A DNA stretch of 64,000 nucleotides from Anaerolineales bacterium (GTDB lineage: Bacteria; Chloroflexota; Anaerolineae; Anaerolineales; Villigracilaceae), in the NCBI GenBank assembly GCA_016934715.1, contig JAFGSI010000011.1:2227-66226 (forward strand). The letters run 5' to 3'. The notes under the pieces were generated by a model that was given only the letters and a program-made list of their open reading frames with translations, did not search any database and was not told the origin of the DNA. Positions 1 to 64,000 of the stretch are shown here, piece after piece. Made by a program: the position numbers and the translations under genes. Every line of letters begins with the position of its first letter. Position 1 is the first letter of the stretch.

Positions 1-887
1 CGGTCGGGTCCCCAATCGGGAGCACTGCTCAAGGCCACGTACGCATAGCAGATCGAGACATTCAGGTTGTTATAGATCATCAGGCTGGCCACCGGCGGAG
101 GCTGGGTCCGCGTGGCGGTCGGCGTCGGCGGGGCGGCGACGACCGGCAGGTTGTTGACGTTGCCACGGGTCTCGCCGAGGGGGCCATACACCCAGCAGGT
201 TACCCCCTGCTTGACCACCTGGTACCAGAGACCCCATTCCGGCGCGCTGCGGCCGGTGATCTGCACCTCCTCCCCCTGGTTGATACCCGTCCGGATCGAG
301 TACGCGTTAGCCGGTCCAGAACGACAATTGGTGGGCTGACTGGCGATGAATGTTGGGATGGCAGGCGTAAAGGTCAGCGTCGGAGGCGGGATGGGCGTAT
401 TGGTCGGCGGCGGCGGGAAGGTATACGTGGGCAGCGGGGTGTAGGTGGGCTGCGCTTCCTGGGTCGGAGCGGGGGCCGCCGGCGGGGCGACGGCAGCGGT
501 CTGCGAGGCGGCCGGCAGGCGGATCACGAAATCACCCTGGTAGAAGAACAGGAAATAGGCTCCCACCCCCAACCCGACCATGCCCAGCAATGCCAGCAAG
601 ATGCCCAGGAAAATGCAGCCGACCTTGCTTCCCGGCCGATTCGCGGCCGGCGGAACCGCGTAGATGGCCGCCGGGGGTGAGGCGGGGATGCCCTGCAAGC
701 CCGCACCACAGGCCTCGCAAAAACGGGCCCCCGGCCGGATCTGTCCGCCGCAGTTGGGACAGAATCGGGCCGAGGGCGGGGGCGGGCCCGCTGCCGGGGA
801 GGAGATCACCTCCGGAAGCGTGGCGCCGCAATTCTCGCAGAACTTGATGTTGGGGCGATTCTCGAAACCACAGGCTGCGCATTTCAT
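1..887 (-). CDS. Membrane protein with N-terminal double zinc ribbon, one TM helix, Pro/Thr linker and SH3b-like region (C-terminus beyond window)
   Basis: My own translation from the ATG at 887-885 gives MKCAACGFENRPNIKFCENCGATL...ARFCPNCGGQIRPGARFCEACG, i.e. two CxxC..CxxC ribbons. This is followed by the hydrophobic stretch CIFLGILLALLGMVGLGVGAYFLFF, a PT-rich linker, and CRSGPANAYSIRTGINQGEEVQITGRS..WYQVV (SH3b-like). The frame stays open to base 1, so it is absent from the ORF track; the listed 532..882 ORF is a shifted frame. Confidence 0.7.
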   Translation of the reverse strand, partial: MKCAACGFENRPNIKFCENCGATLPEVISSPAAGPPPPSARFCPNCGGQIRPGARFCEACGAGLQGIPASPPAAIYAVPPAANRPGSKVGCIFLGILLALLGMVGLGVGAYFLFFYQGDFVIRLPAASQTAAVAPPAAPAPTQEAQPTYTPLPTYTFPPPPTNTPIPPPTLTFTPAIPTFIASQPTNCRSGPANAYSIRTGINQGEEVQITGRSAPEWGLWYQVVKQGVTCWVYGPLGETRGNVNNLPVVAAPPTPTATRTQPPPVASLMIYNNLNVSICYAYVALSSAPDWGPD

Positions 888-993
888 GGCATGCTCCTTC
901 AACAAGTTACAGCCCCTACGGTGTTGAAATTAATATAGCACACGCAGCAACCGAATACAATACACAAAAAACCGGTGATTGCCCATAACTCAC

Positions 994-1293
994 CTAGCGC
1001 CGAAAAGTTGATGTGGAAAAGGCTGAATTGCCAGCCAGGATAGAGTTGCCATACTTTTCGATCCGTTTCGCACCTGCCCAGCAGCTCGACTCCTGCCGGG
1101 GCGTGCTTTGCGCCATCGCAGCGATCACTGGCGTCTCTTGTGCCAGGATGCCGCGCACGGCCTCTGGCACCACCCGTCGCAGGCTTTCTTCCGGCAGCAA
1201 TTCAGTCATGGGCGAGAGAAACTTCTTCAACGTTTGGTCCAGTTCTTCGATCGGCATTTTGGCGAGGATGTCCATCAGCGGTATATTCAACAT
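994..1293 (-). CDS. Hypothetical small protein in a lower-GC patch; possibly the N-terminal remnant of a transposase-like gene
   Basis: I trimmed ORF 994..1371 to the ATG at 1293, which lies 7 nt downstream of AGGAGG. The product starts MLNIPLMDILAKMPIEELDQTLKKFL. I recognise no domain with confidence. Confidence 0.3.
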   Translation of the reverse strand: MLNIPLMDILAKMPIEELDQTLKKFLSPMTELLPEESLRRVVPEAVRGILAQETPVIAAMAQSTPRQESSCWAGAKRIEKYGNSILAGNSAFSTSTFRR

Positions 1294-1715
1294 GGCTCTG
1301 CCTCCTGGGTAAGGTTTGTGTGGTAACCAATTATTACCACAGTAGGCAGAGCTTTTGTTCTTTCTTCCCACTTATGGGTAATCACCAGCCAATATTTTCA
1401 TATTTTCACTTTTCGGTTGGCCAGGACCTGTGGTGAAAGTCATCCGAACGGGACTGCGGACTGGCATGTCATCGGCGCACTTTTTGCCAGGTCCCGCCGG
1501 AAAGCCCCGGCGTTCACGCCTGGGGATATCAGGCATCGGTGCGCAGCGCCGGATCTTGGGCCTTGCACGCTATGGCTCCAGGCCATAGAAAAGGGAGGCC
1601 TTCTTGATTTCCGGTCCATGATCCTTGTCCGCCCGCACAACTTCAACCCAGCATCCTGTTTTACCAGGACCCATTTTCTACGCCGCTGTCGGCCGATCGC
1701 GGAGGCAGGACTTTG

Positions 1716-1724
1716 TGGTATAAA
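1716..1724 (+). promoter_or_regulatory. Extended -10 element (TGgTATAAA) 8 nt upstream of the GT4 ATG; implies a leaderless transcript
   Basis: The sequence reads tgtggTATAAAgacctgcgATG. There is no Shine-Dalgarno sequence between the box and the start codon. Confidence 0.35.
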
Positions 1725-1732
1725 GACCTGCG

Positions 1733-2890
1733 ATGCGCATTCTCTTTGTCGCCGACGGGCGTTCCCCGATCGCCCTCAACTGGATCCGCTACTGGGCCGA
1801 GCGCGGGGATGAGGTCCACCTGGCCTCAACCTTCGCCTGCGCCCCCGATCTGGCCGTACGCAGTCTGGACCTGGTGCCGGTCGCCTTCAGCGGAGCCGGC
1901 TCCCGCTCCGCACCCGGCCGGAGCGGGGTCCTGCACAGCCCGCACACGGTTCTGCTGCGTGCGACCATCCGCCAGTGGCTCGGCATGCTGACCCTGCCGG
2001 GTGCCGCCCGCCACCTGCGGACGATCGTCGCACGCGTCCGGCCCGACCTGATCCACGCCATGCGCATCCCCTACGAGGGTATCCTGGCCGCCCGGAGCGG
2101 GACCCCGGTGCCGCTGGTCATCTCCAGCTGGGGAAACGACTTCACCCTGCACGCCCGCCTGTCGCCCTGGATCCAGCCCGCCATCCGCCAGACACTGCGC
2201 CGGGCTGCCGGCCTGCACAGCGACTGCCAGCGCGACCTGCGCCTGGCTCACATGTGGGGCCTGGCGGTCGACCGGCCGTCGCTGGTCGTTCCCGGCAACG
2301 GCGGCATCCATACCGAGATCTTCTATCCACCGGCCGAGCCGCCTGGAGAACCGGTGGTAGTCAACCCGCGCGGCTTCCGCGGTTACGTGCGCAACGACAC
2401 CTTCTTCAAATCCATCCCGCTGGTGCTGGCCCGCCAACCGCAAGTGCGCTTCCGCTGCGCGGGGATGGCCGGGCAGCCCGAGGCGCTCGACTGGCTGAAG
2501 CGCCTGGACGTGGAAGCGGCCGTCGAACTGCTGCCTCCCCGGCCGCACGCCGGCATGGCCGACGTCTTCCGCAGTGCCCAGGTGGCCGTCTCTCCAAGCA
2601 CCCACGACGGCACCCCCAATACCCTGCTTGAAGCGATGGCCTGCGGCTGCTTCCCGGTGGCCGGCGACCTCGAATCGATCCGCGAATGGATCGTCCCCGG
2701 CGAGAACGGCCTGTTGATCGACCCGGCCGATCCACAGGCCCTGGCCCAGGCCATCCTGAACGCCCTGGACGATGCCGGCCTGCGCCAGGAGGCGTTAAAA
2801 AAGAACGCCCGCCTGATCGCCAGGCGCGCCGAATATCGACGCTGCATGGCACAGGCGGAGACGTTCTATCGTCAGATCGTGGGCAACTGA
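1733..2890 (+). CDS. Glycosyltransferase family 4 (GT-B, glycosyl transferase group 1)
   Basis: 385 aa. The N-terminus MRILFVADGRSP and the C-terminal motif STHDGTPNTLLEAMACGCFPVAGDLESIREWI are typical of the GT4 EX7E region. Confidence 0.8.
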   Translation: MRILFVADGRSPIALNWIRYWAERGDEVHLASTFACAPDLAVRSLDLVPVAFSGAGSRSAPGRSGVLHSPHTVLLRATIRQWLGMLTLPGAARHLRTIVARVRPDLIHAMRIPYEGILAARSGTPVPLVISSWGNDFTLHARLSPWIQPAIRQTLRRAAGLHSDCQRDLRLAHMWGLAVDRPSLVVPGNGGIHTEIFYPPAEPPGEPVVVNPRGFRGYVRNDTFFKSIPLVLARQPQVRFRCAGMAGQPEALDWLKRLDVEAAVELLPPRPHAGMADVFRSAQVAVSPSTHDGTPNTLLEAMACGCFPVAGDLESIREWIVPGENGLLIDPADPQALAQAILNALDDAGLRQEALKKNARLIARRAEYRRCMAQAETFYRQIVGN

Positions 2891-3106
2891 TCAGGCTTTG
2901 GGAGCCCGCAGAGTATCCAGGCGCTCCTGGAGTTCGATCCGCTTGGAGGAGACCGCCTGGCGAACTTCGCTGCCAAAGGTCGTGGCCCGGTCACGGATCT
3001 GGCCGCGCAGTTCGGCACCTGATTCAGGGGTATACAGTAGGGCCAGGGTCGCACCGACCAGACCGCCAACCAATGCGCCGATAATGAAGCCTAGAGTCTT
3101 TCTCAT
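2891..3106 (-). CDS. YtxH domain-containing small membrane/stress protein
   Basis: 71 aa. MRKTLGFIIGALVGGLVGATLALLYTPESGAELR is the classic YtxH N-terminal motif. Confidence 0.75.
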   Translation of the reverse strand: MRKTLGFIIGALVGGLVGATLALLYTPESGAELRGQIRDRATTFGSEVRQAVSSKRIELQERLDTLRAPKA

Positions 3107-3339
3107 TTTATGACCTCCTCGTCTATGTGAGAGTAAGAACGCATATTCCTGTCCTTATTATAGAGCAAAATGAGACCCGCGGGAAGATTGCCATGGCCTT
3201 CGTTCTGTGGAATAATGGGGAAAGCCGCGCGTATCCACCAGAACGCCACGGCGGGACCATTATCTTTTCCAGCGAGGCTCGTCCGGGCCCCAGGGGGGCA
3301 TCCGTCCGGAACGGCCCCTACCTATTGACGGAGGGTACC

Positions 3340-4224
3340 TTGTCCACGCTTTCCCCTGACGCGCATTCCACATCGGAGCGCAAGAAGATCACCATCCTGG
3401 CCCTGCGCCAGATGAAGGCCCGCGGCGAGCGGATCAGCATGCTGACGGCCTACGACTACCCCACTGCCCAGGCCGTCGATCAGGCCGGGCTGGAGGTCAT
3501 CCTGGTCGGCGATTCGCTCGGGATGGTCGTCCTGGGCTACGAGAACACCCTGCCGGTCACGATGGACGAGATGCTGCACCACTGCCGGGCCGTGCGGCGC
3601 GGGGCCCATGCCGCCCTGCTGGTCGGCGACATGCCCTTCCTGTCCTACCAGGTGTCGGACGAGGAGGCCCTCCGCAACGCCGGGCGCTTCCTGCAGGAGG
3701 CCGGCATGGACGCTGTCAAGCTCGAGGGCGGAGGCAAGCGCAGTGAGACCATCCAGCGCATCGTGGCGGCCGGGATCCCGGTCATGGGCCACCTCGGCCT
3801 GACCCCCCAGTCGGTCCACCAGCTGGGCGGGTTCCGCCCACAGGCCCGCACCGCCGCCGCCGCCCGGCGCCTGGTCGAGGACGCCCGGCTGCTCGAACAG
3901 GTCGGCTGCTTCAGCCTGGTGCTCGAATCGGTCCCCCGCCAGCTGGCGGCATTGATCACCCGCCAGCTGTCCATCCCGACCCTTGGGATCGGCGCCGGAG
4001 CGGAGTGCGATGGGCAGGTGCTGGTCGTCCACGACCTGCTCGGCCTGTTCGAACGCTTCACCCCCCGTTTTGCCAAGCAGTACGCCGGCCTGCACGCCGA
4101 AATGCAGCGCGCCTTCGGCGAATACCTGGCCGAGGTCCGGGAGGGGACCTTCCCGGGACCCGAGCATGCCATCGACATGGCGGACGACGAATGGGCCGCC
4201 CTGCAGGACCTGTTGCGGGAATGA
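3340..4224 (+). CDS. panB: 3-methyl-2-oxobutanoate hydroxymethyltransferase
   Basis: Contains ISMLTAYDYPTAQAVDQAGLEVILVGDSLGMVVLGYENTLPVTMDEM, a strong PanB signature. The ORF opens at 3127, but an in-frame TTG at 3340 follows GGAGGG by 4 nt and gives a typical ~294 aa length. The start is uncertain. Confidence 0.9.
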   Translation: MSTLSPDAHSTSERKKITILALRQMKARGERISMLTAYDYPTAQAVDQAGLEVILVGDSLGMVVLGYENTLPVTMDEMLHHCRAVRRGAHAALLVGDMPFLSYQVSDEEALRNAGRFLQEAGMDAVKLEGGGKRSETIQRIVAAGIPVMGHLGLTPQSVHQLGGFRPQARTAAAARRLVEDARLLEQVGCFSLVLESVPRQLAALITRQLSIPTLGIGAGAECDGQVLVVHDLLGLFERFTPRFAKQYAGLHAEMQRAFGEYLAEVREGTFPGPEHAIDMADDEWAALQDLLRE

Positions 4225-4230
4225 CGGCCG

Positions 4231-5154
4231 ATGAGCGAAATCCTGATCGTCGGCAGCGGAGCCCTGGCAACCCTGTTCGCCGCCCGGTTGGGAGCCGCCG
4301 GGAACGACATCACTCTGCTGGGCAGTTGGGCGCAGGCCCTGGAGGCCCTGAACAATGGGGGAGCGCAGCTGGAGGGGCGGCCCGCGGTACGGGTGCGGGC
4401 CAGCGCGGACCCGGCCGAGTTCCGCGGCGCCCACCAGGCCCTGGTGCTTGTCAAGGCCTGGCAGACCGAACGGGCCGCCGCCCAACTGGCCGAATGCCTG
4501 GCCCCTGACGGACTGGCCGTCAGCCTGCAGAACGGGTTGGGCAACCGGGAGATCCTGGCCAGCTGCCTCGGCCCGCAGCGCGCGACCGCCGGCGTGACCA
4601 CCGGTGGAGCAACCCTGCTTGGGCCGGGACTGGTCCGCCCGGGCGGCGAGGGGATCCTTTCGCTGGAAGCCCACCCGCGCCTGGATTCGCTTGTATCCGC
4701 CCTGCGGGCAGCCGGCTTCCCGGTCCAGGCAGTGGTCGACGCCGTGCCGCTGATCTGGGGGAAGCTGGTCATCAACGCCGCCATCAACCCCCTGACCGCC
4801 CTGCTGCGCCGACCCAACGGCGCCCTGCTCGCCAGCCAGGAAACCCGCCAGTGGATGGGAAATCTGGCCCGCGAGGCTGCCGCAGTTGCCACCGCACTGG
4901 GGATTCGGCTGCCCTACGATGATCCCCCGCAGGCGGTCGAAGAGGTCGCCCGCCAGACGGCCAAAAATCTCTCGTCGATGCTGCAGGATGTCCTGCGCGG
5001 CGCCCCAACCGAGATCGAGGCCATCAACGGCGCAGTCGTCCGCCTGGGAGCAGAGGCCGGGGTCGCAACCCCGCTCAACCGGATCGTCTGGCAGCGGATC
5101 CGCGACCTCAGCCCGAATGCCAACTTTCTTCCCCCAAATTGTCAGGCATGGTAA
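4231..5154 (+). CDS. panE: 2-dehydropantoate 2-reductase (ketopantoate reductase)
   Basis: 307 aa. Has the Rossmann N-terminus ILIVGSGALATLFAARLG and the ApbA/PanE C-terminal SSMLQDVLRGAPTEIEAINGAVV. It lies immediately downstream of panB. Confidence 0.85.
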   Translation: MSEILIVGSGALATLFAARLGAAGNDITLLGSWAQALEALNNGGAQLEGRPAVRVRASADPAEFRGAHQALVLVKAWQTERAAAQLAECLAPDGLAVSLQNGLGNREILASCLGPQRATAGVTTGGATLLGPGLVRPGGEGILSLEAHPRLDSLVSALRAAGFPVQAVVDAVPLIWGKLVINAAINPLTALLRRPNGALLASQETRQWMGNLAREAAAVATALGIRLPYDDPPQAVEEVARQTAKNLSSMLQDVLRGAPTEIEAINGAVVRLGAEAGVATPLNRIVWQRIRDLSPNANFLPPNCQAW

Positions 5155-5185
5155 GATATAACCAGACTCGATCCGGAGGTGATGG

Positions 5186-6112
5186 ATGCGAAAGATTCTC
5201 GTGGTGCTGGCGCTGCTGACGGGGCTGCTGGTCCCGGCCGGGGCACAGGCCCAGGCGGAGGTTTCCTTCAGCAGCGTCGTGGTGCAGTTGTGGCCGGAAT
5301 ATGACCAGCCAGCCATGCTGGTCATCTATGACTTCATGCTCTCCCCAGACATGCCCCTGCCGACAGTTTTGACTATACGCATTCCGGCTGCGGCCGGCCA
5401 GCCCTTCGTGGTGGCAATCGGCCCGACCCCGGCAACCGTCGCCGACCAGGACGTGATCTACGAGACCTCCCCCGCCGGCGACTGGATCGAAGTGGCGATC
5501 AACATCCCGAACGGCAATCTTGCCGTGCGCCTGGAATACTACGACCCGGACCTCGCCAGGGACGGCGCCGCCCGGCACTACCTCTACACCTGGCCTGGCG
5601 ACCACGCTGCCACCTCGTTCCACGTCAGCTTCCAGGTCCCGGTCGGCGCGACCAGCTTGCAACTCTCCCCGGCCCTGCCTGACGTGGCCAGCGGCAACAA
5701 CCAGCTGACTTACTATGAAGGCGAACTCGGCCCACTGGCCGCCGGCCAGACATACACTCTGAGCGTAGATTACCAGAAGAACAGCAACGCCCTGAGCATC
5801 TCGGGGGCCTCGGTCCAACCGGCCGCACCGCTGGATGGAGATACACCCGGGCGCCTTTCGCTGCCCGAGATCCTGCCCTGGGTGCTGGGCATCCTGGGCC
5901 TGCTGCTGATCATCGGCGGGGTGATCCTGATCGGATCCTGGCAGGGTGGCAAACGGAACAGATCCGGGCGGCCCAAACACCGACCTTCCCGCCGCGCGGC
6001 GGAGACCGAGGCCGACGGCGGCCCGATCTACTGTCCGCAGTGCGGCAAGCGCGCACAACCGAACGACGCCTTCTGCCGGACCTGCGGCTCGCGCCTGCGG
6101 CGCGGCGAATAG
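5186..6112 (+). CDS. Secreted/membrane-anchored hypothetical protein with C-terminal cytoplasmic zinc ribbon
   Basis: Signal peptide MRKILVVLALLTGLLVPAGAQAQA, a late TM segment ILPWVLGILGLLLIIGGVILIG, and a C-terminal IYCPQCGKRAQPNDAFCRTCGSRL. Confidence 0.6.
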   Translation: MRKILVVLALLTGLLVPAGAQAQAEVSFSSVVVQLWPEYDQPAMLVIYDFMLSPDMPLPTVLTIRIPAAAGQPFVVAIGPTPATVADQDVIYETSPAGDWIEVAINIPNGNLAVRLEYYDPDLARDGAARHYLYTWPGDHAATSFHVSFQVPVGATSLQLSPALPDVASGNNQLTYYEGELGPLAAGQTYTLSVDYQKNSNALSISGASVQPAAPLDGDTPGRLSLPEILPWVLGILGLLLIIGGVILIGSWQGGKRNRSGRPKHRPSRRAAETEADGGPIYCPQCGKRAQPNDAFCRTCGSRLRRGE

Positions 6113-6145
6113 GCCCCTTCCCCGGCCTGGTCTCGAACAGCGGTC

Positions 6146-7660
6146 ATGACCATTCCTCCGATCATCCTGATCTATTTCTTCTACGGCCTGGCCTTCTTCA
6201 GCATGGGACTGCTGGTACTGGTCGAGGGGGGGCGGGCCCTCGACGCCCGCCTGCGGCGAGCGCTGCGCCCGCTGGCCGCCTTCGGCCTGGTCCACGCACT
6301 GCACGAATGGCTGGAGATGTTCGAGGCGATCGCCAGCCTGGACGGCGATCCCCTGCCCGACTGGCTTTTCGGTGTCCGGCTGGCCATGCTGGCCTTTTCA
6401 TTCCTGTCCCTGGGCGCCTTCGGCAGCTACCTGCTGGCAGTCTCGCGCCAGGCCTGGCGCCTGAGCCTGCTGGCGCCGCTCGGGCTGGAGGCTGTCTGGG
6501 TCTTTGGCATCCTGCTGTTGAAGAACCGCTACCCGATCCCCGACCTTTGGACAGTCGCCGACGTCTGGACCCGCTACGCCCTGGCGATCCCCAGCGCCCT
6601 GTTGGCCGCCGTCGGACTGGTCATGCAGCAGCGGGTCTTCCGCCGGGCCGGGCTGGCGACCTTTGGCCGCGATGCCCTGTGGGCAGCCGTCGCCCTGGGC
6701 TGGTACGGGTTGGTCGGCCAGATCTTCGTCCGGGCCTCGGCCCTGCCCCCCTCGAACGTGCTCAACGAGGAGCTGTTCCTGCAAATGTTTGGCATCCCGG
6801 TGCAGCTCTTCCGGGCGGTGGTGGCCGTGCTGGCCTCGGTGTTCATCATGCGCTTCCTGCGCGCTTTCCAGGTCGAGATCGACGGCCAGATTGCCCGCCT
6901 GCAGGAGGAAAAGCTCAGGGAAGCCGAACAGCGCGAGGCCCTGCGCGGCGAGATGGTCAAGCGGGTCATCGACGCCCAGGAATCTGAACGCCAGCGCATC
7001 GCCCGCGAGCTGCACGACGAAACCGGCCAGGCGCTGACCGCCATCGGCCTGGGCCTGCGCGGCCTGACGACCGCACTGCAGAGTGCCCGGCCCCGCAAGG
7101 GGACTGCAGGTCCGTCGCGCGCCGACCAGACCCTGCACCAGCTCCAGAACCTGACCGCCCATTCGCTGACCGAACTGCAGCGCCTGATCGCCGACCTGCG
7201 CCCCTCGCACCTCGACGACCTGGGCCTGCACTCAGCCCTGCGCTGGTACAGCCACGACCTGGGCGAACGGGCCGCAATCAAGGTCGAGGTGGAGTTCAAG
7301 GGCGAGGAACGCGAGCTCCCACCGCAGGTCAAGACCGCCCTGTTCCGCATCTCCCAGGAGGCCCTGACCAATGCCGTCAAACACGCCCTGGCCGATCATG
7401 TCCGGGTCACCCTGTACTACGCCCCCGAGACGGTCTCCTTGCGCATCACCGACGATGGCCAGGGCTTCGATCTGCCGGCTGCCCGCTTGAGCCAGCGTAT
7501 CTCGTGGGGATTAAAAAACATGGAGGAACGGGCCACCCTGCTGGGCGGCCGGTTCACGATCCGTTCGCGGCCCGGCCAGGGCACGACCGTGGAGATCAGC
7601 ATCCCCATCCAGGCCCCACAGGAGGAGAACGATGACGATCCGTCTGCTGCTGGTGGATGA
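6146..7660 (+). CDS. Sensor histidine kinase (HisKA_3/NarX-type) with polytopic N-terminal membrane sensor domain
   Basis: Multiple TM segments are followed by a coiled coil. The H-box is ERQRIARELHDETGQ and the HATPase_c region is DDGQGF...GLKNMEERATLLGG. It is a paralogue of the kinase at 18668..20209. Confidence 0.85.
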   Translation: MTIPPIILIYFFYGLAFFSMGLLVLVEGGRALDARLRRALRPLAAFGLVHALHEWLEMFEAIASLDGDPLPDWLFGVRLAMLAFSFLSLGAFGSYLLAVSRQAWRLSLLAPLGLEAVWVFGILLLKNRYPIPDLWTVADVWTRYALAIPSALLAAVGLVMQQRVFRRAGLATFGRDALWAAVALGWYGLVGQIFVRASALPPSNVLNEELFLQMFGIPVQLFRAVVAVLASVFIMRFLRAFQVEIDGQIARLQEEKLREAEQREALRGEMVKRVIDAQESERQRIARELHDETGQALTAIGLGLRGLTTALQSARPRKGTAGPSRADQTLHQLQNLTAHSLTELQRLIADLRPSHLDDLGLHSALRWYSHDLGERAAIKVEVEFKGEERELPPQVKTALFRISQEALTNAVKHALADHVRVTLYYAPETVSLRITDDGQGFDLPAARLSQRISWGLKNMEERATLLGGRFTIRSRPGQGTTVEISIPIQAPQEENDDDPSAAGG

Positions 7661-8282
7661 CCACCAGGTAGTGCGTTCGGGCCTGCGCATGCTGCTGGCC
7701 AGCGAGAGCGACGTCGAGATCACCTGCGAGGCCGGGACGGCCAGGGAAGCCATCGCCGCCGTGGAAAACTGCCGCCCCGACGTGGTCCTGATGGACATCG
7801 GCCTGCCCGATATGTCGGGCATCGCGGCCACCCGGGCGATCAAGAGCGCCCACCCGGAGGTGGCCGTGGTGGCCCTGACGATCCACGAGGACGAGGAGTA
7901 TTTCTTCAAGATGCTCGAGGCCGGAGCCGGCGGCTACGTCCCCAAGCGAGCCGCGCCGGAGGAGCTGCTGACCGCCATCCGGGCCGCGGCCCGGGGCGAG
8001 GTCTACCTCTACCCGTCGATGGCCAAGCTGCTGGTCAAGGACTTCCTGGCCCAGGAGCGCCCGGAGGAGGGTGTGACTTCGCTCGATGGCCTGACCGATC
8101 GCGAGCAGGAGGTTCTGCGCCATGTGGCCGAGGGCGCCACCAACGACGAGATCGCCGAGATTCTGGTCATCAGCCCGAAAACGGTCGCCCGGCACCGCGA
8201 GAACATCCTGCAGAAACTCAGCCTGCACTCGCGGGCCGAACTGGTGCGTTACGCCATCCGGAAGGGGATCATCAAGGCCTAG
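7632..8282 (+). CDS. Response regulator, NarL/LuxR family
   Basis: Receiver domain IRLLLVDDHQVV...DVVLMDIGLPDMSG plus a LuxR HTH, LTDREQEVLRHVAEGATNDEIAEILVISPKTVARHRENILQKL. It overlaps the end of the kinase gene. Confidence 0.9.
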   Translation: MTIRLLLVDDHQVVRSGLRMLLASESDVEITCEAGTAREAIAAVENCRPDVVLMDIGLPDMSGIAATRAIKSAHPEVAVVALTIHEDEEYFFKMLEAGAGGYVPKRAAPEELLTAIRAAARGEVYLYPSMAKLLVKDFLAQERPEEGVTSLDGLTDREQEVLRHVAEGATNDEIAEILVISPKTVARHRENILQKLSLHSRAELVRYAIRKGIIKA

Positions 8283-8299
8283 CTCCTCGAATCACCTTT

Positions 8300-8319
8300 A
8301 TTGGGTAGATTTACCCAAT
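8300..8319. promoter_or_regulatory. Perfect 8-4-8 palindrome ATTGGGTA-gatt-TACCCAAT; candidate response-regulator operator
   Basis: Read directly from the sequence, 18 nt downstream of the RR stop. The half-site TACCCAA resembles the NarL heptamer TACYYMT. Related ATTGGGC copies lie at 8324-8330 and 8425-8431. Confidence 0.4.
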
Positions 8320-8343
8320 TTTGATTGGGCATCTTTTCACAAT

Positions 8344-8379
8344 CTCCGGACCCACAGGTAGGGTCCGGAGAGTATTTTT
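8344..8379 (+). terminator. Rho-independent terminator after the first two-component operon
   Basis: A 10-bp stem (ctccggaccc / gggtccggag) with a 7-nt loop, followed by agtattttt. Confidence 0.7.
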
Positions 8380-8503
8380 CCTCCGACAGAAGTTGAAACG
8401 TGGGCTGCGGCTCCCACGGCAAAGATTGGGCACCCGCCGAATTGTCTGCGCAGGACGGATCCCGTACACTATAAGTGAAAATCATAACGAAAGGAGCGCT
8501 GCC

Positions 8504-8623
8504 ATGGAAAGCACACTGATGGTCATCCTATTCACGATCGTCCGCCTGGGGGTCCCGATCGGCCTGCTGCTGGCCATCGGGGAGGCGATCCGCCGCCGCA
8601 ACCGCAAGAGCAGCCTTGTGTGA
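8504..8623 (+). CDS. 39-aa single-TM peptide (MESTL paralogue 1)
   Basis: AAGGAG sits 7 nt upstream of the ATG. The product is MESTLMVILFTIVRLGVPIGLLLAIGEAIRRRNRKSSLV. Its first 15 nt are nearly identical to the start of the next gene. Confidence 0.5.
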   Translation: MESTLMVILFTIVRLGVPIGLLLAIGEAIRRRNRKSSLV

Positions 8624-8629
8624 GACAGT

Positions 8630-8956
8630 ATGGAAAGCACGCTGTTTGTCGTTCTCGGTCTGCTGCTGCGGATCGGACTCCCGCTCGGGTTGACGATCCT
8701 GGTCTTTGCCCTGCTGCGCCGGTTGGACCAGCGCTGGCAGGCAGAGGCCAGGGCCTCCGTCCCGGTGGTCCCCGCCTCGCAGAAACCCTGTTGGGAGGTC
8801 AGGGGATGCCCGGAATGCCAAAGGAAGGATTGCCCGGCGGCGAAAAATGCCAGGACGCCCTGCTGGCAGACCTTCCGTTCCCGGGAAGGGACCTTGAAAG
8901 AGGCCTGTCTGGATTGCGACGTTTTCCGCCAGGCACCGCCTCCGGTGCGGGCGTGA
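8630..8956 (+). CDS. Small membrane-anchored Cys-rich protein (MESTL paralogue 2; two CW motifs, 7 Cys)
   Basis: 108 aa. An N-terminal TM segment MESTLFVVLGLLLRIGLPLGLTILVFALL is followed by PCWEVRGCPECQRKDCPAAKNARTPCWQTFRSREGTLKEACLDCDVF. It starts 6 nt after the stop of paralogue 1. Confidence 0.6.
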   Translation: MESTLFVVLGLLLRIGLPLGLTILVFALLRRLDQRWQAEARASVPVVPASQKPCWEVRGCPECQRKDCPAAKNARTPCWQTFRSREGTLKEACLDCDVFRQAPPPVRA

Positions 8957-8984
8957 TTTTTAGCCAAATGAGGAGATGCCGATT

Positions 8985-9926
8985 ATGAACAAACGCGAAC
9001 GTTTTGCCCTGGCAGCGGTTTTCGCCCTGCTGGCCGCGGGTGTGACCCTGGTGATGGTCCAGGCCAAGGCCGAGGCCCCGGCCCCAGCCGTCCAGGAACA
9101 GGAACCCTTGAACTGCTCCGAATGCCACCAGGACTTCCAGATGGAATGGGCCTCGGGGGCCCACTCATCGGCGACCAACGACCCGATCTTCGCCCAGGCC
9201 TGGGCCGATCAGGGTCAGCCCGGTGCCTGCATGGTCTGCCATGTCACCGGTTACGATCCCGGCACCGGCACCTGGGAACAGGACGGGGTGGCCTGCACAG
9301 CCTGCCACAACCCGGTCCCGACCAATCACCCCGAGGAACCCATGCCGGTGCAGGACACAACCGAACTCTGCGGCCAATGCCACAGCGACGCCCGCTTCGG
9401 ATGGCAGGAATGGCAGACCAGCACCCACTACCAGCGCGGCATGGACTGCACGGTCTGCCACGACCCGCACTCGGCCTCGCTCAAGAACGTCGAGGGCCTC
9501 GAGGCCCAAGGCCCCTCCGGCCTGTGCGTCAACTGCCACCGCGACTACAACATGGACTTCCCCTACTCCAATCATGCGATGGCCGGCCTGAACTGCGTCG
9601 ACTGTCACCTGCGCCACTTCGGCTCCTCTGGCGGCCGCACCATCCATACCATGCCCGATCACAGCTTCACCGCCAGCCTGACCTCCTGCACCTCCTGCCA
9701 CGACCGGGAAATGCACGGCCCGACCGATGCCGCAACCGGGGCCGAGATCACGACCCAGGCGGTTGTCCCGGCGACGAACGGCGCACTGGCCGAAGAACCC
9801 GCCCCGGTCAGCCCATACGGCTTCGCCGGCCTGGCCGGCCTGCTCGGGTTGGCTGGCGGCATGGTCCTGGCGCCCTGGTTGGAGCGAGCCTACCGCAAGC
9901 TGTCCCAAAAGGAAAAGTCGTCATGA
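8985..9926 (+). CDS. Octahaem c-type cytochrome with N-terminal signal/anchor and C-terminal TM helix
   Basis: Eight CxxCH motifs: CSECH, CMVCH, CTACH, CGQCH, CTVCH, CVNCH, CVDCH, CTSCH. The C-terminal hydrophobic stretch is GFAGLAGLLGLAGGMVLAPW. I chose the ATG at 8985, 9 nt after GAGGAG; the ORF opens at 8976. Confidence 0.85.
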   Translation: MNKRERFALAAVFALLAAGVTLVMVQAKAEAPAPAVQEQEPLNCSECHQDFQMEWASGAHSSATNDPIFAQAWADQGQPGACMVCHVTGYDPGTGTWEQDGVACTACHNPVPTNHPEEPMPVQDTTELCGQCHSDARFGWQEWQTSTHYQRGMDCTVCHDPHSASLKNVEGLEAQGPSGLCVNCHRDYNMDFPYSNHAMAGLNCVDCHLRHFGSSGGRTIHTMPDHSFTASLTSCTSCHDREMHGPTDAATGAEITTQAVVPATNGALAEEPAPVSPYGFAGLAGLLGLAGGMVLAPWLERAYRKLSQKEKSS

Positions 9927-10693
9927 GCGAAACCAACCTCAACCGTCGTGATTTCCTGAAACTGGCCGGCGTCAGCGTGGCCGCCATCGGTGGGTTGCAG
10001 ATCTACCGCCGGGCGGAGGCCTCCAGCGGAGGCCCGGAGGGCGAGCACCAGTGGGCAATGGTCGTCGACCAGTCCAGGTGCACCGGCTGCGATTACTGCA
10101 CCCTGGCCTGCCGGGCTCACAACGACATCAACCCCGAGATCTCCTGGAACCAGGTCATCGAAACAGGTGCGATCAGCGGCAAGCAGGTCTACCTCGCCCG
10201 GCCGTGCATGCACTGCGAACACGCCCCGTGTGTGGATGTCTGCCCGGTGCAGGCCAGCACCTACCGCCCGGACGGCATCGTGCAGATGGATTACGATCGC
10301 TGCATCGGCTGCCGCTACTGCGAGGTGGCCTGCCCCTACGGGGCGCGCTCCTTCAACTGGGAGGCCTTCACCGGTCGCAACCCGGCCGTCCCGCAGTGGG
10401 GGCAGCCCGAGGTCGCCCGTCGCCCGCGCGGCGTGGTCGAGAAGTGCTCCTTCTGCTCCCAGCGCATCGACCGCGGCCTGGCGCTCGGCCTGACCCCCGG
10501 CATCGATCCCGACGCCACCCCGGCCTGCGTGGTACGCTGCCCGACCGGGGCGCGCATTTTTGGCGATCTGAAGGACCCCGAATCAAATGTCAGCCAGCTC
10601 CTGCGTGGGCATGCCTCTTTCCGCCTGCGCGAAGACCTGGGCACCAGGCCGCGGGTCTACTACCTGCCGCCCAATGGCTCCCCGGAGGCCTGA
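9923..10693 (+). CDS. 4Fe-4S ferredoxin-type iron-sulfur subunit (NrfC/HmcB/PsrB/DmsB family) with Tat signal
   Basis: MSETNLNRRDFLKLAG is a twin-arginine signal. The Cys clusters are CTGCDYCTLAC, CMHCEHAPCVDVCP, CIGCRYCEVACP and CSFC..CVVRCP. An ATGA overlap links it to the upstream cytochrome stop. Confidence 0.85.
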   Translation: MSETNLNRRDFLKLAGVSVAAIGGLQIYRRAEASSGGPEGEHQWAMVVDQSRCTGCDYCTLACRAHNDINPEISWNQVIETGAISGKQVYLARPCMHCEHAPCVDVCPVQASTYRPDGIVQMDYDRCIGCRYCEVACPYGARSFNWEAFTGRNPAVPQWGQPEVARRPRGVVEKCSFCSQRIDRGLALGLTPGIDPDATPACVVRCPTGARIFGDLKDPESNVSQLLRGHASFRLREDLGTRPRVYYLPPNGSPEA

Positions 10694-10694
10694 G

Positions 10695-11954
10695 ATGAAG
10701 AAGATCGCCAAACTGAAACTGACCCCCTGGATGGCCTGGGTCGGCCTGCTGGTCACGGTCATCGCCGCCGGTGTGGCAGCCGGGCTGATGGTCTTCGTGA
10801 AGGGGCTCTCGCTCACCAATCTGACCGACATGGTGCCCTGGGGCCTGTGGATCACGATCGACCTGTCGTCGATCGCCATCAGTGCCGGCGCCTTCAGCCT
10901 GTGTGCGGCTGTCTACCTGCTGGGCCTCAAGCGCTATCAACCGTTGGCTCGCACGGCGACCTTCATCGGCCTGATCGGCTACACCATGGCCCTGTTGACC
11001 CTGCTGATGGACATTGGCCGCCCCGACCGATTCTGGCACGCGGTGGTCTACTGGAACCGGCACTCGCTGCTCTGGGAAGTGACCATGTGCGTCACGCTTT
11101 ACCTGGCCGTGCTGGCGCTGGAAGCGATGCCGATCTTTGCCCAGTTCGAGTGGCTGCGTACCCGCCTGCCCAGACTGGCCGCCAGGATGGAACGCGTCCA
11201 CCACTACGCACCCTACCTGGCGATCGTCGGGTTGGGGCTGTCGATGCTGCACCAGTCCTCGCTGGGGGCGGTCTACGGCGTGCTCAAGTCACGCCCGTTG
11301 TGGTACCGGCCCGACATCTCGATCCTGTTCATCGTCTCGGCCGTGGCCGGCGGGATGGCCCTGACCGTCTTCGCCTCGATGCTCTCGGCCCGCATCACCC
11401 GGCGTGCCAACATCGACGACGGGCTGCTCGAGCGGGTGGCGTATTTCATCGGCTGGATCCTGGTCGGCTACCTGTATTTCCGCTTCTGGGACGCCCTGTC
11501 AATGACTTACACTTACGAACCCGGCCGGACCGAGGGCCTGCGCATGCTGACCAGCGGCCCGTTCGCCTTCAACTTCTGGATCGGCGAGATGCTGCTGGGG
11601 GCGGTGGTTCCGATCCTCCTGCTGCTGCGCCGCCGGACCCGTCAGGTTCCCTTCTGGCGCATGCTGGCCCTGCTGCTGGTCGTCGGCGGCGTGGTGGCCT
11701 ACCGCTGGGACACCAACCTGTCCGGCCAGTTGATCGTGCTGTCCTATCTGCCGGGTGAACCGGCGGTCGCCTACACCCACTACGTCCCTTCACTGATCGA
11801 GTTCGCCAGCGGGGCGGGCGTGGTGGCCTACGGCCTGCTGGCCTTCTCGCTCGGCGTGCGCTACCTCGGGGTGGTCAACCACGAAGCAGCCGCCGAGGAG
11901 CACTTCGAGGAGATGCCGGCCCGCGAGGCCCTCCCGGCCCCGACCGGAGATTGA
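10695..11954 (+). CDS. NrfD/PsrC/HmcC-family polytopic membrane quinone-interacting subunit
   Basis: 419 aa and highly hydrophobic. VPWGLWITIDLSSIAISAGAF and DIGRPDRFWH are typical NrfD-family motifs. GGAGG lies 6 nt upstream of the ATG. Confidence 0.8.
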   Translation: MKKIAKLKLTPWMAWVGLLVTVIAAGVAAGLMVFVKGLSLTNLTDMVPWGLWITIDLSSIAISAGAFSLCAAVYLLGLKRYQPLARTATFIGLIGYTMALLTLLMDIGRPDRFWHAVVYWNRHSLLWEVTMCVTLYLAVLALEAMPIFAQFEWLRTRLPRLAARMERVHHYAPYLAIVGLGLSMLHQSSLGAVYGVLKSRPLWYRPDISILFIVSAVAGGMALTVFASMLSARITRRANIDDGLLERVAYFIGWILVGYLYFRFWDALSMTYTYEPGRTEGLRMLTSGPFAFNFWIGEMLLGAVVPILLLLRRRTRQVPFWRMLALLLVVGGVVAYRWDTNLSGQLIVLSYLPGEPAVAYTHYVPSLIEFASGAGVVAYGLLAFSLGVRYLGVVNHEAAAEEHFEEMPAREALPAPTGD

Positions 11955-11973
11955 AGTCCCGGATGCACTGACA

Positions 11974-12010
11974 GATCGGGACGCAGCGTCGCTGCGTCCC
12001 GATCTTGTTA
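11974..12010 (+). terminator. Stem-loop terminator between convergent cytochrome operons
   Basis: gatcgggacgcagc / gctgcgtcccgatc forms a ~13-14 bp stem, followed by ttgtta. Confidence 0.6.
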
Positions 12011-12050
12011 CCCTGCTCCTTGCAGAAATCGCTGAACGGATCCAAGAAAA

Positions 12051-13748
12051 CTATTGTTCCGGCGCGCCGGCCAGGATCCATTGGATCACGATGTCCAGCT
12101 CCTCGGGCGACAGGTTGACGAAGTGGCTGCCGCGCTGGACCTGGACCAGCAGGCTGGCGTCAGGATTCCCGGCCAGGATCACCGGCCCGTCGTCCCCGCC
12201 AGCCACCGCACCGGAGTGGGTGCTCAGGTCAAGCCCGGCGTTCGGGGCGGCGGGATTGTGGCAGGCGGCACAGCGCAGGGAAAAGAGCGGACCCACATTC
12301 GCGGCAAAGGTCGGCGTCCCGACCACCGCAGCCAGGGTCGGCTCGGGGGAGGGGGGCGGCAGCTGATCGCGCAGGGTCTCGCGCAGGGCCGGGGCGTCGA
12401 AGGCGGCGTACGTGTAGGCGCTGCCATGACAGGCGCTGTTCGAGCAGAAGGAGGTGTTGGATGTTCCGCCCGGATCGCCGGTGGTGTGGCAGTTGGAGCA
12501 GGTGGCGTCGAAGACCGCGTTGTGCAAGGCGATCCAGTTGGGGTTGAGGTGCGACCCGGGCTCCGGCCCGCGGCTGATCTCGATAGTGGCGACGAAATCG
12601 CCCTCCCCGGCCACGACCGGGATCGAGTGGCACAGGTTGCACTCCAGGCGGATGGCTTCCTGGTCCAGGTTCAGGTGCGTGCCGTCATGGCAGCGGAAGC
12701 AGCCGGGAGCGGTGATGTGGCCAAGGTTGTTCGGATGGGTCGTCCAGTCGACCTGCTGGTCGTGGAAGACCGAGCGGTCATAGATCTCCTGCACGACGAT
12801 CACCGCCGCCGCGAGCTGCTCCTGGTTCCCGGCAAAAAACTCCGGCAGGTTCTGGCGGTAATAATCGGTCAGGCTGGCGATCCCCTCCATGGCCGCAGCC
12901 CGGGATTCGTAGCCAGCCTTGAGCACCCGCAGCGCCTGGCGGCGGATCTGGGGGATGCCGGCATCGATCAACCCCAGGGTCAGGGCCCGGTCGACCGACT
13001 CTTCGGGGGTCAGGAACGCGTGCGTGACCCGGTTGTGACAGGTGATGCAGTCCATCTCGATCAGCTGACTCTCGTCGAGCGTTGCCGGGTCGAAGTCGGA
13101 TTCAATATCGATGTACTCGGTAGAAGTGCCGTCGTTGTTGACCACCCGCACATAAGGGATCTCCTGGCGGGCCAGGTCATTGGCGTAGTAATAGACCGGG
13201 TTCTCGATATGCCAGTGGATGCCGCGTCCCAGCCCCTCGCGGGCGCTGCCGCCCCCGGTGTGCATGATCAGGTAGGTGTCGGCCTGGGTGTTGCCGTTAT
13301 CGTTGCCGAAATGGGTGATCACCCGCAGGCTGTCGTCGGAGAAGGTCTGCGGGGCATGGCAGCGCTCACAGGTCACCTGCGCCGGACGCGAGCGGGTGGC
13401 CCGGATGGGGAATTCATAGGTCTGGAAGACCATGGCGGTGAGCTCGCGCACGTCCTCCGATTTGCGGCGCAGCTGCTCCCCGAGCGAGGCGCGCCCGATG
13501 TGGCACTCGCTGCAATAGACATTGGCATGCGGCGAGAGCAGGTAGGTCACATCCTGGGGCGGCATGGTGTGGCAGGCCGTCCCGCAGAAGGTCGGGGAGT
13601 TGGTGTATTCCCAACCGTACGTGCCGCCGACCACCAACCCGATGGCCAGCAGGCCGAGAATGGCATAGGGCAGGATGGTGACCCAGCGCGGTGAACCCGC
13701 CGGCGGGAAGAAAAAATTCCGGGTCGCCTGCTTGAAGCGTTTGACCAT
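12051..13748 (-). CDS. Membrane-anchored multihaem cytochrome: NapC/NirT-like N-terminus, extra haem sites and a C-terminal PSCyt1-like monohaem module
   Basis: A TM segment ILPYAILGLLAIGLVVGG is followed by CGTACH, CSECH, CERCH, CITCH, CFRCH, CNLCH, CSNCH, CSNSACH (CX4CH) and CAACH. The C-terminus is GPLFSLRCAACH...ILAGNPDASLL...WILAGAPEQ. I chose the ATG at 13748, 8 nt after GGAGG. Confidence 0.8.
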   Translation of the reverse strand: MVKRFKQATRNFFFPPAGSPRWVTILPYAILGLLAIGLVVGGTYGWEYTNSPTFCGTACHTMPPQDVTYLLSPHANVYCSECHIGRASLGEQLRRKSEDVRELTAMVFQTYEFPIRATRSRPAQVTCERCHAPQTFSDDSLRVITHFGNDNGNTQADTYLIMHTGGGSAREGLGRGIHWHIENPVYYYANDLARQEIPYVRVVNNDGTSTEYIDIESDFDPATLDESQLIEMDCITCHNRVTHAFLTPEESVDRALTLGLIDAGIPQIRRQALRVLKAGYESRAAAMEGIASLTDYYRQNLPEFFAGNQEQLAAAVIVVQEIYDRSVFHDQQVDWTTHPNNLGHITAPGCFRCHDGTHLNLDQEAIRLECNLCHSIPVVAGEGDFVATIEISRGPEPGSHLNPNWIALHNAVFDATCSNCHTTGDPGGTSNTSFCSNSACHGSAYTYAAFDAPALRETLRDQLPPPSPEPTLAAVVGTPTFAANVGPLFSLRCAACHNPAAPNAGLDLSTHSGAVAGGDDGPVILAGNPDASLLVQVQRGSHFVNLSPEELDIVIQWILAGAPEQ

Positions 13749-13828
13749 GTGCGCCACCTCCAGAATAAATGGAGCGGGCTTCCAGGCCCTTGGCGCGGCC
13801 TGGAGGCCGGATCCTACCTGTAATTATA

Positions 13829-15055
13829 TTACCGTTCCGGGGCCCCGGCGTCGATCCAGTCGCGGACCCGCTCCAGATCTGCGGAACGCAATGTGGCAGG
13901 ATGGCTGCCCTCTGCCTGGACGAGGACCAGCAGGCTGTTGATGCTGTCACCCGGCAGGATCACCGCTCCGTTACTGCCGCCCTGCAGGGCCTCGGCATAG
14001 CTGGTCAGCGACAGGCCAGTCGGTGCGCGGCTGGCATGGCAGATGCCGCATTGCTGCTGGAACAGGGGCCCGATGGCGGCCTCCCAGGTCAGGGGACCCG
14101 GAGCCGGGGTCGGGAGCGGGGTTGGGGTCTGCGGGACGAAGATCTCGATCTGGGTTTCGGGCGGGGCGATCGTGGCGGTTGTCTCGGCGCCGACGAAGCC
14201 GTAGACGCCGAACAGCATGGCAACCGTCAACAGGCCGGCGATCGGCCAGTAGATGCGCTGGCGACGGCGCAGGGTCCGGGAGTCGACCGGCCGCTCGGCC
14301 AGCCCGGCCTTGATGTCGGCCAGTTCGAGAGGATGCTCGTGCAGCATCTCCTCCTCGCTCAGCCTGCCGGTGAACATGCTCTTGTTGAACCTGCGGATGT
14401 GGACACTGTACATGTGCCAGATGAAGATGGCTGCCACCGCCAGCAGGGCCTCGCCGCCATGGGCCGCCTTGGCTGCCGGGATGGCCTCGCCGGGCAGGAT
14501 CCGGGCAGTGGCGATCGGGTTCCACATCATGAAGCCGGTCAGGCCCATGATGATCGTGCCCCACACCAGGGCCCAGTATTCCAGCTTCTCTTCGAAAGTG
14601 TAGCGGCCCATCTGCGGACGGGTCCTGGCAACCCCCAGGTTGTACAGGAAAGCCTGCCAGGCATCCTTGACATCCTTGATGACGGGCAGCATCGTCAGCG
14701 GGACACGCAGGACGAAGATCTTGGAACCGATGTCGATGATGTGGTAGATGGTCAAAAGCATCAGCACCACGGCGAAAACGTGGTGGAGGCTGCGGGTCAT
14801 TTCGATGCCGCCGAAGAAGCGGATCATCGCCTGGGCCCAGCCGGCCAGCGGAAACTTCTGTGGCAGGCCGGTGAGCCCCAGCAGTGAGAAGGAGGTCAGG
14901 AGCAGGAAGTGGGCAATCCGCTGAGTCCAGTGGAAGCGCGCGTAGACCGCCGGCTGCTTCTTGGCCGGGGCTTTCGTCCTTCCGATCGCCTTCCCCTTGG
15001 CGGTCCCTTTCTTCACTGCCGGGGCCGCCGGTTTGGGAGTGGATTTCTTGCTCAT
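13829..15055 (-). CDS. b-type cytochrome (FdnI/HydC-like membrane dihaem family) fused to a C-terminal PSCyt1-like c-type monohaem module
   Basis: A Lys-rich N-terminus is followed by RFHWTQRIAHFLLLTSFSLLGLTGL and further TM helices with conserved His residues. The C-terminus is GPLFQQQCGICH...ILPGDSINSLL...WIDAGAPER. An ATGA overlap links it to the upstream gene. Confidence 0.75.
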   Translation of the reverse strand: MSKKSTPKPAAPAVKKGTAKGKAIGRTKAPAKKQPAVYARFHWTQRIAHFLLLTSFSLLGLTGLPQKFPLAGWAQAMIRFFGGIEMTRSLHHVFAVVLMLLTIYHIIDIGSKIFVLRVPLTMLPVIKDVKDAWQAFLYNLGVARTRPQMGRYTFEEKLEYWALVWGTIIMGLTGFMMWNPIATARILPGEAIPAAKAAHGGEALLAVAAIFIWHMYSVHIRRFNKSMFTGRLSEEEMLHEHPLELADIKAGLAERPVDSRTLRRRQRIYWPIAGLLTVAMLFGVYGFVGAETTATIAPPETQIEIFVPQTPTPLPTPAPGPLTWEAAIGPLFQQQCGICHASRAPTGLSLTSYAEALQGGSNGAVILPGDSINSLLVLVQAEGSHPATLRSADLERVRDWIDAGAPER

Positions 15056-16212
15056 ACGCGCTTCGCTCCTTTACGACGGTCGATCAACCGGCGGACAAAG
15101 TCGCTGATGACGAAGAGGATCATCGGGCCGAGCACACCAGGGATGAAGAATTTGTAGAACAGGTTGACATAGTAAACCAGCGGGTAATTCTGCGAATCGG
15201 GGATGTAATGGCTCATCCAGGCGTCGGGGAAGTTCGCGCTGGCATCGGGGTGGCACTGCTGGCAGCGAATCAGGATGTTCTCCTTCATTGCCAGGCCGTT
15301 GACCGGATCATCCACCGGGGCGATGGCGTGGATGCCGTGGCAGTCATAGCAGACCGGCTTGTTGGTCGGCTGGTCAGGCGAGGTGCTTTCGAACAGGGTG
15401 ACGGTCGTGCCGTGGAAGTCGGCCACGTAGGTGTTCAGGACCTGGGTCGAGATGCCGTACGGCTGCATGCGCTCGGGATCCGTGTGGCAGCCGGCACACA
15501 ACAGCGGCGAGTTGAGCCGGAATTCGTTGGTCGTCGGATCGCCGATGTCGTGGACGCCGTGGCAGTCCATGCAGGTCGGGACATCGGGATTGCCCTCCCC
15601 GGTCAGGGCCGCGCCGTGTACGCTGTGCGCATACTGATCGTAGATGGTGCTGTGGCAGCGGGCACAGGTCTGCGGAATGTGCAGGCGCGCCTCCGGAAGC
15701 AGGGTGCCACTGCGGTCGGTGATCGGGGTCTGGGTGTGAGGGTTGTGGCAGTCGGTGCAGACGGCGGCGTTGGTGTTCCCGCCCGCCAGGGCTCGCTGGT
15801 GGACCGAGTCGAGGGTCGCGTCGTACTGTTCGGCGTGGCAGGCCTGACAGACAGTGTACATCTCGAGGGTGTATTCGCGCGCGCTGCGGGCAGTCAGTTC
15901 GGGGTGCGGGAACTGGGAAATGGTGGTATGACAATCTGTACAGGGCAGGTTGCTGTGGACCGAGTCGTCGTAGTGGGCCGGGTCGATGGTCAGGACCAGG
16001 GCCCCCCCGTCGGGCAGCGGGCGCTGCTGGCCGGGCCGGCCATGACAGGTCAGGCAGGCCTCGTTCTGGGGCAGGTCCGCCGGGAGGGGAGAGGGGGAGG
16101 CTCCCGCCGGCCTGGTCAGGATCGCCAGGACCGTCCCCAGCAGCGCGATCCCGACCACGAAGATCGGGATGCGCAGCCTGCGGGTGGAAGAATGGGTACC
16201 GGGTGCGTGCAT
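15052..16212 (-). CDS. Nonahaem c-type cytochrome with N-terminal anchor and C-terminal TM helix
   Basis: Nine CxxCH motifs: CLTCH, CTDCH, CQACH, CTDCH, CARCH, CMDCH, CAGCH, CYDCH, CQQCH. The C-terminal hydrophobic stretch is FFIPGVLGPMILFVISDF. I chose the ATG at 16212, 6 nt after GGGAG. Confidence 0.85.
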   Translation of the reverse strand: MHAPGTHSSTRRLRIPIFVVGIALLGTVLAILTRPAGASPSPLPADLPQNEACLTCHGRPGQQRPLPDGGALVLTIDPAHYDDSVHSNLPCTDCHTTISQFPHPELTARSAREYTLEMYTVCQACHAEQYDATLDSVHQRALAGGNTNAAVCTDCHNPHTQTPITDRSGTLLPEARLHIPQTCARCHSTIYDQYAHSVHGAALTGEGNPDVPTCMDCHGVHDIGDPTTNEFRLNSPLLCAGCHTDPERMQPYGISTQVLNTYVADFHGTTVTLFESTSPDQPTNKPVCYDCHGIHAIAPVDDPVNGLAMKENILIRCQQCHPDASANFPDAWMSHYIPDSQNYPLVYYVNLFYKFFIPGVLGPMILFVISDFVRRLIDRRKGAKRV

Positions 16213-16287
16213 TGCGTTCTCCCTTGGGAAATTTGGATCACGAATGAGTGCTGGAAAAACACGGCGGGCCTGGGATGGGCCGTCCCC

Positions 16288-16331
16288 AACCAAAAGAGGA
16301 GAAGCGAGGGCAGGCGGCCTGCCCTCGCTTC
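16288..16331 (-). terminator. Rho-independent terminator after the decahaem lipoprotein gene
   Basis: A near-perfect palindrome gaagcgagggcaggc g gcctgccctcgcttc. On the minus strand it is followed by TCCTCTTTTGG. Confidence 0.65.
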
Positions 16332-16344
16332 CGATCGAACTGGA

Positions 16345-18468
16345 TTACGGCCGGGTCATGGCAGACACGTCGACGTTCATATAGACGAGCGTGTCGTACA
16401 GGACCTGGATCACGTAGCGGCCGTTGTGGGCAAAGGCGCCCGGATCCTTCTGGAAGTACTGGTAGTTGTAAGCCGCGATCAGCAGGCGCGGGGACCAGGT
16501 GGAGTACCCACCCTCGCCCTCGTCGACCAGGCCGTTGGCATTGGCATCCGCAAAGAAGTACGGATAAGCGGTCGGGCTGTAAGCGATCGGTGTGCTAAGC
16601 GTATCCGCCGCATAATCCTGGATGGCCAGGTAGAGCAAGTCGGCCATGGTAGCGATCTCCTGGTCGAGCGGCTCGGCAGCGTCGCCGTCACCGTCGTAAT
16701 CGATGGCATTGGCGGTCATGCGGATCTCGCGCACGTCGCTGATGCCGGTGTGGCAGGTGGCGCAGGTCGAGAGAGCAATTTCCAGGGAGTGGGCATCGTG
16801 GCAGGACAGGCAGGTGTTGAGGTTGCCGCCCATACTGGCCGGGTGATCATTCTGACCGAAGTACGCATTGCCGGCGAACTGGTACATGCCCTGGGCTTCG
16901 TCGCCGAAGAGCGTGGCGCCGGCCGCAAAGTAGTGGATGTTGCGGAAACGGATGGACGCCGAAACCTCATCCGCCGGCGTGCTGCCGATCACACGGTTGA
17001 CGCTGGCCATCGACTCGCGCCCCTGGTGGCAGGTGATGCACAGGTTGCTGTCGGCGCCCTCTCCGAAGGTGACGGACAGGCCGCTCGGCATGCTGACCGA
17101 ATCAACCGTGTAGCGGTTGGGCCAGTTGGTCTCGTCGTGGCAGGTCGAGCATTGGAAGCCGTTGGAGGCCGGCTGGGCGATCGTGCTGCCCGCATTGGCC
17201 AGGAACATGGGCAGGCCGGTGGCGGTGTGACAGCGAACGCAGCCGTTCGGTACGGTGCCGAAATCGGGATCGCCGTCCCAGTGGCGGAAGGGCTCGGTGT
17301 TGCCGGCGAAGTGCCCGGCATCCTGGCGGCGCATGGCGCTCATATCGATCGGGTTGGACAGCTGGGTATTCAGGTCAGCCAGCGAGTCGAACAGCAGCTG
17401 GATGATGTACTTGTTGCCATGGGCGAAAGCCCCTGGGTCCTTGACCGACAACTGGTAGTTGTAGGCGGCGGCAAGCAGGCGCGGGGTCCAGGCAGTGAAC
17501 CGATTGGGGACGGTGGCCTCATCTTCATCCAGTATGCCATTGGCATTGGTGTCGATGAAGAAGTACGGGTAGGCGTCCGGCGAGTAGGCAACCGCCGTGC
17601 CGGCAATCTCAACGGCGTAAGCCTGGATGCCGGCCAGGAGCGCTGCCTGCATGCCCTGGATCTCGTAGTACATGCCTTCCGTGAGGTTGCCGTCGCCATC
17701 GTAGTCGACCGTGGAGGAGGGCTCGCGCACGTCGCGCAGGGCCTCGACCGTATCGACCTCGTGGCAGAACGAGCAGGTCTCGAGCTGGATTTCGAGGGTG
17801 TGCGAATCGTGGCAGTCCACGCAGGTGCTGACGCCCTCGACGTGCTCATAGCGGGAGTCGTAGGACATGCCTTCGTACTGGTAGCCGCCTCTGGCCTGGC
17901 CGCCATAGAGGGTGGCCGCCGCGGCGAAATAGTGGATGTTCAGGAAGCTGAGGTCGGCGCTGACCGTATCAGGAGCCATGCCGGCGGTGGCTTCCGCCAC
18001 GCTCCCGCCAGACTCACGTCCCTGGTGGCAGACCATGCAGCGAGCCTCAGGGCCGAGGCCGGTGACGGTCACGCCGGACGGGAAGGTGACACTGGAGAGA
18101 GTCTGGGTGGCATCATTGTGGCAGGTGGTGCAGGAGATGACGCCGCCGGGTGCCGCAACGTCAGCATCCACCATGCCGGCTGCGCTGCCGTCACCGCCCA
18201 GGAAGTCAACGTAACCAGCCGGGCTGTGGCAGCGGGCGCAGTCCGCCGGAATGACGGCCGGATCGTCCCCATCCCAGTGAACGAAGGCTTCCGCCGAGGC
18301 ATCGGCGTGGGCTGAGCCGGCCCAAGCCGCCAGGAAGGGAGGTTCGGCTGCCGGAGCAGCCACCTGCCCGCCGGTCATCTCTTCGGTGGCGCCGCTTCCG
18401 CAGGCGACCACGACCGTCGCCAAAAGCAGCAAACCACCGATCAGGAAGAGCAGTCTCTTTATGGACAT
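16345..18468 (-). CDS. Decahaem c-type cytochrome lipoprotein built from two pentahaem repeats
   Basis: Signal and lipobox MSIKRLLFLIGGLLLLATVVVAC. Ten CxxCH motifs: CARCH, CTTCH, CMVCH, CVDCH, CSFCH, CVRCH, CSTCH, CITCH, CLSCH, CATCH. The two ~330-aa halves align, e.g. NIHYFAA..., DYDGDG..., YPYFF.D.NANG, AAYNYQ, DPGAFAH. I chose the ATG at 18468, 9 nt after GAGGAG. Confidence 0.85.
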   Translation of the reverse strand: MSIKRLLFLIGGLLLLATVVVACGSGATEEMTGGQVAAPAAEPPFLAAWAGSAHADASAEAFVHWDGDDPAVIPADCARCHSPAGYVDFLGGDGSAAGMVDADVAAPGGVISCTTCHNDATQTLSSVTFPSGVTVTGLGPEARCMVCHQGRESGGSVAEATAGMAPDTVSADLSFLNIHYFAAAATLYGGQARGGYQYEGMSYDSRYEHVEGVSTCVDCHDSHTLEIQLETCSFCHEVDTVEALRDVREPSSTVDYDGDGNLTEGMYYEIQGMQAALLAGIQAYAVEIAGTAVAYSPDAYPYFFIDTNANGILDEDEATVPNRFTAWTPRLLAAAYNYQLSVKDPGAFAHGNKYIIQLLFDSLADLNTQLSNPIDMSAMRRQDAGHFAGNTEPFRHWDGDPDFGTVPNGCVRCHTATGLPMFLANAGSTIAQPASNGFQCSTCHDETNWPNRYTVDSVSMPSGLSVTFGEGADSNLCITCHQGRESMASVNRVIGSTPADEVSASIRFRNIHYFAAGATLFGDEAQGMYQFAGNAYFGQNDHPASMGGNLNTCLSCHDAHSLEIALSTCATCHTGISDVREIRMTANAIDYDGDGDAAEPLDQEIATMADLLYLAIQDYAADTLSTPIAYSPTAYPYFFADANANGLVDEGEGGYSTWSPRLLIAAYNYQYFQKDPGAFAHNGRYVIQVLYDTLVYMNVDVSAMTRP

Positions 18469-18667
18469 TTCGTGATTCTCCTCAAATGTTTTTGGGGGCG
18501 AACAGTGGAAAAGGGGATTGGGTGGGAGCACCTCCTTTTGGGCCAATAGCCCCAAGCAAGATCTTGTGAAGAACAACCATATTGGGTTTATAACCCCAAC
18601 GACGATTAAAATCAAGTTAATTATTAATGACAATCTCGTGACATATATCACTCAATTCGCATGACAA

Positions 18668-20209
18668 ATGGCCATAAATCTTCAGGGAGTTGGTGTAAAA
18701 TACCCAATAGAGTCGCTCCTCATGTCCGGGCAAGCATTCGATCAACTGCTTTACTTCATCTACTTTGTCTATGGACTGGCCTTTTTCGGCATGGGCCTGA
18801 CCATGGCACTCGAATCGGGCCGTTCGCCGGCCCTGGCGGAGGCCCGTCTCCTGCGGCCCCTGGCCGCCTTCGGCCTGATCCACGGCTCCCACGAGTGGCT
18901 GGAGGCCTACCTGCTCCAGGCCCACGCCACCGGGGCTGCTCTGCCGGGCTGGCTGGACTGGGCCCGCTGCACAATCCTGGTGACCTCCTTCCTGTTCCTG
19001 CTCAACTACGGGATCCGCACCTTCCAGACACCCGGGTACAGACCGTTGCTCGGGATGCGCCTGGGAATCGCCGTCCTCGGGATCTACAGCCTGGTCATCC
19101 TGGCCAGCGCCATGCTGACCTACTGGAACGGCGAGGTGCCCTGGGCCCGCCTGCTCGACAGCCTGGCCCGTTACCTGCTGGCCGTGCCGGGAGCGGCCCT
19201 GGCAGCCCTGGCGCTGCGCTTCGAGTCGGACGAAGCCAGGAGCCGCGACCGCCGAACACTGTCGCTCTCCCTGACGGTGGCCGCGGCCGGCTTCGGGGTC
19301 TACAGCCTGACCCAGGTCTTCGTCCCGCCGCTGGAGATGGCCCCGGCCAGCTTCCTCAACACGCTCAGCTTCCAGAGCCTGGCCGGCTTCCCGATCCAAC
19401 TGGTGCGCTCGGCGATGGCGGTCATGATCACCCTCAGCCTGGCCCGTGCCACCCAGGAGGTCGAAAAGGAACGCCAGCAGAAGCTGGTGACCGCCCAGCA
19501 GGCCCGCCTGGAGGCCCTCGAGCAGGTCCAGGCCGAACTGACCGGACGCGAGACCTTGCGGCGTGAACTGCTGCGCCATACCGTCCGGGCCCAGGAAGAG
19601 GAGCGCGGCCGGATCGCTCGCGAGCTGCACGACGAAACCGCCCAGGTCCTGGCCGCCTTCGGCCTCGACCTGGCCACCCTGCAGACCATGCTCCCGGTCC
19701 GTCCGGACGCGCAGGCCCTGGTCGGCAGGCTGCAGGCGCACAGCCGGGAGATATCGCAGAGCCTCTACCGCCTGGTCCACGATCTGCGCCCGGCCCAACT
19801 GGACGATCTGGGTCTGGTCCCCGCCCTGGACTACCTGGGCGAGCGTGCGGCAGCCAAGGGACTGGAGCTCCGCCAGCAGATCGTGGGCGAGGTCCGCCGG
19901 CTGGAGCCCGTGATCGAGACAGTGCTCTTCCGGGTCGCCCAGGAGGCGCTCAACAACGTGGCCCGCCACGCCAGCACGAACCAGGCCGAGATTTGCCTGG
20001 TGTACGAGACTCAGGAAGTGACCCTGTGGGTTCGCGACCCGGGCCGCGGATTCAATCCCACCCAGTCCTTCATTCCACCGCGCGGCTGGGGCCTGGCCGG
20101 GATGCGCGAACGGGTCGAATCAGTCGGCGGACACTTAAAAGTTACCTCCGCCCCAGAGGAGGGAACCACCGTCGAGGTGGCCATCCCGGTCTTTGACTTG
20201 ATTCCCTGA
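18668..20209 (+). CDS. Sensor histidine kinase (HisKA_3 type), paralogue of 6146..7660 with the same membrane sensor domain
   Basis: YGLAFFGMGL...LRPLAAFGLIHGSHEWLE matches YGLAFFSMGL...LRPLAAFGLVHALHEWLE in the first kinase. The H-box is ERGRIARELHDETAQ. The start is uncertain; an alternative ATG lies at 18722. Confidence 0.85.
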   Translation: MAINLQGVGVKYPIESLLMSGQAFDQLLYFIYFVYGLAFFGMGLTMALESGRSPALAEARLLRPLAAFGLIHGSHEWLEAYLLQAHATGAALPGWLDWARCTILVTSFLFLLNYGIRTFQTPGYRPLLGMRLGIAVLGIYSLVILASAMLTYWNGEVPWARLLDSLARYLLAVPGAALAALALRFESDEARSRDRRTLSLSLTVAAAGFGVYSLTQVFVPPLEMAPASFLNTLSFQSLAGFPIQLVRSAMAVMITLSLARATQEVEKERQQKLVTAQQARLEALEQVQAELTGRETLRRELLRHTVRAQEEERGRIARELHDETAQVLAAFGLDLATLQTMLPVRPDAQALVGRLQAHSREISQSLYRLVHDLRPAQLDDLGLVPALDYLGERAAAKGLELRQQIVGEVRRLEPVIETVLFRVAQEALNNVARHASTNQAEICLVYETQEVTLWVRDPGRGFNPTQSFIPPRGWGLAGMRERVESVGGHLKVTSAPEEGTTVEVAIPVFDLIP

Positions 20210-20229
20210 TCACAGGTTGAAGGGAGAAG

Positions 20230-20928
20230 GTGATGAAAAAGATCCGCCTGATGCTGGTCGACGACCACGACGTGGTGCGCGCCGGCCTGAAGTCCTACCT
20301 GCAGACCCAGGAAGACTTCGAGGTCATTGCTGAGGCCAGCAACGGCCAGGAGGCGCTCGAACGCACCCGGGATGCCTGCCCGGATGTGATCCTGATGGAT
20401 ATCACCATGCCCGGAATGGATGGGATGGAGGCCACCCGCCAGATGCGGGCCCGCAACCCGCAGTGCCTGATCCTGGCCCTGACCGTCCACGATGACAAAC
20501 AGTACTTCATGCAGATGCTGGCCGCGGGTGCCTCCGGGTACATCACCAAACAGGCTGCCCCCGACGAACTGATCGCTGCCATCCACACCATCGCCGCTGG
20601 CAACGTTTATCTCCAGCCGGCGCTGGCCCGCTGGCTGCTGGAAGATTACCAGCGCCTGGCCGGCCAGGCCGACCTGGTCGAACCGGCCTCCCCGCTCGCG
20701 GCAGAGCAGGATACCATGGTCGACCTGCAGGTGCTCAGCCAGCGCGAACGCCAGGTGCTCGAACTGGTGGCGGAGGGCCATAACAATAACGAGATCGGCG
20801 ATCGCCTGGGCCTGAGCCCCAAGACGATCGCCCGCCATCGCGAGCGCATCATGAACAAACTCAACATGCACTCGCGCACCGAACTGGTCAAGTTTGCCAT
20901 CCGCACGGGGCTGGTGCAGTTACATTAG
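20230..20928 (+). CDS. Response regulator, NarL/LuxR family
   Basis: Receiver domain IRLMLVDDHDVV...DVILMDITMPGMDG plus a LuxR HTH, LSQRERQVLELVAEGHNNNEIGDRLGLSPKTIARHRERIMNKL. Confidence 0.9.
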   Translation: MMKKIRLMLVDDHDVVRAGLKSYLQTQEDFEVIAEASNGQEALERTRDACPDVILMDITMPGMDGMEATRQMRARNPQCLILALTVHDDKQYFMQMLAAGASGYITKQAAPDELIAAIHTIAAGNVYLQPALARWLLEDYQRLAGQADLVEPASPLAAEQDTMVDLQVLSQRERQVLELVAEGHNNNEIGDRLGLSPKTIARHRERIMNKLNMHSRTELVKFAIRTGLVQLH

Positions 20929-21018
20929 AAAACGCTCATGAGACCACATTCTCACCCCGGTTTAATCTCCATATGGATAATTGACCTTATTCCCTTTCGA
21001 TCGGTAGGAGGAATATCC

Positions 21019-21498
21019 ATGCGACTTAAATTCATCCTGGGCGGAGTTGCCATCCTGGCCGCCATCGTCTTCCTGATCGCCACATCCATGAACGCCAGTG
21101 CCGAATACTTCCTGACGGTCGACGAGGTCCAGGCCCGCCAAAGCGAGATCGTCGGGCGCAATCTGCGCATATCCGGCGCCGTGATTGGTGATACAATTTC
21201 CTATGAGCCGGATTCCCTGACCCTGACCTTCGTGATCGCCCATATCCCGGGCGGCAATCGCGAGATCGAAGCCCAGGGCGGACTGGCCCTGGTGCTGCAT
21301 GAAGCGGTCACAGATCCGACCCGGACCCGCCTGACCGTGGTCTACATCGGTCCGAAGCCGGACCTCCTGCAGGATGAGGCCCAGGCGATCGTCACCGGCC
21401 AGTTGGGCGACGACGGCATCTTCTACGCGGACGAACTCCTGCTCAAGTGCCCGACCCGCTACGAGGAGGCGCTCCCCGAGCAGGCCCTCGAGAACTAG
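21019..21498 (+). CDS. ccmE: Cytochrome c maturation haem chaperone CcmE, Cys variant (CxxxY instead of HxxxY)
   Basis: An N-terminal TM anchor and OB-fold region are followed by FYADELLLKCPTRYEE. This aligns to the canonical ADE(V/L)LAKHDExY with His replaced by Cys. AGGAGG lies upstream of the ATG at 21019. Confidence 0.8.
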   Translation: MRLKFILGGVAILAAIVFLIATSMNASAEYFLTVDEVQARQSEIVGRNLRISGAVIGDTISYEPDSLTLTFVIAHIPGGNREIEAQGGLALVLHEAVTDPTRTRLTVVYIGPKPDLLQDEAQAIVTGQLGDDGIFYADELLLKCPTRYEEALPEQALEN

Positions 21499-21584
21499 TT
21501 TGACAGATGTGACGGCTTTCGAGGTACGAGCGGAACTCCCGCTGGGAACTTCGCGAAGCCGTTCCTTTGTTTTAAGGAGTCGCC

Positions 21585-23591
21585 ATGTTCATTGATTTTG
21601 GCTTCGGCATCCTGGTCCTGACCCTGGCGGTGACGCTGTTCAGCATTGCTGCAGCGCTGTACGGCTTCTACACAGGATCCCCACGCTGGGTCGAAAGCGC
21701 CCGCCGGGCGATGCAATTGACCTTCCCGCTGATCACCCTGGTGGCCCTGGCCCTGATCTACCTGCTCGTCAGCGGCCATTACGAGGTCCAGTTCGTCTAC
21801 TCGGTGACCAGCAACGAGATGCCCCTGTACCTCAAGATCACAGCCCTGTGGGGAGGGCAGGAAGGATCGCTGATCCTGTGGGCCTGGCTGCTGGCAGTTT
21901 TCACCAGCGCCGTGACCCTGCGCAAGTGGGATCGCGACCAGGAGCTGCTGCCCTGGGTGATCATCGTCACGGCGATCACGCTGGCCTTCTTCCTGGCCCT
22001 GGTGATCTTCTTTGAAAATCCCTTCGCCCGCTGGTGGATCCTGCCCGACAACACCCCGGTGGCGGCCATGTTCCAGCCGAGCGGAGCCGTGCCAGCCTTC
22101 CCGAACAACGGCGAGGGCCTCAACCCGCTGCTGCGCCACCCCGGGATGATCATCCACCCGCCGATGCTCTACCTGGGCTTCGTGGCCTTCGTGATCCCCT
22201 ACGCCTTCGCGATTGCCGCCCTGGTCACCGGCCGGACCGATGACCGCTGGCTGCGCCTGACCCGCCGCTGGACCCTGATCGCCTGGCTGTTCCTGTCGAT
22301 CGGCCTGGTGCTGGGTGCCCGCTGGGCCTACGACGTGCTTGGCTGGGGAGGGTACTGGGGATGGGACCCGGTCGAGATCGCCGCCTTCATGCCCTGGCTG
22401 ACCGGCACCGCCTTCCTGCACTCGGTCATGATCCAGGAGAAGCGCGGCCTGTTCAAGCAGTGGAACATGATCCTGGTCATCCTGACCTATTCGCTGGTCC
22501 TCTTCGGCACCTTCCTGACCCGTTCCGGGGTGCTTTCCTCGGTGCACGCCTTCGCCCAGAGCGCCATCGGGCCGATGTTCTTCAGCTTCATCGGAGTCAC
22601 CTTTATCACCTCGCTGGTCCTGCTCTTCCACCGCTGGAAGGACCTGACTGCCACGATTGAGATGAAATCGATGCTCTCACGCGAGGCCCTGTTTCTGCTC
22701 AACAACCTGCTCTTCATCGGCGTCCTGATCATCTGCTTCTGGGGAGTGGTCTCCCCGTTGATCTCCGAGCTGGCCACCGGCCAGAAGATCACCGTCGGGC
22801 CGCCGTTCTACGAGCGGGCCACCTCCCCACTGTGGGGCGCCCTGATGCTGCTGATGGGCGTGGCGCCTCTCTCGGCCTGGGGCAAGTCGACGTTCACCAC
22901 CCTCGGCAAGGCGCTCTGGAAGCCGGCCCTCCTGGCCGCGCTGACCCCTCTTATGCTGGCCGCCCTGGGCATGCGCAACTGGGTCGCCCTGCTCGGCTTC
23001 ACCCTGGTAGCCCTGGTCATCTTCGTCAGCCTGCACGAATACTGGCGCGGCGCCCGCGCCCGCCAGAAGGCCCAGGGCGAGGGCTTCTTGACCGCCCTGG
23101 CGCGCCTGGCTGCCCGCAACCGGCGCCGCTACGGCGGCTACATCATCCACATCAGCATGGTCATCATGGCCATCGGCATCCTGGGCATCGAGATCTTCCA
23201 GACCGAGACCCAGCGCAACATGGCGATCGGCGACCAGGTCGAGCTGGCCGGCTACACCGTGCGCTACGACTCGCTGGCCCAGTTCCCCTACAGCGACGGG
23301 CGCTTCGTCACCCGGGCGGTCATGAGCGTCTTCAAGGCAGGTGAATTCGTGGATGAGATCTACCCGCGCTACGACCTCTACCCGGGCGGCCAGCCCATGA
23401 CCATTCCAGGCGTCCGCAGCACCCTGGTCGATGACCTGTATGTGGTGCTGGTCAACTGGGAGAACGTCTCGGCCACCCAGACCCCCTTCAAGATCTATCA
23501 CAACCCGCTGGTCAACTGGCTGTGGATCGGCAGCGGCATCTTCATTCTCGGCTACCTGCTGGCCGCCTGGCCACAGAAAGAGAATGGTTAG
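21585..23591 (+). CDS. ccmF: Cytochrome c haem lyase subunit CcmF
   Basis: 668 aa and polytopic. The WWD motif is WGGYWGWDPVE. AAGGAG RBS is present. Confidence 0.9.
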   Translation: MFIDFGFGILVLTLAVTLFSIAAALYGFYTGSPRWVESARRAMQLTFPLITLVALALIYLLVSGHYEVQFVYSVTSNEMPLYLKITALWGGQEGSLILWAWLLAVFTSAVTLRKWDRDQELLPWVIIVTAITLAFFLALVIFFENPFARWWILPDNTPVAAMFQPSGAVPAFPNNGEGLNPLLRHPGMIIHPPMLYLGFVAFVIPYAFAIAALVTGRTDDRWLRLTRRWTLIAWLFLSIGLVLGARWAYDVLGWGGYWGWDPVEIAAFMPWLTGTAFLHSVMIQEKRGLFKQWNMILVILTYSLVLFGTFLTRSGVLSSVHAFAQSAIGPMFFSFIGVTFITSLVLLFHRWKDLTATIEMKSMLSREALFLLNNLLFIGVLIICFWGVVSPLISELATGQKITVGPPFYERATSPLWGALMLLMGVAPLSAWGKSTFTTLGKALWKPALLAALTPLMLAALGMRNWVALLGFTLVALVIFVSLHEYWRGARARQKAQGEGFLTALARLAARNRRRYGGYIIHISMVIMAIGILGIEIFQTETQRNMAIGDQVELAGYTVRYDSLAQFPYSDGRFVTRAVMSVFKAGEFVDEIYPRYDLYPGGQPMTIPGVRSTLVDDLYVVLVNWENVSATQTPFKIYHNPLVNWLWIGSGIFILGYLLAAWPQKENG

Positions 23592-23617
23592 GCCAGAACC
23601 CCAAAAGGCAAACCGGC

Positions 23618-24133
23618 ATGGACAAGAAACGTCTCCGCATCTCGATTTTCGTCTTGCTCTTCCTGGGACTGAGCTTCCTGTTTTCCGCCGTCCAGGTCCC
23701 CCCGGCCCTGGCCCAGGAGGCCACGCCCTCCGATGACGAGGTCAACGCCATCGCCCGCCAGTTGTACTGCCCGGTCTGCGAGAACACGCCTCTCGACGTC
23801 TGCCCGACCGAGGCCTGCCGCCAGTGGCGCGACCTGATCCGCCAGATGCTGGCCGAAGGCCGCACGGAAGATGAGATCAAGCAGTACTTCGTCGACAACT
23901 ACGGTGCCCGCGTCCTGGCCGAACCGCCCCGCTCGGGATTCTTCTGGCTGGTCTACATCGTCCCGCCGGCGGCCATCCTGGCGGCGGCCTTCTTTTTCAT
24001 CCGCGCCTTTCGGACCTGGAAGCAGATGGCCCGGGAACCAGCCGGCGGCTCCGCGGCGAGCGACGGCGAAGCGTCCCAAACCCGGGACGATTACGCCGCC
24101 CGCCTGGAAGCAGAGCTCGAGAAACGCAAATAA
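23618..24133 (+). CDS. ccmH: Cytochrome c maturation protein CcmH/NrfF/CycL
   Basis: Signal peptide, then IARQLYCPVCENTPLDVC (the LRCxxC-type motif), EDEIKQYFVDNYGARVL, and a TM helix. Confidence 0.8.
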   Translation: MDKKRLRISIFVLLFLGLSFLFSAVQVPPALAQEATPSDDEVNAIARQLYCPVCENTPLDVCPTEACRQWRDLIRQMLAEGRTEDEIKQYFVDNYGARVLAEPPRSGFFWLVYIVPPAAILAAAFFFIRAFRTWKQMAREPAGGSAASDGEASQTRDDYAARLEAELEKRK

Positions 24134-24141
24134 GGAATCGA

Positions 24142-24732
24142 ATGAACGAAAACAACCCGACACCCCCCGCCCCCCGGCGCGGCGCGCCGCTGTGGGTCCA
24201 GATCCTGGTCTTTGCCGCCCTGCTGGGGCTGCTGGTCCTGGTCGGGCTGGGATTGGCCCGCGCCCAGCAGCCGATCATTGCCGTAGGCGCCGCGGTCCCC
24301 GACTTCACCCTGACCCTCTTTGACGGCTACGCGTACAACGGGGCCGGAGAGGTCAGCCTGACCGATCTGCGCGGCCAGGTGGTGGTGATCAACTTCTGGG
24401 CCTCGTGGTGCAAGCCCTGCGAGGAAGAAGCCGCTGACCTGGAAGCCGCCTGGCGCCATTACGCCGCCCAAGCCCCGGGGAGGGTGATCTTCCTGGGCAT
24501 CGACTATGTCGACACCGAGCCGCAGGCGCGTTCCTATCTGGCCAAGTTCGAAATCAGCTTCCCCAACGGCCCCGACATGGGGACGCGCATCTCGCAGGCC
24601 TTCAACCGCACCATGGGTGTGCCCGAGACCTATATCATCGACCAGAACGGGATCCTGGTCCACGTTCAGATCGGGCCGTTCCTGTCGGTGGCAGAAATCC
24701 AGCGGATCATCGATCCGCTCCTGGGGAGGTAA
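24142..24732 (+). CDS. ccmG: Membrane-anchored thiol:disulfide oxidoreductase (TlpA/ResA/CcmG family)
   Basis: TM anchor plus a thioredoxin fold with VVINFWASWCKPCEEE (WCxxC). It sits inside the ccm cluster. Confidence 0.8.
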   Translation: MNENNPTPPAPRRGAPLWVQILVFAALLGLLVLVGLGLARAQQPIIAVGAAVPDFTLTLFDGYAYNGAGEVSLTDLRGQVVVINFWASWCKPCEEEAADLEAAWRHYAAQAPGRVIFLGIDYVDTEPQARSYLAKFEISFPNGPDMGTRISQAFNRTMGVPETYIIDQNGILVHVQIGPFLSVAEIQRIIDPLLGR

Positions 24733-24735
24733 CTG

Positions 24736-25221
24736 ATGGACCTCGGTGCCATTCTCTTGATTTTGGCGGTGCTCGTCGGGGTGGTCCTTTTCGTCGGTCG
24801 GCCCCTGATGACCCGCTTCCGGATGACCGCCCACCAGGACCAGGAACTCTCCGCCCTGCAGGCCAAACACGAAAGCATCCTGACCGCCCTGCAGGAACTC
24901 GACTTCGACAACAGCCTGGACAAGGTCCCGGCCGAGGATTTTTCCATCCAGCGGGCCGAACTGCTCCAGCACGGCGCCGAGGTCCTGCGCCGGCTCGACG
25001 CTCTGCAGGGCAGACCGGCCGCGATCACCGAGGCCCGGGGCGAAGCCGCCAGCGCTTCCCGCCGCCACAAGAAGGCCCTCACCGACGACGACCTGGAAGA
25101 CCTGATCGCCAACCGCCGCAGGGTCGTCAAGCAGAAGGCCGGTGGATTCTGCCCCCAATGCGGCAAACCCGTCCTGCAGTCCGACAGCTTCTGCCCGGCC
25201 TGCGGGGCCAAACTTGCATAA
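24736..25221 (+). CDS. Membrane protein with CcmI-like N-terminal region and C-terminal zinc ribbon
   Basis: TM + RPL motif (ILLILAVLVGVVLFVGRPLMTR), a helical LSALQAKHESILTALQELDFDNSLDKVPAEDFSIQRAELLQ resembling the CcmI/CycH N-terminal module, and a C-terminal FCPQCGKPVLQSDSFCPACGAKL. Confidence 0.4.
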   Translation: MDLGAILLILAVLVGVVLFVGRPLMTRFRMTAHQDQELSALQAKHESILTALQELDFDNSLDKVPAEDFSIQRAELLQHGAEVLRRLDALQGRPAAITEARGEAASASRRHKKALTDDDLEDLIANRRRVVKQKAGGFCPQCGKPVLQSDSFCPACGAKLA

Positions 25222-25248
25222 ATACGGGATGCTCTCAAGGATTTTTGG

Positions 25249-27183
25249 ATGAACTATCGCCTGATCGCCCTCTTTGCACTGCTGCTCCTGGCCCTGACGG
25301 CCTGCTCGCTGGCCGAGGACATCACCCCACCACCCGGTTACCAGTCCCCCACCCCCGTTGCCACCCTCGGCCAGCTCTACCCGGCCGAGCCGCCCTCCCC
25401 CGCCAGCGGCGCAGCGATCTACGTTGAGAAATGCCAGCCCTGTCACGGCGAGACCGGCCTGGGCAATGGCCCGCTGGCCGGCCAGCTGCCCGTCGCCGTC
25501 CCGGCCATCGGGCTGATCGACATCGCCGGCCAGTCCTCCCCGGCCGACTGGTTCACCCTGCTCACCCAGGGGCGCCTCGAGCGCGGCATGCCGCCCTTCC
25601 AGAGCCTGAGCGCCCGGGAGCGCTGGGACGTGCTGGCCTACACCTACACCCTGAGCGCCAGCCCCGAGGCCCTGGCCCAGGCCGCCGACCTGTACACTGC
25701 CCACTGCGCCGTTTGCCACGGCCTCGCTGGCGACGCCAACCCGGCAGCGGACCTGACCGACCAGCAGTACAACGCCGCCGTCACCGGCACCCGCCTGTAT
25801 CGGGCCATTGCCGAGGGCATGCCCCCGTCGATGCCCGCCTACGCCGGTCAGTTCAGCGAAGACCAGATCTGGAGCCTGACAGTCCACCTGCGAACCCTGG
25901 CCTATGCCCCGGCCGCTCAGCCGACCGCCACCCCGGTCCCCACGGCGACCCCCGAACCGGCGGCCAGCGAAATCCCTGCCGCGCAGATCACCGCCGAAGG
26001 GGCCACGGACGAAACCCCCGTGGGCGAGGAGACCCTCACCGCCGGAGCCACTGAATTGGTGAACCCGGAAACGGCCGCACCGACGGAGACCACCGCCTTC
26101 GTGTCCGGCCGCGTGATCCATGGCGCCGGCGGGGTTCTGCCGGCCGACATGACCGCCGTCCTGCACATTTACGATACCGCCCAGGAGGTCAGCTCGATCA
26201 CCGCCTTCCTGGCCAGCGACGGCTCCTTCGCGTTCGGCGACGTTCCCCTGGCCCCCCAGGGTGCCTACCAGGTTCAGGTCGAATACGGCGGCGTGACCTA
26301 CTTCTCGGAGCCGGGCTTCGACGACGGCGCCACGACCGAGTTCGACCTGCCGGTGATCGTCTACGAGTCGACCACCGACGCCTCGGCGATCCTCCTCCTG
26401 CAGGCCCACGTCATCGTCAACCCGCCCTCCAACGGCATGCTGCCGGTGATCGAGATCTTCATCTTCACCAACCCGTCCGACCGCAGCGTTATCTTCGAGG
26501 TCGGCGACCAGGGTCTTTCCTTCCTGCCCGCTCCGCAGGGCGCCACCATCCAGAGCCTGCAGTACTCCGAATCCAGCCTGCCCTTCGTCCCGGCCGGGGA
26601 CGAAAGCTACGCCCTGATCCCCAGCCCCGAAGGCCAGTACGGGATCGTGGCCGTCTATGCCCTGCCCTACGAGGCAGACGAACTGGCCTTCGAGCAGAGC
26701 CTCGGCCTGGAGACAGCCGATCTGACCCTGCTGGTCCCGGATGGGATGCGCCTGCGCGACCACGGCCTGACGGACGCCGGACCGACCGATTTCCAGGGCC
26801 AGCCCTTCCAGCAGTACGGGGCCAGCAACCTGCCGGCCGGCGGGACGCTCGCCTTCACCATCCAGGGCGTTCCTGGCGGGACCGGTGGCTTCAGCCTGGA
26901 CTCGCAGAGCGGACTGGTGATCGGCATGGGCGTCCTGGGGGTGGTCTTCATCGCTGCCGGGGTCTATTTGTACCTGCGCGACCGCTCCAGAGCGAAAGAG
27001 GAGGAGGGGGAGGGGGGCGACGAAGACAGCCTTGAGACCGAGGACGCCCTTGGCGACGACCCGCAGGCGATCATGGATGCCATCATCAGCCTTGATGACC
27101 AGTTCAAGGCCGGCCAGATCGCCGAGGAAGCCTACCAGGAACGGCGCGCCGAACTTAAAGCGCGGCTCAAGCAGCTGAGTTGA
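25249..27183 (+). CDS. Dihaem c-type cytochrome lipoprotein with a large extracytoplasmic domain, late TM helix and SHOCT-like tail
   Basis: Lipobox LLLALTAC. Two class-I cytochrome c domains (CQPCH...MPPF, CAVCH...MPAY). A TM segment LVIGMGVLGVVFIAAGVYLYL, an acidic stretch, then IISLDDQFKAGQIAEEAYQERRAELKARL. Confidence 0.75.
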   Translation: MNYRLIALFALLLLALTACSLAEDITPPPGYQSPTPVATLGQLYPAEPPSPASGAAIYVEKCQPCHGETGLGNGPLAGQLPVAVPAIGLIDIAGQSSPADWFTLLTQGRLERGMPPFQSLSARERWDVLAYTYTLSASPEALAQAADLYTAHCAVCHGLAGDANPAADLTDQQYNAAVTGTRLYRAIAEGMPPSMPAYAGQFSEDQIWSLTVHLRTLAYAPAAQPTATPVPTATPEPAASEIPAAQITAEGATDETPVGEETLTAGATELVNPETAAPTETTAFVSGRVIHGAGGVLPADMTAVLHIYDTAQEVSSITAFLASDGSFAFGDVPLAPQGAYQVQVEYGGVTYFSEPGFDDGATTEFDLPVIVYESTTDASAILLLQAHVIVNPPSNGMLPVIEIFIFTNPSDRSVIFEVGDQGLSFLPAPQGATIQSLQYSESSLPFVPAGDESYALIPSPEGQYGIVAVYALPYEADELAFEQSLGLETADLTLLVPDGMRLRDHGLTDAGPTDFQGQPFQQYGASNLPAGGTLAFTIQGVPGGTGGFSLDSQSGLVIGMGVLGVVFIAAGVYLYLRDRSRAKEEEGEGGDEDSLETEDALGDDPQAIMDAIISLDDQFKAGQIAEEAYQERRAELKARLKQLS

Positions 27184-27214
27184 ACCGTTCCGCCCGTCGA
27201 AAATCGTTGCTCTC

Positions 27215-27906
<692 letters not shown>

Positions 27907-27910
<4 letters not shown>

Positions 27911-28623
27911 GCAGCGATCGCAAGGGACCCACGCCCTCCAGCCGTCCGCCGGCCAGTTTTTCCCGGGCCGTCTTCGCGGTGGCCTGGAAGGACCTGGCTG
28001 CCGAACTGCGCTCACGCGAGCTGCTCTCGGCCATGCTGGTCTTCGCCCTGCTGGTGATCCTGATCTTCAACTTTGCCATCGAACTGGCCCCCAGCCTGCG
28101 TCCGACCGTCACCCCCGGTGTGCTGTGGGTCACCTTCGCCTTCGCCGGGACCCTGGGCCTGAACCGCTCGATGGCCATCGAGAAGGACCGCGGCTGCCTT
28201 GACGGCCTGCTGCTCGCCCCGGTGGACCGGGCGGCGATCTACTTCGGCAAGATGCTCAGCAACCTGACCTTCATGCTGATCGTCGAGATCGTCGTCCTGC
28301 CAGTCTACAGCCTGCTGTACAACACCAACCTGTTCGTCCCCGGCCTGCTGGGTGTGATCCTGCTCGGCTCGATCGGCTACGTCGCCGTCGGGACGCTGCT
28401 GGCCAGCATGGCCGTCCAGACCCGCACGCGGGACGTCCTGCTGCCCATCCTGCTCTTCCCGGTCATCGTGCCGGTCCTGCTTTCGGCAGTGCGGGCCAGT
28501 GGCGGGTTCCTGCAGGGCCTGCCCATGGAACAGATCCGGCCCTGGATCAACCTGCTGGCCGCCTATGACGTCATCTTCCTGGCAGTCGCCTACATGGTCT
28601 TCGACCAGGTGGTCGAAGAATAA
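27907..28623 (+). CDS. ccmB: Haem exporter membrane protein CcmB
   Basis: 238 aa and polytopic. It overlaps the ccmA stop. The position and hydrophobicity pattern fit CcmB. Confidence 0.75.
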
Positions 28624-28675
28624 CCTGCCGCCGATCCAATTATTGGTCGTTCCTCCCCCCTACGAAAGGATGCTG

Positions 28676-29374
28676 ATGAAACCGCAACCCAAAGCCCTTA
28701 CCTTTCTGACCCTGCTCTCCGCCCTGTTCTTGGCCGGGGCGCTGGCGATGGTCTTCCTGTATGCCCCGCTGGAAGCAGTGATGAACTACGTCCAGAAGAT
28801 CTTCTACTTCCACGTCGCCACCGCCTGGGTCGGCATGCTCGGCTTCATCGTCGCTGCCGTGGCCGGGGTACTCTACCTGATCAGGAAAGACCTGAAGTGG
28901 GACATCGTCGAGCTGGCCGCCGTGGAGATCAGCCTGGTCTTCTTCCTGATCGCCATCGTCAGCGGTTCGATCTGGGCCCGCCCATCCTGGGGCACCTGGT
29001 GGACCTGGGACGCCCGCCTGACCACCGCCGCCATCCTGGAACTGGTCTACCTGGCCTACCTGCTCCTGCGCCAGGGCATCGAGGACCCCGAGCGGCGCGC
29101 CCGCTTTGGGGCGGTCTACACCCTGATCGGCGGGATCAGCGTTCCGGTCACTTTCCTGTCGATCCGCCTCTGGCAGACCATCCACCCGGCCATCATCGGC
29201 ACCGCCAGCGCCGAGGCCCAGGGCGGCTTCGACATGGCCCCGGCCATGCTCCATACCATGTTCTTCGCCCTGATCGCCTTCTCGGTCATCTTCGCCACCC
29301 TGCTCTGGCAGCGCATCCGTCTGGGCAAACTGGCCGAGCAGGTCGAGCAGATGAAACTGAAAATCAGCGAATAA
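28676..29374 (+). CDS. ccmC: Haem exporter/haem-handling protein CcmC
   Basis: WWD motif WGTWWTWDARL. The ORF opens earlier; ATG codons at 28670 and 28676 both follow AAGGA, and the second has the better spacing. Confidence 0.85.
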   Translation: MKPQPKALTFLTLLSALFLAGALAMVFLYAPLEAVMNYVQKIFYFHVATAWVGMLGFIVAAVAGVLYLIRKDLKWDIVELAAVEISLVFFLIAIVSGSIWARPSWGTWWTWDARLTTAAILELVYLAYLLLRQGIEDPERRARFGAVYTLIGGISVPVTFLSIRLWQTIHPAIIGTASAEAQGGFDMAPAMLHTMFFALIAFSVIFATLLWQRIRLGKLAEQVEQMKLKISE

Positions 29375-29385
29375 ACGAGGCTTCC

Positions 29386-29541
29386 ATGATCCCATACGCG
29401 ATTTCCATCAAGTACATGATCGGTGGTTACGCCGTGATCTTCAGCATCCTGGCGATCTACCTGGTCAGCTTCTTCGTCCGCTTCCGCAGCCTGCAGCGCG
29501 ACCTGGAAACCCTGCAGGAATTGGAATCTGAAGATAAGTAG
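29386..29541 (+). CDS. ccmD: Small single-TM protein in the CcmD position
   Basis: 51 aa: MIPYAISIKYMIGGYAVIFSILAIYLVSFFVRFRSLQRDLETLQELESEDK. GAGG RBS. It lies immediately after ccmC. Confidence 0.55.
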   Translation: MIPYAISIKYMIGGYAVIFSILAIYLVSFFVRFRSLQRDLETLQELESEDK

Positions 29542-29557
29542 TTGTAAAATGCCCCGA

Positions 29558-29596
29558 GAGTCCGCTATGCTATAATGTAAGCGGACTCCTTTTTTT
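29558..29596 (+). terminator. Rho-independent terminator closing the ccm operon
   Basis: A 9-bp stem (gagtccgct / agcggactc) with a 13-nt loop, followed by c + ttttttt. Confidence 0.8.
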
Positions 29597-29609
29597 CAGG
29601 AACAGGGCA

Positions 29610-31238
29610 TTGAGACCGCGACTCCGGGCCGGCTGGACGGCCATCACGCTCGTCATCGTACTGGGGCTGGCCCTGGCGCCCGCCACCGGGACCCGGCGCG
29701 CCCGCGCCCTCGGCGACGAACCGCCCGGCCCCGACCGGGCTGCAGGAATCACGGTCTACTACACCGCTTACGAATGGCTGCTGATCAGTTGGGCCTTCAA
29801 CGAGGTCGCCTGTCACGTCGTCGTCGACCACGAAGGCCTGCCGACGTACGGAGAGGTCTATTACGCCTGCGGGGAAGACATTTACGACAGGTGGGTCACC
29901 ACGGCAGCCTGTGACGACGCCGAAAGTTCCAACCCCCAGATCTGCCGGGGGTATTACCTGCAACTGTGGGACACCTTTCCGGCCCACCGCGAGGTCGCCG
30001 TGGCCCTGCCGCCGCCGGTCGTGTGGGTCACCCTTGACGGCTGCACCTCCGTCGATTCCACCCACCTGTGCGGCCGGAATGCCTCCCTGGTGCTGACCGC
30101 CGAAGAGCCGCTGCCCAACGAGACCATCGACCGCCTGGAAGGGACGATCGACGGCGAGCCGTTCGTCTGCGACCCGGCCTGCCTGATCGACCTGTTCCCG
30201 ACCGGTGCGCAGGGCGTCCCGATCGAATTCTGGGCCTACTCCAGCTACGGCGACAGCAGCCTGGTCTACCAGGCCCAGGTGCGGATGGTGGAGGTCGTGA
30301 GCGAGATCCCCGGCGAAGGGCTCCAGTGGTACGTCGACGTGCTCAGCACGCAGTGGCGCGGCACCCCGCTGGCCGGCTGTTCACAGGTCTGGGAGGCCTT
30401 CCCGCCCATCGGCGGCCCGCCCGGCTGGCTGCTGACCCCCGAGACTCCCGCCGAACTGGCCACCGAAATCCCCTACGAATACCTGGCCTCCAACCTGCTC
30501 CTGCAGGGCATGGCGGACGCCGGCGATTGTCCCAACAACGGGCTGCTGCCCGGCGGGCAGATCAGCCCCTGCGGTCTGGAGGCGGCCCTCCCGGCCGTCA
30601 CCGACTGGCAGAATCGCTTCGATGAACTGATCTTCGAGGTCGCCCTCGACACCGGTGTCCCGGCCCAGCTGCTCAAGAACCTGTTCAGCCGCGAGAGTCA
30701 GTTCTGGCCGGGAGTCTTCACCGGCCGGCCCGAGGTCGGGCTGGGGCAGCTGACCGACAACGGCGCCGACACAACCCTGCTGTGGAACCCGTCCTTCTAC
30801 GAACAGTTCTGCCCGCTGGTGCTCGAAGCCGAGACCTGCGAGACCGGCTACCCCCTGCTCGACGAAGAGACCCAGGAGATGCTGCGCGGCGCCCTGGTGC
30901 GCAGCGTGGACGCCTTCTGCCCCGACTGCCCGTTGAGCATCGACCTGCAGCAGGCGGACTTCAGCGTGGCGATCTTCGCCGAGACGATCCTGGCCAACTG
31001 CGAGCAGACCGGCATGGTACTCTACAACGTCTACGGCCTCCCCCCCGGCGAAGTGGCCAGCTACGAGGACCTGTGGCGTTTCACCCTGGTCAACTACAAC
31101 GCCGGTCCCGGCTGCCTGGGACTGGCAATCAACGAAACCGATCGGGCCGGCGAGCCGCTCGACTGGGAGCACGTCTCGGCCCACCTGACCCCGGTCTGCG
31201 ATGGGGCCCGCGACTACGTCGCCGACATCACCCGTTAG
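29610..31238 (+). CDS. Secreted Cys-rich protein with C-terminal lytic transglycosylase (SLT)-like domain
   Basis: TTG start and a signal-like N-terminus. The C-terminal part has LLKNLFSRESQFWP (catalytic Glu context), GLGQLT and VNYNAGPGCL, which are typical SLT motifs. Confidence 0.6.
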   Translation: MRPRLRAGWTAITLVIVLGLALAPATGTRRARALGDEPPGPDRAAGITVYYTAYEWLLISWAFNEVACHVVVDHEGLPTYGEVYYACGEDIYDRWVTTAACDDAESSNPQICRGYYLQLWDTFPAHREVAVALPPPVVWVTLDGCTSVDSTHLCGRNASLVLTAEEPLPNETIDRLEGTIDGEPFVCDPACLIDLFPTGAQGVPIEFWAYSSYGDSSLVYQAQVRMVEVVSEIPGEGLQWYVDVLSTQWRGTPLAGCSQVWEAFPPIGGPPGWLLTPETPAELATEIPYEYLASNLLLQGMADAGDCPNNGLLPGGQISPCGLEAALPAVTDWQNRFDELIFEVALDTGVPAQLLKNLFSRESQFWPGVFTGRPEVGLGQLTDNGADTTLLWNPSFYEQFCPLVLEAETCETGYPLLDEETQEMLRGALVRSVDAFCPDCPLSIDLQQADFSVAIFAETILANCEQTGMVLYNVYGLPPGEVASYEDLWRFTLVNYNAGPGCLGLAINETDRAGEPLDWEHVSAHLTPVCDGARDYVADITR

Positions 31239-31307
31239 TCCTTGAAATCCATGGAACTTTTCAACCCGCTTTGGCGTCTTGCCTCCAGAGGAATAAGGAG
31301 GATGAGA

Positions 31308-31709
31308 ATGAACGCCAAACTGCAGACCACGATCGTCTTGATGGCCTTCCTGACCCTGATCATCGTCATTTCGGGCTGCGGCCCGCAGCAGGTCACCCTG
31401 GACGCCGCGCACAACGGCGGGCAGGTGTCGGTCAGGGACAACGGCCTGATCGTCATCCGCCTGCCGGCCAACCCGTCGACCGGCTACACCTGGGAGCCCC
31501 AGGATCTGGACAGCGGGCTCTTCGCCCAGACCGGCGAACCCGTCTTCACCAGCGACAACCCCGACCTGCTCGGCTCGGGTGGAATCCAGGTGCTGACCTT
31601 CCGGGCCCTGCGCCCCGGCACCGCCACCCTGACCCTGGTCCACCACCGCCCCTGGGAGACCGACGTTGCACCGCTGGAGACCTTCACGGTCACCGTGACC
31701 GTGAAGTGA
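31308..31709 (+). CDS. Chagasin-family (I42) cysteine peptidase inhibitor, lipoprotein
   Basis: Lipobox IIVISGC. The motifs LPANPSTGYTW and TLTLVHHRPWE are characteristic of chagasin/ICP. AAGGAGG lies 6 nt upstream of the ATG at 31308. Confidence 0.8.
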   Translation: MNAKLQTTIVLMAFLTLIIVISGCGPQQVTLDAAHNGGQVSVRDNGLIVIRLPANPSTGYTWEPQDLDSGLFAQTGEPVFTSDNPDLLGSGGIQVLTFRALRPGTATLTLVHHRPWETDVAPLETFTVTVTVK

Positions 31710-31819
31710 TCCACGCGGCGCGCAGGACACGAGGGGGACCAGCGTGTCCTGCCGCTGCACAGGGGGGAGAAGGTCCGGCGGATGTGCCTGCATCCGCCTT
31801 TGTCATATATAATAGCTCC

Positions 31820-33118
31820 ATGCTCGCCCAGACCTTCCACCTCCCTTACGGCAGGGCGCATCTCACTTTCCGCCTGCCAGATTCGATCCAGACCGATCTG
31901 GCCGTCTCCCAGCCGGCCGTCCCACAGACCGACCCGGCCGCCGCCATCCGCCAGGCCCTGGCCGCTCCGATCGGGAGCCCGCCGCTGGCCGATCTCGCCC
32001 GGCCCGGGCAGCGGGTCTGCATCGCCTTCACCGACATCACCCGCGCCTGCCCCGACCAGCTGCTGGTCCCGGCGCTGCTGGCTGAGCTGGAGAAGGCCGG
32101 GGTGAGCGACACGGACATCACCCTGCTGTGTGCCGTCGGCATGCACCGCCCATCCACACGTCAGGAAAAGATCGCCAAGCTGGGCGCCGCCGTCGTCGAC
32201 CGTTACCGGGTCAGCGACCACGAGCCGCAGAATCCCGACGCGCTGGTCGACCTGGGAGCAACCAGGAGCGGGGTCCCGATCCTGCTCAACCGGGCAGCGA
32301 TCGAGGCCGACCTGCTCCTGTCCACCGGGATCGTCGAGCCGCACCAGTACGCCGGCTACTCAGGCGGGCGCAAGACGGTCGCGATTGGCGCGGCCGGCGA
32401 GGCCCTGATCGCCCACACCCACGGCCCGGCCTTCCTCGACCACCCGGCCACACGCCTGGGGCAGATCGCGGGCAACCCCTTCCACGCAGCGATCAGCGAG
32501 GCCGCCCGGCGGGCCGGGCTGGCCTTCATCCTCAACGTCATCCTGGACGACGAGCGGCGCCTGCTGCGGGTCGCCGCCGGGGAGCCGGAATCCGCCTTCC
32601 TGGACCTGGTGGCCTTTGCGCGCTCCGTCTACGAGGTCCCGATCGACCGGCAGTACGATCTGGCCATCGGCGGGGTCGGCTATCCCAAGGACACCAACCT
32701 GTACCAGGCCAGCCGGGCGCCGTCCTACCTGTTCTTCGCCCCCACGCCGGTGGTGCGCCCCGGCGGCTTTTTCATCATCCCGGCCCGCTGCCAGGAGGGC
32801 GCCGGGGCCGGGGTCGGCGAGCAGCGCTTCCTGCAGGCCATGCGCGCCGCAGTGGACGTCCCATCGATCCTGTCTGACGCCCGCCGCAACGGCTACCCGC
32901 CCGGGGGCCAGCGGGCCTTCGTCCTGGCCAAGGTCCTGGAGCAGAACCAGGTGATCATCGTCGCCAGCGAACACCCCGATCTGGTATCCGACTGCAAGAT
33001 GATCCCGGCCGCCACGCCGGACGAAGCCCTGGCCATCGCAGTGGAAGCCCTCGGCCCGGACCTGCGGGCCCTGGTCGTGCCGCATGCACTGCTGACCCTG
33101 CCGGTCCTGCGCGGGTAA
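31820..33118 (+). CDS. LarA-like (DUF2088, nickel-dependent lactate racemase family) protein
   Basis: I trimmed the 778-aa ORF to the ATG at 31820. The sequences FTDITRACPDQ, LLCAVGMHRP, IVEPHQYAGYSGGRK and GYPKDTNLYQA match the LarA family layout. TATAAT at 31808-31813 sits 6 nt upstream, which suggests a leaderless transcript. Confidence 0.65.
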   Translation: MLAQTFHLPYGRAHLTFRLPDSIQTDLAVSQPAVPQTDPAAAIRQALAAPIGSPPLADLARPGQRVCIAFTDITRACPDQLLVPALLAELEKAGVSDTDITLLCAVGMHRPSTRQEKIAKLGAAVVDRYRVSDHEPQNPDALVDLGATRSGVPILLNRAAIEADLLLSTGIVEPHQYAGYSGGRKTVAIGAAGEALIAHTHGPAFLDHPATRLGQIAGNPFHAAISEAARRAGLAFILNVILDDERRLLRVAAGEPESAFLDLVAFARSVYEVPIDRQYDLAIGGVGYPKDTNLYQASRAPSYLFFAPTPVVRPGGFFIIPARCQEGAGAGVGEQRFLQAMRAAVDVPSILSDARRNGYPPGGQRAFVLAKVLEQNQVIIVASEHPDLVSDCKMIPAATPDEALAIAVEALGPDLRALVVPHALLTLPVLRG

Positions 33119-33478
33119 GGCGGGGGGGGGATCCCATTCCGCCCCTCCCAACGGACAGTTTCCGCTCGAGACTTTCGCGCCAGGAGAGGGTCCTAACTAT
33201 CCGGACCCTATCCCTTGGCTATCCGTTCGCTATCGGATCGGGATCCCGACCCTTTTGGGGTTATAATCATCGACAACTGCTGACACAACACCACATCCGC
33301 TTCCACACCCAGACCAGGAAGCCCGAGGCGGGGGAAAGACGGACCAGCGTTCGTCAACGCCATATCACACTGCGGAGACCACCGACCGGCACGCGATCTT
33401 GCCCGGTTGGCCCTTGCATACTTGAAGGCGCCGGACAGGCCAAAGAACGGCGCCCGCCATCCCAGATTGGAGGCTGAG

Positions 33479-34957
33479 ATGAAGATCCTGTTGCTCTACC
33501 CCGAGTTCCCCGATACGTTCTGGAGTTTTAAGCACGCCCTGCCCTTCATCCGCAAGAAAGCCTCCACGCCGCCGCTCGGCCTGCTGACCGTGGCCGCCAT
33601 GCTGCCCTCGCACTGGGAGCTGCGCCTGGTGGACCTGAACGTGCGGCCGCTCCGGGACCAGGATCTGGCCTGGGCGGATTACGCCTTCCTAAGCGCCATG
33701 GCAGTCCAGCAGGCCTCCGCCCACCAGCTGATCGCCCGCTGCAAGGCTGCCGGGTTGAAGATCGTCGCCGGCGGGCCGCTCTTCACCGCCGAGCATAGCC
33801 AATTCCCCGATGTGGACCACTTCGTGCTCAACGAGGCCGAGATGACCCTGCCCCCCTTCCTGCGGGACCTGGCACTCGGCCACCCCCGCCGGGTCTACAC
33901 CTCGACCACCTTCCCCGACATCTGCCAGACCCCTGCCCCGCTGTGGCAGCTGGCCGATCTGAAGCACTATGCCAGCATGGCGATCCAGTATTCGCGCGGC
34001 TGCCCCTTTGACTGCGAGTTCTGCAACATCACCTCGCTGTTCGGACACCGGCCGCGGGTCAAGAACGCGGCCCAGATCATCGCCGAACTGGACGGGTTGT
34101 ACCGCCTTGGCTGGCGCCAAAGCGTCTTCTTCGTCGACGATAACCTGATGGGCAACAAGAAGCAGCTCAAGGCCGACCTGCTGCCGGCCCTGATCGCCTG
34201 GCGCAAGGGCAAGAAGGGCATGCCGTTCAACACCGAGATCTCGATCAACCTCGCCGATGACGAGGAACTGATGGACCTGTTGGCCGAGGCCGGCTTCATC
34301 ACGGTCTTCATCGGCGTCGAAACCCCCGACGACAACAGCCTGGCCGAGTGCAACAAGAAACAGAACCTGGGCCGCGACCTGGTCGCAGATATCAAGCGCA
34401 TCCAGCGCGCCGGGCTGCAGGTCCAGGGCGGGTTCATCATCGGCTTCGACAGCGACACGCCGTCGATCTTCCAGAGGCAGATCGACTTCATCCAGAAAAG
34501 CGGGATCGTGACCGCCATGGTCGGGTTGTTGCAGGCTCCGACCGGCACCCGCCTGTACGAGCGTTTACAGCGCGAAAAACGCCTGGTCAGTTCGTTCTCC
34601 GGCGACAACGTCGACGGGGAGACCAACATCAAACCCCGGATGAGCCTCGAAACCCTGCAGAAGGGTTACCGGGCGGTGATCAGGCACCTGTATGCGCCCA
34701 GGAACTATTATGCCCGCCTGAAGACCTTCCTGAAGGAATACAAGGCCCCCCGGATCACCATCCCGGTCAACGCCGAATATATCCGGGCCTTCTTCCGTTC
34801 AGTGCTGCGGCTGGGCATCCTGGGCAAGGAGCGCCTGCATTACTGGGGGCTGGTCGTCTGGACCCTGGTCCGCCGCCCGCGCCTGTTCCCGCTGGCGATC
34901 ACGCTCTCGATCTACGGCTATCACTTCCGCCGGGTCTGCGAACTGCATATTGCCTGA
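33479..34957 (+). CDS. B12-binding domain-containing radical SAM protein (with DUF4070-like C-terminus)
   Basis: MKILLLYPEFPDTFWSF...PPLGLLTVAAML is the B12-binding-like N-terminus. The radical SAM motif is YSRGCPFDCEFCN (CxxxCxxC). GGAGG lies 5 nt upstream of the ATG. Confidence 0.85.
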   Translation: MKILLLYPEFPDTFWSFKHALPFIRKKASTPPLGLLTVAAMLPSHWELRLVDLNVRPLRDQDLAWADYAFLSAMAVQQASAHQLIARCKAAGLKIVAGGPLFTAEHSQFPDVDHFVLNEAEMTLPPFLRDLALGHPRRVYTSTTFPDICQTPAPLWQLADLKHYASMAIQYSRGCPFDCEFCNITSLFGHRPRVKNAAQIIAELDGLYRLGWRQSVFFVDDNLMGNKKQLKADLLPALIAWRKGKKGMPFNTEISINLADDEELMDLLAEAGFITVFIGVETPDDNSLAECNKKQNLGRDLVADIKRIQRAGLQVQGGFIIGFDSDTPSIFQRQIDFIQKSGIVTAMVGLLQAPTGTRLYERLQREKRLVSSFSGDNVDGETNIKPRMSLETLQKGYRAVIRHLYAPRNYYARLKTFLKEYKAPRITIPVNAEYIRAFFRSVLRLGILGKERLHYWGLVVWTLVRRPRLFPLAITLSIYGYHFRRVCELHIA

Positions 34958-35033
34958 AGGCCGCTCCAGCCGCCTGCGGCGCCCAAGGTCCACATCCTAA
35001 CAGGAATGTAAGGGCAAAAAAACGGCAAATCGC

Positions 35034-35062
35034 TTGCCAATTCCACCGCCCGCCGTTACAAT
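35034..35062 (+). promoter_or_regulatory. Near-consensus sigma-70-type promoter (TTGCCA-17 nt-TACAAT) with no ORF behind it
   Basis: Read directly: -35 at 35034-35039, -10 at 35057-35062, with an exact 17-nt spacer. Confidence 0.5.
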
Positions 35063-35068
35063 GTGCCC

Positions 35069-35182
35069 AGGTTCACAAACATCGCCCGATCGCAAGCATC
35101 CCGGCCCACACCGCAGCGGTTGATTGATCGCCACCTGTGATCCACCATCTCCTGCGGGACTTCGTGTCCCGCAGGATTTTTT
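35069..35182 (+). ncRNA. Candidate small RNA (~110 nt) delimited by the orphan promoter and a strong intrinsic terminator
   Basis: Promoter at 35034-35062 and terminator at 35151-35182. There is no credible ORF or RBS in between, and I do not recognise a known RNA family. Confidence 0.3.
35151..35182 (+). terminator. Rho-independent terminator
   Basis: A 10-bp stem (cctgcgggac / gtcccgcagg) with loop ttcgt, followed by a + tttttt. Confidence 0.8.
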
Positions 35183-35218
35183 ACCCCCCCCAGGCCCCGA
35201 CCCGCTCCTGTAGCGCTT

Positions 35219-35250
35219 CCTGGGCGGCTGCCAGCCGCTCAGGGTTTTTT
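35219..35250 (+). terminator. Second rho-independent terminator, 37 nt after the first
   Basis: cctgggcggc / gccgctcagg forms a 10-bp stem including one G-U pair, with loop tgcca, followed by g + tttttt. Confidence 0.7.
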
Positions 35251-35311
35251 AATCCAAAATCGATCGTTTCATCTTATAATCAGACCAACTCTGTCCTATA
35301 AGGCTTGGGAG

Positions 35312-37729
35312 ATGGCAAAAAAGACAGCGACCAACCTGCTCCTGCCCCCTGAGGAGATCCTTTTCGACTATCGCCTGGCCTACCGATCACGCCAGGTATC
35401 GGTCATCGGCCGGCGCGAGGTGTTGAGCGGCAAGGCCAAATTCGGCATCTTCGGCGACGGCAAGGAGCTGCCCCAGGTGGTCATCGCCCGGGCCTTCCTG
35501 AAAGGCGACTGGCGCTCGGGCTACTACCGCGACCAGACCTGGGTCCATGCCCTGGGAGTGCTGCAGTTCCAGGACTTCTTCGCCCAGCTCTATGCCCACG
35601 CCGACCAGGAAGCTGACCCCGCAACGGCCGGCCGCTCGATGGTCGGCCATTTCGTTTCGCCCACCATCAATCCCGACGGCAGCTGGAAGGATCAGACCGA
35701 AATGTACAACGTCGCTGCCGACGTCTCGCCGACCGGGGCCCAGATGCCGCGCCTGGTCGGATTGGCCTACGCTTCGGTCCTGTACCGCCAGCTGGCCGAA
35801 CTCAAACCCTTCGTCCAGTTCTCGCGTAACGGCGACGAGGTCGCCTGGGCGACGATCGGCAACGCCTCCACCGCCGAGGGTGTGTTCTGGGAGGCAGTCA
35901 ACGCCATCGGCGTCCTGCAGGCCCCGGCGATCATCACCGTCTTCGACGACGGGTACGGCATCTCGGTCCCCAACCAGTTCCAGATGGTCAAGGAGAACAT
36001 CCACGCCATCCTGAAAGGCTTCGAGCGCATCCCCTGCCCGGCCGAGGAGTGCGACCGCGGCTACGACCTGTACTCCGTCCCGGCCTGGGACTACCCGGCC
36101 CTGCTGGAAACCTACGCCCAGGCGGCCGGGATCACCCGTCGTTACCACGTCCCGGCCCTGGTACACGTCACCGAGGTCACCCAGCCCTTGGGGCACTCGA
36201 CCTCCGGTTCGCATGAGCGCTACAAATCCCCCGAACGCCTGGCCTGGGAGGCCGAGTGGGACTGCCTCAAGAAATTCAGGGAGTGGATCGCCGGGTGCGG
36301 GGTGGCAGATGAGGAGACACTGGTCCGGATGGAAGACGAAGAGCGCCAGGCCGTGGAGGAGTCGCGCAGGCAGGCCTGGGAGGCGTATCAGGCCCCGCTG
36401 CTGCGCGAGCGCTCCGAGACCGCGGCCCTGCTGGCCGAGACAGCCCGGGGATCGCGCCACGCCAATGGGCTGGAGCAGATCCGGGTGGGGCTCGAGGCGC
36501 TCCCGGCTCCCGTCCGCAAGGACATGGTCACCGCCGTCCACGCGGCCCTGGTCCTGACCCGTGACGAATCCCCCGCACGGCGGGAGAAGCTGCTCGCATG
36601 GCAGGGCGCCCTTTCGCCGCTGCAGGCCGACCGCTACGCCAGCTTCCTGACCTCCCCGCGCAGCGACTCGGTCCTGCGGGTCGAGGCGGTCGAACCGGCC
36701 TACACCCCCGATGCCCCGCTGGTAATGGGCTTCGAGGTGGTCAACGCCGCCTTCGATGCGGCGCTGGAACGCGAGCCGCGCCTGGTGGCCTTCGGTGAGG
36801 ACCTCGGCCAGTTGGGGGATGTCAACCAGGGCTTCCGCGGCCTGCAGGAGAAGTACGGCGCCCTGCGGGTGACCGACACCGGCATCCGCGAGGCGACCAT
36901 CCTGGGGCAGGCGATCGGCCTGGCGATGCGCGGCCTGCGCCCGGTGGCCGAGATCCAGTACCTCGACTACCTGCTCTACGCCCTGCAGATCATGTCCGAT
37001 GACCTGGCGACCCTGCTCTGGCGCACCAAGGGCGTGCAGAAGGCTCCGGTCATCGTGCGGACGCGCGGCCACCGCCTGGAGGGCATCTGGCATTCAGGCT
37101 CACCGATGGCCGGGATCATCCACCTGGTGCGCGGGATGCATGTCCTGGTGCCGCGCGACATGACCCGGGCCGCCGGGTTCTACAACGCACTGCTCAAGGC
37201 CGAGGAGCCGGCCATTGTGGTCGAGGTGCTCAACGGCTACCGGGTCAAGGAGCGCATGCCGGCCAACATCGGCGAGCTGACCATCGTGCCGGGCGTGCCG
37301 GAGGTTCTGCGCCCCGGGACGGAAGCCACGATCGTCACCTACGGCGCCTGCGTCCGCATCGCCCTGGAGGCAGCTGAAAAACTGGCCGCGGTCGGGATCC
37401 AGGCCGAGGTGATCGACGTCCAGTCGCTGCTCCCGTTCGATATCCATGGCCGGATCGTCGAATCGGTGAAGCAGACCGCCCGGATCCTGTTCGTCGACGA
37501 AGATGTCCCCGGCGGGACGACGGCCACCATGCTCCGGGAAGTGCTCGAGGTGCAGGGCGGCTACCAGTGGCTCGACTCGGCCCCCCGCACCCTGCCCGGC
37601 TCGGCCCACCGCCCGGCCTACGGCAGCGACGGCGATTACTGGTCGAAGCCAAATGCCGAGGCGATCTTCGATGCAGTTTATGAAATGATGCACGAAGCGA
37701 AACCCGCCTCGTATCCGGCGATCCGCTAG
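35312..37729 (+). CDS. 2-oxoacid (branched-chain type) dehydrogenase E1 component, fused alpha/beta subunits
   Basis: 805 aa. The N-terminal half is a TPP-binding E1 alpha. The C-terminal half is E1 beta / transketolase-like (DTGIREATILGQAIGLAMRGLRPVAEIQYLDY). E2 and E3 follow. Confidence 0.85.
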   Translation: MAKKTATNLLLPPEEILFDYRLAYRSRQVSVIGRREVLSGKAKFGIFGDGKELPQVVIARAFLKGDWRSGYYRDQTWVHALGVLQFQDFFAQLYAHADQEADPATAGRSMVGHFVSPTINPDGSWKDQTEMYNVAADVSPTGAQMPRLVGLAYASVLYRQLAELKPFVQFSRNGDEVAWATIGNASTAEGVFWEAVNAIGVLQAPAIITVFDDGYGISVPNQFQMVKENIHAILKGFERIPCPAEECDRGYDLYSVPAWDYPALLETYAQAAGITRRYHVPALVHVTEVTQPLGHSTSGSHERYKSPERLAWEAEWDCLKKFREWIAGCGVADEETLVRMEDEERQAVEESRRQAWEAYQAPLLRERSETAALLAETARGSRHANGLEQIRVGLEALPAPVRKDMVTAVHAALVLTRDESPARREKLLAWQGALSPLQADRYASFLTSPRSDSVLRVEAVEPAYTPDAPLVMGFEVVNAAFDAALEREPRLVAFGEDLGQLGDVNQGFRGLQEKYGALRVTDTGIREATILGQAIGLAMRGLRPVAEIQYLDYLLYALQIMSDDLATLLWRTKGVQKAPVIVRTRGHRLEGIWHSGSPMAGIIHLVRGMHVLVPRDMTRAAGFYNALLKAEEPAIVVEVLNGYRVKERMPANIGELTIVPGVPEVLRPGTEATIVTYGACVRIALEAAEKLAAVGIQAEVIDVQSLLPFDIHGRIVESVKQTARILFVDEDVPGGTTATMLREVLEVQGGYQWLDSAPRTLPGSAHRPAYGSDGDYWSKPNAEAIFDAVYEMMHEAKPASYPAIR

Positions 37730-37828
37730 CCGTGGAGAACCTGCACCGGGAGCGTGCGTTTCCGGAAAAGGGTCCTGCGCGCTTTTTCTGCGCGCAGCGC
37801 GTGGCTCTGTGGCTGATCAGGAGGAAGA

Positions 37829-39040
37829 ATGACAACCAAGCTGCTTGTTCCCCGCCTGGGCGAAGGCGTCGACGAACTGACCGTCGTCAAATGGCTGAAG
37901 GCCGAGGGCGACTCGGTCCACGAACTCGAACCACTGCTGGAGGTCGAGACCGACAAGGTCGTGACCGAGATCCCCAGTCCGGCCAGCGGCATCCTGCTCC
38001 GAATCGAGGTGGGCGAGAACACCGCCGTCGAGGTGGGAAGGGTCCTGGCCTGGATCGGGCAGCCTGGCGAGCTCCTCGCCGAAGCGGGGCCCGCCCGCCC
38101 TGAGGCAGCCGCAAAAGTGGATCCGCTCCCAGAAAGAACGAAAAGCGTGGCGCAGCGCGAGCCCGTCGATCGCCAACCGGGATTCCTGTCGCCGGTGGTG
38201 CGCAAGATCGCCGCCGAACACAACCTGGACCTGAGGCAGGTGCGCGGCAGCGGCCTGAACGGGCGCATCACCAAGCAGGACGTGCTCGCGCACCTCGCCG
38301 GCCGCCCGGCGGCTCCCGTCGCCAGCGGATCGGATACCGAAGCCCGCGGCACGCTCCTACCGATCACCACCGTGCGCAGCCAGATCGCCGAACGGATGCT
38401 GGCCTCCAAGCAGACCTCCCCGCACGTGATGACCGTCATGGAAGCCGACCTGCACCGGATCGCCGCCCACCGCGCGGCCAACAAGGCCGCTTACGAGGCC
38501 GACGGGGTCAACCTGACCTACACGGTCTATTTCATGGCCGCCATCGCCGCTGCCCTCAAGGTCCATCCGCTGGCCAACGCCTCCTGGACGGACGAAGGCC
38601 TCCTCCTGCACGCCGAGATCAACATCGGCATGGCGACCTCGCTTGGCGAGCAGGGATTGATCGTCCCGGTCCTGCAGCGGGTTGACGAACTGTCGCTGCT
38701 GGGCATCGCCCGCGGGGTCAACGACCTGGCCCACCGCGCCCGGACCAAGCGCCTGCGCCCATTTGAGGTCCGCGGCGGAACCTTCACCCTGACCAACCAC
38801 GGCATCGGCGGGTCGCTGTTCGCCATGCCGATCATCAACCAGCCGCAGTGTGGCATCCTGGGCACCGGAGCGATCCAGAAGCGCCCGGTGGTGGTCAGCG
38901 ACGGGGCCGGGAATGACGCCCTCGCCATCCGCCCGATGGTCTATCTCTCCTTCGTCTTCGACCACCGCATCCTGGACGGTGCCTCCGCCGATGCCTTCCT
39001 GAGCCAGGTCCAGGAACGGCTTGAAAACTGGAGCGCGTAG
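37829..39040 (+). CDS. Dihydrolipoamide acyltransferase (E2)
   Basis: Lipoyl domain LLEVETDKVVTEIPSPASG, a peripheral subunit-binding domain (SPVVRKIAAEHNLDL), and a catalytic FDHRILDGA. AGGAGG RBS. Confidence 0.9.
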   Translation: MTTKLLVPRLGEGVDELTVVKWLKAEGDSVHELEPLLEVETDKVVTEIPSPASGILLRIEVGENTAVEVGRVLAWIGQPGELLAEAGPARPEAAAKVDPLPERTKSVAQREPVDRQPGFLSPVVRKIAAEHNLDLRQVRGSGLNGRITKQDVLAHLAGRPAAPVASGSDTEARGTLLPITTVRSQIAERMLASKQTSPHVMTVMEADLHRIAAHRAANKAAYEADGVNLTYTVYFMAAIAAALKVHPLANASWTDEGLLLHAEINIGMATSLGEQGLIVPVLQRVDELSLLGIARGVNDLAHRARTKRLRPFEVRGGTFTLTNHGIGGSLFAMPIINQPQCGILGTGAIQKRPVVVSDGAGNDALAIRPMVYLSFVFDHRILDGASADAFLSQVQERLENWSA

Positions 39041-39135
39041 GCGCCCGCTGCCCGGAGCATAGTACAATTACCGGGTAAGGGCGAAATCCTGCCCGTATGC
39101 ATCCAATCAACACGATCTCTTTTTTTGGGAGTCCA

Positions 39136-40542
39136 ATGATCATGTCTGAAATGTATGATGTCGTTGTCATCGGCGCCGGACCCGGCGGGTACGTGGCCGC
39201 CATCCGGGCTGCACAACTGGGGCTGAAGACCGCCATCGTCGACAAGCAGTGGATGGGCGGCGTATGCCTGAACATCGGCTGCATCCCCTCCAAGGCCCTG
39301 CTCAAGAACGCCGAAGTGGCCCACACGCTGCGCGAGCGCGGCAAGGAGTTCGGCTTCGCGTTCGAGAACCTGCGCCTCGACTACCCGGCGGCGGTCAAAC
39401 GCTCACGGCAGGTTTCCAACCGGCTGGTCAAAGGCGTCGAGTTCCTGATGAAGAAGAACAAGATCGACGTCCAGATGGGCACGGCCCGACTGACCGCCAA
39501 GGATACGGTCGTTGTCACAGACAAAGATGGCAAAGAGGCCATTCTCAAGGCCAGGAACATCATCCTCGCCACCGGTGCCAGCCCGGCCATCCCGGGGGCC
39601 TGGAAGGTCGACGGCCAAAAGGTCGTCACCTACCACGAAGCCATCCTGCAGGAGAGACTGCCCAAGCGCGTGGTCATCATCGGTGCGGGTGCGATCGGGA
39701 TGGAGTTCGCCACCGTCTGGAACGCGTACGGCGTGGAGGTGACCGTGGTCGAGATGCTGCCCCATGTCCTGCCGCTGGAGGACGAGGAGGCCGCCGGCGA
39801 GGTGGCCAAGGCCTATGCCAAGCGCGGCATCAAGGTCCTGGCCGGGCACAAGGTCGAGGCGGTCACGGCGACCAAGAACGGGGTCACGGTGACGGTGTCC
39901 GCCGAAGGGACCGAAAAGATCCTCGAGGCCGAGCAGGCCCTGGTGGCGATCGGCTTCAAGCCCAACTCGTCCGGCCTGGGGCTGGAGGAGGTCGGCGTCA
40001 AGCTCTCGGAGCGCGGGGCGGTCGAGATCGACGAACGCATGGCGACCAACGTACCGGGAATCTGGGCCATCGGCGACGTGACCGCCAAGCTGATGCTGGC
40101 CCATGTCGGCTCGGCGATGGGCATGGTCTGCGCCGAGCACATCGCTGGCCACGAGACGGTCAGGCTGGATTACGAATCCATGCCGCGGGCGACCTACTGC
40201 TCGCCGCAGGTGGCCTCCTTCGGGATCACCGAGGCCCAGGCCCAGGAGCGCGGCCTGAAGACCAAGGTCGGGCGCTTTCCCTTCCAGGCCAACGGCAAGG
40301 CCCTCGGCATGGGTGATTACGCCGGTTGGGTCAAGCTGGTGGTCGACGAACAATACGGCGAGATCCTGGGCGCGACGATGGTCGGCCCGGAGGTCACCGA
40401 ACTGCTGCCCGAACTGACCCTGGCCCGGATGATGGAGCTGACTCCCCTTGAGATCGCCCGCAACGTCCACGCCCACCCGACGCTCTCGGAGGTGCTGATG
40501 GAAGCCGCCCACGCCGCCGAGGGCAGCCCGATCCACCTTTAA
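39136..40542 (+). CDS. lpdA: Dihydrolipoyl dehydrogenase (E3)
   Basis: YDVVVIGAGPGGYVAAIRAAQLG, the redox disulfide GGVCLNIGCIPSK, and a C-terminal HAHPTLSE. The start could be 39136 or 39142. Confidence 0.9.
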   Translation: MIMSEMYDVVVIGAGPGGYVAAIRAAQLGLKTAIVDKQWMGGVCLNIGCIPSKALLKNAEVAHTLRERGKEFGFAFENLRLDYPAAVKRSRQVSNRLVKGVEFLMKKNKIDVQMGTARLTAKDTVVVTDKDGKEAILKARNIILATGASPAIPGAWKVDGQKVVTYHEAILQERLPKRVVIIGAGAIGMEFATVWNAYGVEVTVVEMLPHVLPLEDEEAAGEVAKAYAKRGIKVLAGHKVEAVTATKNGVTVTVSAEGTEKILEAEQALVAIGFKPNSSGLGLEEVGVKLSERGAVEIDERMATNVPGIWAIGDVTAKLMLAHVGSAMGMVCAEHIAGHETVRLDYESMPRATYCSPQVASFGITEAQAQERGLKTKVGRFPFQANGKALGMGDYAGWVKLVVDEQYGEILGATMVGPEVTELLPELTLARMMELTPLEIARNVHAHPTLSEVLMEAAHAAEGSPIHL

Positions 40543-40572
40543 ATTCCATAAGATGTAGGCGATGACGAAACC

Positions 40573-40605
40573 GGCCCCGCATGCGCATGCGGGGCCTTCT
40601 TATTT
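40573..40605 (+). terminator. Rho-independent terminator after lpdA
   Basis: Perfect palindrome ggccccgcatgc/gcatgcggggcc followed by ttcttattt. Confidence 0.75.
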
Positions 40606-40676
40606 GGGATGGCTATCACCTGCTACTTGCAGAAAGAGCTGAACTGAATTGGCACGAAGCAGGTGGTAGTAAGAAA

Positions 40677-40742
40677 CTACAGAGTGCTGCGTAAATATCT
40701 AAACCAACCCCTTTCGTTTCATGGGGAAATTGGGTTTCATCT
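40677..40742 (+). repeat. 66-bp repeat, copy A (exact inverted copy at 51371..51436)
   Basis: CTACAGAGTGCTGCGTAAATATCTAAACCAACCCCTTTCGTTTCATGGGGAAATTGGGTTTCATCT. I compared it by eye with the reverse complement of 51371-51436 and found 66/66 identity. It is about 42% G+C by my count, in a GC-rich background. Confidence 0.9.
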
Positions 40743-40936
40743 AGGCGGTTTATGCAAGAAGCAGTAAATTCCACTCATCTTTTCCTCTTCCCACTGATCT
40801 CACCGCCCAAAGCGGGCAAGAAGAACCCGCATGCCGACCGCGAGCAGTTGGTGTGCTGTGGGATTGGGCTGGAGTTTCTGGTGCCCTGCGCTGGACGGAT
40901 TGGCACCATGCGGGTCCATCCAGCGCCGGACGAATG

Positions 40937-41503
40937 TCATTCGCGAGCGAATTCCACCGTGGCCAGGATGTCCAATACGTAGTCCCGTCCAAAACCGGAC
41001 CAGAGATTCGGGTCTGACGAGATATCCGCCACGCCATAGCCAAGGAAGAAGTGTTCGTCGTCGAGCGTAACCCCGACCAGGATCCCCTCCACAGGCGTGC
41101 CGCTCAGGAAGCCGGTCAACTCGATCGCCAGACCATCCAGCCCGCCCACCACGATCGCCGCGGAATCCCCGAGGTACACCTCATCCCCCTCTCCTGCAGA
41201 CAACTGCAACGCATCACGGATCAAGGACACCTGATCCCGGCCCCGGGTGTCTACCAACCAGATGTTGGTCACCAGGCCGACCCCTCCGGAGGGATAGGTG
41301 ATCTGAACAGTCCGATCACTCACAGCATAGACCGCCTCGAGGGGAATGATCAGGCTGTAACCGCCGCCCGGAACGGAGATCCGCTGGCCTTCCGGCGTGG
41401 GTGTCGGGATGGGCGTCGGCGTCGCAAACAGGTTCGCTCCGCTGCAAGACATGCTGAAGCAGACCAGCACGAGCCAAACAAGGATCATCTTTTTCCTGTT
41501 CAT
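40937..41503 (-). CDS. Hypothetical lipoprotein
   Basis: Starts at the ATG at 41503, 7 nt after AAAGGAG. The product begins MNRKKMILVWLVLVCFSMSCSG (lipobox). I recognise no domain. Confidence 0.6.
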   Translation of the reverse strand: MNRKKMILVWLVLVCFSMSCSGANLFATPTPIPTPTPEGQRISVPGGGYSLIIPLEAVYAVSDRTVQITYPSGGVGLVTNIWLVDTRGRDQVSLIRDALQLSAGEGDEVYLGDSAAIVVGGLDGLAIELTGFLSGTPVEGILVGVTLDDEHFFLGYGVADISSDPNLWSGFGRDYVLDILATVEFARE

Positions 41504-41730
41504 GAGCATTCTCCTTTGCCTTGATGGAAGAAACGAAGGTCCCTGTACCATTCTGCTCTCATTATAGAAGGGAAAATAAAAATCGAAGCAGCAATCGGCC
41601 TGCGAGTTATCCGAACTCACCGTGATGTCCGTCAGGCCGCAATTGAACCAGCAGGCCAGGAAGAGCTGGAGTACAATCCTGGGCAGGGCCTTGCAGCGAT
41701 GGAACCGGTTGCCGGCCCAAAGGAGCGCCC

Positions 41731-42618
41731 ATGCCCACCTATCCCTTCCTGCAGGCCGATGCCTTCACCGACCGCCCGCTGGGCGGCAATCCGTGTGCCA
41801 TCGTCTTCGACTGCCCGGACCTGGCACCCGAGACCATGCTGGCGGTCGCCAGAGAAATGAACCTCTCCGAGACCGCTTTCGTCTGGCGCAAGCCCGGCGG
41901 GACCTTCCGGGCCCGCTACTTCACGCCGGCCGAGGAAATCCCCCTGGCGGGACACCCGACCATCGCCACTGTCTTCGCCCTGGTTGAGACCGGGCGCCTG
42001 TCCCTGCCCGGCGATTATCTCAAGATGCCTCTCGAGCTGCGCGACGGGCCGATCGAGGTGGAGATCTTCGCCCGCCACGGCCGGGTGGACCGGGTCGTCA
42101 TGGCCCAGCGCAAGCCACAGTTCCTGCGGACCTACTCCCCCACCCAGGTCCTGCCCGTTTTCGGCCTGGACCCCGCTGGCCTGCTCCCCGGAACGATCGT
42201 CCAGACGGTCAGCACCGGGACCCCGCAGCTGTTCGCTGCGCTCCGCGATCTGGAGACCCTGCGGCGGGCCGCCGTCGACCAGGCCCGGTACGCCGTCCTG
42301 CGCGGGAAGGGGGATTTTTTCAGCACCCATCTCTTCTGCCTGCAGGGGTTCGAACGCGGCCAGACCTTCGCCCGTCACTTTGCCCTGCTGCCCGACATCA
42401 TCGAAGACCCCTTCACCGGGTCGGCCAGCGGCGGGATGGGCGCCTACCTGTGGCATTACGGCCTGATCGAGCAGCCATCCTTTCTGGCCGAGCAGGGACA
42501 CTGGCTGGGGCGCCCGGGGATCGGCAGCGTTGAAGTCGTCGGCCCGCCGGACGACATCCAGACCGTCAAGGTCGGCGGCGGGGCGGTCACCGTCCTGCGC
42601 GGGGAACTGACCCTCTAG
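41731..42618 (+). CDS. PhzF-family isomerase-like protein
   Basis: 295 aa. FLQADAFTDRPLGGNPCAIV, NLSETAFV and GHPTIAT are typical PhzF motifs. Confidence 0.85.
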   Translation: MPTYPFLQADAFTDRPLGGNPCAIVFDCPDLAPETMLAVAREMNLSETAFVWRKPGGTFRARYFTPAEEIPLAGHPTIATVFALVETGRLSLPGDYLKMPLELRDGPIEVEIFARHGRVDRVVMAQRKPQFLRTYSPTQVLPVFGLDPAGLLPGTIVQTVSTGTPQLFAALRDLETLRRAAVDQARYAVLRGKGDFFSTHLFCLQGFERGQTFARHFALLPDIIEDPFTGSASGGMGAYLWHYGLIEQPSFLAEQGHWLGRPGIGSVEVVGPPDDIQTVKVGGGAVTVLRGELTL

Positions 42619-42676
42619 GCGAAAAACGTCCCGCAAGTCAGCGGGAGGTTCAGGTTCCGGGAGCAGGCCGGCAGGA

Positions 42677-43411
42677 TCAGGTCTTTTCGATCACCCAGAA
42701 ATGCGACAGGCCGAGCCCTCTCAGGGGAGTCCGCTCCAGGAACTGCAGGAAGCCGCGCAGGGCCTTCCCCAGCGGGCCGAAACGGGCGATGAGGTTGTCG
42801 TAGGCGCCGAAGATGATGGTGCGTTCGACCAGGGAAATCGGGAAATTGGCCAGAAGGGCTTCGAGGTCACGCCGCGAATAGACCCGCACATGCGGGGCAA
42901 GTTTATCCCGCCAGGCGCGCGGCAGCCAGTTGACCAGCGGGATATTGCCGAACCTGTAATTTCCTTTCCAATAAATTCCGTGCGTCTCGAACGGGTAACC
43001 CCGGTTGGGAACGAACAGGACCAGCCGTCCGCCCGGCCTGAGGACCCGGACCATCTCGGCAACGGCGCGGTGGTCGTCCTGGACATGCTCGAGGACCTCG
43101 TGGCTGAGGATCAGGTCGAAGATCCCGGGTGGGCAGGGCAGGGCCTCCCCGGCGGCGTTGACCACCAGGGGGGCGTGGACATGGGCCTCCCGGACACGCT
43201 CGAAGTCGAACTCCAGTCCGAAGACCTGCCCGCCGAAGGGCTGCAGATGCCGGACGTACATCCCCACCCCACAACCGTTCTCGAGGATCCGGCCCGCGAT
43301 CCGCTCGCCGGCAGCCCGGGCGATCATCTGCAGACGCCGTTCCTGGCCCGCCCGCCAGACGTAAGAGGGTTCGCCACACTGGGCGGCTTTGTTGAGATCG
43401 CGGTGTTCCAT
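42677..43411 (-). CDS. Class I SAM-dependent methyltransferase
   Basis: Motif I is RILENGCGVGMY, and FDLILSHEVLEHV is Methyltransf_11-like. I chose the ATG at 43411 because TATAAT lies 7 nt upstream, which suggests a leaderless transcript. The ORF opens at 43435. Confidence 0.75.
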   Translation of the reverse strand: MEHRDLNKAAQCGEPSYVWRAGQERRLQMIARAAGERIAGRILENGCGVGMYVRHLQPFGGQVFGLEFDFERVREAHVHAPLVVNAAGEALPCPPGIFDLILSHEVLEHVQDDHRAVAEMVRVLRPGGRLVLFVPNRGYPFETHGIYWKGNYRFGNIPLVNWLPRAWRDKLAPHVRVYSRRDLEALLANFPISLVERTIIFGAYDNLIARFGPLGKALRGFLQFLERTPLRGLGLSHFWVIEKT

Positions 43412-43427
43412 GATCGTAATTATAACC

Positions 43428-43456
43428 TTGCACATCTGCCGCTTGTATGCTAGAAT
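43428..43456 (+). promoter_or_regulatory. Promoter of the nusA-infB operon (TTGCAC-17 nt-TAGAAT)
   Basis: -35 at 43428-43433, -10 at 43451-43456, with a 17-nt spacer. This leaves a ~95-nt leader before the nusA ATG at 43557. Confidence 0.5.
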
Positions 43457-43556
43457 CCCGTCCGTACGAAACCCAATACTGCACGCACCGAAAAGTGGGC
43501 AACCCCCACTTTTCTGCTTCTACCCAATATCAGTCACACACGGAGCAAGGAAAGCG

Positions 43557-45473
43557 ATGAAGAACGAGTTTGCCCTGGCCTTCAACGAGGTGCTGGAAGA
43601 GAAACAACTGCCCAAGGAGATCATCCTGTCGGCGATCGAGTCGGCGATGGTTTCGGCCTACCGGCGGGCGGTCAATGCCTCCAATGCCCAGCACGTCGAA
43701 GCCAAAGTTGACCCGGAAACGGGTCAGGTGCTGGTCTACGCCGAAAAGGAAGTCGTCGAAGACATCCAGGACGAGCGCACCGAAGTGCTGCTCGAGGTGG
43801 CCCGCGCGATCTACCCGGAGGTCAACCTGGGTGACATGGCGATCGTTGAGACGACGCCCAAGGACTTCGGACGCGTCGCCGCCCAGACCGCCCGGCAGGT
43901 CATCCAGCAGCGCATCCGCGAGGCCGAGCGCCAGGTCCAGACCGATTACTACGCCAAGCAGGTCGGCGAGATCATCAGCGGTGTGGTCCAGGCGGTCAGC
44001 ATGACCCAGGGCGTCACTGTCGGCCTGGACATGAAGGCCGAAGGCATCATGCCACCCAACCAGAAGATCCCCGGCGAGCGGTTCCGGGTCCATGACCGCG
44101 TGCGGGCCATCGTCCTGGAGGTCAAGGACAGCCCGCGTGGCCCGCAGATCATCCTGTCGCGCTCGCACCGCAATTTCCTGCGCCGCCTGCTCGAGAACGA
44201 GGTCCCCGAAATCTACCACGGAGTGGTCGAGATCCGGGCCATCTCGCGCGAGCCCGGCCAGCGTGCCAAGGTGGCCGTCTCGGCCGCCCAGCCCAACGTC
44301 GACCCGGTGGGGGCCTGCGTGGGCATCCGCGGCGTGCGCATCCAGGCGATCGTCAAGGAGCTGCACGACGAGAAGATCGACATCATCGAGTGGAACCCCG
44401 ACACGGTGATGTACATTTCAAAGGCCATCAGCCCGGCCCGCGTCGCCGGCGTCTACCTGAACGAAGCCGACAAGACCGCCACCGTCGTCGTCCAGGAGGA
44501 CCAGTTAAGCCTGGCCATCGGCCGGGACGGGCAGAACGCCCGTCTGGCAGCCAAGTTGACCGGCTGGCGGATCGACATCAAGTCGCTGGTCGAGGCCACC
44601 GCGGACTCGCTGGCCAAACTGCAGAGCGATACGACCCTGGAGGCGGTTGCCGAAAAGGAAAAGGATACTATTCCAGCCATGGAGGCGATCCTGGTCAAGA
44701 AGGACGAAGGCCGCCCACTGACGCCGGAAGAATACACCTCCATGCACCAGTTCGTCGAGCGGGTCGAACGCCGTTCGATGGAAAAGATCGCCGCCGAGGT
44801 CGCCGCGGAGGAAGAGCGCCTCTCCACCGCCCGGGCCGAAATCCCAGCGATCGCTTTCGAAACCGACGGCGAGACGCTCGGCCTGCCCGAACACGTCTAC
44901 AATATCCTGACCGAGGCCGAACTGCGCACCGTCGGTGACCTGATGCTGACGATGAAGCTCGACCCCGACAGCGTCCTGGGCCTGGCCGGTATCGGCCCCA
45001 AGGCGATGCAGGCCATCGCAGCAGCCCTGGCCGCAGTCTCCTTCCCCGAGCCCGAACCCGAGCCTGAACCGGTCGCCGAGGCTGCCGCAGTTGAGACCGC
45101 CGAAGCGCCCGCTGCAGTGACCGCTGAAGCGCCCCCCGAAGCGACCGCCGAAATCACCCCCGAAACCGCCATCGAAGCGCCTGTCGAAGTTCCCGCCGAG
45201 GCCGCGCCAGCCGTCGCGGCCGAAGAGCTCGACGACAAGGCCACCGCCGTGGAACAGCTGGAAGAGAAAGAGGAAGAATTCGAGAAGTTGTTCACGATGG
45301 AGACCGTGACCCAGGTCGCCCCGGCCAGCGAGGAAGAAGAGTCCGACGATAAAAAGAAGGACAAGAAGAAAAAGAAGAAAGACCGCCAGCTCGAATTCGA
45401 CGAAGCTCTCGGCGAAGTCGTCGCCCGCAAGAAGCACAAGCGCGGCGAAGAAGGCTGGGAAGAAGAGTGGTAA
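43557..45473 (+). CDS. nusA: Transcription termination/antitermination factor NusA with a long low-complexity C-terminal extension
   Basis: [27 protein letters not shown] is the NusA N-terminal domain, followed by S1 and KH domains ([24 protein letters not shown]). A helix-hairpin-helix region is followed by PEPEPEP and Ala/Glu repeats and a [11 protein letters not shown] tail. 638 aa in total. Confidence 0.9.
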
Positions 45474-45521
45474 TCCTACGTTAGGTCGGAGCATTCCTCC
45501 GCCCGGACGGATTGGAAGAAG

Positions 45522-45833
45522 GTGTCTGGCAAACCTGCAAAACGACCCAAGCACGTCCCGCAGCGTACCTGCGTGGGCTGCCGAACTGTGCAGCCCAAAC
45601 GAACCTTGATTCGCTTGGTACGCCGCCCCGAAGGCGTGCAGATCGATCCGACCGGCAAACTGGCCGGACGGGGAGCCTATCTGCACAATCTGCGTCCCTG
45701 CTGGGAGAAAGGCCTGCGCGGGCCTCTCGCCCATGCCCTGAAAGCCACCCTGACGCCCGAAGACCTCGAACGCCTGCAGCAGTTCAGTACCAGCCTGCCG
45801 GAGGCGGAAGATGCCACAGGCCAGGACCGGTAG
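45522..45833 (+). CDS. ylxR: YlxR/DUF448 family RNA-binding protein
   Basis: RTCVGCRTVQPKRTLIRLV...GRGAYLH. It occupies the conserved position between nusA and infB. Confidence 0.85.
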   Translation: MSGKPAKRPKHVPQRTCVGCRTVQPKRTLIRLVRRPEGVQIDPTGKLAGRGAYLHNLRPCWEKGLRGPLAHALKATLTPEDLERLQQFSTSLPEAEDATGQDR

Positions 45834-45938
45834 ACCCTTATGGGCTGATAGCTTCACCTTTTGCTCAGCAGGCACCCGCAACCGGCTCCAGACCCACCCC
45901 GCTCCCACGAGCGGAACTCTAGACACAGGAGGTGCCAC

Positions 45939-47729
<1,791 letters not shown>

Positions 47730-47817
47730 GCTCACGACTCACCCGGCCCGCTCAGCCAGCAAACCACCTTTCAGGATTGTAATTGCCTGAATCTGTTTTA
47801 TTGGGTATAAGTAAAAT

Positions 47818-48168
47818 ATGCCATCCGGTACCCGTCTCCAGCGCATTGCGGACCGTATCCGCCAGGAACTCTCGGAAATGCTGATCCAGGAGGTCAGTGA
47901 CCCGCGCCTGCACATGATCTACATCACCGATGCACGCGTGGATCGTGAACTGGCCTTCGCTGACATCTATGTTTCGGCGATCGAGGGCGCAACCCGCAGC
48001 GCCGAAATCTTGGAGGGACTGGAATCTGCCAGCGGCTTCCTGCGCCGCCTACTGGCCGCTCGTATCGAACTGCGCACCATGCCGCGCCTGCGCTTCCATT
48101 GGGACCCTACACCCGAGAACGCAGACCACATCGAGCGATTGCTGGCATCTTTACGGAAGAATGACTGA
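47818..48168 (+). CDS. rbfA: Ribosome-binding factor A
   Basis: 116 aa. RLQRIADRIRQELSEMLIQEVSDPRL is a typical RbfA N-terminus. Confidence 0.9.
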   Translation: MPSGTRLQRIADRIRQELSEMLIQEVSDPRLHMIYITDARVDRELAFADIYVSAIEGATRSAEILEGLESASGFLRRLLAARIELRTMPRLRFHWDPTPENADHIERLLASLRKND

Positions 48169-49117
48169 TCTGCAGACTGCCATTCGAGAGAAATTCCAGG
48201 CCGCCAGCCGCATCTTGATCGCCTCCCACGTCCGACCGGACGGAGACGCGATCGGTTCGCTGCTGGCCCTCGGCCTGGCCCTGCAGGATTCCGGCAAAAC
48301 GGTCCAGATGGTCCTGGCCGACGGCGTCCCGGCGACGTTCAGGCACCTGCCCGGCAGCGACCAGATCGTCCATCGCTCTGAGGGGGCCTTCGACCTGGCG
48401 GTCACAGTCGACTGCTCGGACCTGAAGCGGGTCGGCAGCGCCCTGGACGGTTACGGATCCCCAGATATCGTCATTGACCACCACGTGACCACTGAACCGT
48501 TCGGGATCCTCAACCTGGTCGAGCCGGAGGCCGTCGCCACCGCCTCGGTGCTGATCCGTTACATGCCAGCCTGGGGATTGGTCATCACGCCCCCGATCGC
48601 CGCCAGCCTGATGACCGGCCTGGTGACCGATACGCTCGGCTTTCGCACCTCCAACATCACTTCCGAGGCCCTGCGCCAGGCCGCCGACCTGCTCGACCTG
48701 GGCGTGGACATGAGCGCCCTGTACTTTCGCAGCCTGGTGCGGCGCACCTTCGCGGCCGCGCGCTACTGGGGGGCCGGCCTGTCCAGCCTGGAGCAGGCCA
48801 ACGGGATCGTCTCGGTTACCATGACCCTGGCCGATCGCAAGAGCGCCGGTTACACCGGCAACGACGATGCCGACCTGATCAACGTCGTCTCGTCGATCGA
48901 TGCCAACGAGGTCGCGATCATCTTCGTCGAACAAAACGCAGAGCACGTCAAGGTCTCATGGCGCGGACTCAAGCCTGAAATCGATGTGGCAAGGATTGCC
49001 AAGCAGTTTGGCGGCGGCGGCCACCGGGCCGCGGCCGGGGCCGAGGTGCGCGGCGGCCTGGACGAGGTCCGCGAGCGCGTCCTGCGGATCACCCGCCGGG
49101 CACTGAATGATATGTGA
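48161..49117 (+). CDS. nrnA: DHH/DHHA1 family phosphoesterase (NrnA-like oligoribonuclease/pAp phosphatase)
   Basis: ILIASHVRPDGDAIGS, VIDHH and a C-terminal GGGGHRAAAGA. It overlaps the rbfA stop. Confidence 0.8.
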   Translation: MTDLQTAIREKFQAASRILIASHVRPDGDAIGSLLALGLALQDSGKTVQMVLADGVPATFRHLPGSDQIVHRSEGAFDLAVTVDCSDLKRVGSALDGYGSPDIVIDHHVTTEPFGILNLVEPEAVATASVLIRYMPAWGLVITPPIAASLMTGLVTDTLGFRTSNITSEALRQAADLLDLGVDMSALYFRSLVRRTFAAARYWGAGLSSLEQANGIVSVTMTLADRKSAGYTGNDDADLINVVSSIDANEVAIIFVEQNAEHVKVSWRGLKPEIDVARIAKQFGGGGHRAAAGAEVRGGLDEVRERVLRITRRALNDM

Positions 49118-49176
49118 ACAACCCGCCAGCGCCCACCCTGGCGCTGGACGGTCAGATCATCAGGAGGAATTTGAAA

Positions 49177-50100
49177 ATGGAAAGTCAAGATATCAAGAAT
49201 GCCATTTCCGGGATCCTGGTCGTGGACAAGCCGATCGGGATGACCTCCCACGATGTGGTCGAGGTCATTCGGAAGGGCACCAACATCCGCCGCGCCGGCC
49301 ACACCGGTACGCTCGACCCGCGCGCCTCGGGTGTGCTCGTCGTCCTGATCGGGCCGGCGGTGCGCCTGAGCGAGTTCGTCTCGGCCTCCGACAAACGCTA
49401 CCAGGCCATCCTGCGCCTGGGCGGCACGACCGACACCTACGATGCCGACGGACGCTTCACCCGCCCGAACAGCGAGACCCCGGTGGACGTGAGCGAGGAT
49501 CAGTTCGAAGAGGTCCTGAAAGGCTTTATCGGTGAGATCGAGCAGACTCCCCCGCCCTACTCGGCGGTCAAGGTCAAGGGTCGCCGGGCCTACGACATGG
49601 CCCGCAAGGGGGAAGAGGTCGAGCTCGAACCACGCAAGATCAATGTCTACCACCTGGAGGTGCTCGAGTGGGCCCCGCCCGAGGTGGTCATCGATGTGCA
49701 CTGCTCGTCGGGCACCTATGTCCGTTCGCTGGCCAACGATCTCGGGGCAGTCCTGGGCTGCGGGGCCTACCTGGTCGGCCTGCGGCGGACCAAGTCAGGC
49801 CGCTTCAGCCTGCGCGACGCCGTGCCGCTGCGCAAGCTGCAGGAGGCCTTCACGGTCGGCAACTGGTACCAGTTCCTGATCCCGGCAGCCGAGGCCCTCA
49901 GCGATTGGGAAGCCATCGAACTCGGCCCCGATGAGGTCGAGGAGGTCAAACACGGCCACCGCGTCAAGGCTGCAGCCGATACCAAGCCCGGGCTGGTGCG
50001 CGGCGTCAGCATGGCCGGCGAACTGATCGCCATCCTGGAACTGGCCGAAGGCCAGGATGGCGCGCCGGAGTGGCAGCCCAAGAAGGTGTTCTTCTCTTAA
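49177..50100 (+). CDS. truB: tRNA pseudouridine(55) synthase
   Basis: GILVVDKPIGMTSHDVV, GHTGTLDPRASGVL. AGGAGG lies 9 nt upstream of the ATG at 49177. Confidence 0.9.
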   Translation: MESQDIKNAISGILVVDKPIGMTSHDVVEVIRKGTNIRRAGHTGTLDPRASGVLVVLIGPAVRLSEFVSASDKRYQAILRLGGTTDTYDADGRFTRPNSETPVDVSEDQFEEVLKGFIGEIEQTPPPYSAVKVKGRRAYDMARKGEEVELEPRKINVYHLEVLEWAPPEVVIDVHCSSGTYVRSLANDLGAVLGCGAYLVGLRRTKSGRFSLRDAVPLRKLQEAFTVGNWYQFLIPAAEALSDWEAIELGPDEVEEVKHGHRVKAAADTKPGLVRGVSMAGELIAILELAEGQDGAPEWQPKKVFFS

Positions 50101-50172
50101 CCCAACTTCCTCCGGAGGACGCAAAAGACACCAGGGGGCCTTGCGTTCTTCGAGACCCTGGTGTCACCGGTT

Positions 50173-51114
50173 ATGCCTCATTATCGCTTCCTCGACGCAG
50201 TCAAGCGCCAGGATACCTGGCTGACCATCGGCGTCTTCGACGGCCTCCATCGCGGCCACCGGGTCCTGTTGCAGCACCTGGTCGATGGAGCCCGGGCAGC
50301 CCACCCCGTCGGCCACCCGGTCGTGCTGACCTTCTACCCGCACCCGGCAGTCGTACTCGGCGGGCAATCCGATTTCGTCTACCTGAGCCTGCCCGACGAG
50401 AAGGCTGCCCTGCTGGAAGAAATGGGCATCGAAACGGTCATCACCATTCCCTTCGACCTCAATCTGGCCGCCGAAACCGCCCAAGCCTTTATGCAGCGCG
50501 TCTCGACCCACCTCGGGCTGCGCCATCTGCTGATCGGCCATGATTTCGCCCTCGGCCGCGGCCGGGATGGCGATGCCGCCCGCCTGGCCGAGATCGGCCG
50601 GCATTTGGGCTATACCGTCGAGGTCCTGCCGGCGGTCCATGCGCAGGACCTGGTCATTTCCTCAACCGCGATCCGCAACCTGATCCAGCGCGGCCAGGTG
50701 GCCGCAGCGGCCGCCCTGCTCGGGCGCCCGTATGCTGTCTCCGGCCCGGTCGTCCACGGCGACGGACGCGGGCGGCACATCAACATTCCCACCGCCAACA
50801 TCGCCTATCCGGCGGAAAAACTCGTCCCCGCCCACGGCATCTACGCCACCTGGGCCCTTGTCGCGGGGGTCCGCCATCCATCAGCCACCAACATCGGCAT
50901 CAACCCGACCTTCACGCCCGAGCGGCAGGGGGCCAGCCTGGAAACCCATCTCCTCGACTTCCAGGGTGACCTGTACGGGCAGACCGTGCAGATCGAATTC
51001 GTCGAGCGGCTGCGTGACGAGATGAAATTCCCATCGGTCGAGGCCCTGATCGCCCAGATCCGCAGCGACATCCAGCTGGCGAGGAAGATCCTGGGCGACA
51101 GACCCGGGGGATAA
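50173..51114 (+). CDS. ribF: Bifunctional riboflavin kinase / FMN adenylyltransferase
   Basis: LTIGVFDGLHRGHRVL, and the kinase part has GRGRHINIPTANI...THLLDF. The start could be the GTG at 50161 or the ATG at 50173. Confidence 0.9.
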   Translation: MPHYRFLDAVKRQDTWLTIGVFDGLHRGHRVLLQHLVDGARAAHPVGHPVVLTFYPHPAVVLGGQSDFVYLSLPDEKAALLEEMGIETVITIPFDLNLAAETAQAFMQRVSTHLGLRHLLIGHDFALGRGRDGDAARLAEIGRHLGYTVEVLPAVHAQDLVISSTAIRNLIQRGQVAAAAALLGRPYAVSGPVVHGDGRGRHINIPTANIAYPAEKLVPAHGIYATWALVAGVRHPSATNIGINPTFTPERQGASLETHLLDFQGDLYGQTVQIEFVERLRDEMKFPSVEALIAQIRSDIQLARKILGDRPGG

Positions 51115-51370
51115 TACCCGTCCGGAGAGATCCCCTGTGCAGGTACGACGACAAGATACCACCAGACAGGAACCTGGAAGAACCGCACGGCCAAGACCAT
51201 AGTTCCCCTTTCAGGGTCCTGTATGGTGGCTGCGGGTCCGGCGCCGGCACTTTCCAGAGGCCCCCGCAGGCGACAAAACGACACCCCTTCCGTCTGCTGA
51301 ACTGGCTCAGGTCCAGGCGCTCCCCAAGAGAAACAGAAAACTACTGCTGCTTGCATAAATCGCTTAACGA

Positions 51371-51436
51371 GATGAAACCCAATTTCCCCATGAAACGAAA
51401 GGGGTTGGTTTAGATATTTACGCAGCACTCTGTAGA
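51371..51436 (-). repeat. 66-bp repeat, copy B (exact reverse complement of 40677..40742)
   Basis: The plus strand reads agatgaaacccaatttccccatgaaacgaaaggggttggtttagatatttacgcagcactctgtag. It lies in the ribF-thyX intergenic gap. Confidence 0.9.
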
Positions 51437-51549
51437 TCGGAGCCCCACCCGCCCCGGCCCCATCCGGGGTGGTCTCTTTGACCGAATGGAAACCTGCCGC
51501 AGGCCTCGTTCAATCGTACTTGTTGCACGATCCCCGTCCAAATGCCCGG

Positions 51550-51578
51550 TTGACGTGCAGGGCATTTTCGTCTATAGT
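51550..51578 (+). promoter_or_regulatory. Near-consensus promoter (TTGACG-17 nt-TATAGT) giving a leaderless thyX mRNA
   Basis: The -10 box ends at 51578 and the ATG is at 51586, 7 nt later, with no RBS. Confidence 0.55.
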
Positions 51579-51585
51579 ACGGGCC

Positions 51586-53001
51586 ATGCCAACCCGTTCC
51601 ATTTACCTGCTTTCCCCCAAGCAACTGCCCCCCGAGACGATCGCGGTTGCCTTCGCCAAGACTTCCCGCTCGCCCGAGTCCTTCGGCGAGATCGCCGCCC
51701 AGTTGAGCGAGGAGTCCAGCGCCGCGTTCCACGAAAAATGGGTCGTCGGCTACGGGCACGCCTCGGTGGCCGAACACGCCGTCCTGCACGTGGCGATCGA
51801 GAACGTCTCCCGTCTGGCGGTCGAGTGCATCGAGTCCAACCGTCTGGCCTCGTATACCGAAAAGTCGACCCGCTACCAGAAATGGAGCCCCGACGACTTC
51901 CACATCCCGCCCGAACTGGAGAGCCATCCACTGCGGGAAACCTATCTGCGGACCTGCCGCCTGCTGTTCGATGCCTACGCGCAGTCCCTGGCGCCAGTCA
52001 AGGCCCTGGTCGAAACCCGGCTCCCGCGCCGGGACGGGGAAAGCCACGAGGCCCATGATCGGCGCATCCGCTCGCAGTACGTCGACACCTGCCGTTTCCT
52101 GCTCCCGGCCGCCTCCTTGGCCAACCTGGGCGTGACCGCCAACGCCCGGATCTTCGAGGGTGCCATTCGCAAGATGCTCTCGCACCCGCTGGCCGAGGTG
52201 CGCCAGATCGGGGCCGAGATCAAGCGCGTCGCCCGGGAGGAAACCCCCACCCTGATCAAGTATGCCGACGCCGTACCGTACCTGCTGGAGACCTGCGAAG
52301 AACTCAGCCGCGCAGGGCACGAGGAACGCGAAGAGGAGCGCGGCGATTGGTGCCAGCTGATCGACCATGATCCAGAGGGTGAGAAACGGGTCCTGGCTGC
52401 CGCGTTGTACCGCTTCGGGAACATGTCCTACGCGCAAGCCATGCAGACGATGCACGCCGCCCCCGAGGCCGAGCAGACCAGATTGGCCGAGTCCCTGCTC
52501 GGGCGGCTCGGCGAGCACGACCTGCCGCTGCGTGAACTGGAATACACCTCCTACACCTTCGACCTGCTGCTCGACCAGGGCGCTTACGCCGAGTTCAAAC
52601 GTCACCGCATGATGACCCAGACCCCCCAGAGGCTGACCACCCGCCTCGGCTACGCCGTCCCCCAGCAGATCGCCGCAGCCGGCTTCGAACTCCCCTACCG
52701 CTCGGCAATGGCGGCGGCCGCCGCGGCCTACGAAGAACTGCAGGCCTGGAATCCCCACGTCGCCTCTTACCTGGTCCCCAACGGCTTCCACCGACGGGTC
52801 CTGTTCAGCCTGAACCTGCGCCAGGCCTTCCACTTCTGCCAGCTACGGGCGGCTCCCAACGCCCACTTCTCGATCCGCCGGGTGGCCCAGCGGGTCGGGG
52901 CGGAGATCCGCCGCGTCCATCCCCGGCTGGGAAAATACCTGCACCTGCCGGAAACGGAAACCTGGCAGGCGATCGACCAGGAGTATTTCCGCCCAGGATA
53001 A
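51586..53001 (+). CDS. thyX: FAD-dependent thymidylate synthase, tandem (double) ThyX-domain form
   Basis: 471 aa. The first half has GHASVAEHAVLHVAIENVSRLAVECIESNRLASYTEKSTRY (ThyX fold, degenerate RHR motif). The second half has YAEFKRHRMMTQTPQRL (RHR motif retained). Confidence 0.75.
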   Translation: MPTRSIYLLSPKQLPPETIAVAFAKTSRSPESFGEIAAQLSEESSAAFHEKWVVGYGHASVAEHAVLHVAIENVSRLAVECIESNRLASYTEKSTRYQKWSPDDFHIPPELESHPLRETYLRTCRLLFDAYAQSLAPVKALVETRLPRRDGESHEAHDRRIRSQYVDTCRFLLPAASLANLGVTANARIFEGAIRKMLSHPLAEVRQIGAEIKRVAREETPTLIKYADAVPYLLETCEELSRAGHEEREEERGDWCQLIDHDPEGEKRVLAAALYRFGNMSYAQAMQTMHAAPEAEQTRLAESLLGRLGEHDLPLRELEYTSYTFDLLLDQGAYAEFKRHRMMTQTPQRLTTRLGYAVPQQIAAAGFELPYRSAMAAAAAAYEELQAWNPHVASYLVPNGFHRRVLFSLNLRQAFHFCQLRAAPNAHFSIRRVAQRVGAEIRRVHPRLGKYLHLPETETWQAIDQEYFRPG

Positions 53002-53009
53002 AACTTACC

Positions 53010-53035
53010 GCCCTGCCGATCTGGCAGGGCTTTTT
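53010..53035 (+). terminator. Rho-independent terminator after thyX
   Basis: An 8-bp stem (gccctgcc / ggcagggc) with loop gatct, followed by ttttt. Confidence 0.7.
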
Positions 53036-53380
53036 CCGGCTCCTTGCAGGAAACCCTGAACGGAAGTTGCCGCGAAGCGGGTGGCCGCAAGGATTTCGAT
53101 TCGGCTCCATACGCAGCATTCCCCAATCCCGGGATCCCTGGTCGTGAAAGGCGGGGTCCGGAGGAGCGAAACCCGCCAGAATGCCGAAGCCGATGAGCGC
53201 AGGATCGCCAGCCGGAACAGTCCCCTGAAGACCTGCCCCAGAATCCCGGACGATTCCCCTGACCTACTACCGGACAACTGTGAGATGCCCGGCACCCTGA
53301 CCGTGACCGGGGTCAGGCAGGATTGGATCGCCTCCAGGGTCCAGGCACTTGGAGCGACGGGCCTGGGTTCGCGATCGAGA

Positions 53381-53791
53381 TCAGTACGAATATGCGGAGA
53401 GGGCCGCCGCCACAATCCCAAAGATGAGAATCATGAAGAGGCAGAAGCCGATCAGGAGCAGGCTGCTGAACACCAGGCCGATGATCCCAAAGGTCTTGTT
53501 GGTCCCCTTCTGCACGATACCGGCAATCCCCAGCCCGATCCCGGCCAGGCAGCCGATGGCCGTCAGGCAGATGAAGACCCAGGCGACGATGGAGAGCCCG
53601 GTCGAGGTCGCACTATAGGAAGACCCGCTGCCAGCCACATAGGCGAACAGGAAGAAGGCGCAGATCGACAGCATGGCGACAATCGAGGCGACGAAGGAGG
53701 CGATCCCCAGCGGGGAATGCCTGGGCGACTCAGGCGGCTCGAGTGGATAAGGTGCGCGGTTGGACAACTGGTCAGGACTCGGATCGTACAT
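53381..53791 (-). CDS. Small polytopic membrane protein (DUF4190-like), the intact member of a tandem array
   Basis: AAGGAG lies upstream of the ATG at 53791. The product begins MYDPSPDQLSNRAPYPLEPPESP, followed by hydrophobic segments IASFVASIVAMLSICAFFLFAY, IVAWVFICLTAIGCLAGIGLGIAGI and IIGLVFSSLLLIGFCLFMILIFGIV. Confidence 0.65.
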   Translation of the reverse strand: MYDPSPDQLSNRAPYPLEPPESPRHSPLGIASFVASIVAMLSICAFFLFAYVAGSGSSYSATSTGLSIVAWVFICLTAIGCLAGIGLGIAGIVQKGTNKTFGIIGLVFSSLLLIGFCLFMILIFGIVAAALSAYSY

Positions 53792-53804
53792 TTTGTTCTC
53801 CTTT

Positions 53805-54266
53805 TCATGATTCAGACATGCGCTTCCCCGAGGCAGGCTCAGGTTGCCCATCTCTGCAGAACGATTGATCGCAGGGGGCCTGGTACAGGATGACGGCGAA
53901 CAAGCCGAAGAGCACGACCAGCAGGCCGCAAAACAGGATCCTGAGCAGGCTGCTTACACCCGGCCGATAGGGGCGAAGGTTTTGTCGGTCTGCAGCTGTG
54001 TGGCCACAAAGATCCGGCCCGATCCCGCCCAGACAGGCCAGCGCCGTCAGGCAGATGCAGGCCCTGGCCACCCGAAGAGAACTCTGCGCGACCAGACTCG
54101 ACGAACTGAAGAGCGCCTATCCCCAGGGGCCCCAAAAAGCGCATGCTGACAGGACGCCAATGACCGAGGCGCGCATCGAAGCGCTCCCCGCCGGCGAATA
54201 GCCGGAGGCCTCGCGCGGACCCGGTTCCACGGATGCGCGCTGCCGGTCAGGGTTGAAATCACGCAA
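53805..54266 (-). pseudogene. Degraded paralogue of 53381..53791 interrupted by an in-frame TAG
   Basis: My own translation from the TTG at 54266 gives RDFNPDRQRASVEP...SVIGVLSACAFWGPWG*ALFSSSSLVAQSSLRVARACICLTALACLGGIG. The TAG at 54119-54117 is in the same frame as the listed ORF 53805..54071. Hydrophobic segments are eroded compared with the intact copy. Confidence 0.45.
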
Positions 54267-54347
54267 CAGAAATCCCTGTCGCGCCAGCGATGGAAGTATT
54301 ATAGCCGCAAAGGACGATCCGCAATATCAGGCGACAGCCGTCTTCGA

Positions 54348-54959
54348 TCACGGGAACACCCAGTAATCGAAGACGATGCCCGTGGATGGGCCCGGGCCCT
54401 GGTAGGCGCGCACGACGATGAAACCGGGGATGCCCTGACTGGTGATCAGGCACATGTACTGTCCGGTCTGGACGGCCAGGTCACCGGGTTCGTAGCGTCC
54501 GCCCAGGCAGTCAGCCCGCCTGGGCGGGTCGAGGGTCACGTAGCCAGACAGCTGGGCCCCGTTGACCTGGCGGAACAGGGCTGCCTCGGCCAGCCAGACG
54601 TCGCACTGCCCGTCCAGGGCGGTCACCAGGCCGTTGTCGAAGTCGAAACACTCGCCGTTGTTGAGAAGCACGCCGGTTGTGTTGACCGGCAGGGGATCGG
54701 GGGCGGTCTCGGCCAGGGCGGGGGTTTCATCCACCGCGACCACGGCGGTCCGGGTCAGGGCCGCGGCGACCGTCTGGGCGGCGGCGGTGGCGACCTCGTC
54801 GACCGGCGCCGGCCCGACCGGGTCGCGCAGGGCAGCCATGGTCTGGCTGACGATGACATTGACGTCCGGCATCGGCGCGGCAGGGATGGCCCCCCCGCAG
54901 CCCAGCAAGACAAGGGTCACAAGGAAGGCGATGCTCAGGGCTGCGAACGGTTTGCGCAT
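54348..54959 (-). CDS. Hypothetical lipoprotein
   Basis: MRKPFAALSIAFLVTLVLLGCGG is a lipobox signal. The C-terminal domain contains four Cys. I recognise no family. Confidence 0.6.
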   Translation of the reverse strand: MRKPFAALSIAFLVTLVLLGCGGAIPAAPMPDVNVIVSQTMAALRDPVGPAPVDEVATAAAQTVAAALTRTAVVAVDETPALAETAPDPLPVNTTGVLLNNGECFDFDNGLVTALDGQCDVWLAEAALFRQVNGAQLSGYVTLDPPRRADCLGGRYEPGDLAVQTGQYMCLITSQGIPGFIVVRAYQGPGPSTGIVFDYWVFP

Positions 54960-54974
54960 GGGACCTTCCCGGGC

Positions 54975-55544
54975 CTACTCATGGAACTCCTCAACCTGGT
55001 AGGTCAGGACGGTCAGGAGACGCAGGCGCCAGGTGTCGGGCCGGGCACCCATCTTGGAGCACAGATTGGACAAGAACTCCTGCGGGTCGGGGATCTTCTC
55101 CCAGACCTGCGGCAGGAAAGTAGCCCGCCGGACGCCGTCGCGCAGGATGACCCCGTCCACGCCGGGGCGCAATTTTTCCAGCAGGTCGCCAGGCTGGCGG
55201 TATGCGAGCGGGACCGGGACCGTCAGCCGCGAGACCTCGACCTCGATCCCAGCCAGCTCGGATTCCTGCACGGGCGGGAAACGGTAGTCCTCCAACGCAG
55301 CCGCGCGAGCGTGTTCGCGCACGTCCTCGGCCAGCGGCTGGTAGGGCTCCAGGGCCCCGATGCAGCCGCGCAGGGCACCGCCCCTGGTCAGGGTGACAAA
55401 GGAGGCTCCCTCGGCGCGCAGGGCCGGGGTCAGGCCCTCCAGGTCGAGCGGAGGCAGCGCCTGACCGCGCACCCCGGCCTCAAGCGCCTGGCGGGCCAGC
55501 TGCAGCAGGGTCTGTTTCTCTTCGGGAGTCAATCGATCGCTCAC
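54975..55544 (-). CDS. AMMECR1 domain-containing protein
   Basis: GTG start at 55544 after GGAGG. GASFVTLTRGGALRGCIGALEP and ATFLPQVWE are the AMMECR1 signatures. Confidence 0.8.
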   Translation of the reverse strand: MSDRLTPEEKQTLLQLARQALEAGVRGQALPPLDLEGLTPALRAEGASFVTLTRGGALRGCIGALEPYQPLAEDVREHARAAALEDYRFPPVQESELAGIEVEVSRLTVPVPLAYRQPGDLLEKLRPGVDGVILRDGVRRATFLPQVWEKIPDPQEFLSNLCSKMGARPDTWRLRLLTVLTYQVEEFHE

Positions 55545-55554
55545 GGATCCTCCC

Positions 55555-56040
55555 TCAGCCACACAATTCCTGGTAATCACGGTTGAAGTAGACCAGCGGT
55601 TCACCGTCCTCCCGGTCCCAGGCCGCCTGGACCTCGCCCAGGTACAGGTTGGTCTTCCCGGCCGGGATGATCTGCACCAGCCGGCAGTCGAAGTAGGCCA
55701 GCCCGCCGCAGATGAACGGCACGCCGCTCTCCAGGGTCTCGGTGGTGATGCCGGCGAAACGGGCCTGGCCATCCGGGATGCGCCCGGCGAAGATCTCGGA
55801 GATCTCCTGCTGGTCGGCGGCCAGGAGGGTGACGCCGAAATCCCCCGAGGCGCGCACCAGGGCGCCCGTACGAGTGGTGCCGGCCAGTGCGACCAGCACC
55901 AGCGGCGGGTCGAGCGCGACCGAGGCGAACGAACTGGCGGTCATCCCATGGACCTGGTCCCCGTCCCGGGTGGTGACGATGGTCACACCGCTGGCCCACC
56001 TGCGCATGGCCCGCCGTAAGGTTTCCGGTTGTACTGGCAT
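55555..56040 (-). CDS. Flavin reductase family protein (FMN-binding split barrel)
   Basis: ATG at 56040, 5 nt after GGAGG. RRWASGVTIVTT..HGMTASSFASVALDPPLVLVAL is typical of the Flavin_Reduct domain. Confidence 0.8.
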   Translation of the reverse strand: MPVQPETLRRAMRRWASGVTIVTTRDGDQVHGMTASSFASVALDPPLVLVALAGTTRTGALVRASGDFGVTLLAADQQEISEIFAGRIPDGQARFAGITTETLESGVPFICGGLAYFDCRLVQIIPAGKTNLYLGEVQAAWDREDGEPLVYFNRDYQELCG

Positions 56041-56107
56041 GGCTTCCTCCGCATTCATCATACAATCTGGAGAGGTTCCAGTCAAGCAGCAATCCAACTC
56101 CGGCCCT

Positions 56108-56134
56108 TAAAACAGAGACGGCCCGGTTGGGCCG
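56108..56134 (-). terminator. Weak intrinsic terminator after the ferritin gene
   Basis: On the minus strand, cggccc aacc gggccg forms a 6-bp stem, followed by tctctgtttt. Confidence 0.4.
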
Positions 56135-56156
56135 CCTGTGTGGATTGCAGGGAGCG

Positions 56157-56651
56157 TTAGTCTTCGCTGCGCTTGCCGAGAGTCTTGTCGATCATCAGCA
56201 CGGCCGTGCCGTGGGCATCGACCATCTCCAACTGGGCAACGATGGCGGCCGCGTTGGCCTCCTCTTCGACCTGTTCGCTGATGAACCAATGCAGCAGCAC
56301 CTGGGCTGGATAATCCTTTTCCGCCAGGGCCAGTTCGTAGAGGGCGTTGATCGAGGCCGTGACCTTGGCTTCGTGGGCCTGGACCTCCAGGAAGGCCTCC
56401 AGGTTGGACTTCCATTCCTTCTGGGGGGCATCGATGGCCTTCAGTTCGACCCGTCCGCCGCGCTCGACCAGGTGGTCGAAAAACTTCATCCCGTGCTCGC
56501 GCTCCTCGTCGGCCTGCATGCGCAGCCATTTGGCAAAGCCAGGCAGGTTCTTGTCTTCGAAATCGGCGGCCATCGACAGGTACAGGTAGGCGGAAAAGAA
56601 TTCCTTGTTGATCTGTTCGTTGATCGCATCCTGCATTTTCTTGGAAATCAT
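56157..56651 (-). CDS. ftn: Ferritin (non-haem, Ftn type)
   Basis: MQDAINEQINKEFFSAYLYLSMAADF..FAKWLRMQADEEREHGMKFFDHL..HEAKVT..EQVEEE contains the di-iron ligand pattern. Confidence 0.9.
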   Translation of the reverse strand: MISKKMQDAINEQINKEFFSAYLYLSMAADFEDKNLPGFAKWLRMQADEEREHGMKFFDHLVERGGRVELKAIDAPQKEWKSNLEAFLEVQAHEAKVTASINALYELALAEKDYPAQVLLHWFISEQVEEEANAAAIVAQLEMVDAHGTAVLMIDKTLGKRSED

Positions 56652-56691
56652 AAGGGGATCCTCCTTCAGAAATCGGATATTTGATAGCCTG

Positions 56692-56719
56692 ATTATACTG
56701 TTTCTTTGTTAACGATCAA
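56692..56719 (-). promoter_or_regulatory. Ferritin promoter (TTGATC-16 nt-TATAAT on the minus strand)
   Basis: Reverse complement of 56714-56719 (gatcaa) and 56692-56697 (attata). GAAGGAGG RBS lies downstream. Confidence 0.5.
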
Positions 56720-56764
56720 TAAGATCGGCGCGAAAGACACCGCTGAGCCCGCCCTGCAGGGTCC

Positions 56765-57199
56765 TCATTCGCCTCCGCCATCGCCCCCCTCGTCGGCCGC
56801 CGCCGGCTGGTCGAGGCGCACGACCTGGCCGTGGATGTCGACCACGACCTTGAAGCCGGCCATGCCCAGATAGGCTCGCGCGTCCTCGGGAATGCCGACC
56901 GCGAACAGGTTCTCGAACTGCTGCTCGATGTTCTTGAACTGCTGCTGGAGCATGGCCACCGAGAAGATGTCGTCGGTGCCGAGCATCTTGGCCGCCTGTT
57001 CGGAAAGCAGGTCCTCGTTGCCTCTGATCTGCTCGCGCATCTTTTCGAGCACCTGGCGGTCGACCTGTTCAGAGGGGATGTGACGGCGGAATCCGGCATC
57101 ATCGACCACGTAGCAGGGCTCGTCGCCCACATAGGCAGTGTCCACGGGGCGATCGAATTCGTCGATCACCAGGCCGGCGAAGAGGGGGTAGCGGGGCAT
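56765..57199 (-). CDS. Hypothetical acidic cytoplasmic protein
   Basis: 144 aa: MPRYPLFAGLVIDEFDRPVDTAYVGDEPCYVVDDAGFRRHIP... I recognise no domain. It begins 2 nt downstream of the stop of the preceding gene (57202..57783). Confidence 0.55.
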   Translation of the reverse strand: MPRYPLFAGLVIDEFDRPVDTAYVGDEPCYVVDDAGFRRHIPSEQVDRQVLEKMREQIRGNEDLLSEQAAKMLGTDDIFSVAMLQQQFKNIEQQFENLFAVGIPEDARAYLGMAGFKVVVDIHGQVVRLDQPAAADEGGDGGGE

Positions 57200-57201
57200 G
57201 A

Positions 57202-57783
57202 TCAGCTCTGCTGCTTTCCCTCGATGACCGCCAGCAGGACGGCCGCGGCGATCCCCAGGCGGTGGTCGAGCCGGTTGGCTGTGTCCATGCTGAAATCGAC
57301 CAGCATCTGGTAGCCGAAGAGAGTAAATTTCTGGCGCAGGTCAGCAACCCGCATTTCGCCGACCGTCAGGTCATAGTCCTGGGGCAGGAACGACCCCAGC
57401 AGCAGGCGGCGCAGGAGCGCCCGGGCGACGCTGTCCTCGAAGAGCATGCCGATCGGCTGGTCGCTGGCGTCCAGCACCTCCCACTCATCGCGCATCATCG
57501 ACCGCCAACCCTTGCGGCGCAGCACGCCGACCTTCTGGTTGTAGACCGGGTCGACCACGTCGTAGGCCGCCGCCCAGTCAATGATGTTGCGGGCCTTGAT
57601 CAGCAGCAGTTCCTGGCCCTTGGCCTCGTCGCCGTAGATGCGGATATCCTCGCGCAGGCGGAACATCTTCTGCTGGGCGAACAGGACCAGGTTGCCGTCC
57701 GGGTTGTAGAAGCGCAGCTTGCCGGTCAGGGCCAGCACCTGGCGCTTGAGCAGGTAACTCGAATACTGGAAAGCAGGGTTCAT
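57202..57783 (-). CDS. LURP-one-related / scramblase-fold (tubby C-terminal-like) family protein
   Basis: 193 aa. The periodic beta pattern YLLKRQVLALTGKLRFYNPDGNLVLFAQQKMFRLREDIRIY..ELLLIKARNI resembles bacterial LOR/DUF567 proteins. An ATGA overlap links it to the upstream L,D-transpeptidase gene. Confidence 0.4.
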   Translation of the reverse strand: MNPAFQYSSYLLKRQVLALTGKLRFYNPDGNLVLFAQQKMFRLREDIRIYGDEAKGQELLLIKARNIIDWAAAYDVVDPVYNQKVGVLRRKGWRSMMRDEWEVLDASDQPIGMLFEDSVARALLRRLLLGSFLPQDYDLTVGEMRVADLRQKFTLFGYQMLVDFSMDTANRLDHRLGIAAAVLLAVIEGKQQS

Positions 57784-58820
57784 CGCATTCTCCTTCGGGG
57801 AACAGGCTGGGTGGTTTCGAGGACACGCACGAACGTGCCCTGTGACTCTTCAAGGATGTAGTGCTGACCGGGCGGGACCTGGGGCATGGTCCAGCGGTAG
57901 ATCCACAGGGCATCCTGCGGGCGCAGGTTGATGCAGCCGTGGCTGCGCGGAGCACCGTAATCATTATGCCAGAAAGTGCCGTGGAAGGAAATCCCGTTGT
58001 CGGTGATGTAGGTGTTCCAGGGAACCCCGGCCAGGTCGTAGAAGGTGGTCGAACCATCGCCGCCGACCATGTGGGCGGTCGGGCGCTTATGGAAGGTCCG
58101 GAACCAGCCGGAGGGGGTGAAGAACTCATTCTTGCCGGTGGCAGTACGGGCCGAGAAGACCAGCTCGTCGCCTTCGAAGGCCAGCACCAACTGCGAGTCC
58201 AGGCGGACTTCGATGTACTTGTCCTCCGGCGGGACGTGCGCCGATAGGGGGAACAGTTCCTCGGACGCCAGGATGCGCACGTGCTCCGGCCGGACGTAGT
58301 AATAGGCCGGATAGAGGTGGTCGTAGGCCTTGTACCACAGGCTGCCGTCGCGTTCGTCGATAACGGTCTCTTCGATGTAATGGCTGGTGGCATAGTACAA
58401 CTTCGGGCCGGCGAACGGACGTCGGTTGATCGCCCACCACGACTCGGTCCACGGGACGGTCACCTCGCCGATCAGGCCCCCCGCGGGGATCTCGGCCAGG
58501 GCGCGGTTAAGGACGTTGTCAACCGGCTGGACGCCGCCCGAGTGGACGTAGCCCTGTTCCCCGATCCGGTACCAGGTCCGGTTGGTATCATCCCATTCCC
58601 CGCCGGGGAGCTGTTCGCTGACCTCGAGCAGGGTGTCAAAGCGAAAGGTTCCCAGGCGGCCGGCGTCCCGGTGTGGGGCGCTGTACAAGCGGATGCTGCT
58701 GTAGGCCACCCGGCCCAGCATGGCGGTCCCTTCGGCGTGCGCCGGGAAGGCATGTTCGGCAAGCAGGGCTGCCAGCATCCCGGCCCCGCTGAGTTTGAGG
58801 AAATCACGTCGTGTCAGCAT
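57780..58820 (-). CDS. L,D-transpeptidase (YkuD domain) with Tat signal and SH3-like N-terminal domain
   Basis: MLTRRDFLKLSGAGMLAAL is a Tat-type signal. The catalytic region is ISFHGTFWHNDYGAPRSHGCINL. Confidence 0.85.
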   Translation of the reverse strand: MLTRRDFLKLSGAGMLAALLAEHAFPAHAEGTAMLGRVAYSSIRLYSAPHRDAGRLGTFRFDTLLEVSEQLPGGEWDDTNRTWYRIGEQGYVHSGGVQPVDNVLNRALAEIPAGGLIGEVTVPWTESWWAINRRPFAGPKLYYATSHYIEETVIDERDGSLWYKAYDHLYPAYYYVRPEHVRILASEELFPLSAHVPPEDKYIEVRLDSQLVLAFEGDELVFSARTATGKNEFFTPSGWFRTFHKRPTAHMVGGDGSTTFYDLAGVPWNTYITDNGISFHGTFWHNDYGAPRSHGCINLRPQDALWIYRWTMPQVPPGQHYILEESQGTFVRVLETTQPVPRRRMR

Positions 58821-58832
58821 ATCCCTACTCTC

Positions 58833-59849
58833 TCATACATGGATGTCGACCGCTGTCCCGGTGCCGGGCCGGTAGACCGACTGGGTCTGCGGGGTGAGCA
58901 CCGGCTCGGTCCACAGGTAGAGCCACTTGGCCGCCTGGGGGGTCAGGTTGATGCAGCCGTGGCTGCGCGGCCGGCCGTAGTCGTTGTGCCAGTAGGTGCC
59001 ATGGAACGAGACCCCATTGTCATTGATATAGCTCACCCACGGGACCCCCGGCAGGTCATAGCCAGTACCGGCCATGTGCCGGGATGGTCGCTTGCGAAAG
59101 GTCGTGAAGCGTCCGGCCGGGGTGGCGTAGACTCCTTCACGAACGCGAAAGCCGGACGAAGCCCGGGCGAAGAAGACCATCCGCTCGCCCTCGTAGGCGT
59201 AGACGATCTGTTCGCCCAGAGAGACTTCGATGCGCTTCTGGGCGTTGGGGACCTCCGGGGCGAGCGGGGCCAGCTCCTCGGGCGGGATCAGGCGCAGGTG
59301 TTCGGCCGGCAGGTAGGAATAAGTGCTCCACTTGTCGTCATAGATCTTGTAGTAAACCTGACCTTCCCGGTCTTCGACCGCCTCCATGACCCAGTGGGTG
59401 GTGGCGTAGTACATCCGGTAGGTCACCGCCGAGCCCGGGGAGGGCCCCCGGCGGGCGTCGCTGAAGGGCACGGTCATCTCGGCCAGCTGGCCGCCGCGCG
59501 GCAGGTCGCTGACCGGCGTGTTGAGGTGGGTCGCCACCGGCTGGACGCCGCCGGAAAAGACGTAGCCCTCCGCTCCCAGGCGGTACCAGACCCGGTTGTA
59601 GGCCTGCAGGTCAGCGCTGATGACGATCTCGCTGACCGCCAGCAGGCTGTCCCGGCTGCAGGTATGGAGCACAGGCGCCTGGCTGGAAGGTTCGCTGCGG
59701 ACCTCGACCTGGCTCTCTGCGACGCGGCCCAGCAGGAGATCCTCGGCCCGGGCCGGGGCGGCCAGCGCGGCGGGCAGGCACAAGCCGAGCAGCCCCGCGC
59801 CGCTCACTTTCAGGAAATCGCGCCGGGAGAAGGGGGATGCGGGAACCAT
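58833..59849 (-). CDS. L,D-transpeptidase (YkuD domain) with Tat signal, paralogue of 57780..58820
   Basis: ATG at 59849. The N-terminus is SRRDFLKVSGAGLLGL and the catalytic region is VSFHGTYWHNDYGRPRSHGCINL. The architecture is collinear with the neighbouring paralogue. Confidence 0.85.
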   Translation of the reverse strand: MVPASPFSRRDFLKVSGAGLLGLCLPAALAAPARAEDLLLGRVAESQVEVRSEPSSQAPVLHTCSRDSLLAVSEIVISADLQAYNRVWYRLGAEGYVFSGGVQPVATHLNTPVSDLPRGGQLAEMTVPFSDARRGPSPGSAVTYRMYYATTHWVMEAVEDREGQVYYKIYDDKWSTYSYLPAEHLRLIPPEELAPLAPEVPNAQKRIEVSLGEQIVYAYEGERMVFFARASSGFRVREGVYATPAGRFTTFRKRPSRHMAGTGYDLPGVPWVSYINDNGVSFHGTYWHNDYGRPRSHGCINLTPQAAKWLYLWTEPVLTPQTQSVYRPGTGTAVDIHV

Positions 59850-59851
59850 GG

Positions 59852-61039
59852 TCAGTAATGAACCGTCACCCGGGTACCGACCGAGGCAAAATCGAACAGC
59901 CAGGCCGCATCGGGTGTGCGCATGTTGACACAGCCGTGGCTCATCGGCGTCCCGAAGTTGTTGTGCCAGTAGGTGCCATGGATGCCGTACCCTTCGTAGA
60001 AATACATGGTATAGGGCACATTGGGCAGGTAATAGCCCGGTCCCCACATGTTGGCGGAGACATACTTGACATAAATATAGAATGTCCCGGTGACGGTCGG
60101 GGTCTGGTAGGTTCCGGTCGAGACGACGAAACTGGCGATCAAGGTGTTCCCCTCCCAGGCGTACAGGCGCTGATCGGAGAGGTCGATCTCGATCCAGCGC
60201 TCGCCGCCGGAGGAGACCGGGGGGGCCTCGGTCGGAGGGACATAGGGCAGCCCGGTGGAGGTTGGCCAGGGAGTAAGAGTCTCGGTCGGGGTATCGGTGA
60301 TCGTCGGCGTGAGAGTGGCCGTGGGCGTCTCGGTCGGGGTGAAAGTCGCCGTGGCCGTGGCGGTCGCCGTGGGCGTGGCGGTCGGGGTGGCGGTGGGGGT
60401 TTCCGTGAGGGTCGGGGTATAGGTTGGTTTGGCCACCTCGGCGTAACCCCCGGGCAGGGTCGCCGTGGCCTCGACCGGGACGCCGCTGCCCAGCAGGACG
60501 GCCAGGGCCGTGGAGGCATTGCCCGGCCAGAAGGCCCAGACGGCCGCCAGGCAGGCGATGGTCAACAGCAGGATCGGCCACCAGGTGAGCTTGCGCCCTG
60601 TCACGCTGCGGGCCGGGGCCTGCCGGGGAACCGCCACCCCCTGGAGGTCACGGCCCCGGGATGGTGGCTGCCCGGAGGGAGGGGCGACGGGTCGCGCCGG
60701 CGGTTGGGTCCGAACCGGCTGGGTGGAGGCCGGCACAACCTTGCGCGGCTGGGTATCCTGCTCCTGGCGAGATTCCTCTGCACGCAGGCGTTCGAGGGCC
60801 CAGGCCATCCCCTGGTGCGCGCGGGCACTGTTTGGGTCGATGCGCAACGCCCGCTCGATGCAGGCCACGCTGACGCGCGGGTTGGAGACCACCGCCATGA
60901 TCAGCCAGGGGTCTACCAGATCAGGGGCCAGGGAGGCCGCCTGCTCGGCCCAGCGCCGGGCAGCCTGAGAATCGCCGCGCTGCAAGGCCTGACGGGCGTT
61001 GTGGAGGGCCTGCTGGGCGGTAGACACTTCGGGGATCAT
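59852..61039 (-). CDS. Membrane-anchored L,D-transpeptidase with cytoplasmic TPR-like N-terminus and PT-repeat linker
   Basis: TM segment LTWWPILLLTIACLAAVWAF, linker TPTATPTATPTATATATATFTPTETPTA, and catalytic region GIHGTYWHNNFGTPMSHGCVNM. Confidence 0.85.
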   Translation of the reverse strand: MIPEVSTAQQALHNARQALQRGDSQAARRWAEQAASLAPDLVDPWLIMAVVSNPRVSVACIERALRIDPNSARAHQGMAWALERLRAEESRQEQDTQPRKVVPASTQPVRTQPPARPVAPPSGQPPSRGRDLQGVAVPRQAPARSVTGRKLTWWPILLLTIACLAAVWAFWPGNASTALAVLLGSGVPVEATATLPGGYAEVAKPTYTPTLTETPTATPTATPTATATATATFTPTETPTATLTPTITDTPTETLTPWPTSTGLPYVPPTEAPPVSSGGERWIEIDLSDQRLYAWEGNTLIASFVVSTGTYQTPTVTGTFYIYVKYVSANMWGPGYYLPNVPYTMYFYEGYGIHGTYWHNNFGTPMSHGCVNMRTPDAAWLFDFASVGTRVTVHY

Positions 61040-61818
61040 GGATTAAGAGGCGGGGTTGCTTCGACGCTCTCGACGTTGACGTAGCACAGGATCCCGGCCA
61101 CGATGCCGTCGGCAATCAGGTCGGGACGCTGCGTGAGGATTTCGAAGTCCATATTCAAGAAGCCGGTCTCGATGATCGCGGCGCTGGTGTTCGGGCCGAT
61201 CTCGTCGAAAGCATGGTATTCGGTCATATCGAGGGTGATGCTGCCGGTGTGGAACGGCAGGCCGGTAACACGCTGGTAACGATCGTACAGGCAGGCGACC
61301 AGGCGGGCGGTCAGGTTCTGGTCACGGCTGCCGACCGCTGCCGCCACCTTGAAACCGGTGGCCTCCGTCCCGTAATCGGCGCACGAGTCATTGTGGATCG
61401 AGAGCAGGACCGCGGCCTGGTATCCATCCAGACGAGGGTCGAACTCCTGCAGCAGGTCGACCTGGAATCCCTGGGCAGTCAATTTCTGCTGGACCAGGCT
61501 GGCGATCGACAGGTTGACCTCGACCTCGGTCGTGCCGTTGTCGCAGACCGAGCCGGAATCGTTGCCCCAGTGACCCGCGACGATCCCGATCCGCACCATG
61601 CGCTGCGAGGTCGGCACGGCCTGGCTGTCGACGACCACCTCCGAATTCTGGATGCGCGCGAGCAACTGGCGCAGGTCGAACAGGGAGAAGAAACTCGGTG
61701 TGATGCAGGTGAACAGGGTCGCCAGGACGATGGCCACACTGAAGGTGGTCTGCAGGATCCGTCCAGTACCGAGCCCATTTCGGCGACGTGGGGACGAAAA
61801 AGGAGGTGGCGATTCCAT
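61036..61818 (-). CDS. N-acetylmuramoyl-L-alanine amidase (Amidase_3 family)
   Basis: VRIGIVAGHWGNDSGSV..TEVEVNLSIA..LLSIHNDS..AAIIETGFL is the zinc amidase_3 pattern. The start is uncertain (61818 or 61854). Confidence 0.8.
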   Translation of the reverse strand: MESPPPFSSPRRRNGLGTGRILQTTFSVAIVLATLFTCITPSFFSLFDLRQLLARIQNSEVVVDSQAVPTSQRMVRIGIVAGHWGNDSGSVCDNGTTEVEVNLSIASLVQQKLTAQGFQVDLLQEFDPRLDGYQAAVLLSIHNDSCADYGTEATGFKVAAAVGSRDQNLTARLVACLYDRYQRVTGLPFHTGSITLDMTEYHAFDEIGPNTSAAIIETGFLNMDFEILTQRPDLIADGIVAGILCYVNVESVEATPPLNP

Positions 61819-61983
61819 ATTGTAATGGTACCCTATTTCGGGAGCAAATAGCAAGGTTTTTTTGGAGTGATTTGGGGGGATTAAAGAGGGGCCGGCAGGT
61901 GGTCAAAAAACAGCGACCGGGATCAGCCCTCCACCTGCCAGTTAGGCTATAATAGCGGGGAACCATGTCTGCGGGAGATTGAT

Positions 61984-63348
61984 ATGTTGATCATCATGAG
62001 TGACCTCCACCTGGCTGACGGGAGTTGCGCCCAACCGGTCTCGACCTCTGCCTTCCGCCTCTTTGCCGATCGGGTCGAGGAGATGGCCTTCAACGCTTCC
62101 TGGCGCAGCAACGGCCGCTACCGCCCCGTGGAGAGCATCGAGATCATCATGCTCGGCGACGTGCTCGAGACTCTTCACTCGACCCTGTGGCTGGACAAAG
62201 AAGAAGGCGAACCCGGCTACGTGCGCCCCTGGACAAAATCCAAGGCCCCGGAATTCGCTGCCAAGGTGCAGGAGATCACGCGCGCCATCCTGCGCAACAA
62301 CGCCCCCGGCATCCGGATCATGAAGGAGTTGACCCAGACCGGCCTGCGCATGCGCCCGGCCAACCGCAGGGACGAACCGGCCGCCTACGCCCTCAAACAG
62401 GTCCCGGTGCCAGTGCGGTTGTATTACATGGTCGGCAACCATGATTGGTATTACCATCTCCCGGGTCCGGCCTTCGACGCCATCCGCCAGGAGATCATCA
62501 CCGCCTTCGGCCTGGCCAACGATCCCGGACCGTTCCCGCACGAAGCACGCGAGTCCGACCGGCTGCTGGCCCTGCTCGACCAATACGAGATCTACGCCCA
62601 GCACGGCGACCTGTACGATACGTTCAACTATTGCAAGGCCAAGGGCCGCAATGCGGCCAGCCTGGCCGACGCCCTGGGGGTGGAGGTCTTCAACAAATAC
62701 CCGGTCGAGGTCGAACGGCGCATGGACGGCGAGATCCCGGCGGCGATCATCGACTCCTTGCGCGAACTGGTCAACGTCCGCCCGATACTGGCCGTCCCGT
62801 TGTGGATCAGCGGCCATCTGCGCCAGAACAACGTCGGCAAGGTGCAGCAGAAGAAACTCAAGGCCATCTGGGACGAACTGTGCGACAACTTCCTGAAGCT
62901 GCCCCTGGTGCGGGAAGCCGACAGGCGCTTCAAGTTCGACATCGTTGACGCCATGGAGGTGGCCATCAAACTGACCGACGCCTTCTCCTTCAAGACCCTC
63001 GACGACATCGTCGTCTGGGCCCGCAAGAAAATCGGCGACGACATCTCTTTCAGCCATTTCGCCCTGCAGGAAGAAGCCTTCCTAAAACGCAAGGCCCGCT
63101 TCATCGTCTACGGACACACCCATCACCACGAGATCGTCTCGCTGGATACCCTGCCCGCCGTTTCGCCCCTCACCAGCCAGCTGTACCTGAATTCGGGCAC
63201 CTGGCACACCTACTACGACCTGGCGGTCTACAAGCCCAAGGAACAGAAGTTCATCCCCTACCAGGTGCTGACCTACCTGTGCTTCTACAAGGACGACGAG
63301 CGCGGCGGCCGGCACTTCGAGACCTGGTCGGGAGCCTACTCCGATTAA
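61984..63348 (+). CDS. Metallophosphoesterase (calcineurin-like) with a long internal insertion
   Basis: Motifs IIMSDLHLADG, IMLGDVLE, MVGNHDWY, QHGDLYD and VYGHTHHHE. At 454 aa it is much larger than the minimal fold. Confidence 0.75.
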   Translation: MLIIMSDLHLADGSCAQPVSTSAFRLFADRVEEMAFNASWRSNGRYRPVESIEIIMLGDVLETLHSTLWLDKEEGEPGYVRPWTKSKAPEFAAKVQEITRAILRNNAPGIRIMKELTQTGLRMRPANRRDEPAAYALKQVPVPVRLYYMVGNHDWYYHLPGPAFDAIRQEIITAFGLANDPGPFPHEARESDRLLALLDQYEIYAQHGDLYDTFNYCKAKGRNAASLADALGVEVFNKYPVEVERRMDGEIPAAIIDSLRELVNVRPILAVPLWISGHLRQNNVGKVQQKKLKAIWDELCDNFLKLPLVREADRRFKFDIVDAMEVAIKLTDAFSFKTLDDIVVWARKKIGDDISFSHFALQEEAFLKRKARFIVYGHTHHHEIVSLDTLPAVSPLTSQLYLNSGTWHTYYDLAVYKPKEQKFIPYQVLTYLCFYKDDERGGRHFETWSGAYSD

Positions 63349-63351
63349 CCC

Positions 63352-63660
63352 ATGCCTGATTACCTTTACCTCATTCACCCCTTGCGGGATGGATTCTTCG
63401 AGCAGCCCACGCCCGCAGAATCCATCATGATGGAGCAGCATTTCGCCTATCTGAAACAGGCGGCCGAGGCCGGGCAGGTGCTGCTCGCCGGTCCCTGCCT
63501 CGACGACACCTTCGGCCTGGTGGTCTTCCGGGCCGAGAACGACGAGGCCGCCAACGCCTTCATGTTCGCCGATCCGTCGGTCAGGCAGAACGTGATGGTC
63601 GCCGAACTGCACCCGCTGCGCATCTCCCTGCTCGGCAAACCCCGGCCCACCGGTGACTAG
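63352..63660 (+). CDS. YciI family protein
   Basis: 102 aa. YLYLIHP...HFAYLKQAAEAGQVLLAGPC...FRAENDEAANAFMFADP is the typical YciI-like layout. Confidence 0.8.
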   Translation: MPDYLYLIHPLRDGFFEQPTPAESIMMEQHFAYLKQAAEAGQVLLAGPCLDDTFGLVVFRAENDEAANAFMFADPSVRQNVMVAELHPLRISLLGKPRPTGD

Positions 63661-63666
63661 CGAAGG

Positions 63667-64000
63667 ATGCCAACCTACCCGGCGCACGCCCTGCGCACCC
63701 TGGCCCTGGTCACCCAGGGGCTGCACACTCCCCATGGTTCCCAGACCGCCACGACCGCGGAACGCATCCTGGCCACCGTCAACCAGATCGGCTGCGTACA
63801 GATCGACACCCTGCAGATGGTCGCCCGCAGCCAGTACCTGGTCCTGTGGTCGCGCCTGGGCACCTACGACCCGCTCGCCTTCGACCGGCTGATCTACGGG
63901 CCCGACCGGCGCCTGTTCGAGGGCTGGCAGCACGCTGCCTGCATCATCCCCCTGGACGAGTACCGCTACCAGATGCCCCATCAGCGCAGCCTGCGTGAGG
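63667..64000 (+). CDS. YcaQ-like (DUF1006) winged-helix DNA glycosylase family protein, N-terminal part (continues beyond window)
   Basis: My own translation gives MPTYPAHALRTLALVTQGLHTP...ILATVNQIGCVQIDTLQMVARSQYLVLWSRLGTYDP..LFEGWQHAACIIP. The frame is open to base 64000, so it is absent from the ORF track. Confidence 0.65.
   Translation, partial: MPTYPAHALRTLALVTQGLHTPHGSQTATTAERILATVNQIGCVQIDTLQMVARSQYLVLWSRLGTYDPLAFDRLIYGPDRRLFEGWQHAACIIPLDEYRYQMPHQRSLRE

Follow-up and report, generated by a model that had tools for sequence, protein, structure and literature searches.

A multihaem cytochrome island of an Anaerolineales genome as a putative regulated quinol-to-surface electron conduit

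Five c-type cytochromes with 8, 9, 1, 9 and 10 haem sites, adding up to 37 c-type haems, are encoded at positions 6146-20928 of the window, a 64 kb stretch of DNA from an Anaerolineales MAG (Table 1). The nine sites of the NapC/NrfH-like protein comprise seven CxxCH, one CX3CH and one CX4CH, and since all haem motifs, the two atypical ones included, are 92-100% conserved in the homologues of other species, they are no chance matches. A preliminary description of the locus had arrived at the same haem tally, which is exact by motif count, and every gene of its list is present at the coordinates it gave, although some had been put on wrong ORF positions; the Chloroflexota origin that it assumed agrees with the identical copy of the decahaem protein recorded at NCBI from an 'Anaerolineales bacterium' MAG. 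The genes around the island are housekeeping genes, and the island is chromosomal and inherited vertically. A NarL-type two-component system stands at each of its edges, the two being paralogues. A complete Ccm system I follows directly after RR2, as had also been proposed, and the octahaem-NrfCD operon runs opposite to the decahaem operon. Literature searches retrieved no paper describing the island as one unit.

Table 1. Features of the island and of the adjoining maturation cluster (window positions).
Feature	Position	Strand	Details
Sensor histidine kinase HK1	6146..7660	+	Pfam HisKA_3 1.4e-14, HATPase_c 1.1e-14
Response regulator RR1, NarL/LuxR-type	7632..8282	+	Response_reg 1.2e-27, GerE 2.3e-21
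Perfect palindrome TTGGGTAGATTTACCCAA	8301..8318		Candidate operator upstream of octahaem operon
Terminator-like hairpin after HK1-RR1 operon	8343..8371	+	11-bp perfect stem, then T-run
Small ORF, 39 aa	8504..8623	+	Translation starts MESTL, hydrophobic, like that of next gene
Cys-rich membrane-anchored protein, 108 aa	8630..8956	+	First conserved gene of octahaem operon
Octahaem cytochrome c	8976..9926	+	8 CxxCH, signal peptide, C-terminal membrane anchor
NrfC/DsrO-type ferredoxin	9923..10693	+	TAT-exported, four 4Fe-4S motifs
NrfD-family integral membrane quinone-interacting subunit	10695..11954	+	Pfam NrfD 3.5e-34
16-bp perfect inverted repeat	11973..12005		Between convergent operons; probably a bidirectional terminator
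ImcH/NrfH-type membrane-anchored cytochrome c	12051..13748	-	Nine haem sites, C-terminal PSCyt1 monohaem domain
Dihaem cytochrome b, FdnI/HydC-type	13829..15055	-	Fifth helix, C-terminal PSCyt1 monohaem domain, 1 CxxCH
Nonahaem cytochrome c	15052..16212	-	9 CxxCH, C-terminal membrane anchor
Strong hairpin	16300..16332	-	15 pairs, 10 GC, T-rich tail; between decahaem and nonahaem genes; possible attenuator or terminator
Decahaem lipoprotein	16345..18468	-	10 CxxCH, lipobox VVAC
Divergent promoter region	18538..18707		Three TTGGG-N8-CCCAA-type palindromes (18538, 18582, 18690)
Second palindrome GTGACATATATCAC	18638-18651		Within divergent promoter region
Sensor histidine kinase HK2	18668..20209	+	HisKA_3 kinase core; start probably 18722
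Response regulator RR2, NarL/LuxR-type	20230..20928	+	Response_reg, GerE recorded for identical gene of locus L001
System I maturation cluster	21019..29374	+	Pfam CcmB, Cytochrom_C_asm, ABC_tran, AhpC-TSA/Redoxin, Cytochrome_CBB3
CcmE	21019-21498	+	CcmE Pfam recorded on identical gene
CcmF	21585-23591	+	
CcmH	23618-24133	+	
CcmG, thioredoxin-like	24142-24732	+	
Zn-ribbon protein	24736-25221	+	
Dihaem c, 644 aa	25249-27183	+	
CcmA	27215-27910	+	
CcmB	27907-28623	+	
CcmC	within ORF 28499-29374	+	Real start probably downstream of ccmB

The paralogy of the flanking systems, already noted in the preliminary description, is evident from the identity between HK1 and HK2 (38%, full length) and between RR1 and RR2 (46%). 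In HK1 a multi-pass membrane sensor domain precedes HisKA_3 and HATPase_c, and the N-terminal 260 aa had no Pfam match even at E<=10; the public gene call of HK2 has 495 aa. The palindrome upstream of the octahaem operon fits TTGGGTN6ACCCAA with zero mismatches, and four of the five palindrome matches in the window sit in the two promoter regions of the island, the expectation being 1.57 per 64 kb. Similar palindromes lie between RR1 and the Cys-rich gene at three other loci (L003, L023, L031), orthologous ones in the HK2-decahaem intergenic regions of five (L002, L003, L023, L030, L080), and one upstream of the decahaem gene in L039. The palindrome was found at orthologous sites in 7 of the 10 examined loci with a kinase-regulator pair and adjoining the decahaem gene in none of the five examined loci without such a pair. 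The island palindrome is DosR-box-like.

The octahaem operon is preceded by the 39-aa ORF, which shares direct repeats of 26 nt and 22 nt (81-82% identity) with 8630-8676 and is apparently a truncated, putatively coding duplicate of the N-terminus of the Cys-rich gene. The latter adjoins octahaem-NrfCD in 11 further species, and its 108-aa product, with no match in Pfam or NCBIfam, has a conserved Cys motif of the form PCW...C...C...PCW...C..C. In the octahaem cytochrome, with hydrophobic segments at residues 10-28 and 284-302 and weak HMM matches to the NrfB, DmsE and NetB-like families, all eight motifs are invariant among 7 homologues, together with 8 conserved extra His. The NrfC-like gene, whose start overlaps the octahaem stop, encodes a ferredoxin matching the TAT_signal and Fer4 families of Pfam and, in NCBIfam, DsrO (220.9 bits, cut-off 200), QrcC (183.6) and NrfC (137); the top NCBIfam match of the NrfD-like subunit is QrcD, with 229 bits below a cut-off of 570. 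Only DsrO scored above its cut-off, QrcC, QrcD, NrfC and NrfD all remaining under theirs, and no DsrMKJP homologues occur among the genes of the window. With one operon for a multihaem c anchored in the membrane, a four-cluster ferredoxin exported by TAT and a subunit of the NrfD family, the unit resembles NetBCD of Aeromonas, whose role as quinol dehydrogenase in Mtr-based export is established, Cbc4 (CbcSTU) of Geobacter, with the same make-up of multihaem c, NrfC and NrfD, and Qrc of Desulfovibrio. NetBCD and Cbc4 set a precedent for units of this make-up that serve extracellular electron transfer as quinol dehydrogenases. The island unit differs from all three in its eight haems (NetB/NrfB has five, CbcS four and QrcA six), in the C-terminal position of the octahaem anchor and in the conserved Cys-rich membrane protein added upstream; moreover, the island has no counterpart of the molybdopterin-family subunit QrcB of Qrc.

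The second module consists of the nonahaem cytochrome and cytochrome b, the stop of the former and the start of the latter overlapping by 4 nt. The nine motifs of the nonahaem protein (hydrophobic segments at residues 15-33 and 351-369) are all conserved among 38 homologues, as are nine extra His; for the periplasmic domain of CbcL nine haems with a matching extra-His count have been reported. Cytochrome b matches Pfam Ni_hydr_CYTB (4.7e-12) and PSCyt1, and its comparison with FdnI (1kqf_C, 1.5e-8) matched all four haem-b His positions. As in CbcL, a nine-haem c domain of the all-bis-His type is joined with a HydC/FdnI-type dihaem b, and the gene order c -> b is the domain order of CbcL; as in CbcBA, there are two genes and the c subunit is C-terminally anchored. 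The unit departs from CbcL in this split, and from both in the fifth helix and PSCyt1 c-type domain of the b subunit and in its regulator, a NarL-type pair in place of the sigma-54-dependent BccR. With the CbcL fragments compared, no sequence homology to CbcL was demonstrable.

The third quinol module, the ImcH/NrfH-type protein, has a single hydrophobic helix (residues 23-41) and belongs to TIGR03153 NrfH (6.7e-16), Cytochrom_NNT (Pfam, 29.8 bits, cut-off 24.1) and PSCyt1, with a match to NrfH in the PDB (2j7a_C, E 3.3e-10). All of 25 homologues keep the CX3CH-T-M motif next to the helix (M62) and K96 unchanged, and for Anaerolinea thermophila an ImcH homologue with a single helix is already on record. 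As in ImcH of Geobacter sulfurreducens, which has the same atypical CX3CH, the helix is followed directly by this motif and then by further CxxCH, and a Lys stands ~36 residues past the haem-1 His (cf. NrfH K82, ImcH K173). It differs from ImcH, which has three helices and seven sites, in its one helix and nine sites (a conserved CX4CH included), in the extra PSCyt1 domain and in the NrfH-like Met after the first motif, ImcH having been modelled with His/Gln. The division into three quinol:cytochrome modules and a decahaem lipoprotein that had been read from the sequence agrees with the HMM family matches; the accompanying statement that the set matches no named complex is an overstatement, as the modules parallel ImcH, CbcL/CbcBA and Cbc4 of Geobacter and NetBCD of Aeromonas.

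The decahaem lipoprotein consists of two tandem copies of a pentahaem module of ~330 residues (repeats 43.7% identical, E 9e-92) and is predicted to reside on the cell surface. Its family, widespread in Anaerolineae, comprises 404 clusters at E<=1e-30, and a lipobox-like motif is present in 81 of 105 relatives. No sequence relatives were found in the PDB. The AF2 model (pLDDT 91.7) has OcwA as its top PDB fold (Foldseek E 6e-3, probability 1.0, TM-score only 0.31), a single repeat reaching only E 0.47. OcwA serves the monoderm bacterium Thermincola potens as terminal reductase at the cell surface and has an NrfA/c554/MccA-related fold; it shares with the decahaem model a pentahaem core and long helices, and both hosts are single-membrane bacteria. 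The two have no detectable sequence similarity, the haems of OcwA are nine, in a c554-like and an NrfA-like part, against ten in two equal repeats, and the island protein, unlike OcwA, is a lipoprotein with DYDGDGD calcium-loop-like motifs. Like MtrC/OmcA of Shewanella it is a lipoprotein, for which a surface role is likewise presumed, with ten haems in two pentahaem groups and non-haem domains between them. However, its Pfam MtrC/MtrF score (29.3) falls under the cut-off of 30, TIGR03507 is not matched, MtrC, OmcA and UndA structures are absent from its Foldseek matches, its non-haem parts are helical in the model where those of MtrC/OmcA are beta-barrels, and the island has no MtrAB porin partner. 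It appears to represent a novel type of surface protein with ten haems. The OcwA match and the copy number of the pentahaem module (one, two or three), which is typical of wires, were counted in favour of a conduit; the weak fold similarity and the top NrfD match, QrcD being a quinone reductase, were counted against it.

The gene order, whose conservation had been put forward as a check, recurs in full in several species: synteny is complete at loci L002 and L080 and nearly complete at L023, L056, L003, L030 and L081, and the order of the System I cluster is the same in L002, L023, L030, L037, L080 and L081. In the neighbourhood of the decahaem gene, 60% of 42 full-flank loci have the nonahaem and cytochrome b genes, 43% an ImcH-like gene, 36% a two-component system and 33% Ccm.

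Together with this co-conservation and the shared palindrome, the gene content, cofactor motifs and family memberships point to a regulated quinol-to-surface electron conduit, which we consider probable by a modest degree; its topology, partner contacts, direction of flow, acceptor and regulation are what we infer in the following scheme. Electrons of the menaquinone pool would be carried across the cytoplasmic membrane to the lipid-anchored decahaem protein on the outer face of the cell, and from there to extracellular or poorly permeant acceptors, e.g., Fe(III)/Mn(IV) minerals, humics, electrodes or partner cells. Quinol electrons would enter the chain at one of three alternative dehydrogenase modules: the one-helix ImcH/NrfH-type protein, oxidizing quinol on the outer side with its haem 1 beside the membrane, at the CX3CH-x-Met motif and conserved Lys; the split CbcL/CbcBA-type unit, in which the FdnI-like dihaem b would pass electrons across the membrane to the nonahaem c; and the NetBCD- or Cbc4-like octahaem-NrfC-NrfD. 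By analogy with Geobacter, they may serve acceptors of differing redox potential with differing energy yields. The same monohaem PSCyt1 domain closes the first two (47% identity, E 6e-20), suggesting that they share an exit point. The decahaem protein, with its two bis-His-rich pentahaem modules, could be a wire or the terminal reductase, the paralogous NarL-type systems, with their uncharacterized membrane sensor domain, may switch the operons on through the DosR-box-like palindrome, and the adjacent Ccm system would attach the 37 haems. No wall-spanning component was identified. If the island is a conduit, the long-suspected electron export outside the cell by these filamentous Chloroflexota, which are very common bacteria, becomes directly testable; two carriers, Thermanaerothrix solaris and Litorilinea aerophila, are in culture.

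An unlikely alternative is a Nrf-derived system for soluble substrates (nitrite, hydroxylamine, sulfite, polysulfide or similar), with the decahaem protein as a tandem NrfA-like enzyme and the NrfH-like and NrfB-C-D-like modules, both present in the island, as its two classical donor routes. The only structural neighbours of the decahaem model are OcwA, which also reduces nitrite and hydroxylamine, and NrfA enzymes; furthermore, six His outside the motifs are conserved per repeat, one more than its five haems need as distal ligands, together with an invariant Arg (CHQGR) and His-Tyr (NIHYF), which could form an NrfA-like Arg/Tyr/His catalytic pocket. Nevertheless, these His suffice for all-bis-His ligation, CxxCK is lacking, no sequence similarity to NrfA, OTR, MccA or HAO was found even with a 105-sequence profile, and the Foldseek E to NrfA is 0.5-7. 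Besides, an enzyme active site would not usually occur as a module whose copy number ranges from one to three or more, and three parallel quinol modules exceed the usual need of one soluble-substrate reductase.

Somewhat less likely still is an inward chain, in which the surface decahaem protein would take electrons from Fe(II), a cathode, reduced humics or a syntrophic partner, and the Qrc-like and FdnI-like modules would reduce menaquinone, conserving energy by a redox loop. The cytoplasmic side is where FdnI-type cytochromes b normally reduce quinone, as in Fdn-N. The best match of the NrfD subunit is the menaquinone reductase QrcD, multihaem conduits of the Mtr and Mto types are reversible, and Ardenticatena maritima, a Chloroflexota isolate, gives cathodic as well as anodic current. 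Against this direction stand the QrcD score far under cut-off, the absence of QrcB, the fact that all characterized NrfH/ImcH-type proteins are quinol dehydrogenases, and the export of electrons by ImcH, CbcL, CbcBA and NetBCD, the closest functional analogues.

That the modules are functionally independent neighbours, near Ccm only for a shared need of haem attachment and forming no single conduit, is improbable: module order and content do vary between species, all three modules occur together in only 12% of the 42 full-flank loci and the decahaem gene without island partners in 24%, and the two operons lie on opposite strands, but the decahaem, nonahaem and cytochrome b genes remain adjacent across many rearrangements, one palindrome stands at both promoters and at orthologous positions elsewhere, paralogous regulators lie beside both operons, and two different modules carry the same PSCyt1 exit domain. 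The decahaem family is also found in relatives of cultured fermenters and aerobes (Bellilinea, Levilinea, Longilinea, Litorilinea), and a role other than metal respiration is therefore possible.

[quoted passage not shown] Cofactor sites, family relations, gene linkage and a palindrome shared between promoters are present in the DNA itself; the flow, the gateways and the surface role of the conduit are what we infer throughout.

Owing to the high GC content of the window (61-68%), raw ORF lists are noisy, and the genuine genes were picked by codon-position GC and motif counts (see table). The minus-strand cytochrome set converges on the plus-strand octahaem-NrfC-NrfD genes. The System I maturation genes lie 3' of the second regulator gene and form a full set (Pfam), in which CcmE, F and H and the thioredoxin-like CcmG are followed by a dihaem cytochrome c of 644 aa and then CcmA, B and C. 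The haem count of the preliminary description (8 + 9 + 1 + 9 + 10) proved correct when the motifs were counted again, and all of them are 92-100% conserved among homologues of other species; as this includes both atypical motifs, these are real sites. The remaining genes of the window have housekeeping functions (panB, panE, a 2-oxoacid dehydrogenase complex, nusA, infB, truB, ribF and thyX) and base composition is uniform along it, indicating that the island belongs to the core chromosome and is not a recent acquisition. An Rfam scan of the window gave no RNA family match.

Genes of the island, with window coordinates and strand
Feature	Coordinates	Strand	Remark
HK1, HisKA_3 histidine kinase	6146-7660	+	Pfam/NCBIfam
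RR1, REC-GerE regulator	7632-8282	+	Pfam/NCBIfam
39-codon ORF	8504-8623	+	
Cys-rich membrane protein, 108 codons	8630-8956	+	
Octahaem cytochrome c, anchor at C-terminus	8976-9926	+	
Four-cluster ferredoxin, TAT-exported	9923-10693	+	
NrfD-family membrane protein	10695-11954	+	
Decahaem lipoprotein	18468-16345	-	First in transcription order of the minus-strand set
Nonahaem cytochrome, C-terminal anchor	16212-15052	-	Second in transcription order
Cytochrome b with C-terminal monohaem domain	15055-13829	-	Third in transcription order
NapC/NrfH-like (ImcH-like) membrane-anchored cytochrome, 7 CxxCH + 1 CX3CH + 1 CX4CH	13748-12051	-	Last in transcription order
HK2, second kinase	18668/18722-20209	+	
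RR2, second regulator	20230-20928	+	

The decahaem protein carries the lipobox VVAC, and 81 of 105 relatives have a lipobox-like motif. The polypeptide is built of two repeats with 43.7% identity (E 9e-92). Each repeat contains the motifs CMxCHQGRxS, NIHYFAA, DYDGDGD and KDPGAFAH, as well as five CxxCH and six additional invariant His; relatives of the protein contain one, two or three repeats or are larger fusions. Among such relatives (P0003, P0015, P0019, P0021 and P0220-P0231), three-repeat proteins with 14-15 haems are found, for example, in Candidatus Abyssubacteria, proteins of ~360 aa match one pentahaem repeat, and the fusions reach 1,958 aa. The C-terminus (M/L)-T-R-P (16345-16356, -) is nearly invariant in the family, R706 and P707 being conserved, which may point to a function as a sorting signal, in contact with a partner or in the structure.

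An AlphaFold2 model of the decahaem protein based on 105 sequences (pLDDT 91.7, pTM 0.87) is largely helical. When compared with the PDB by Foldseek, the top match of the whole protein was OcwA, the terminal reductase at the surface of the monoderm bacterium Thermincola potens (E 6e-3, probability 1.0, TM 0.31), followed by NrfA enzymes at E>2, and a single-repeat model (pLDDT 93) matched NrfA alone and weakly (E 0.47, TM up to 0.43). Neither phmmer nor the 105-sequence profile retrieved a meaningful match, that is, a solved relative, among the PDB sequences. Membership in the MtrC/OmcA/UndA group was discarded based on a score below cut-off against PF22113, the MtrC/MtrF domain (29.3 bits, cut-off 30), the absence of a match to TIGR03507, the helical model and the lack of any MtrC-family structure in the Foldseek results; MtrC combines pentahaem domains II/IV with beta-barrel domains I/III, unlike the model. 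[quoted passage not shown] Instead of a surface conduit terminus it could be an Nrf-like enzyme acting on a soluble substrate, a role in agreement with the presence in the island of both classical NrfA donor types and with the invariant Arg, His and Tyr of the repeat, which could form a catalytic pocket. The catalytic haem of that superfamily is bound by CxxCK or is a five-coordinate, His-ligated haem with a distal pocket. The protein was also scanned for CxxCK and contains none, and we regard the enzymatic role as unlikely.

Three modules could feed electrons to such a conduit. The ImcH-like protein (module 1) has a single hydrophobic helix (residues 23-41) and its first haem motif at residue 55. 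It passes the Pfam cut-off for Cytochrom_NNT (29.8 bits, cut-off 24.1), matches the NrfH crystal-structure chain 2j7a_C (3.3e-10) and scores 58.6 bits (6.7e-16) with the NrfH model TIGR03153, under the equivalog cut-off of 134.2. Haem site 1, directly after the helix, is CGTACH (residues 55-60) followed by T-M, and CX3CH, M62 and K96 are invariant in the ImcH-like homologues (n=25). A CX3CH adjoining the membrane domain is typical of ImcH homologues, among which that of Anaerolinea thermophila has a single helix (Zhong and Shi, PMC6295460). In NrfH, the Met of CxxCHxM is the haem-1 ligand and an essential Lys (K82) lies ~35 residues further, on which ImcH K173 superposes. From the spacing we infer that M62 and K96 are equivalent in position to these quinol-site residues, and helix, CX3CH, Met and Lys together are the hallmarks of a quinol oxidation site at the outer face. 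Geobacter ImcH has three helices and seven haems, whereas the island protein has one helix, nine sites and a C-terminal PSCyt1 domain; these differences and the sub-cut-off NrfH score make it a divergent relative, neither NrfH nor an orthologue of the Geobacter-type ImcH.

In module 2, the nonahaem and cytochrome b genes overlap by 4 nt (15052-15055). The cytochrome b passes the Pfam cut-off for Ni_hydr_CYTB (46.5 bits, cut-off 30.1) and all four haem-b His positions are matched in its alignment to FdnI of E. coli (1kqf_C, 1.5e-8). The protein has a strongly basic N-terminus and a fifth helix that precedes its c-type PSCyt1 domain, so that this domain must face outward. The nine invariant CxxCH and nine conserved extra His of the nonahaem protein (n=38 homologues) match the periplasmic domain of CbcL, which binds nine haems, all bis-His. 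In CbcL the c and b parts form one polypeptide, whereas they are two genes in the island; in CbcBA the c subunit is, like the island nonahaem, separately encoded and anchored at its C-terminus. A related family has been mentioned in Chloroflexi genomes (Joshi et al.). BLASTP with two OCR-garbled CbcL fragments taken from a supplement gave colinear matches that were non-significant (E 0.21 and 10), and the relation of module 2 to CbcL/CbcBA is one of architecture and family.

The PSCyt1 domains of the cytochrome b (13829-14095, -) and the ImcH-like protein (12051-12320, -) are 47% identical (E 6e-20), suggesting that modules 1 and 2 hand electrons to one partner. The same monohaem domain is appended to two unrelated quinol modules; among cytochrome b homologues, only about 70% have it.

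Regarding module 3, the NrfD-like subunit matches Pfam NrfD (3.5e-34) and the ferredoxin matches Fer4 families, passes the cut-off of the DsrO model (220.9 bits, cut-off 200) and is close to the QrcC, ArrB, TtrB and NrfC models. Despite the DsrO score, Dsr membership was rejected since no DsrMKJP homologues occur among the window genes; searches of these genes for molybdopterin-type, DsrMK and NrfA families (Pfam, NCBIfam) gave no match. Scores under the cut-off were obtained for QrcC (183 bits, cut-off 400), NrfC (137, cut-off 378), NrfD (56, cut-off 348) and HmcC (162, cut-off 550), and on these sub-threshold scores and the missing partner subunits (e.g. QrcB, ActB) membership in Qrc, Hmc and ACIII was rejected. 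The earlier statement that the combination matches no named complex is overstated, a counterpart being already known for every module type. Functional precedents for module 3 are NetBCD of Aeromonas, an established quinol dehydrogenase for Mtr-dependent electron export, and Geobacter Cbc4 (CbcS, CbcT and CbcU). A chain running inward, towards the quinone pool, would be in line with the normal function of FdnI, which reduces quinone, and with the fact that the best match of the NrfD-like subunit is the quinone reductase QrcD, at a score far under the cut-off (229 bits, cut-off 570); we find this direction quite improbable.

Just 5' of the octahaem-NrfCD genes, an arrangement found in a dozen species (also at loci L002, L003, L023, L024, L028, L031, L039, L044, L056, L080 and L081), lies the gene for the Cys-rich protein. 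Its product combines a single N-terminal helix and a basic stretch, RRLDxRWQ, with the conserved Cys pattern PCW-x5-C-x6-8-C-x8-9-PCW-x13-14-C-x2-C, and gave no match in Pfam (E<=10) or NCBIfam. The way its charges are distributed suggests a domain that lies in the cytoplasm and binds a metal or a cluster, perhaps for sensing or as an assembly factor. In the preceding ORF of 39 codons, the start of this gene (~25 codons) is repeated with 81-82% DNA identity before a stop, as if a partial tandem duplication had left a remnant.

The decahaem family is widespread. An identical protein with the same neighbours is encoded on a Logan assembly contig, and more than 4,500 of 8,000 scored candidates fall at E<=1e-5; the best 120 relatives are 47-70% identical, nearly all covering >=90% of the query. 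A library of 50%-identity representatives holds 404 clusters at E<=1e-30 and 961 at E<=1e-10. On contigs of one genome per species, relatives are encoded in at least 313 stretches; almost all of these are from Anaerolineae, Caldilineae or Ardenticatenia, with the cultured Thermanaerothrix solaris among them as well as MAGs ascribed to Litorilinea aerophila, Bellilinea, Levilinea and Longilinea. All island proteins were placed by tblastn on the 80 fetched loci. The full order, HK1-RR1-Cys-rich-octahaem-NrfC-NrfD convergent with ImcH-like-cytochrome b-nonahaem-decahaem, which is in turn divergent from HK2-RR2-CcmEFH-dihaem, is reproduced in two of them (L002 and L080) and nearly complete in five more (L023, L056, L003, L030 and L081); at other loci the modules are reshuffled yet still near one another. 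At the 42 loci whose 10-kb flanks are complete, the decahaem gene has the nonahaem and cytochrome b genes nearby in 60%, the ImcH-like gene in 43%, a two-component pair in 36%, Ccm genes in 33%, NrfCD in 29% and all three modules in 12%, and stands alone in 24%. Conservation of gene order in relatives, which the preliminary description had proposed as a check, was thus borne out: the genes are co-conserved. We consider it very unlikely that the modules are independent neighbours.

The flanking two-component systems, each with the HisKA_3 kinase and REC-GerE regulator of the NarL/LuxR type, are indeed paralogous, as had been supposed (kinases 38% and regulators 46% identical). Both kinases share a multi-pass membrane sensor domain of ~250 aa (6146-6925 and 18668-19465, +) with no Pfam match at E<=10, in which the segment LRPLAAFGL-H-x2-HEWLE is conserved; its two His and two Glu, located within or close to a helix, suggest a site for sensing haem, a metal or quinone. 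A perfect TTGGGT-N6-ACCCAA palindrome is located at 8301, 5' of the octahaem operon, and the divergent promoter of decahaem and HK2 contains copies with one or two mismatches at 18538, 18582 and 18690. The rest of the 64 kb contains one further match (expectation 1.57 for the whole window). Similar palindromes occupy orthologous promoter positions in L002, L003, L023, L030, L031, L039 and L080, and none lies beside the decahaem gene in five examined loci without a kinase-regulator pair. The half-sites resemble the DosR/DevR box TTSGGGACTWWAGTCCCSAA, a likeness that we take as a lead only; DosR is a NarL-family regulator. That the 8301 palindrome is a mere RNA terminator stem is disfavoured, and an operator role is preferred because a terminator would be senseless between the starts of divergent genes, which is where the equivalent sites at 18538-18707 lie. 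A second palindrome, GTGACATATATCAC, is present at 18638-18651 in the same divergent promoter, with relatives of the form GTGAC-N4-GTCA(C/T) at the corresponding place in L002, L023 and L080. Its likeness to sites of the CRP/FNR family may point to a further regulator. Hairpins close the transcription units at 8343-8371, 11973-12005 and 16332-16300. The last of these (16300-16332, -), between the decahaem and nonahaem genes, is strong and GC-rich with a T-rich tail, and could raise the decahaem transcript above the downstream genes.

In the proposed export conduit, electrons of the menaquinol pool would enter by one of three gateways, all of which lead to the surface decahaem protein. In Geobacter, potential window and growth yield both decrease from ImcH through CbcL to CbcBA, and ImcH is electroneutral, its protons being released outside. 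By analogy with Geobacter, the ImcH-like module would serve high-potential acceptors, and the FdnI-like module would move electrons outward at the cost of membrane potential, which would allow low-potential acceptors to be reduced. Chloroflexota of this class are considered single-membrane cells, so that a lipid-anchored, elongated decahaem protein could reach the surface without a porin. The three-gateway logic of Geobacter (ImcH, CbcL, CbcBA/Cbc) would then recur, rebuilt, in a single-membrane phylum, a recurrence that bears on the evolution of electron export and on its recognition in metagenomes.

In anaerobic digesters, activated sludge, sediments and aquifers, Anaerolineae rank with the most abundant bacteria. 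According to the literature they are rich in multihaem cytochromes and perhaps capable of extracellular electron transfer, and one experimental study addressed a different cytochrome, from Ardenticatena. Multihaem cytochromes have repeatedly been taken as a hint of such transfer, a specific Anaerolineae pathway being so far undefined; searches of open-access papers and bioRxiv on those of Anaerolineae/Chloroflexota yielded mentions at catalogue level and no description of the island, of the decahaem family, of the shared exit domain or of the operator. The locus provides a concrete, conserved and testable candidate pathway, with a terminal cytochrome family that has a confident structural model and with predicted regulator sites. 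As the gene set is present in cultured strains, T. solaris 4228-RoL having the decahaem, nonahaem and cytochrome b genes (L005) and L. aerophila the decahaem gene, a vague expectation becomes, for the specialist, a defined, conserved and culturable test case. A broader proposal, which we put forward tentatively, is that the island represents a class-wide Anaerolineae machinery for extracellular or interspecies electron transfer, in which unnamed, modular pentahaem-repeat surface cytochromes would be fed by three Geobacter-like gateways that differ in energetic "gear" and be controlled, through a DosR-like operator, by a new redox sensor kinase embedded in the membrane. If true, it would explain the abundance of the filaments in digesters, sediments and anode biofilms.

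The 644-aa dihaem cytochrome (25249-27183, +) is an unusual passenger within the maturation operon, where it sits between the CcmH/G and CcmA/B/C genes, a position kept at nine loci (L002, L004, L023, L030, L037, L080, L081, L060 and L069). Its two cytochrome c domains are of class I and are accompanied by a long non-haem stretch and a helix at the C-terminus. Furthermore, the island is bracketed by two proteins with the same short C-terminal Zn-ribbon motif (5186-6112 and 24736-25221, both +), the first of which, besides a signal peptide, has a single helix and a large part outside the cytoplasm.

Follow-up and report, generated by a model that had tools for sequence, protein, structure and literature searches.

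HrrS/ChrS-type sensors are recognized as a class by 1:1 haem binding and a response to haem. In Corynebacterium, HrrS and ChrS are polytopic HisKA_3 kinases for which intramembrane haem sensing has been proposed, and their sensor comprises six experimentally mapped helices, with a key Tyr-Phe-Phe triad in helix 4 (PMC5812335). A second point of comparison is LytS/BtsS; BtsS is described as a 7-transmembrane receptor binding pyruvate (PMC10653868). The two kinases described here, HK1 and HK2, resemble HrrS/ChrS in having a HisKA_3 core, in pairing with a NarL-type regulator and in carrying a polytopic N-terminal domain that lacks large loops, and HrrS/ChrS control haem- and cytochrome-related genes, as we propose for HK1 and HK2. 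By their published description, HrrS/ChrS are nevertheless set apart, with six helices where hydropathy and the AF2 model give seven in HK1, and with the triad in helix 4 where HK1 and HK2 carry an H-x3-E-W-x-E motif in helix 2. LytS/BtsS, in which the transmembrane bundle itself is the small-molecule receptor, offer the best analogy for the likely mode of action; they differ in the 5TM-5TMR_LYT Pfam match, which is absent here, in the kinase core (LytS-type versus HisKA_3) and in the regulator (LytTR versus NarL). Literature searches brought up nothing relevant on the domain, nor on any Chloroflexi two-component system linked to multihaem or ccm genes.

Two paralogous kinases and their gene island

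The window analysed is a stretch of 64,000 nucleotides from an Anaerolineales bacterium (assembly GCA_016934715.1, contig JAFGSI010000011.1), in which HK1 and HK2 bracket a cytochrome island, as an earlier note made from the sequence had described (Table 1). Between the kinases are encoded four proteins with 7–10 CxxCH motifs, a cytochrome b and an NrfC/NrfD pair; the whole genome contains only nine ORFs with at least four haem motifs, and four of them belong to this island. A MESTL peptide and a two-CW Cys-rich protein are encoded directly behind RR1. HK2-RR2 stands at the head of the maturation operon, which starts 9 bp past RR2 and runs in the order ccmE, ccmF, ccmH, thioredoxin-like protein, Zn-ribbon protein, cytochrome c, ccmA, ccmB and ccmC.

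Table 1. Features of the two kinases and of the surrounding gene island (positions in the window)
Feature	Position	Strand	Basis
HK1, 7TM-sensor HisKA_3 histidine kinase, 504 aa	6146..7660	+	ORF and translation; Pfam; AF2 full-length
HK1 sensor domain, aa 1-245	6146..6880	+	Hydropathy, positive-inside rule, AF2
HK1 TM2 motif H50-A-L-H53-E54-W55-L-E57	6293..6316	+	Coordinates and conservation in 119 representatives
HK1 continuous helix, aa 219-314: TM7, linker, DHp helix 1	6800..7087	+	DSSP of full-length AF2 model
HK1 phospho-acceptor H290	7013-7015	+	ELHDET motif
RR1, NarL/LuxR-type response regulator	7632..8282	+	Response_reg and GerE; start overlaps HK1 stop by 29 nt
Octahaem cytochrome c, Tat-exported 4Fe-4S NrfC-like protein (9929-10693), NrfD-like membrane subunit	8976..11954	+	Pfam; 8 CxxCH
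Divergent cytochrome operon: decahaem, nonahaem, cytochrome b561-type with PSCyt1, NapC/NirT-like heptahaem with PSCyt1	12051..18468	-	Pfam; CxxCH counts
HK2, paralogous 7TM-sensor HisKA_3 kinase	18722..20209	+	ORF open from 18668, probable start M19
HK2 sensor domain	18722-19477	+	
HK2 motif H72-E79	18881-18904	+	
HK2 phospho-His H321	19628-19630	+	
RR2, NarL/LuxR-type response regulator	20230..20928	+	Response_reg and GerE
System I cytochrome c maturation operon	20938..29374	+	Pfam

Both ORFs reported in the earlier note exist, with one amendment: the HK2 start is most likely M19 rather than the first codon of the open frame, and the database gene call is 495 aa. The HisKA_3 class (NarX/DesK/LiaS) is defined by a PF07730 domain with an H-D/E-x-x-x-Q box, followed by HATPase_c. 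HK1 carries HisKA_3 at aa 281–355 and HATPase_c at aa 396–489 (Pfam; PF07730 E 1.4e-14, PF02518 E 1.1e-14), HK2 carries the same pair (PF07730 E 3.2e-11, PF02518 E 8e-12), and in both the ELHDET box (H290 in HK1, H321 in HK2) and an adjacent NarL/LuxR-type regulator are present, which places them in this class. By sequence similarity, the two kinases are paralogues that fall in deeply separated clades, with 38% identity over the full length (E 6e-82) and 35% over 243 aa of the N-terminal membrane domains (E 4e-28). The latter are collinear, with small gaps only, in agreement with the earlier note, whose motifs YGLAFF(S/G)MGL and R(A/L)LRPLAAFGL(V/I)H(A/G)xHEWLE(M/A) were found in both kinases. 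A third motif is also present, but its register had been off by one; it reads G-[IF]-P-[VI]-Q-L-x-R-[AS], with no need for a gap.

A seven-helix sensor domain

Hydropathy and AF2 placed the transmembrane helices of HK1 at residues 5–28, 34–65, 73–97, 101–126, 131–167, 171–193 and from 219 onwards, with the N-terminus outside and the C-terminus inside according to hydropathy and the positive-inside rule. The AF2 model of the sensor domain is a confident 7TM bundle (pLDDT 92, pTM 0.89). In the full-length model (pLDDT 90), DSSP assigned residues 219–314, H290 included, to one unbroken helix, and no HAMP domain intervenes between TM7 and DHp; the coiled coil followed by a HisKA_3 core that had been read from the sequence thus corresponds to a long helix and then HisKA_3 (Pfam).

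The domain had been called unrecognised, and the database searches bear this out. The isolated N-terminal domains of HK1 and HK2 gave zero Pfam-A matches even at E=10, no Pfam-A membrane-domain family matched any of 69 diverse family members at E<=1e-3, and searches of NCBIfam and of PDB sequences with the N-terminal domain found no relative, the NCBIfam scan listing no HrrS/ChrS model either. The families without a match at these thresholds (E<=10 for HK1/HK2, E<=1e-3 for the 69 members) include 5TMR-LYT, 7TMR-DISM_7TM, the MASE families and MHYT. HisKA_7TM (PF16927), suggested as one possible identity, was rejected. It, too, comprises seven membrane helices at the N-terminus of histidine kinases and is common in the same genomes, but its conserved motifs are unlike those of the HK1/HK2 domain, and it matches nine other proteins of this genome and 59 of 61 relatives, never the HK1/HK2 kinases. 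The genome-wide search gave nine loci in G000, none of them at C13:8387 or C13:20894, and when the family profile (119 sequences) was compared by hhalign with one built from 17 HisKA_7TM sequences, the probabilities were 0.2–0.7%, all below 1%.

Foldseek against the PDB returned nothing at E<=1e-3; only generic 7TM proteins matched, the best with an E value of 0.03 and a TM-score of about 0.5. The top matches were microbial rhodopsins and class B GPCRs, which share the seven-helix up-down bundle with the N-terminus out and the C-terminus in but differ at E values of at least 0.03, TM-scores of about 0.5, an rmsd of about 7 Å and 11–17% identity. In microbial rhodopsins a conserved Lys in TM7 forms the retinal Schiff base. 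No Lys is conserved in the domain across the 119 representatives, and the rhodopsin matches had E values of at least 0.06 (TM about 0.5), so that a microbial rhodopsin was rejected. On the modelled structure, the resemblance to rhodopsins and GPCRs is one of generic topology and gives no evidence of homology.

The sensor domain is a real, widespread 7TM family so far blank in the domain databases. It comprises 2,409 clusters (at 50% identity) when the cut-off is E<=1e-3, and 1,474 when it is E<=1e-10; most are from Chloroflexota, with some MAGs carrying other phylum labels. The domain joins HisKA_3 either directly or through an intervening GAF or PAS domain; other fusions are to HisKA or HisKA_2 cores, and it is also found alone, as 238-aa ORFs. 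Conservation was assessed in 119 representatives with pairwise identity of at most 50%, in which the core reads F-G-x-x-H-[GS]-x-x-E-W-x-[ED]. H50 and E54 are each kept in 116 of the 119 (97%) and W55 in 115, while position E57 is E in 87 and D in 19 (89% together); H50, E54 and E57 are spaced i, i+4, i+7 on one helix face. The earlier note had emphasized a pair of histidines in or near a transmembrane helix. The motif does lie within TM2, at the membrane centre (hydropathy, AF2), but the second histidine, H53, is kept in only 89 of the 119, distant members having S, V, N, Y, T or A, and therefore the pair is not the family signature, which is instead H-G-x-x-E-W-x-[E/D]. The near-invariant polar residues comprise H50, E54, W55 and E57 in TM2, R78 and S85 in TM3, D139, R143 and Y144 in TM5, Y187 and Q192 in TM6, N207 in the outer loop, and Q220 and R223 in TM7, and are identical between the HK1 and HK2 clades. 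Judging from helix positions and hydropathy, they should cluster into a single pocket.

Gene context and the proposed circuit

Co-occurrence of the sensor with multihaem cytochrome genes, which the earlier note had put forward as a check, is strong in the Anaerolineales clades, while distant members mostly lack it. In two sets of orthologous loci, 64 of 80 and 17 of 20 had ORFs with at least four haem motifs within 10 kb, and at the genome level the presence of the kinase and of the octahaem gene gave a 2 × 2 table of 21/12/1/26 (Fisher p = 7e-7, uncorrected for phylogeny). Among the 54 HK1-orthologous loci with enough downstream DNA to be counted, 50 had the RR, 48 the two-CW protein, 48 the octahaem gene, 46 NrfC and 47 NrfD, the last three genes being co-directional and downstream of the kinase in 46–48 of the 54. 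Across three deep Anaerolineales clades, the kinase adjoins modules of octahaem-NrfC-NrfD, CbcL-like cytochromes and the ccm operon. Multihaem operons are transcribed divergently from the HK2 orthologue at three of three loci, and two of the three orthologues head ccm operons, with the same ccm gene order behind them in loci L127 and L129; genes of the decahaem/nonahaem/b561/heptahaem operon also lie beside HK2 orthologues. GAF-clade members stand beside the same modules in two of three loci (a ccm operon adjoins one at locus L170), one member immediately follows the genes for FUR and a CbiMQO metal transporter, and unannotated ORFs of 123–128 aa follow the RR in GAF-clade loci. A Planctomycetota family member has hemC, hemA and ahb-like genes as neighbours. 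At 20 distant family loci, an RR was adjacent in 18 and was the only conserved neighbour, the other apparent clusters being opposite-strand shadow ORFs; cytochrome or haem neighbours were missing at 16 of 20 phylum loci and at the Omnitrophota-labelled and Syntrophothermus-like loci.

The kinases probably represent a new sensor family that is self-contained and regulates the cytochrome/ccm island, the regulatory link being drawn from synteny. HK1 and HK2 would each phosphorylate the NarL-type regulator encoded alongside, and these ancient paralogue systems, HK1-RR1 and HK2-RR2, would jointly control the island. The putative targets of HK1-RR1 are its co-directional operon, that is, the small membrane proteins, the octahaem cytochrome, NrfC and NrfD; HK2-RR2 would act on its own ccm operon, for haem delivery and attachment, and on the divergent operon for the deca-, nona- and heptahaem cytochromes and cytochrome b. 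The signal would be perceived within the membrane domain itself, where the conserved polar residues, spread between the middle of the membrane and its outer leaflet, may line one outward-open pocket; its occupancy would shift TM7 (Q220, R223), and the rigid helix would pass the movement to H290. We also considered the heptamers TACCCAAT/ATTGGGTA as RR boxes and rejected them: the one-mismatch motif gave 22 matches in the window versus 18.3 expected. The palindrome at 8300–8319 is real, but it was found at 0 of 80 orthologous loci and the exact heptamer showed no positional enrichment; it is therefore unusable as evidence of regulation.

Candidate signals and significance

Haem, iron and quinone sensing are all plausible, and we rank haem first. 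Gene context and residue chemistry tentatively point to haem, or a haem-dependent redox state, as the ligand. The leads counted for it are the ccm operon immediately past RR2, the Planctomycetota member among hem genes and the HrrS/ChrS precedent. A histidine could serve as axial ligand, the three arginines could hold the propionates and aromatic residues could form the rim; a classical bis-His site within one protomer is unavailable because only one histidine is invariant. Such a cue would let the cell adjust its production of apocytochromes and of Ccm to the haem available, in the manner of the corynebacterial HisKA_3 kinases HrrS/ChrS. Taken as a whole, the explanation that we consider best, though we hold it at somewhat less than even confidence, is that of 7TM receptor kinases acting through their own NarL regulators on a haem cue.

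Iron is a familiar cue for motifs of this appearance: ExxE in PmrB, RExxE in BqsS and RExxE within the transmembrane helices of the FTR1/EfeU permeases are iron motifs, and in PmrB and BqsS, which are HisKA/OmpR-type kinases, the motif occupies a periplasmic loop between two transmembrane helices. The acidic H-E-W-L-E stretch is a comparable candidate iron ligand, and the stripe H50-x3-E54-x2-E57, with D139, might bind external Fe(II), Fe(III) or Mn(II), so that the kinase would report on a metal ion that extracellular electron transfer forms or uses up, and adjust the cytochrome island to it. The conservation of the stripe on one helix face, the likeness of the island to a metal-reducing electron-transfer apparatus and the GAF-clade member behind FUR and CbiMQO agree with such a role. 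We nevertheless regard it as unlikely, for the conserved E54-x-x-E57 sits mid-TM2 of a 7TM bundle at the membrane centre and not in an exposed periplasmic loop, which led us to reject the PmrB/BqsS class; the equally conserved R78, R143 and R223 at the same depth disfavour a cation site, Pfam matched the domain neither to FTR1 nor to any metal-transport family, and the kinase and RR classes are unlike those of PmrB/BqsS. Less likely again is a sensor of the quinone pool, in which menaquinone or menaquinol would occupy the buried His/Tyr/Ser/Glu pocket at the outer leaflet and the kinase, by reporting how oxidised the pool is, would guide the choice among NrfD-type, CbcL-like and NapC/NirT-like quinol:cytochrome modules. 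All the adjoining modules do interact with quinone (NrfD, cytochrome b561-type, NapC/NirT), and the mid-membrane pocket residues are of kinds known from quinone sites. RegB-type kinases, however, carry the quinone-binding heptapeptide GGxxNPF in their membrane domain, and a regex search found it in 0 of 119 members and in neither HK1 nor HK2; there is no similarity to known quinone-sensing kinases, a pocket with three Arg and three acidic residues would be unusual for a lipophilic ligand, and the ccm linkage would be left unexplained.

The signal could also be perceived elsewhere, with the 7TM domain as a docking platform and the MESTL peptide, the two-CW protein or the NrfD complex sensing the cue, for which LiaF-LiaS and BceAB-BceS are precedents of control by accessory proteins. 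The persistence of the two-CW protein after HK1-RR1 orthologues and the small ORFs of the GAF-clade loci fit this arrangement, to which we give about as little weight as to quinone: small genes of this kind are missing next to HK2 and its orthologues, distant members keep the RR only, stand-alone copies of the domain exist, and some 14 buried, near-invariant polar residues are more readily expected of a ligand site or a switch than of an anchor. Finally, the kinases might be ordinary neighbours with no link to cytochromes, sensing envelope or membrane stress (pH, proton-motive force or lipid state). The family does reach contexts without cytochromes, and the orthologous loci yielded no conserved RR box; against this stand the genome-level co-occurrence and a synteny that persists in three deep clades and through dozens of genera, and we consider this reading very improbable.

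Sediments, aquifers and wastewater sludge harbour abundant Anaerolineales, and we know of nothing on the regulation of their multihaem-cytochrome, putatively extracellular-electron-transfer, machinery; to our knowledge, a circuit coupling haem supply, Ccm and electron transfer is undescribed for any electroactive organism. It is possible, if doubtful, that the sensor domain is the founding example of a new bacterial 7TM receptor class binding haem (or iron) in the outer half of the membrane, with paired paralogues coupling haem supply, Ccm and extracellular-electron-transfer cytochromes in Chloroflexota. A family of about 2,400 clusters that the domain databases had left blank now has a fold, candidate target genes and a signature, F-G-x-x-H-G-x-x-E-W-x-E plus an Arg/Tyr/Gln/Asn set. 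A new Pfam/InterPro entry would be justified and would improve thousands of 'sensor histidine kinase' annotations, and the cue for expression of the cytochromes and of their maturation system is now a directly testable question.

The membrane domain shared by the two kinases

The two paralogous histidine kinases, HK1 and HK2, lie on contig C13 (window GC 62–68%) of a 4.09 Mb genome, each with its own response regulator, RR1 or RR2. The kinases are 38% identical over their full length (E 6e-82), and their membrane domains alone, which the earlier note had described as shared and collinear, align collinearly with 35% identity over 243 residues (E 4e-28). The motifs quoted there are found in both proteins, and the Pfam domains HisKA_3 and HATPase_c lie in the C-terminal half of each, in keeping with the kinase core that it had placed after the membrane domain. 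The two copies of the sensor domain at this locus are the only ones in the genome. They do bracket a cytochrome island, with 4 of the 9 ORFs in the entire genome that carry at least four CxxCH motifs located between HK1 and HK2.

Features of the kinase and cytochrome locus
Feature	Position	Strand	Description
Zn-ribbon membrane protein	5186-6112		directly upstream of HK1
HK1	6146-7660	+	504 aa
RR1	7632-8282		Response_reg + GerE (NarL/LuxR-type); start overlaps HK1 end
Palindrome	8300-8319		perfect, ATTGGGTA-N4-TACCCAAT; directly after RR1
Two small membrane proteins	8504-8956	+	between RR1 and octahaem gene; second at 8630-8956
Octahaem cytochrome c	8976-9926	+	
NrfC-like protein	9929-10693	+	Tat-dependent, 4Fe-4S
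NrfD-like subunit	10587-11954	+	
Heptahaem protein	between kinases	-	NapC/NirT-like, PSCyt1 tail
Cytochrome b561-type protein	between kinases	-	with PSCyt1
Nonahaem protein	between kinases	-	
Decahaem protein	between kinases	-	
Further TACCCAAT-like heptamers	18517-18708		HK2/decahaem divergent region
HK2	18668-20209	+	513 aa; database gene call from M19 (18722), 495 aa
RR2	20230-20928		Response_reg + GerE (NarL/LuxR-type); after HK2
System I cytochrome c maturation set	9-bp gap behind RR2		complete: ccmE, F, H, thioredoxin-like, Zn-ribbon protein, cytochrome c, ccmA, B, C
Zn-ribbon protein of the ccm operon	24736-25221		membrane protein

The description of the domain as unrecognised agrees with the database searches. 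Residues 1–245/270 of HK1/HK2 had no match in Pfam-A (2025 copy) even at E = 10, matches to models of NCBIfam 20 were confined to the kinase core, and a PDB sequence search returned none. Pfam membrane-sensor models matched 0 of 69 diverse family members, and no paper on the family was found in a literature search. HisKA_7TM, suggested earlier as a possible identity, is excluded, since PF16927 matches 9 other proteins in this genome and proteins in 59 of 61 relatives, never HK1 or HK2, and hhalign of the two profiles gave a probability of <1%. This lineage is very rich in HisKA_7TM kinases, with up to 15 in relatives; their contigs in the window's genome include C58, C73, C60, C61, C86, C74 and C48, among others.

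Conservation, architecture and predicted fold

A profile built from the two N-terminal domains and searched against 1.84 billion representatives retrieved 2,409 clusters at E <= 1e-3, of which 1,474 reached E <= 1e-10 and 187 reached E <= 1e-30. Conservation was assessed in 119 full-domain representatives with at most 50% pairwise identity (HK1 numbering, with counts out of 119 in parentheses). Conserved residues are Y13, G14, L15, F17, F18 and G21 in TM1; L43, F46, G47, H50 (116), G51, H53 (89), E54 (116), W55 (115) and E57 (E 87, D 19) in TM2; R78, L82, S85 (118), F86 and L89 in TM3; D139, R143 (115), Y144 and P149 in TM5; Y187 and Q192 in TM6; and P202, N207, F211, G216, P218, Q220 and R223 (117) in the outer loop and TM7. 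The supposed conservation of a histidine pair therefore holds for H50 but not for H53, which is replaced by S, V, N, Y, T or A in distant members, so that the family signature is F-G-x-x-H-[GS]-x-x-E-W-x-[ED] rather than a His pair. H50, E54 and E57 share one helix face, and all conserved polar residues are predicted from helix positions to sit in the part of the membrane that extends from its centre to the outer surface. Both clades, that of HK1 and that of HK2, keep the same residues; their deep separation in the tree, with many orthologues in each, indicates that the two kinases are ancient paralogues.

The 7TM module is mobile. Among the 69 members scanned for architecture, HisKA_3 occurs in 64, GAF in 20 and PAS in 4, with a few HisKA or HisKA_2/HWE cores, and stand-alone 238-aa copies are present in one genus. 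One of these kinase-less domains (locus L169, G083:C138, 4126–4839) is followed directly by a nine-CxxCH ORF at 5201–7225, and two more genomes of the genus have the stand-alone form. The vast majority of source labels read Chloroflexota/Anaerolineae; one MAG each is labelled Syntrophothermus, Planctomycetota and Omnitrophota. The domain was detected in 38 of 301 genomes (26 of 171 genera) of the phylum sample and in 33 of 60 closer relatives.

Seven TM helices and an external N-terminus follow from hydropathy together with the positive-inside rule. An AlphaFold2 model of the domain, computed from an alignment of 94 sequences (pLDDT 92, pTM 0.89), places helices at 5–28, 34–65, 73–97, 101–126, 131–167, 171–193 and from 219 onward, with a short outer helix at 208–215. 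Foldseek returned no PDB match at E <= 1e-3; the best, to class B GPCRs and microbial rhodopsins (E >= 0.03, TM ~0.5, rmsd ~7 A), reflect generic 7TM topology only. In the full-length HK1 model (pLDDT 90), residues 219–314 form one helix, so TM7 continues into the linker and on into DHp helix 1, the carrier of the phospho-acceptor H290, without a HAMP domain.

Cytochrome and ccm genes in three Anaerolineales clades

HK1-orthologue loci were taken from different species genomes, and 64 of 80 contain multihaem ORFs (at least four motifs) within 10 kb, the remainder being mostly contig ends. Where 6 kb or more of downstream sequence was available (54 loci), the co-directional neighbours are a response regulator (50), a Cys-rich small protein (48), an octahaem cytochrome (48), NrfC (46) and NrfD (47), and 17 of another 20 loci, from relatives, show this pattern too. 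HK2 orthologues are divergent from multihaem operons in 3/3 loci and head ccm operons in 2/3, and members of the third deep clade, the GAF clade, lie among the same modules in 2/3; kinase pairs spaced 12–15 kb occur repeatedly in other genomes. In all three clades, the 7TM kinases are linked with one and the same set of cytochrome and ccm genes. The co-occurrence proposed in the earlier note is borne out per genome (kinase and octahaem orthologue 21, kinase only 12, octahaem only 1, neither 26; Fisher p = 7e-7, uncorrected for phylogeny). The link fades with distance from these clades: a multihaem neighbour is present at only 4 of 20 distant loci within the phylum, where the response regulator is the sole conserved partner. 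The Omnitrophota-labelled member is located in a signalling cluster and the Syntrophothermus-like one adjoins OsmC and DoxX.

The three same-genus genomes (G001–G003) lack both the sensor kinases and an octahaem orthologue. Given this absence, and with four of the genome's only nine multihaem ORFs in the island, the latter looks like an accessory block, gained or lost. Both small membrane proteins behind RR1 start with MESTL; the second has a Cys-rich tail (CWEVRGCPEC...) and is the one with homologues in the 48 HK1-orthologue loci, and at GAF-clade loci L170 and L172 the equivalent position is taken by unannotated ORFs of 123–128 aa. The two Zn-ribbon membrane proteins have only the C-terminal ribbon in common (44% identity over 36 aa), and the ccm-operon one is kept in L127 and L170. 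In one MAG (L043, 8096–9856), the HK1 orthologue is immediately preceded by a 26-CxxCH ORF.

Candidate cues and proposed regulation

Judging from synteny, HK1-RR1 and HK2-RR2 would regulate the cytochrome and ccm operons. The palindrome behind RR1 was considered as a regulator box and rejected, as it is not conserved at orthologous loci: it is absent from all 80 such loci, which show no heptamer enrichment either, and across the window the motif is not enriched, with 22 matches versus 18.3 expected. Perception of the cue would fall to the conserved polar cluster in the bundle's outer half, and TM7, the helix of Q220 and R223, would pass the signal on.

Haem, or haem-dependent redox, ranks first as the cue, if only tentatively. 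It is favoured by the position of HK2-RR2 at the head of a haem-delivery operon, by a pocket composition suited to haem (one invariant His, three Arg and aromatic residues), by the Planctomycetota member, surrounded by hemC, hemA, ahb-like and radical-SAM genes, and by the precedent of HrrS/ChrS, haem-sensing kinases that, like HK1 and HK2, are of the HisKA_3 type (PMC5812335). The single invariant His is a weakness of the proposal, and iron or another metal, bound through the H-x3-E-x2-E stripe, is the next, somewhat less probable candidate. Menaquinone is rather unlikely, as is, to the same degree, sensing via the accessory small proteins, while kinases without any link to the cytochromes are the least probable of all. 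The Planctomycetota-labelled contig (L124, 8245–17936) carries a distant 7TM-PAS-kinase flanked by rubrerythrin, nitroreductase, hemC, a NirD/L-like HTH protein, hemA and two radical-SAM genes, in what looks like an alternative haem-biosynthesis cluster.

Polytopic membrane sensors on two-component kinases are known in general. Here, one rigid helix joins a self-contained 7TM module to the HisKA_3 core of a kinase that is partnered by a NarL-type regulator, and the module defines a large, well-defined family linked to an ecologically relevant, unstudied cytochrome regulon.

Follow-up and report, generated by a model that had tools for sequence, protein, structure and literature searches.

Several intramembrane-sensing histidine kinases have accessory membrane partners, and BceAB-BceS, LiaF-LiaS and MgrB-PhoQ are examples of this arrangement. 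The locus described here resembles them in two respects, namely a kinase whose input region consists of membrane helices only and small membrane proteins whose genes lie within the regulated operon or next to it. The pairing of a kinase with a small membrane protein would allow feedback or activity sensing. A second set of related systems is found among respiratory complexes, where ActD and ActG of alternative complex III, as well as HmcD and NhcD, are small single-TM subunits whose genes accompany a cytochrome, Fe-S and NrfD module. No Cys-rich cytoplasmic domain is known in ActD/ActG or HmcD/NhcD.

Sediments, soils and wastewater harbour abundant Anaerolineae and related Chloroflexota. The genomes of these bacteria contain many genes for multihaem cytochromes, for which a supporting role in extracellular electron transfer has been proposed (bioRxiv 10.1101/2021.08.23.457424). 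The stretch of DNA analysed here (64,000 nucleotides, hereafter the window) comes from an Anaerolineales MAG and holds two consecutive small genes, ORF1 and ORF2, at the head of a cytochrome operon. According to Pfam and NCBIfam scans, they are preceded on the same (+) strand by a histidine kinase (6146-7660), which carries a multi-TM N-terminal sensor domain followed by HisKA_3 and HATPase domains, and by a NarL/GerE-type response regulator (7632-8282). No ligand-binding family was matched by the membrane sensor domain of the kinase. After an intergenic region of 220 nt come ORF1 (8504-8623, +) and ORF2 (8630-8956, +), and then three further + strand genes. The first of these (8985-9926) encodes an octahaem c-type cytochrome with an N-terminal signal anchor, a C-terminal TM helix and multihaem matches in both Pfam and NCBIfam; the eight CxxCH motifs read from its translation bear out the identity given to it by an earlier sequence-only reading of this DNA. 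The second (9917-10693, start approximate) encodes a Tat-exported NrfC/DsrO-like Fe-S subunit (NF045797 DsrO, 2e-65, with a TAT_signal match), and the third (10695-11954) an NrfD/QrcD-like integral membrane subunit that interacts with quinones (PF03916, 5e-34; NF041784, 7e-68). This gene order confirms that the two small ORFs lie between the response regulator and the octahaem gene. Farther out, the minus strand of the window carries another four cytochrome genes, and the window also holds a second pair of kinase and regulator genes and, from 20938 onward, Ccm cytochrome-maturation genes.

ORF1 encodes a single-pass membrane microprotein of 39 aa (MESTLMVILFTIVRLGVPIGLLLAIGEAIRRRNRKSSLV), and a ribosome-binding site (AAAGGAG) precedes it at a distance of 7 nt. 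Its stop codon and the start of ORF2 are 6 nt apart; ORF2 encodes a membrane-tethered, Cys-rich protein of 108 aa. Both were found where the sequence-only reading had placed them, with one strongly hydrophobic segment each (Kyte-Doolittle 19-residue maxima of 2.45 for ORF1 and 2.34 for ORF2). The same reading held that genes of this size usually escape annotation, which is true of ORF1, absent from the GenBank annotation and present only in a Logan gene call, but not of ORF2, which is deposited as the hypothetical protein MBN2385839.1. A search of 5.8 billion database proteins yielded 39 close homologues of ORF2, 106-118 aa long, and an exhaustive HMMER scan (E<=0.001) recovered 323 cluster representatives at 50% identity, nearly all of them unnamed and 105-170 aa long, and almost all from Chloroflexota. 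Of 80 genome loci with ORF2, all except one are labelled Chloroflexota. With an HMM built from ORF1, a gene of 34-51 aa was detected immediately upstream of ORF2 in approximately 79 of 82 loci, at a spacing across relatives of -4 to 20 nt, which is suited to translational coupling. Substitutions in ORF1 number 4329, 2391 and 5834 at codon positions 1, 2 and 3, with 2975 synonymous codon-pair differences. This periodicity, together with the conserved synteny, indicates that ORF1 is a genuine protein-coding small ORF; both ORF1 and ORF2 are real genes.

The two genes are also related to each other. When profiles were compared with hhalign, ORF1 aligned in register with residues 1-37 of ORF2 (probability 96.5%, E 8e-10), while an unrelated TM-helix control reached a probability of 0.2-0.3%. 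Profile comparison thus identifies the two anchors as paralogous, with ORF1 as an anchor-only paralogue of the ORF2 N-terminus, which substantiates the tandem pair proposed earlier. The other half of that proposal, a shared MESTL start, turned out to be restricted to this genome. Here 14 of the first 15 nt of ORF1 and ORF2 are identical; in relatives only 4-9 of these 15 nt are common to both genes, and the proteins begin MKS... and MD.... A functional meaning for the MESTL start was consequently rejected. What is conserved is an Arg and a Pro, four residues apart, inside the helix of both proteins. In the alignment of ORF1, the invariant residues are R14, P18 and G26; in the ORF2 anchor (8642-8716, +, residues ~5-29), R14 is found in 289 and P18 in 290 of 293 sequences. 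Other identities for these helices were discarded. A CcmD or HmcD assignment for ORF1 found no family match, and the Ccm genes lie elsewhere in the window (20938 onward); a TatA/TatB-like hinge helix does not agree with the continuous helix of the model or with the lengths of the hydrophobic stretches.

In ORF2, the anchor is followed by a juxtamembrane helix with the pattern RRLDxRWQxEA (8717-8758, +), in which D33 and W36 are near-invariant (291 and 292 of 293 sequences). The AlphaFold2 model of ORF2 (mean pLDDT 91.2 for the full protein) shows one continuous helix from residue 2 to residue 43. Between the anchor and the Cys-rich domain, family members of ~105-170 aa have a linker of variable length, about 10 to 70 residues. 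The flanks of the anchor differ strongly in charge, as the mean number of Lys plus Arg residues across 283 ORF2 sequences is 0.04 on the N-terminal side versus ~6 on the C-terminal side, with corresponding means of 0.14 and 3.4 for ORF1. In addition, no signal peptide was found in soluble relatives of the Cys-rich domain. On the basis of these two observations, the single-pass proteins ORF1 and ORF2 are predicted to have an N-out/C-in orientation, which would place the Cys-rich domain of ORF2 in the cytoplasm. The same evidence supports the location that the sequence-only reading had assigned to this domain.

The Cys-rich domain itself (8783-8932, +) spans about 50 residues (~52-101) and can be described as two-CW-like, with the pattern C54W55-x4-C60-x7-C68-x9-C78W79-x13-C93-x2-C96. 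Of 284 sequences, 232 share exactly the Cys-to-Cys spacing C-x5-C-x7-C-x9-C-x14-C-x2-C, and all six Cys are present in 282 of 293 full-length members. Counted by residue over the same 293 sequences, C54 is found in 291, W55 in 274, C60 in 286, C68 in 284, C78, W79 and C93 in all 293, and C96 in 292; P77 and G87 are likewise conserved in the family. Seven members lack both C60 and C68, leaving a core of four Cys. The seven-Cys pattern claimed from the sequence is present in ORF2 of the window, with its spacings counted from Cys to Cys, but only six of these residues are conserved. The seventh, C63, is specific to the window sequence and is replaced by Glu, Ala, Ser or Thr in other family members, for which reason a seven-Cys ligand set was rejected. 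Loss of Cys conservation and lack of syntenic homologues had been named at the outset as findings that would speak against the idea; what was found is that the Cys positions are conserved (282 of 293) and that the homologues lie in conserved synteny. AlphaFold2 predicts a compact domain made of short helices, with a mean pLDDT of 85.6 when the domain is modelled alone. In the reading proposed below, a metal or an Fe-S cluster would be its most likely ligand.

Comparisons with described families leave a single relative. Full-length ORF1 and ORF2 had no match in Pfam or NCBIfam scans at E<=1, and when 36 domain sequences were scanned alone against Pfam, no family was matched by more than three of them. 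Neither full-length nor domain-only profiles matched any sequence in the PDB, and neither the full nor the domain-only model had a fold match in the PDB with Foldseek. Among these Pfam, PDB and Foldseek comparisons, no ferredoxin, ZAS, WhiB, zf-CW or zinc-ribbon profile or motif was detected in ORF2. The only library family matched was NF045718, the two-CW family, which was hit by 22 of the 36 domain sequences with a best E value of 0.02. Scores of the family domains and of their soluble relatives range from 10 to 19 bits, below the curated cut-off of 35 bits, and the domain of the window scores 10.4 bits (E 0.65), likewise under the cut-off. The alignment runs over model positions 2-75 of 80 with only ~48 residues of the weakly scoring domain, which implies large deletions relative to the model. 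The trait that characterizes NF045718, two Cys-Trp dipeptides accompanied by further invariant Cys, is present in the ORF2 family. The earlier guess of a two-CW domain is reasonable insofar as NF045718 is the sole family matched in the HMM scan, and falls short insofar as the score is under the cut-off.

Both domains are small and end in a CxxC, and the soluble intermediates P0307-P0311 bridge one to the other. They differ in length (~50 residues in ORF2 versus the 80 positions of the model), and, unlike NF045718, the ORF2 domain is tethered by an N-terminal TM helix plus a juxtamembrane helix and has a TM-only paralogue encoded next to it. The ORF2 domain is thus best described, on profile similarity, as a short and distant variant of the uncharacterised two-CW family in a new membrane-tethered architecture. 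A domain-only search of a large protein database yielded no fusions to other domains and only seven small proteins, and a tblastn search of plasmids with a soluble two-CW-like protein gave noise only. A full-text literature search found no paper on two-CW, and nothing specific emerged from a search on NrfC or NrfD in Anaerolineales.

More information on the role of these genes can be obtained from their neighbourhood in relatives, which was surveyed in 86 distinct loci, with counts restricted to those having enough sequence (75 or 76). The co-occurrence with NarL-type kinases and multihaem operons that the sequence-only reading had suggested checking is widespread: in 70 of 75 loci, ORF2 is immediately followed by the genes for the multihaem cytochrome (MHC), NrfC and NrfD, and in 64 of 76 it is preceded on its own strand by a kinase and a NarL-type regulator. 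The remaining 12 loci show the order ORF1-ORF2-MHC-NrfC-NrfD with no same-strand kinase-regulator pair upstream, and three of them (L058, L078 and L081) have such a pair nearby on the other strand. Gene order is not fixed. In L089 it is ORF2-ORF1-MHC-NrfC-NrfD; in L078 it is ORF1-MHC-NrfC-NrfD-ORF2, convergent with the regulator and kinase, and the tblastn map of L081 shows the layout of L078, ORF1 aside. All three gene orders keep ORF1 and ORF2 beside the complex.

Separation of the components is informative as well. L087 has ORF1, ORF2 and the complex with no kinase, while L085 has the kinase, the regulator and ORF2 with no complex; in L090, too, ORF2 occurs without MHC-NrfC-NrfD. In a distant, Caldilineales-like clade sampled from metagenomes, the cluster is repeatedly split, so that a kinase-regulator-ORF2 unit (with or without a small cytochrome) faces a convergent ORF1-MHC-NrfC-NrfD unit. 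In these split clusters ORF2 is co-directional with the kinase-regulator pair and follows it, and ORF1 heads the operon of the complex. The split has been confirmed for both genes in L086, L096/L099, L112 and L119/L120, and its ORF2 side only has been seen in L097, L116 and L123. Across all arrangements and distant loci, the multi-TM membrane domain of the kinase retains 39-49% identity. The gene content of the split clusters indicates that ORF1 tracks the complex and that ORF2, located at the junction, tracks the kinase-regulator pair when the two are separated. This synteny favours a sensor linked to the kinase in the case of ORF2 and a function tied to the complex in that of ORF1, and it narrows the three functions originally offered for the pair (accessory redox sensor, anti-regulator or assembly factor), with the first of them favoured for ORF2. 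Overall, the best explanation of the synteny is that ORF1, ORF2, the kinase, the NarL-type regulator and the octahaem-cytochrome/NrfC/NrfD genes form one conserved Chloroflexota module.

The same distant clade provides a further link to the complex. Its NrfD carries an extra N-terminal helix (in L087, MLQDILMLTAFFILRIGVPLLLVIGIGY) that resembles the ORF2 anchor with a probability of 92.7% (E 4e-7), a similarity limited to ~29 TM residues, and that resembles ORF1 with a probability of only 50%; the unrelated TM-helix control (0.2-0.3%) serves as the reference here too. This resemblance suggests that helices of the R14-x3-P18 type may pack against NrfD.

Regarding the control of these genes, the region between the regulator gene and ORF1 holds several conserved elements. 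A terminator-like hairpin (8343-8371, +), whose 11-pair stem includes 8 G-C pairs and precedes a T-run, ends the kinase-regulator unit, and an equivalent hairpin is found 3' of the regulator gene in relatives. Downstream of it, TTGTCT and TACACT hexamers separated by a 17-nt spacer (8442-8470, +) are the likely promoter of the ORF1-ORF2-cytochrome operon. Their score of 8/12 is under the threshold of the consensus scanner, and the positions of both hexamers are invariant in 11 aligned intergenic regions. The palindrome CGTGGG-N8-CCCACG (8399-8418, no strand assigned) has invariant TGGG and CCCA columns and lies about 60-70 nt upstream of the putative transcription start, which makes it a candidate binding site for the regulator. 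The third conserved feature of the 11 regions is the ribosome-binding site. In addition, four heptamer-like sites of the form ATTGGGYA (8300-8432, no strand assigned), partly conserved in relatives, include the palindrome at 8300-8319 that had been pointed out earlier; these four of the window's eight matches fall within 133 nt, the whole-window chance expectation being 2.8. The earlier mention of a palindromic site near the regulator thus agrees with the conserved promoter and palindromes found between the regulator gene and ORF1. Taken together, the hairpin, the conserved promoter and the palindromes indicate that ORF1, ORF2 and the cytochrome genes constitute their own regulated transcription unit, which is probably controlled by the adjacent regulator.

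With these data, it can tentatively be proposed that ORF2 links the complex to the kinase as a co-sensor, tethered to the membrane and holding a metal or an Fe-S cluster in the cytoplasm, a reading that we consider possible rather than probable. Both proteins would insert N-out/C-in through the shared R14-x3-P18 helix, which would dock on the NrfD membrane subunit. ORF1, being this helix alone, would act like a small subunit of the complex, and ORF2 would add the juxtamembrane helix (RLDxRW), a flexible linker and the cytoplasmic six-Cys domain, distantly related to two-CW and most likely holding a metal or an Fe-S cluster. Because of this probable cofactor in the cytoplasm, ORF2 could serve as a redox or cofactor sensor reporting the state of the complex or of the cell to the kinase, which would then adjust how strongly the operon is transcribed from the conserved promoter that precedes ORF1. 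Operon transcription would in this way be coupled, by feedback, to the state of the complex or to the redox state of the cytoplasm.

The link to the complex in this proposal derives from the downstream MHC-NrfC-NrfD genes in 70 of 75 loci, the three gene orders and the helix fused to NrfD. That to the kinase derives from the upstream pair in 64 of 76 loci, the 39-49% identity of the kinase membrane domain, the split clusters and L085. The sensor-like character of the domain is argued from its fixed six-Cys spacing, confident compact model, cytoplasmic placement and recurrent weak matches to NF045718. Several observations count against a co-sensor: 12 of the 76 loci have no same-strand kinase-regulator pair upstream, the similarity to the NrfD helix covers only ~29 TM residues and reaches 50% against ORF1, the two-CW similarity is well under the curated cut-off, and seven members have neither C60 nor C68. 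Moreover, ORF2 is co-transcribed with the complex and not with the kinase in most genomes, so that a plain subunit or an assembly factor also fits.

As an assembly or maturation factor, ORF2 would be a tethered cytoplasmic chaperone of Fe-S clusters or other cofactors for the Tat-exported NrfC, or would contribute to the haem supply of the octahaem cytochrome, with ORF1 as a helper or scaffold, a role analogous to that of NapF or NapD; no sensing would be involved on the part of either protein. The strict co-location of both genes with MHC-NrfC-NrfD agrees with this function, as do the flexible linker, which fits substrate capture, and the cytoplasmic position of the Cys domain, the compartment where the NrfC clusters go in before Tat export (a TAT signal was seen). 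Soluble two-CW-like proteins adjoin a molybdopterin oxidoreductase and a large multihaem cytochrome, and both the window and L086 have Ccm genes in the vicinity. This interpretation is rather doubtful, however, since in split clusters ORF2 goes with the kinase-regulator pair and not with NrfC, L085 has ORF2 and the pair but no complex, and ORF2 bears no similarity to known chaperone families in Pfam or NCBIfam. A purely structural function, which we rate as unlikely, would make ORF1 and ORF2 stoichiometric, non-signalling subunits of the NrfD-type complex. The Cys domain, stabilised by Zn, would cap the complex on its cytoplasmic side, a role that would compare with that of single-TM accessory subunits in other complexes of the NrfD family. 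The range of linker lengths (~10 to 70 residues) would be unusual for such a fixed cap, and ORF2 stays with the kinase and regulator where the cluster is split and is free of the complex in L085 and L090, even though operon membership across three gene orders, the anchor-like helix fused to NrfD in one clade and the -4 to 20 nt spacing with its potential for translational coupling would all be expected of subunits.

Two other explanations dispute the premises of these roles. If the topology were reversed, the Cys-rich domain would lie outside, disulfide-bonded or metal-binding, beside the cytochrome and NrfC; the outer face holds all the redox cofactors of the complex, and six Cys could form three disulfides. 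The strong charge asymmetry (0.04 Lys plus Arg residues before the helix versus ~6 after it in 283 sequences), along with the lack of a Tat motif and of a signal peptide on the soluble homologues, makes this arrangement highly improbable. The remaining explanation treats the ORFs as chance products or annotation artefacts of GC-rich DNA, with the true gene being, for example, a 161-aa antisense ORF (8482-8967). Many long spurious ORFs do arise in GC-rich sequence, and this one has a GC3 of 0.78. Against it stand the + strand homologues, which number in the hundreds and have Cys, Trp, Arg and Pro residues that are invariant, the codon-position periodicity of ORF1, and the ribosome-binding site and promoter conserved upstream. 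The antisense ORF was rejected as a GC-rich shadow, and the artefact explanation as a whole is effectively refuted by the homologue counts, the synteny of ORF1, the periodicity and the residue conservation.

Returning to the co-sensor reading, a more far-reaching and rather improbable version of it would make ORF2 the first member of a new class of co-sensors, anchored in the membrane and bearing a two-CW-type Fe-S domain, that dock on NrfD and inform an intramembrane-sensing kinase, with ORF1 competing or partnering for the docking site. If true, it would represent a respiratory-flux sensing circuit over cytochrome-based, possibly extracellular, electron transfer in Chloroflexota. Independently of that, a conserved module of five to seven genes is now defined, including two overlooked parts, the unannotated ORF1 and the "hypothetical" ORF2. 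ORF1 offers a clear case of a functional microprotein overlooked by standard annotation, and the uncharacterised two-CW-like Cys domain gains a concrete genomic context. A specific helix motif is common to the two microproteins and, in one clade, to NrfD. Testable hypotheses follow on metal content, docking and kinase signalling.

When these proteins are compared with the known systems, ORF1 and ORF2 show no detectable homology to ActD/ActG or HmcD/NhcD, the small subunits co-encoded with modules of the same kind. With cytoplasmic Cys4 proteins that act as Fe-S or Zn redox sensors or in maturation (FNR, NreB, WhiB-like proteins, ZAS anti-sigma factors and NapF), ORF2 shares invariant Cys ligands, a small cytoplasmic module and an association with the control or assembly of anaerobic respiration, whereas the spacing of its six Cys fits the motif of none of them. 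Since ORF2 has no HxxxCxxC motif, its identity as a ZAS anti-sigma factor was rejected, and the ferredoxin motif CxxCxxCxxxCP is also absent. Regarding the accessory partners of intramembrane-sensing kinases, the Pfam and NCBIfam scans at E<=1 revealed no homology of ORF1 or ORF2 to known modulators (MgrB, LiaF and others). Unlike the partners in BceAB-BceS, LiaF-LiaS and MgrB-PhoQ, ORF2 bears, according to its predicted topology, a cytoplasmic six-Cys domain.

The kinase encoded ahead of ORF1, the 39-residue single-helix microprotein, carries its sensor region in a conserved multi-helix membrane domain at the N-terminus (window 6146-6900), in which conserved charged or polar residues (E27, R30, D33, H50, E54, and W55) lie within or near the membrane. 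This domain is matched by neither Pfam nor NCBIfam, whose matches are limited to the kinase core; it retains 39-49% identity across distant loci, and some of these hold a GAF-type insertion of about 200 residues ahead of the kinase core. The end of the kinase gene and the start of the regulator gene share 29 nt (window 7632-7660), and the same overlap is present in relatives, which is consistent with translational coupling of the two-component pair. Directly upstream of the kinase, both the window (5186-6112) and the related locus L001 (4585-5487) encode a secreted or membrane protein of ~300 residues with a C-terminal zinc ribbon.

Within the DNA of the two small genes, a weak hairpin of five pairs followed by TGATTTTTAG (window 8937-8953) overlaps the stop codon of ORF2, which encodes the longer, Cys-rich protein, and could be a candidate partial terminator between this gene and that of the octahaem cytochrome. 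An antisense ORF of 161 codons (window 8482-8967, minus strand; GC3 0.78, GC2 0.61) spans both ORF1 and ORF2. It was rejected as a gene and is a shadow ORF, of the type common in GC-rich DNA.

At the other end of the cluster, the NrfD proteins of the distant, Caldilineales-like clade hold an additional N-terminal transmembrane helix similar to the anchor of ORF1 and ORF2, with the motif R/S-x-G-x-P ... G (10467-10580 in L087, 10402-10510 in L083, and 6909-6800 on the minus strand in L119). NrfD of the Anaerolineales type, including the window copy, lacks this helix.

Four cytochrome genes lie on the minus strand (window 12051-18651). The first encodes a 568-aa fusion of a NapC/NirT-like protein with PSCyt1, the second a cytochrome b561-type protein of 408 aa, and the other two multihaem cytochromes of 413 and 768 aa. 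Searches with tblastn in relatives, together with precomputed Pfam matches, suggest that the 408-aa protein also bears PSCyt1. In many relatives, the first three of these genes keep their synteny with the cluster. The system I genes for cytochrome c maturation (window 20938-24732), which encode CcmE, CcmF, and a thioredoxin-like protein, are immediately preceded by another pair of HisKA_3 kinase and GerE regulator genes (window 18668-20928); no ORF2-like gene follows this second regulator.

In the related locus L086, ORF2 is followed by a short cytochrome gene (171-180 aa; 8422-8964), and a reverse-transcriptase gene (RVT_1; 9808-10665) appears about 0.8 kb beyond it, where an intron or retroelement insertion may have disrupted a second operon copy. 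The full Chloroflexota-type cluster is also present in L027 (contig CAWCAT010000021.1), labelled as a Bryobacteraceae (Acidobacteriota) MAG, which reflects either a binning error or horizontal transfer.

Two further loci, L092 (1737-2000) and L093 (4548-4727), encode soluble two-CW-like proteins of 59-90 aa without a transmembrane helix. Since these adjoin a molybdopterin oxidoreductase gene in L092 and an 806-aa multihaem cytochrome in L093, the two-CW-like domain family may have a broader tie to respiratory enzyme loci.
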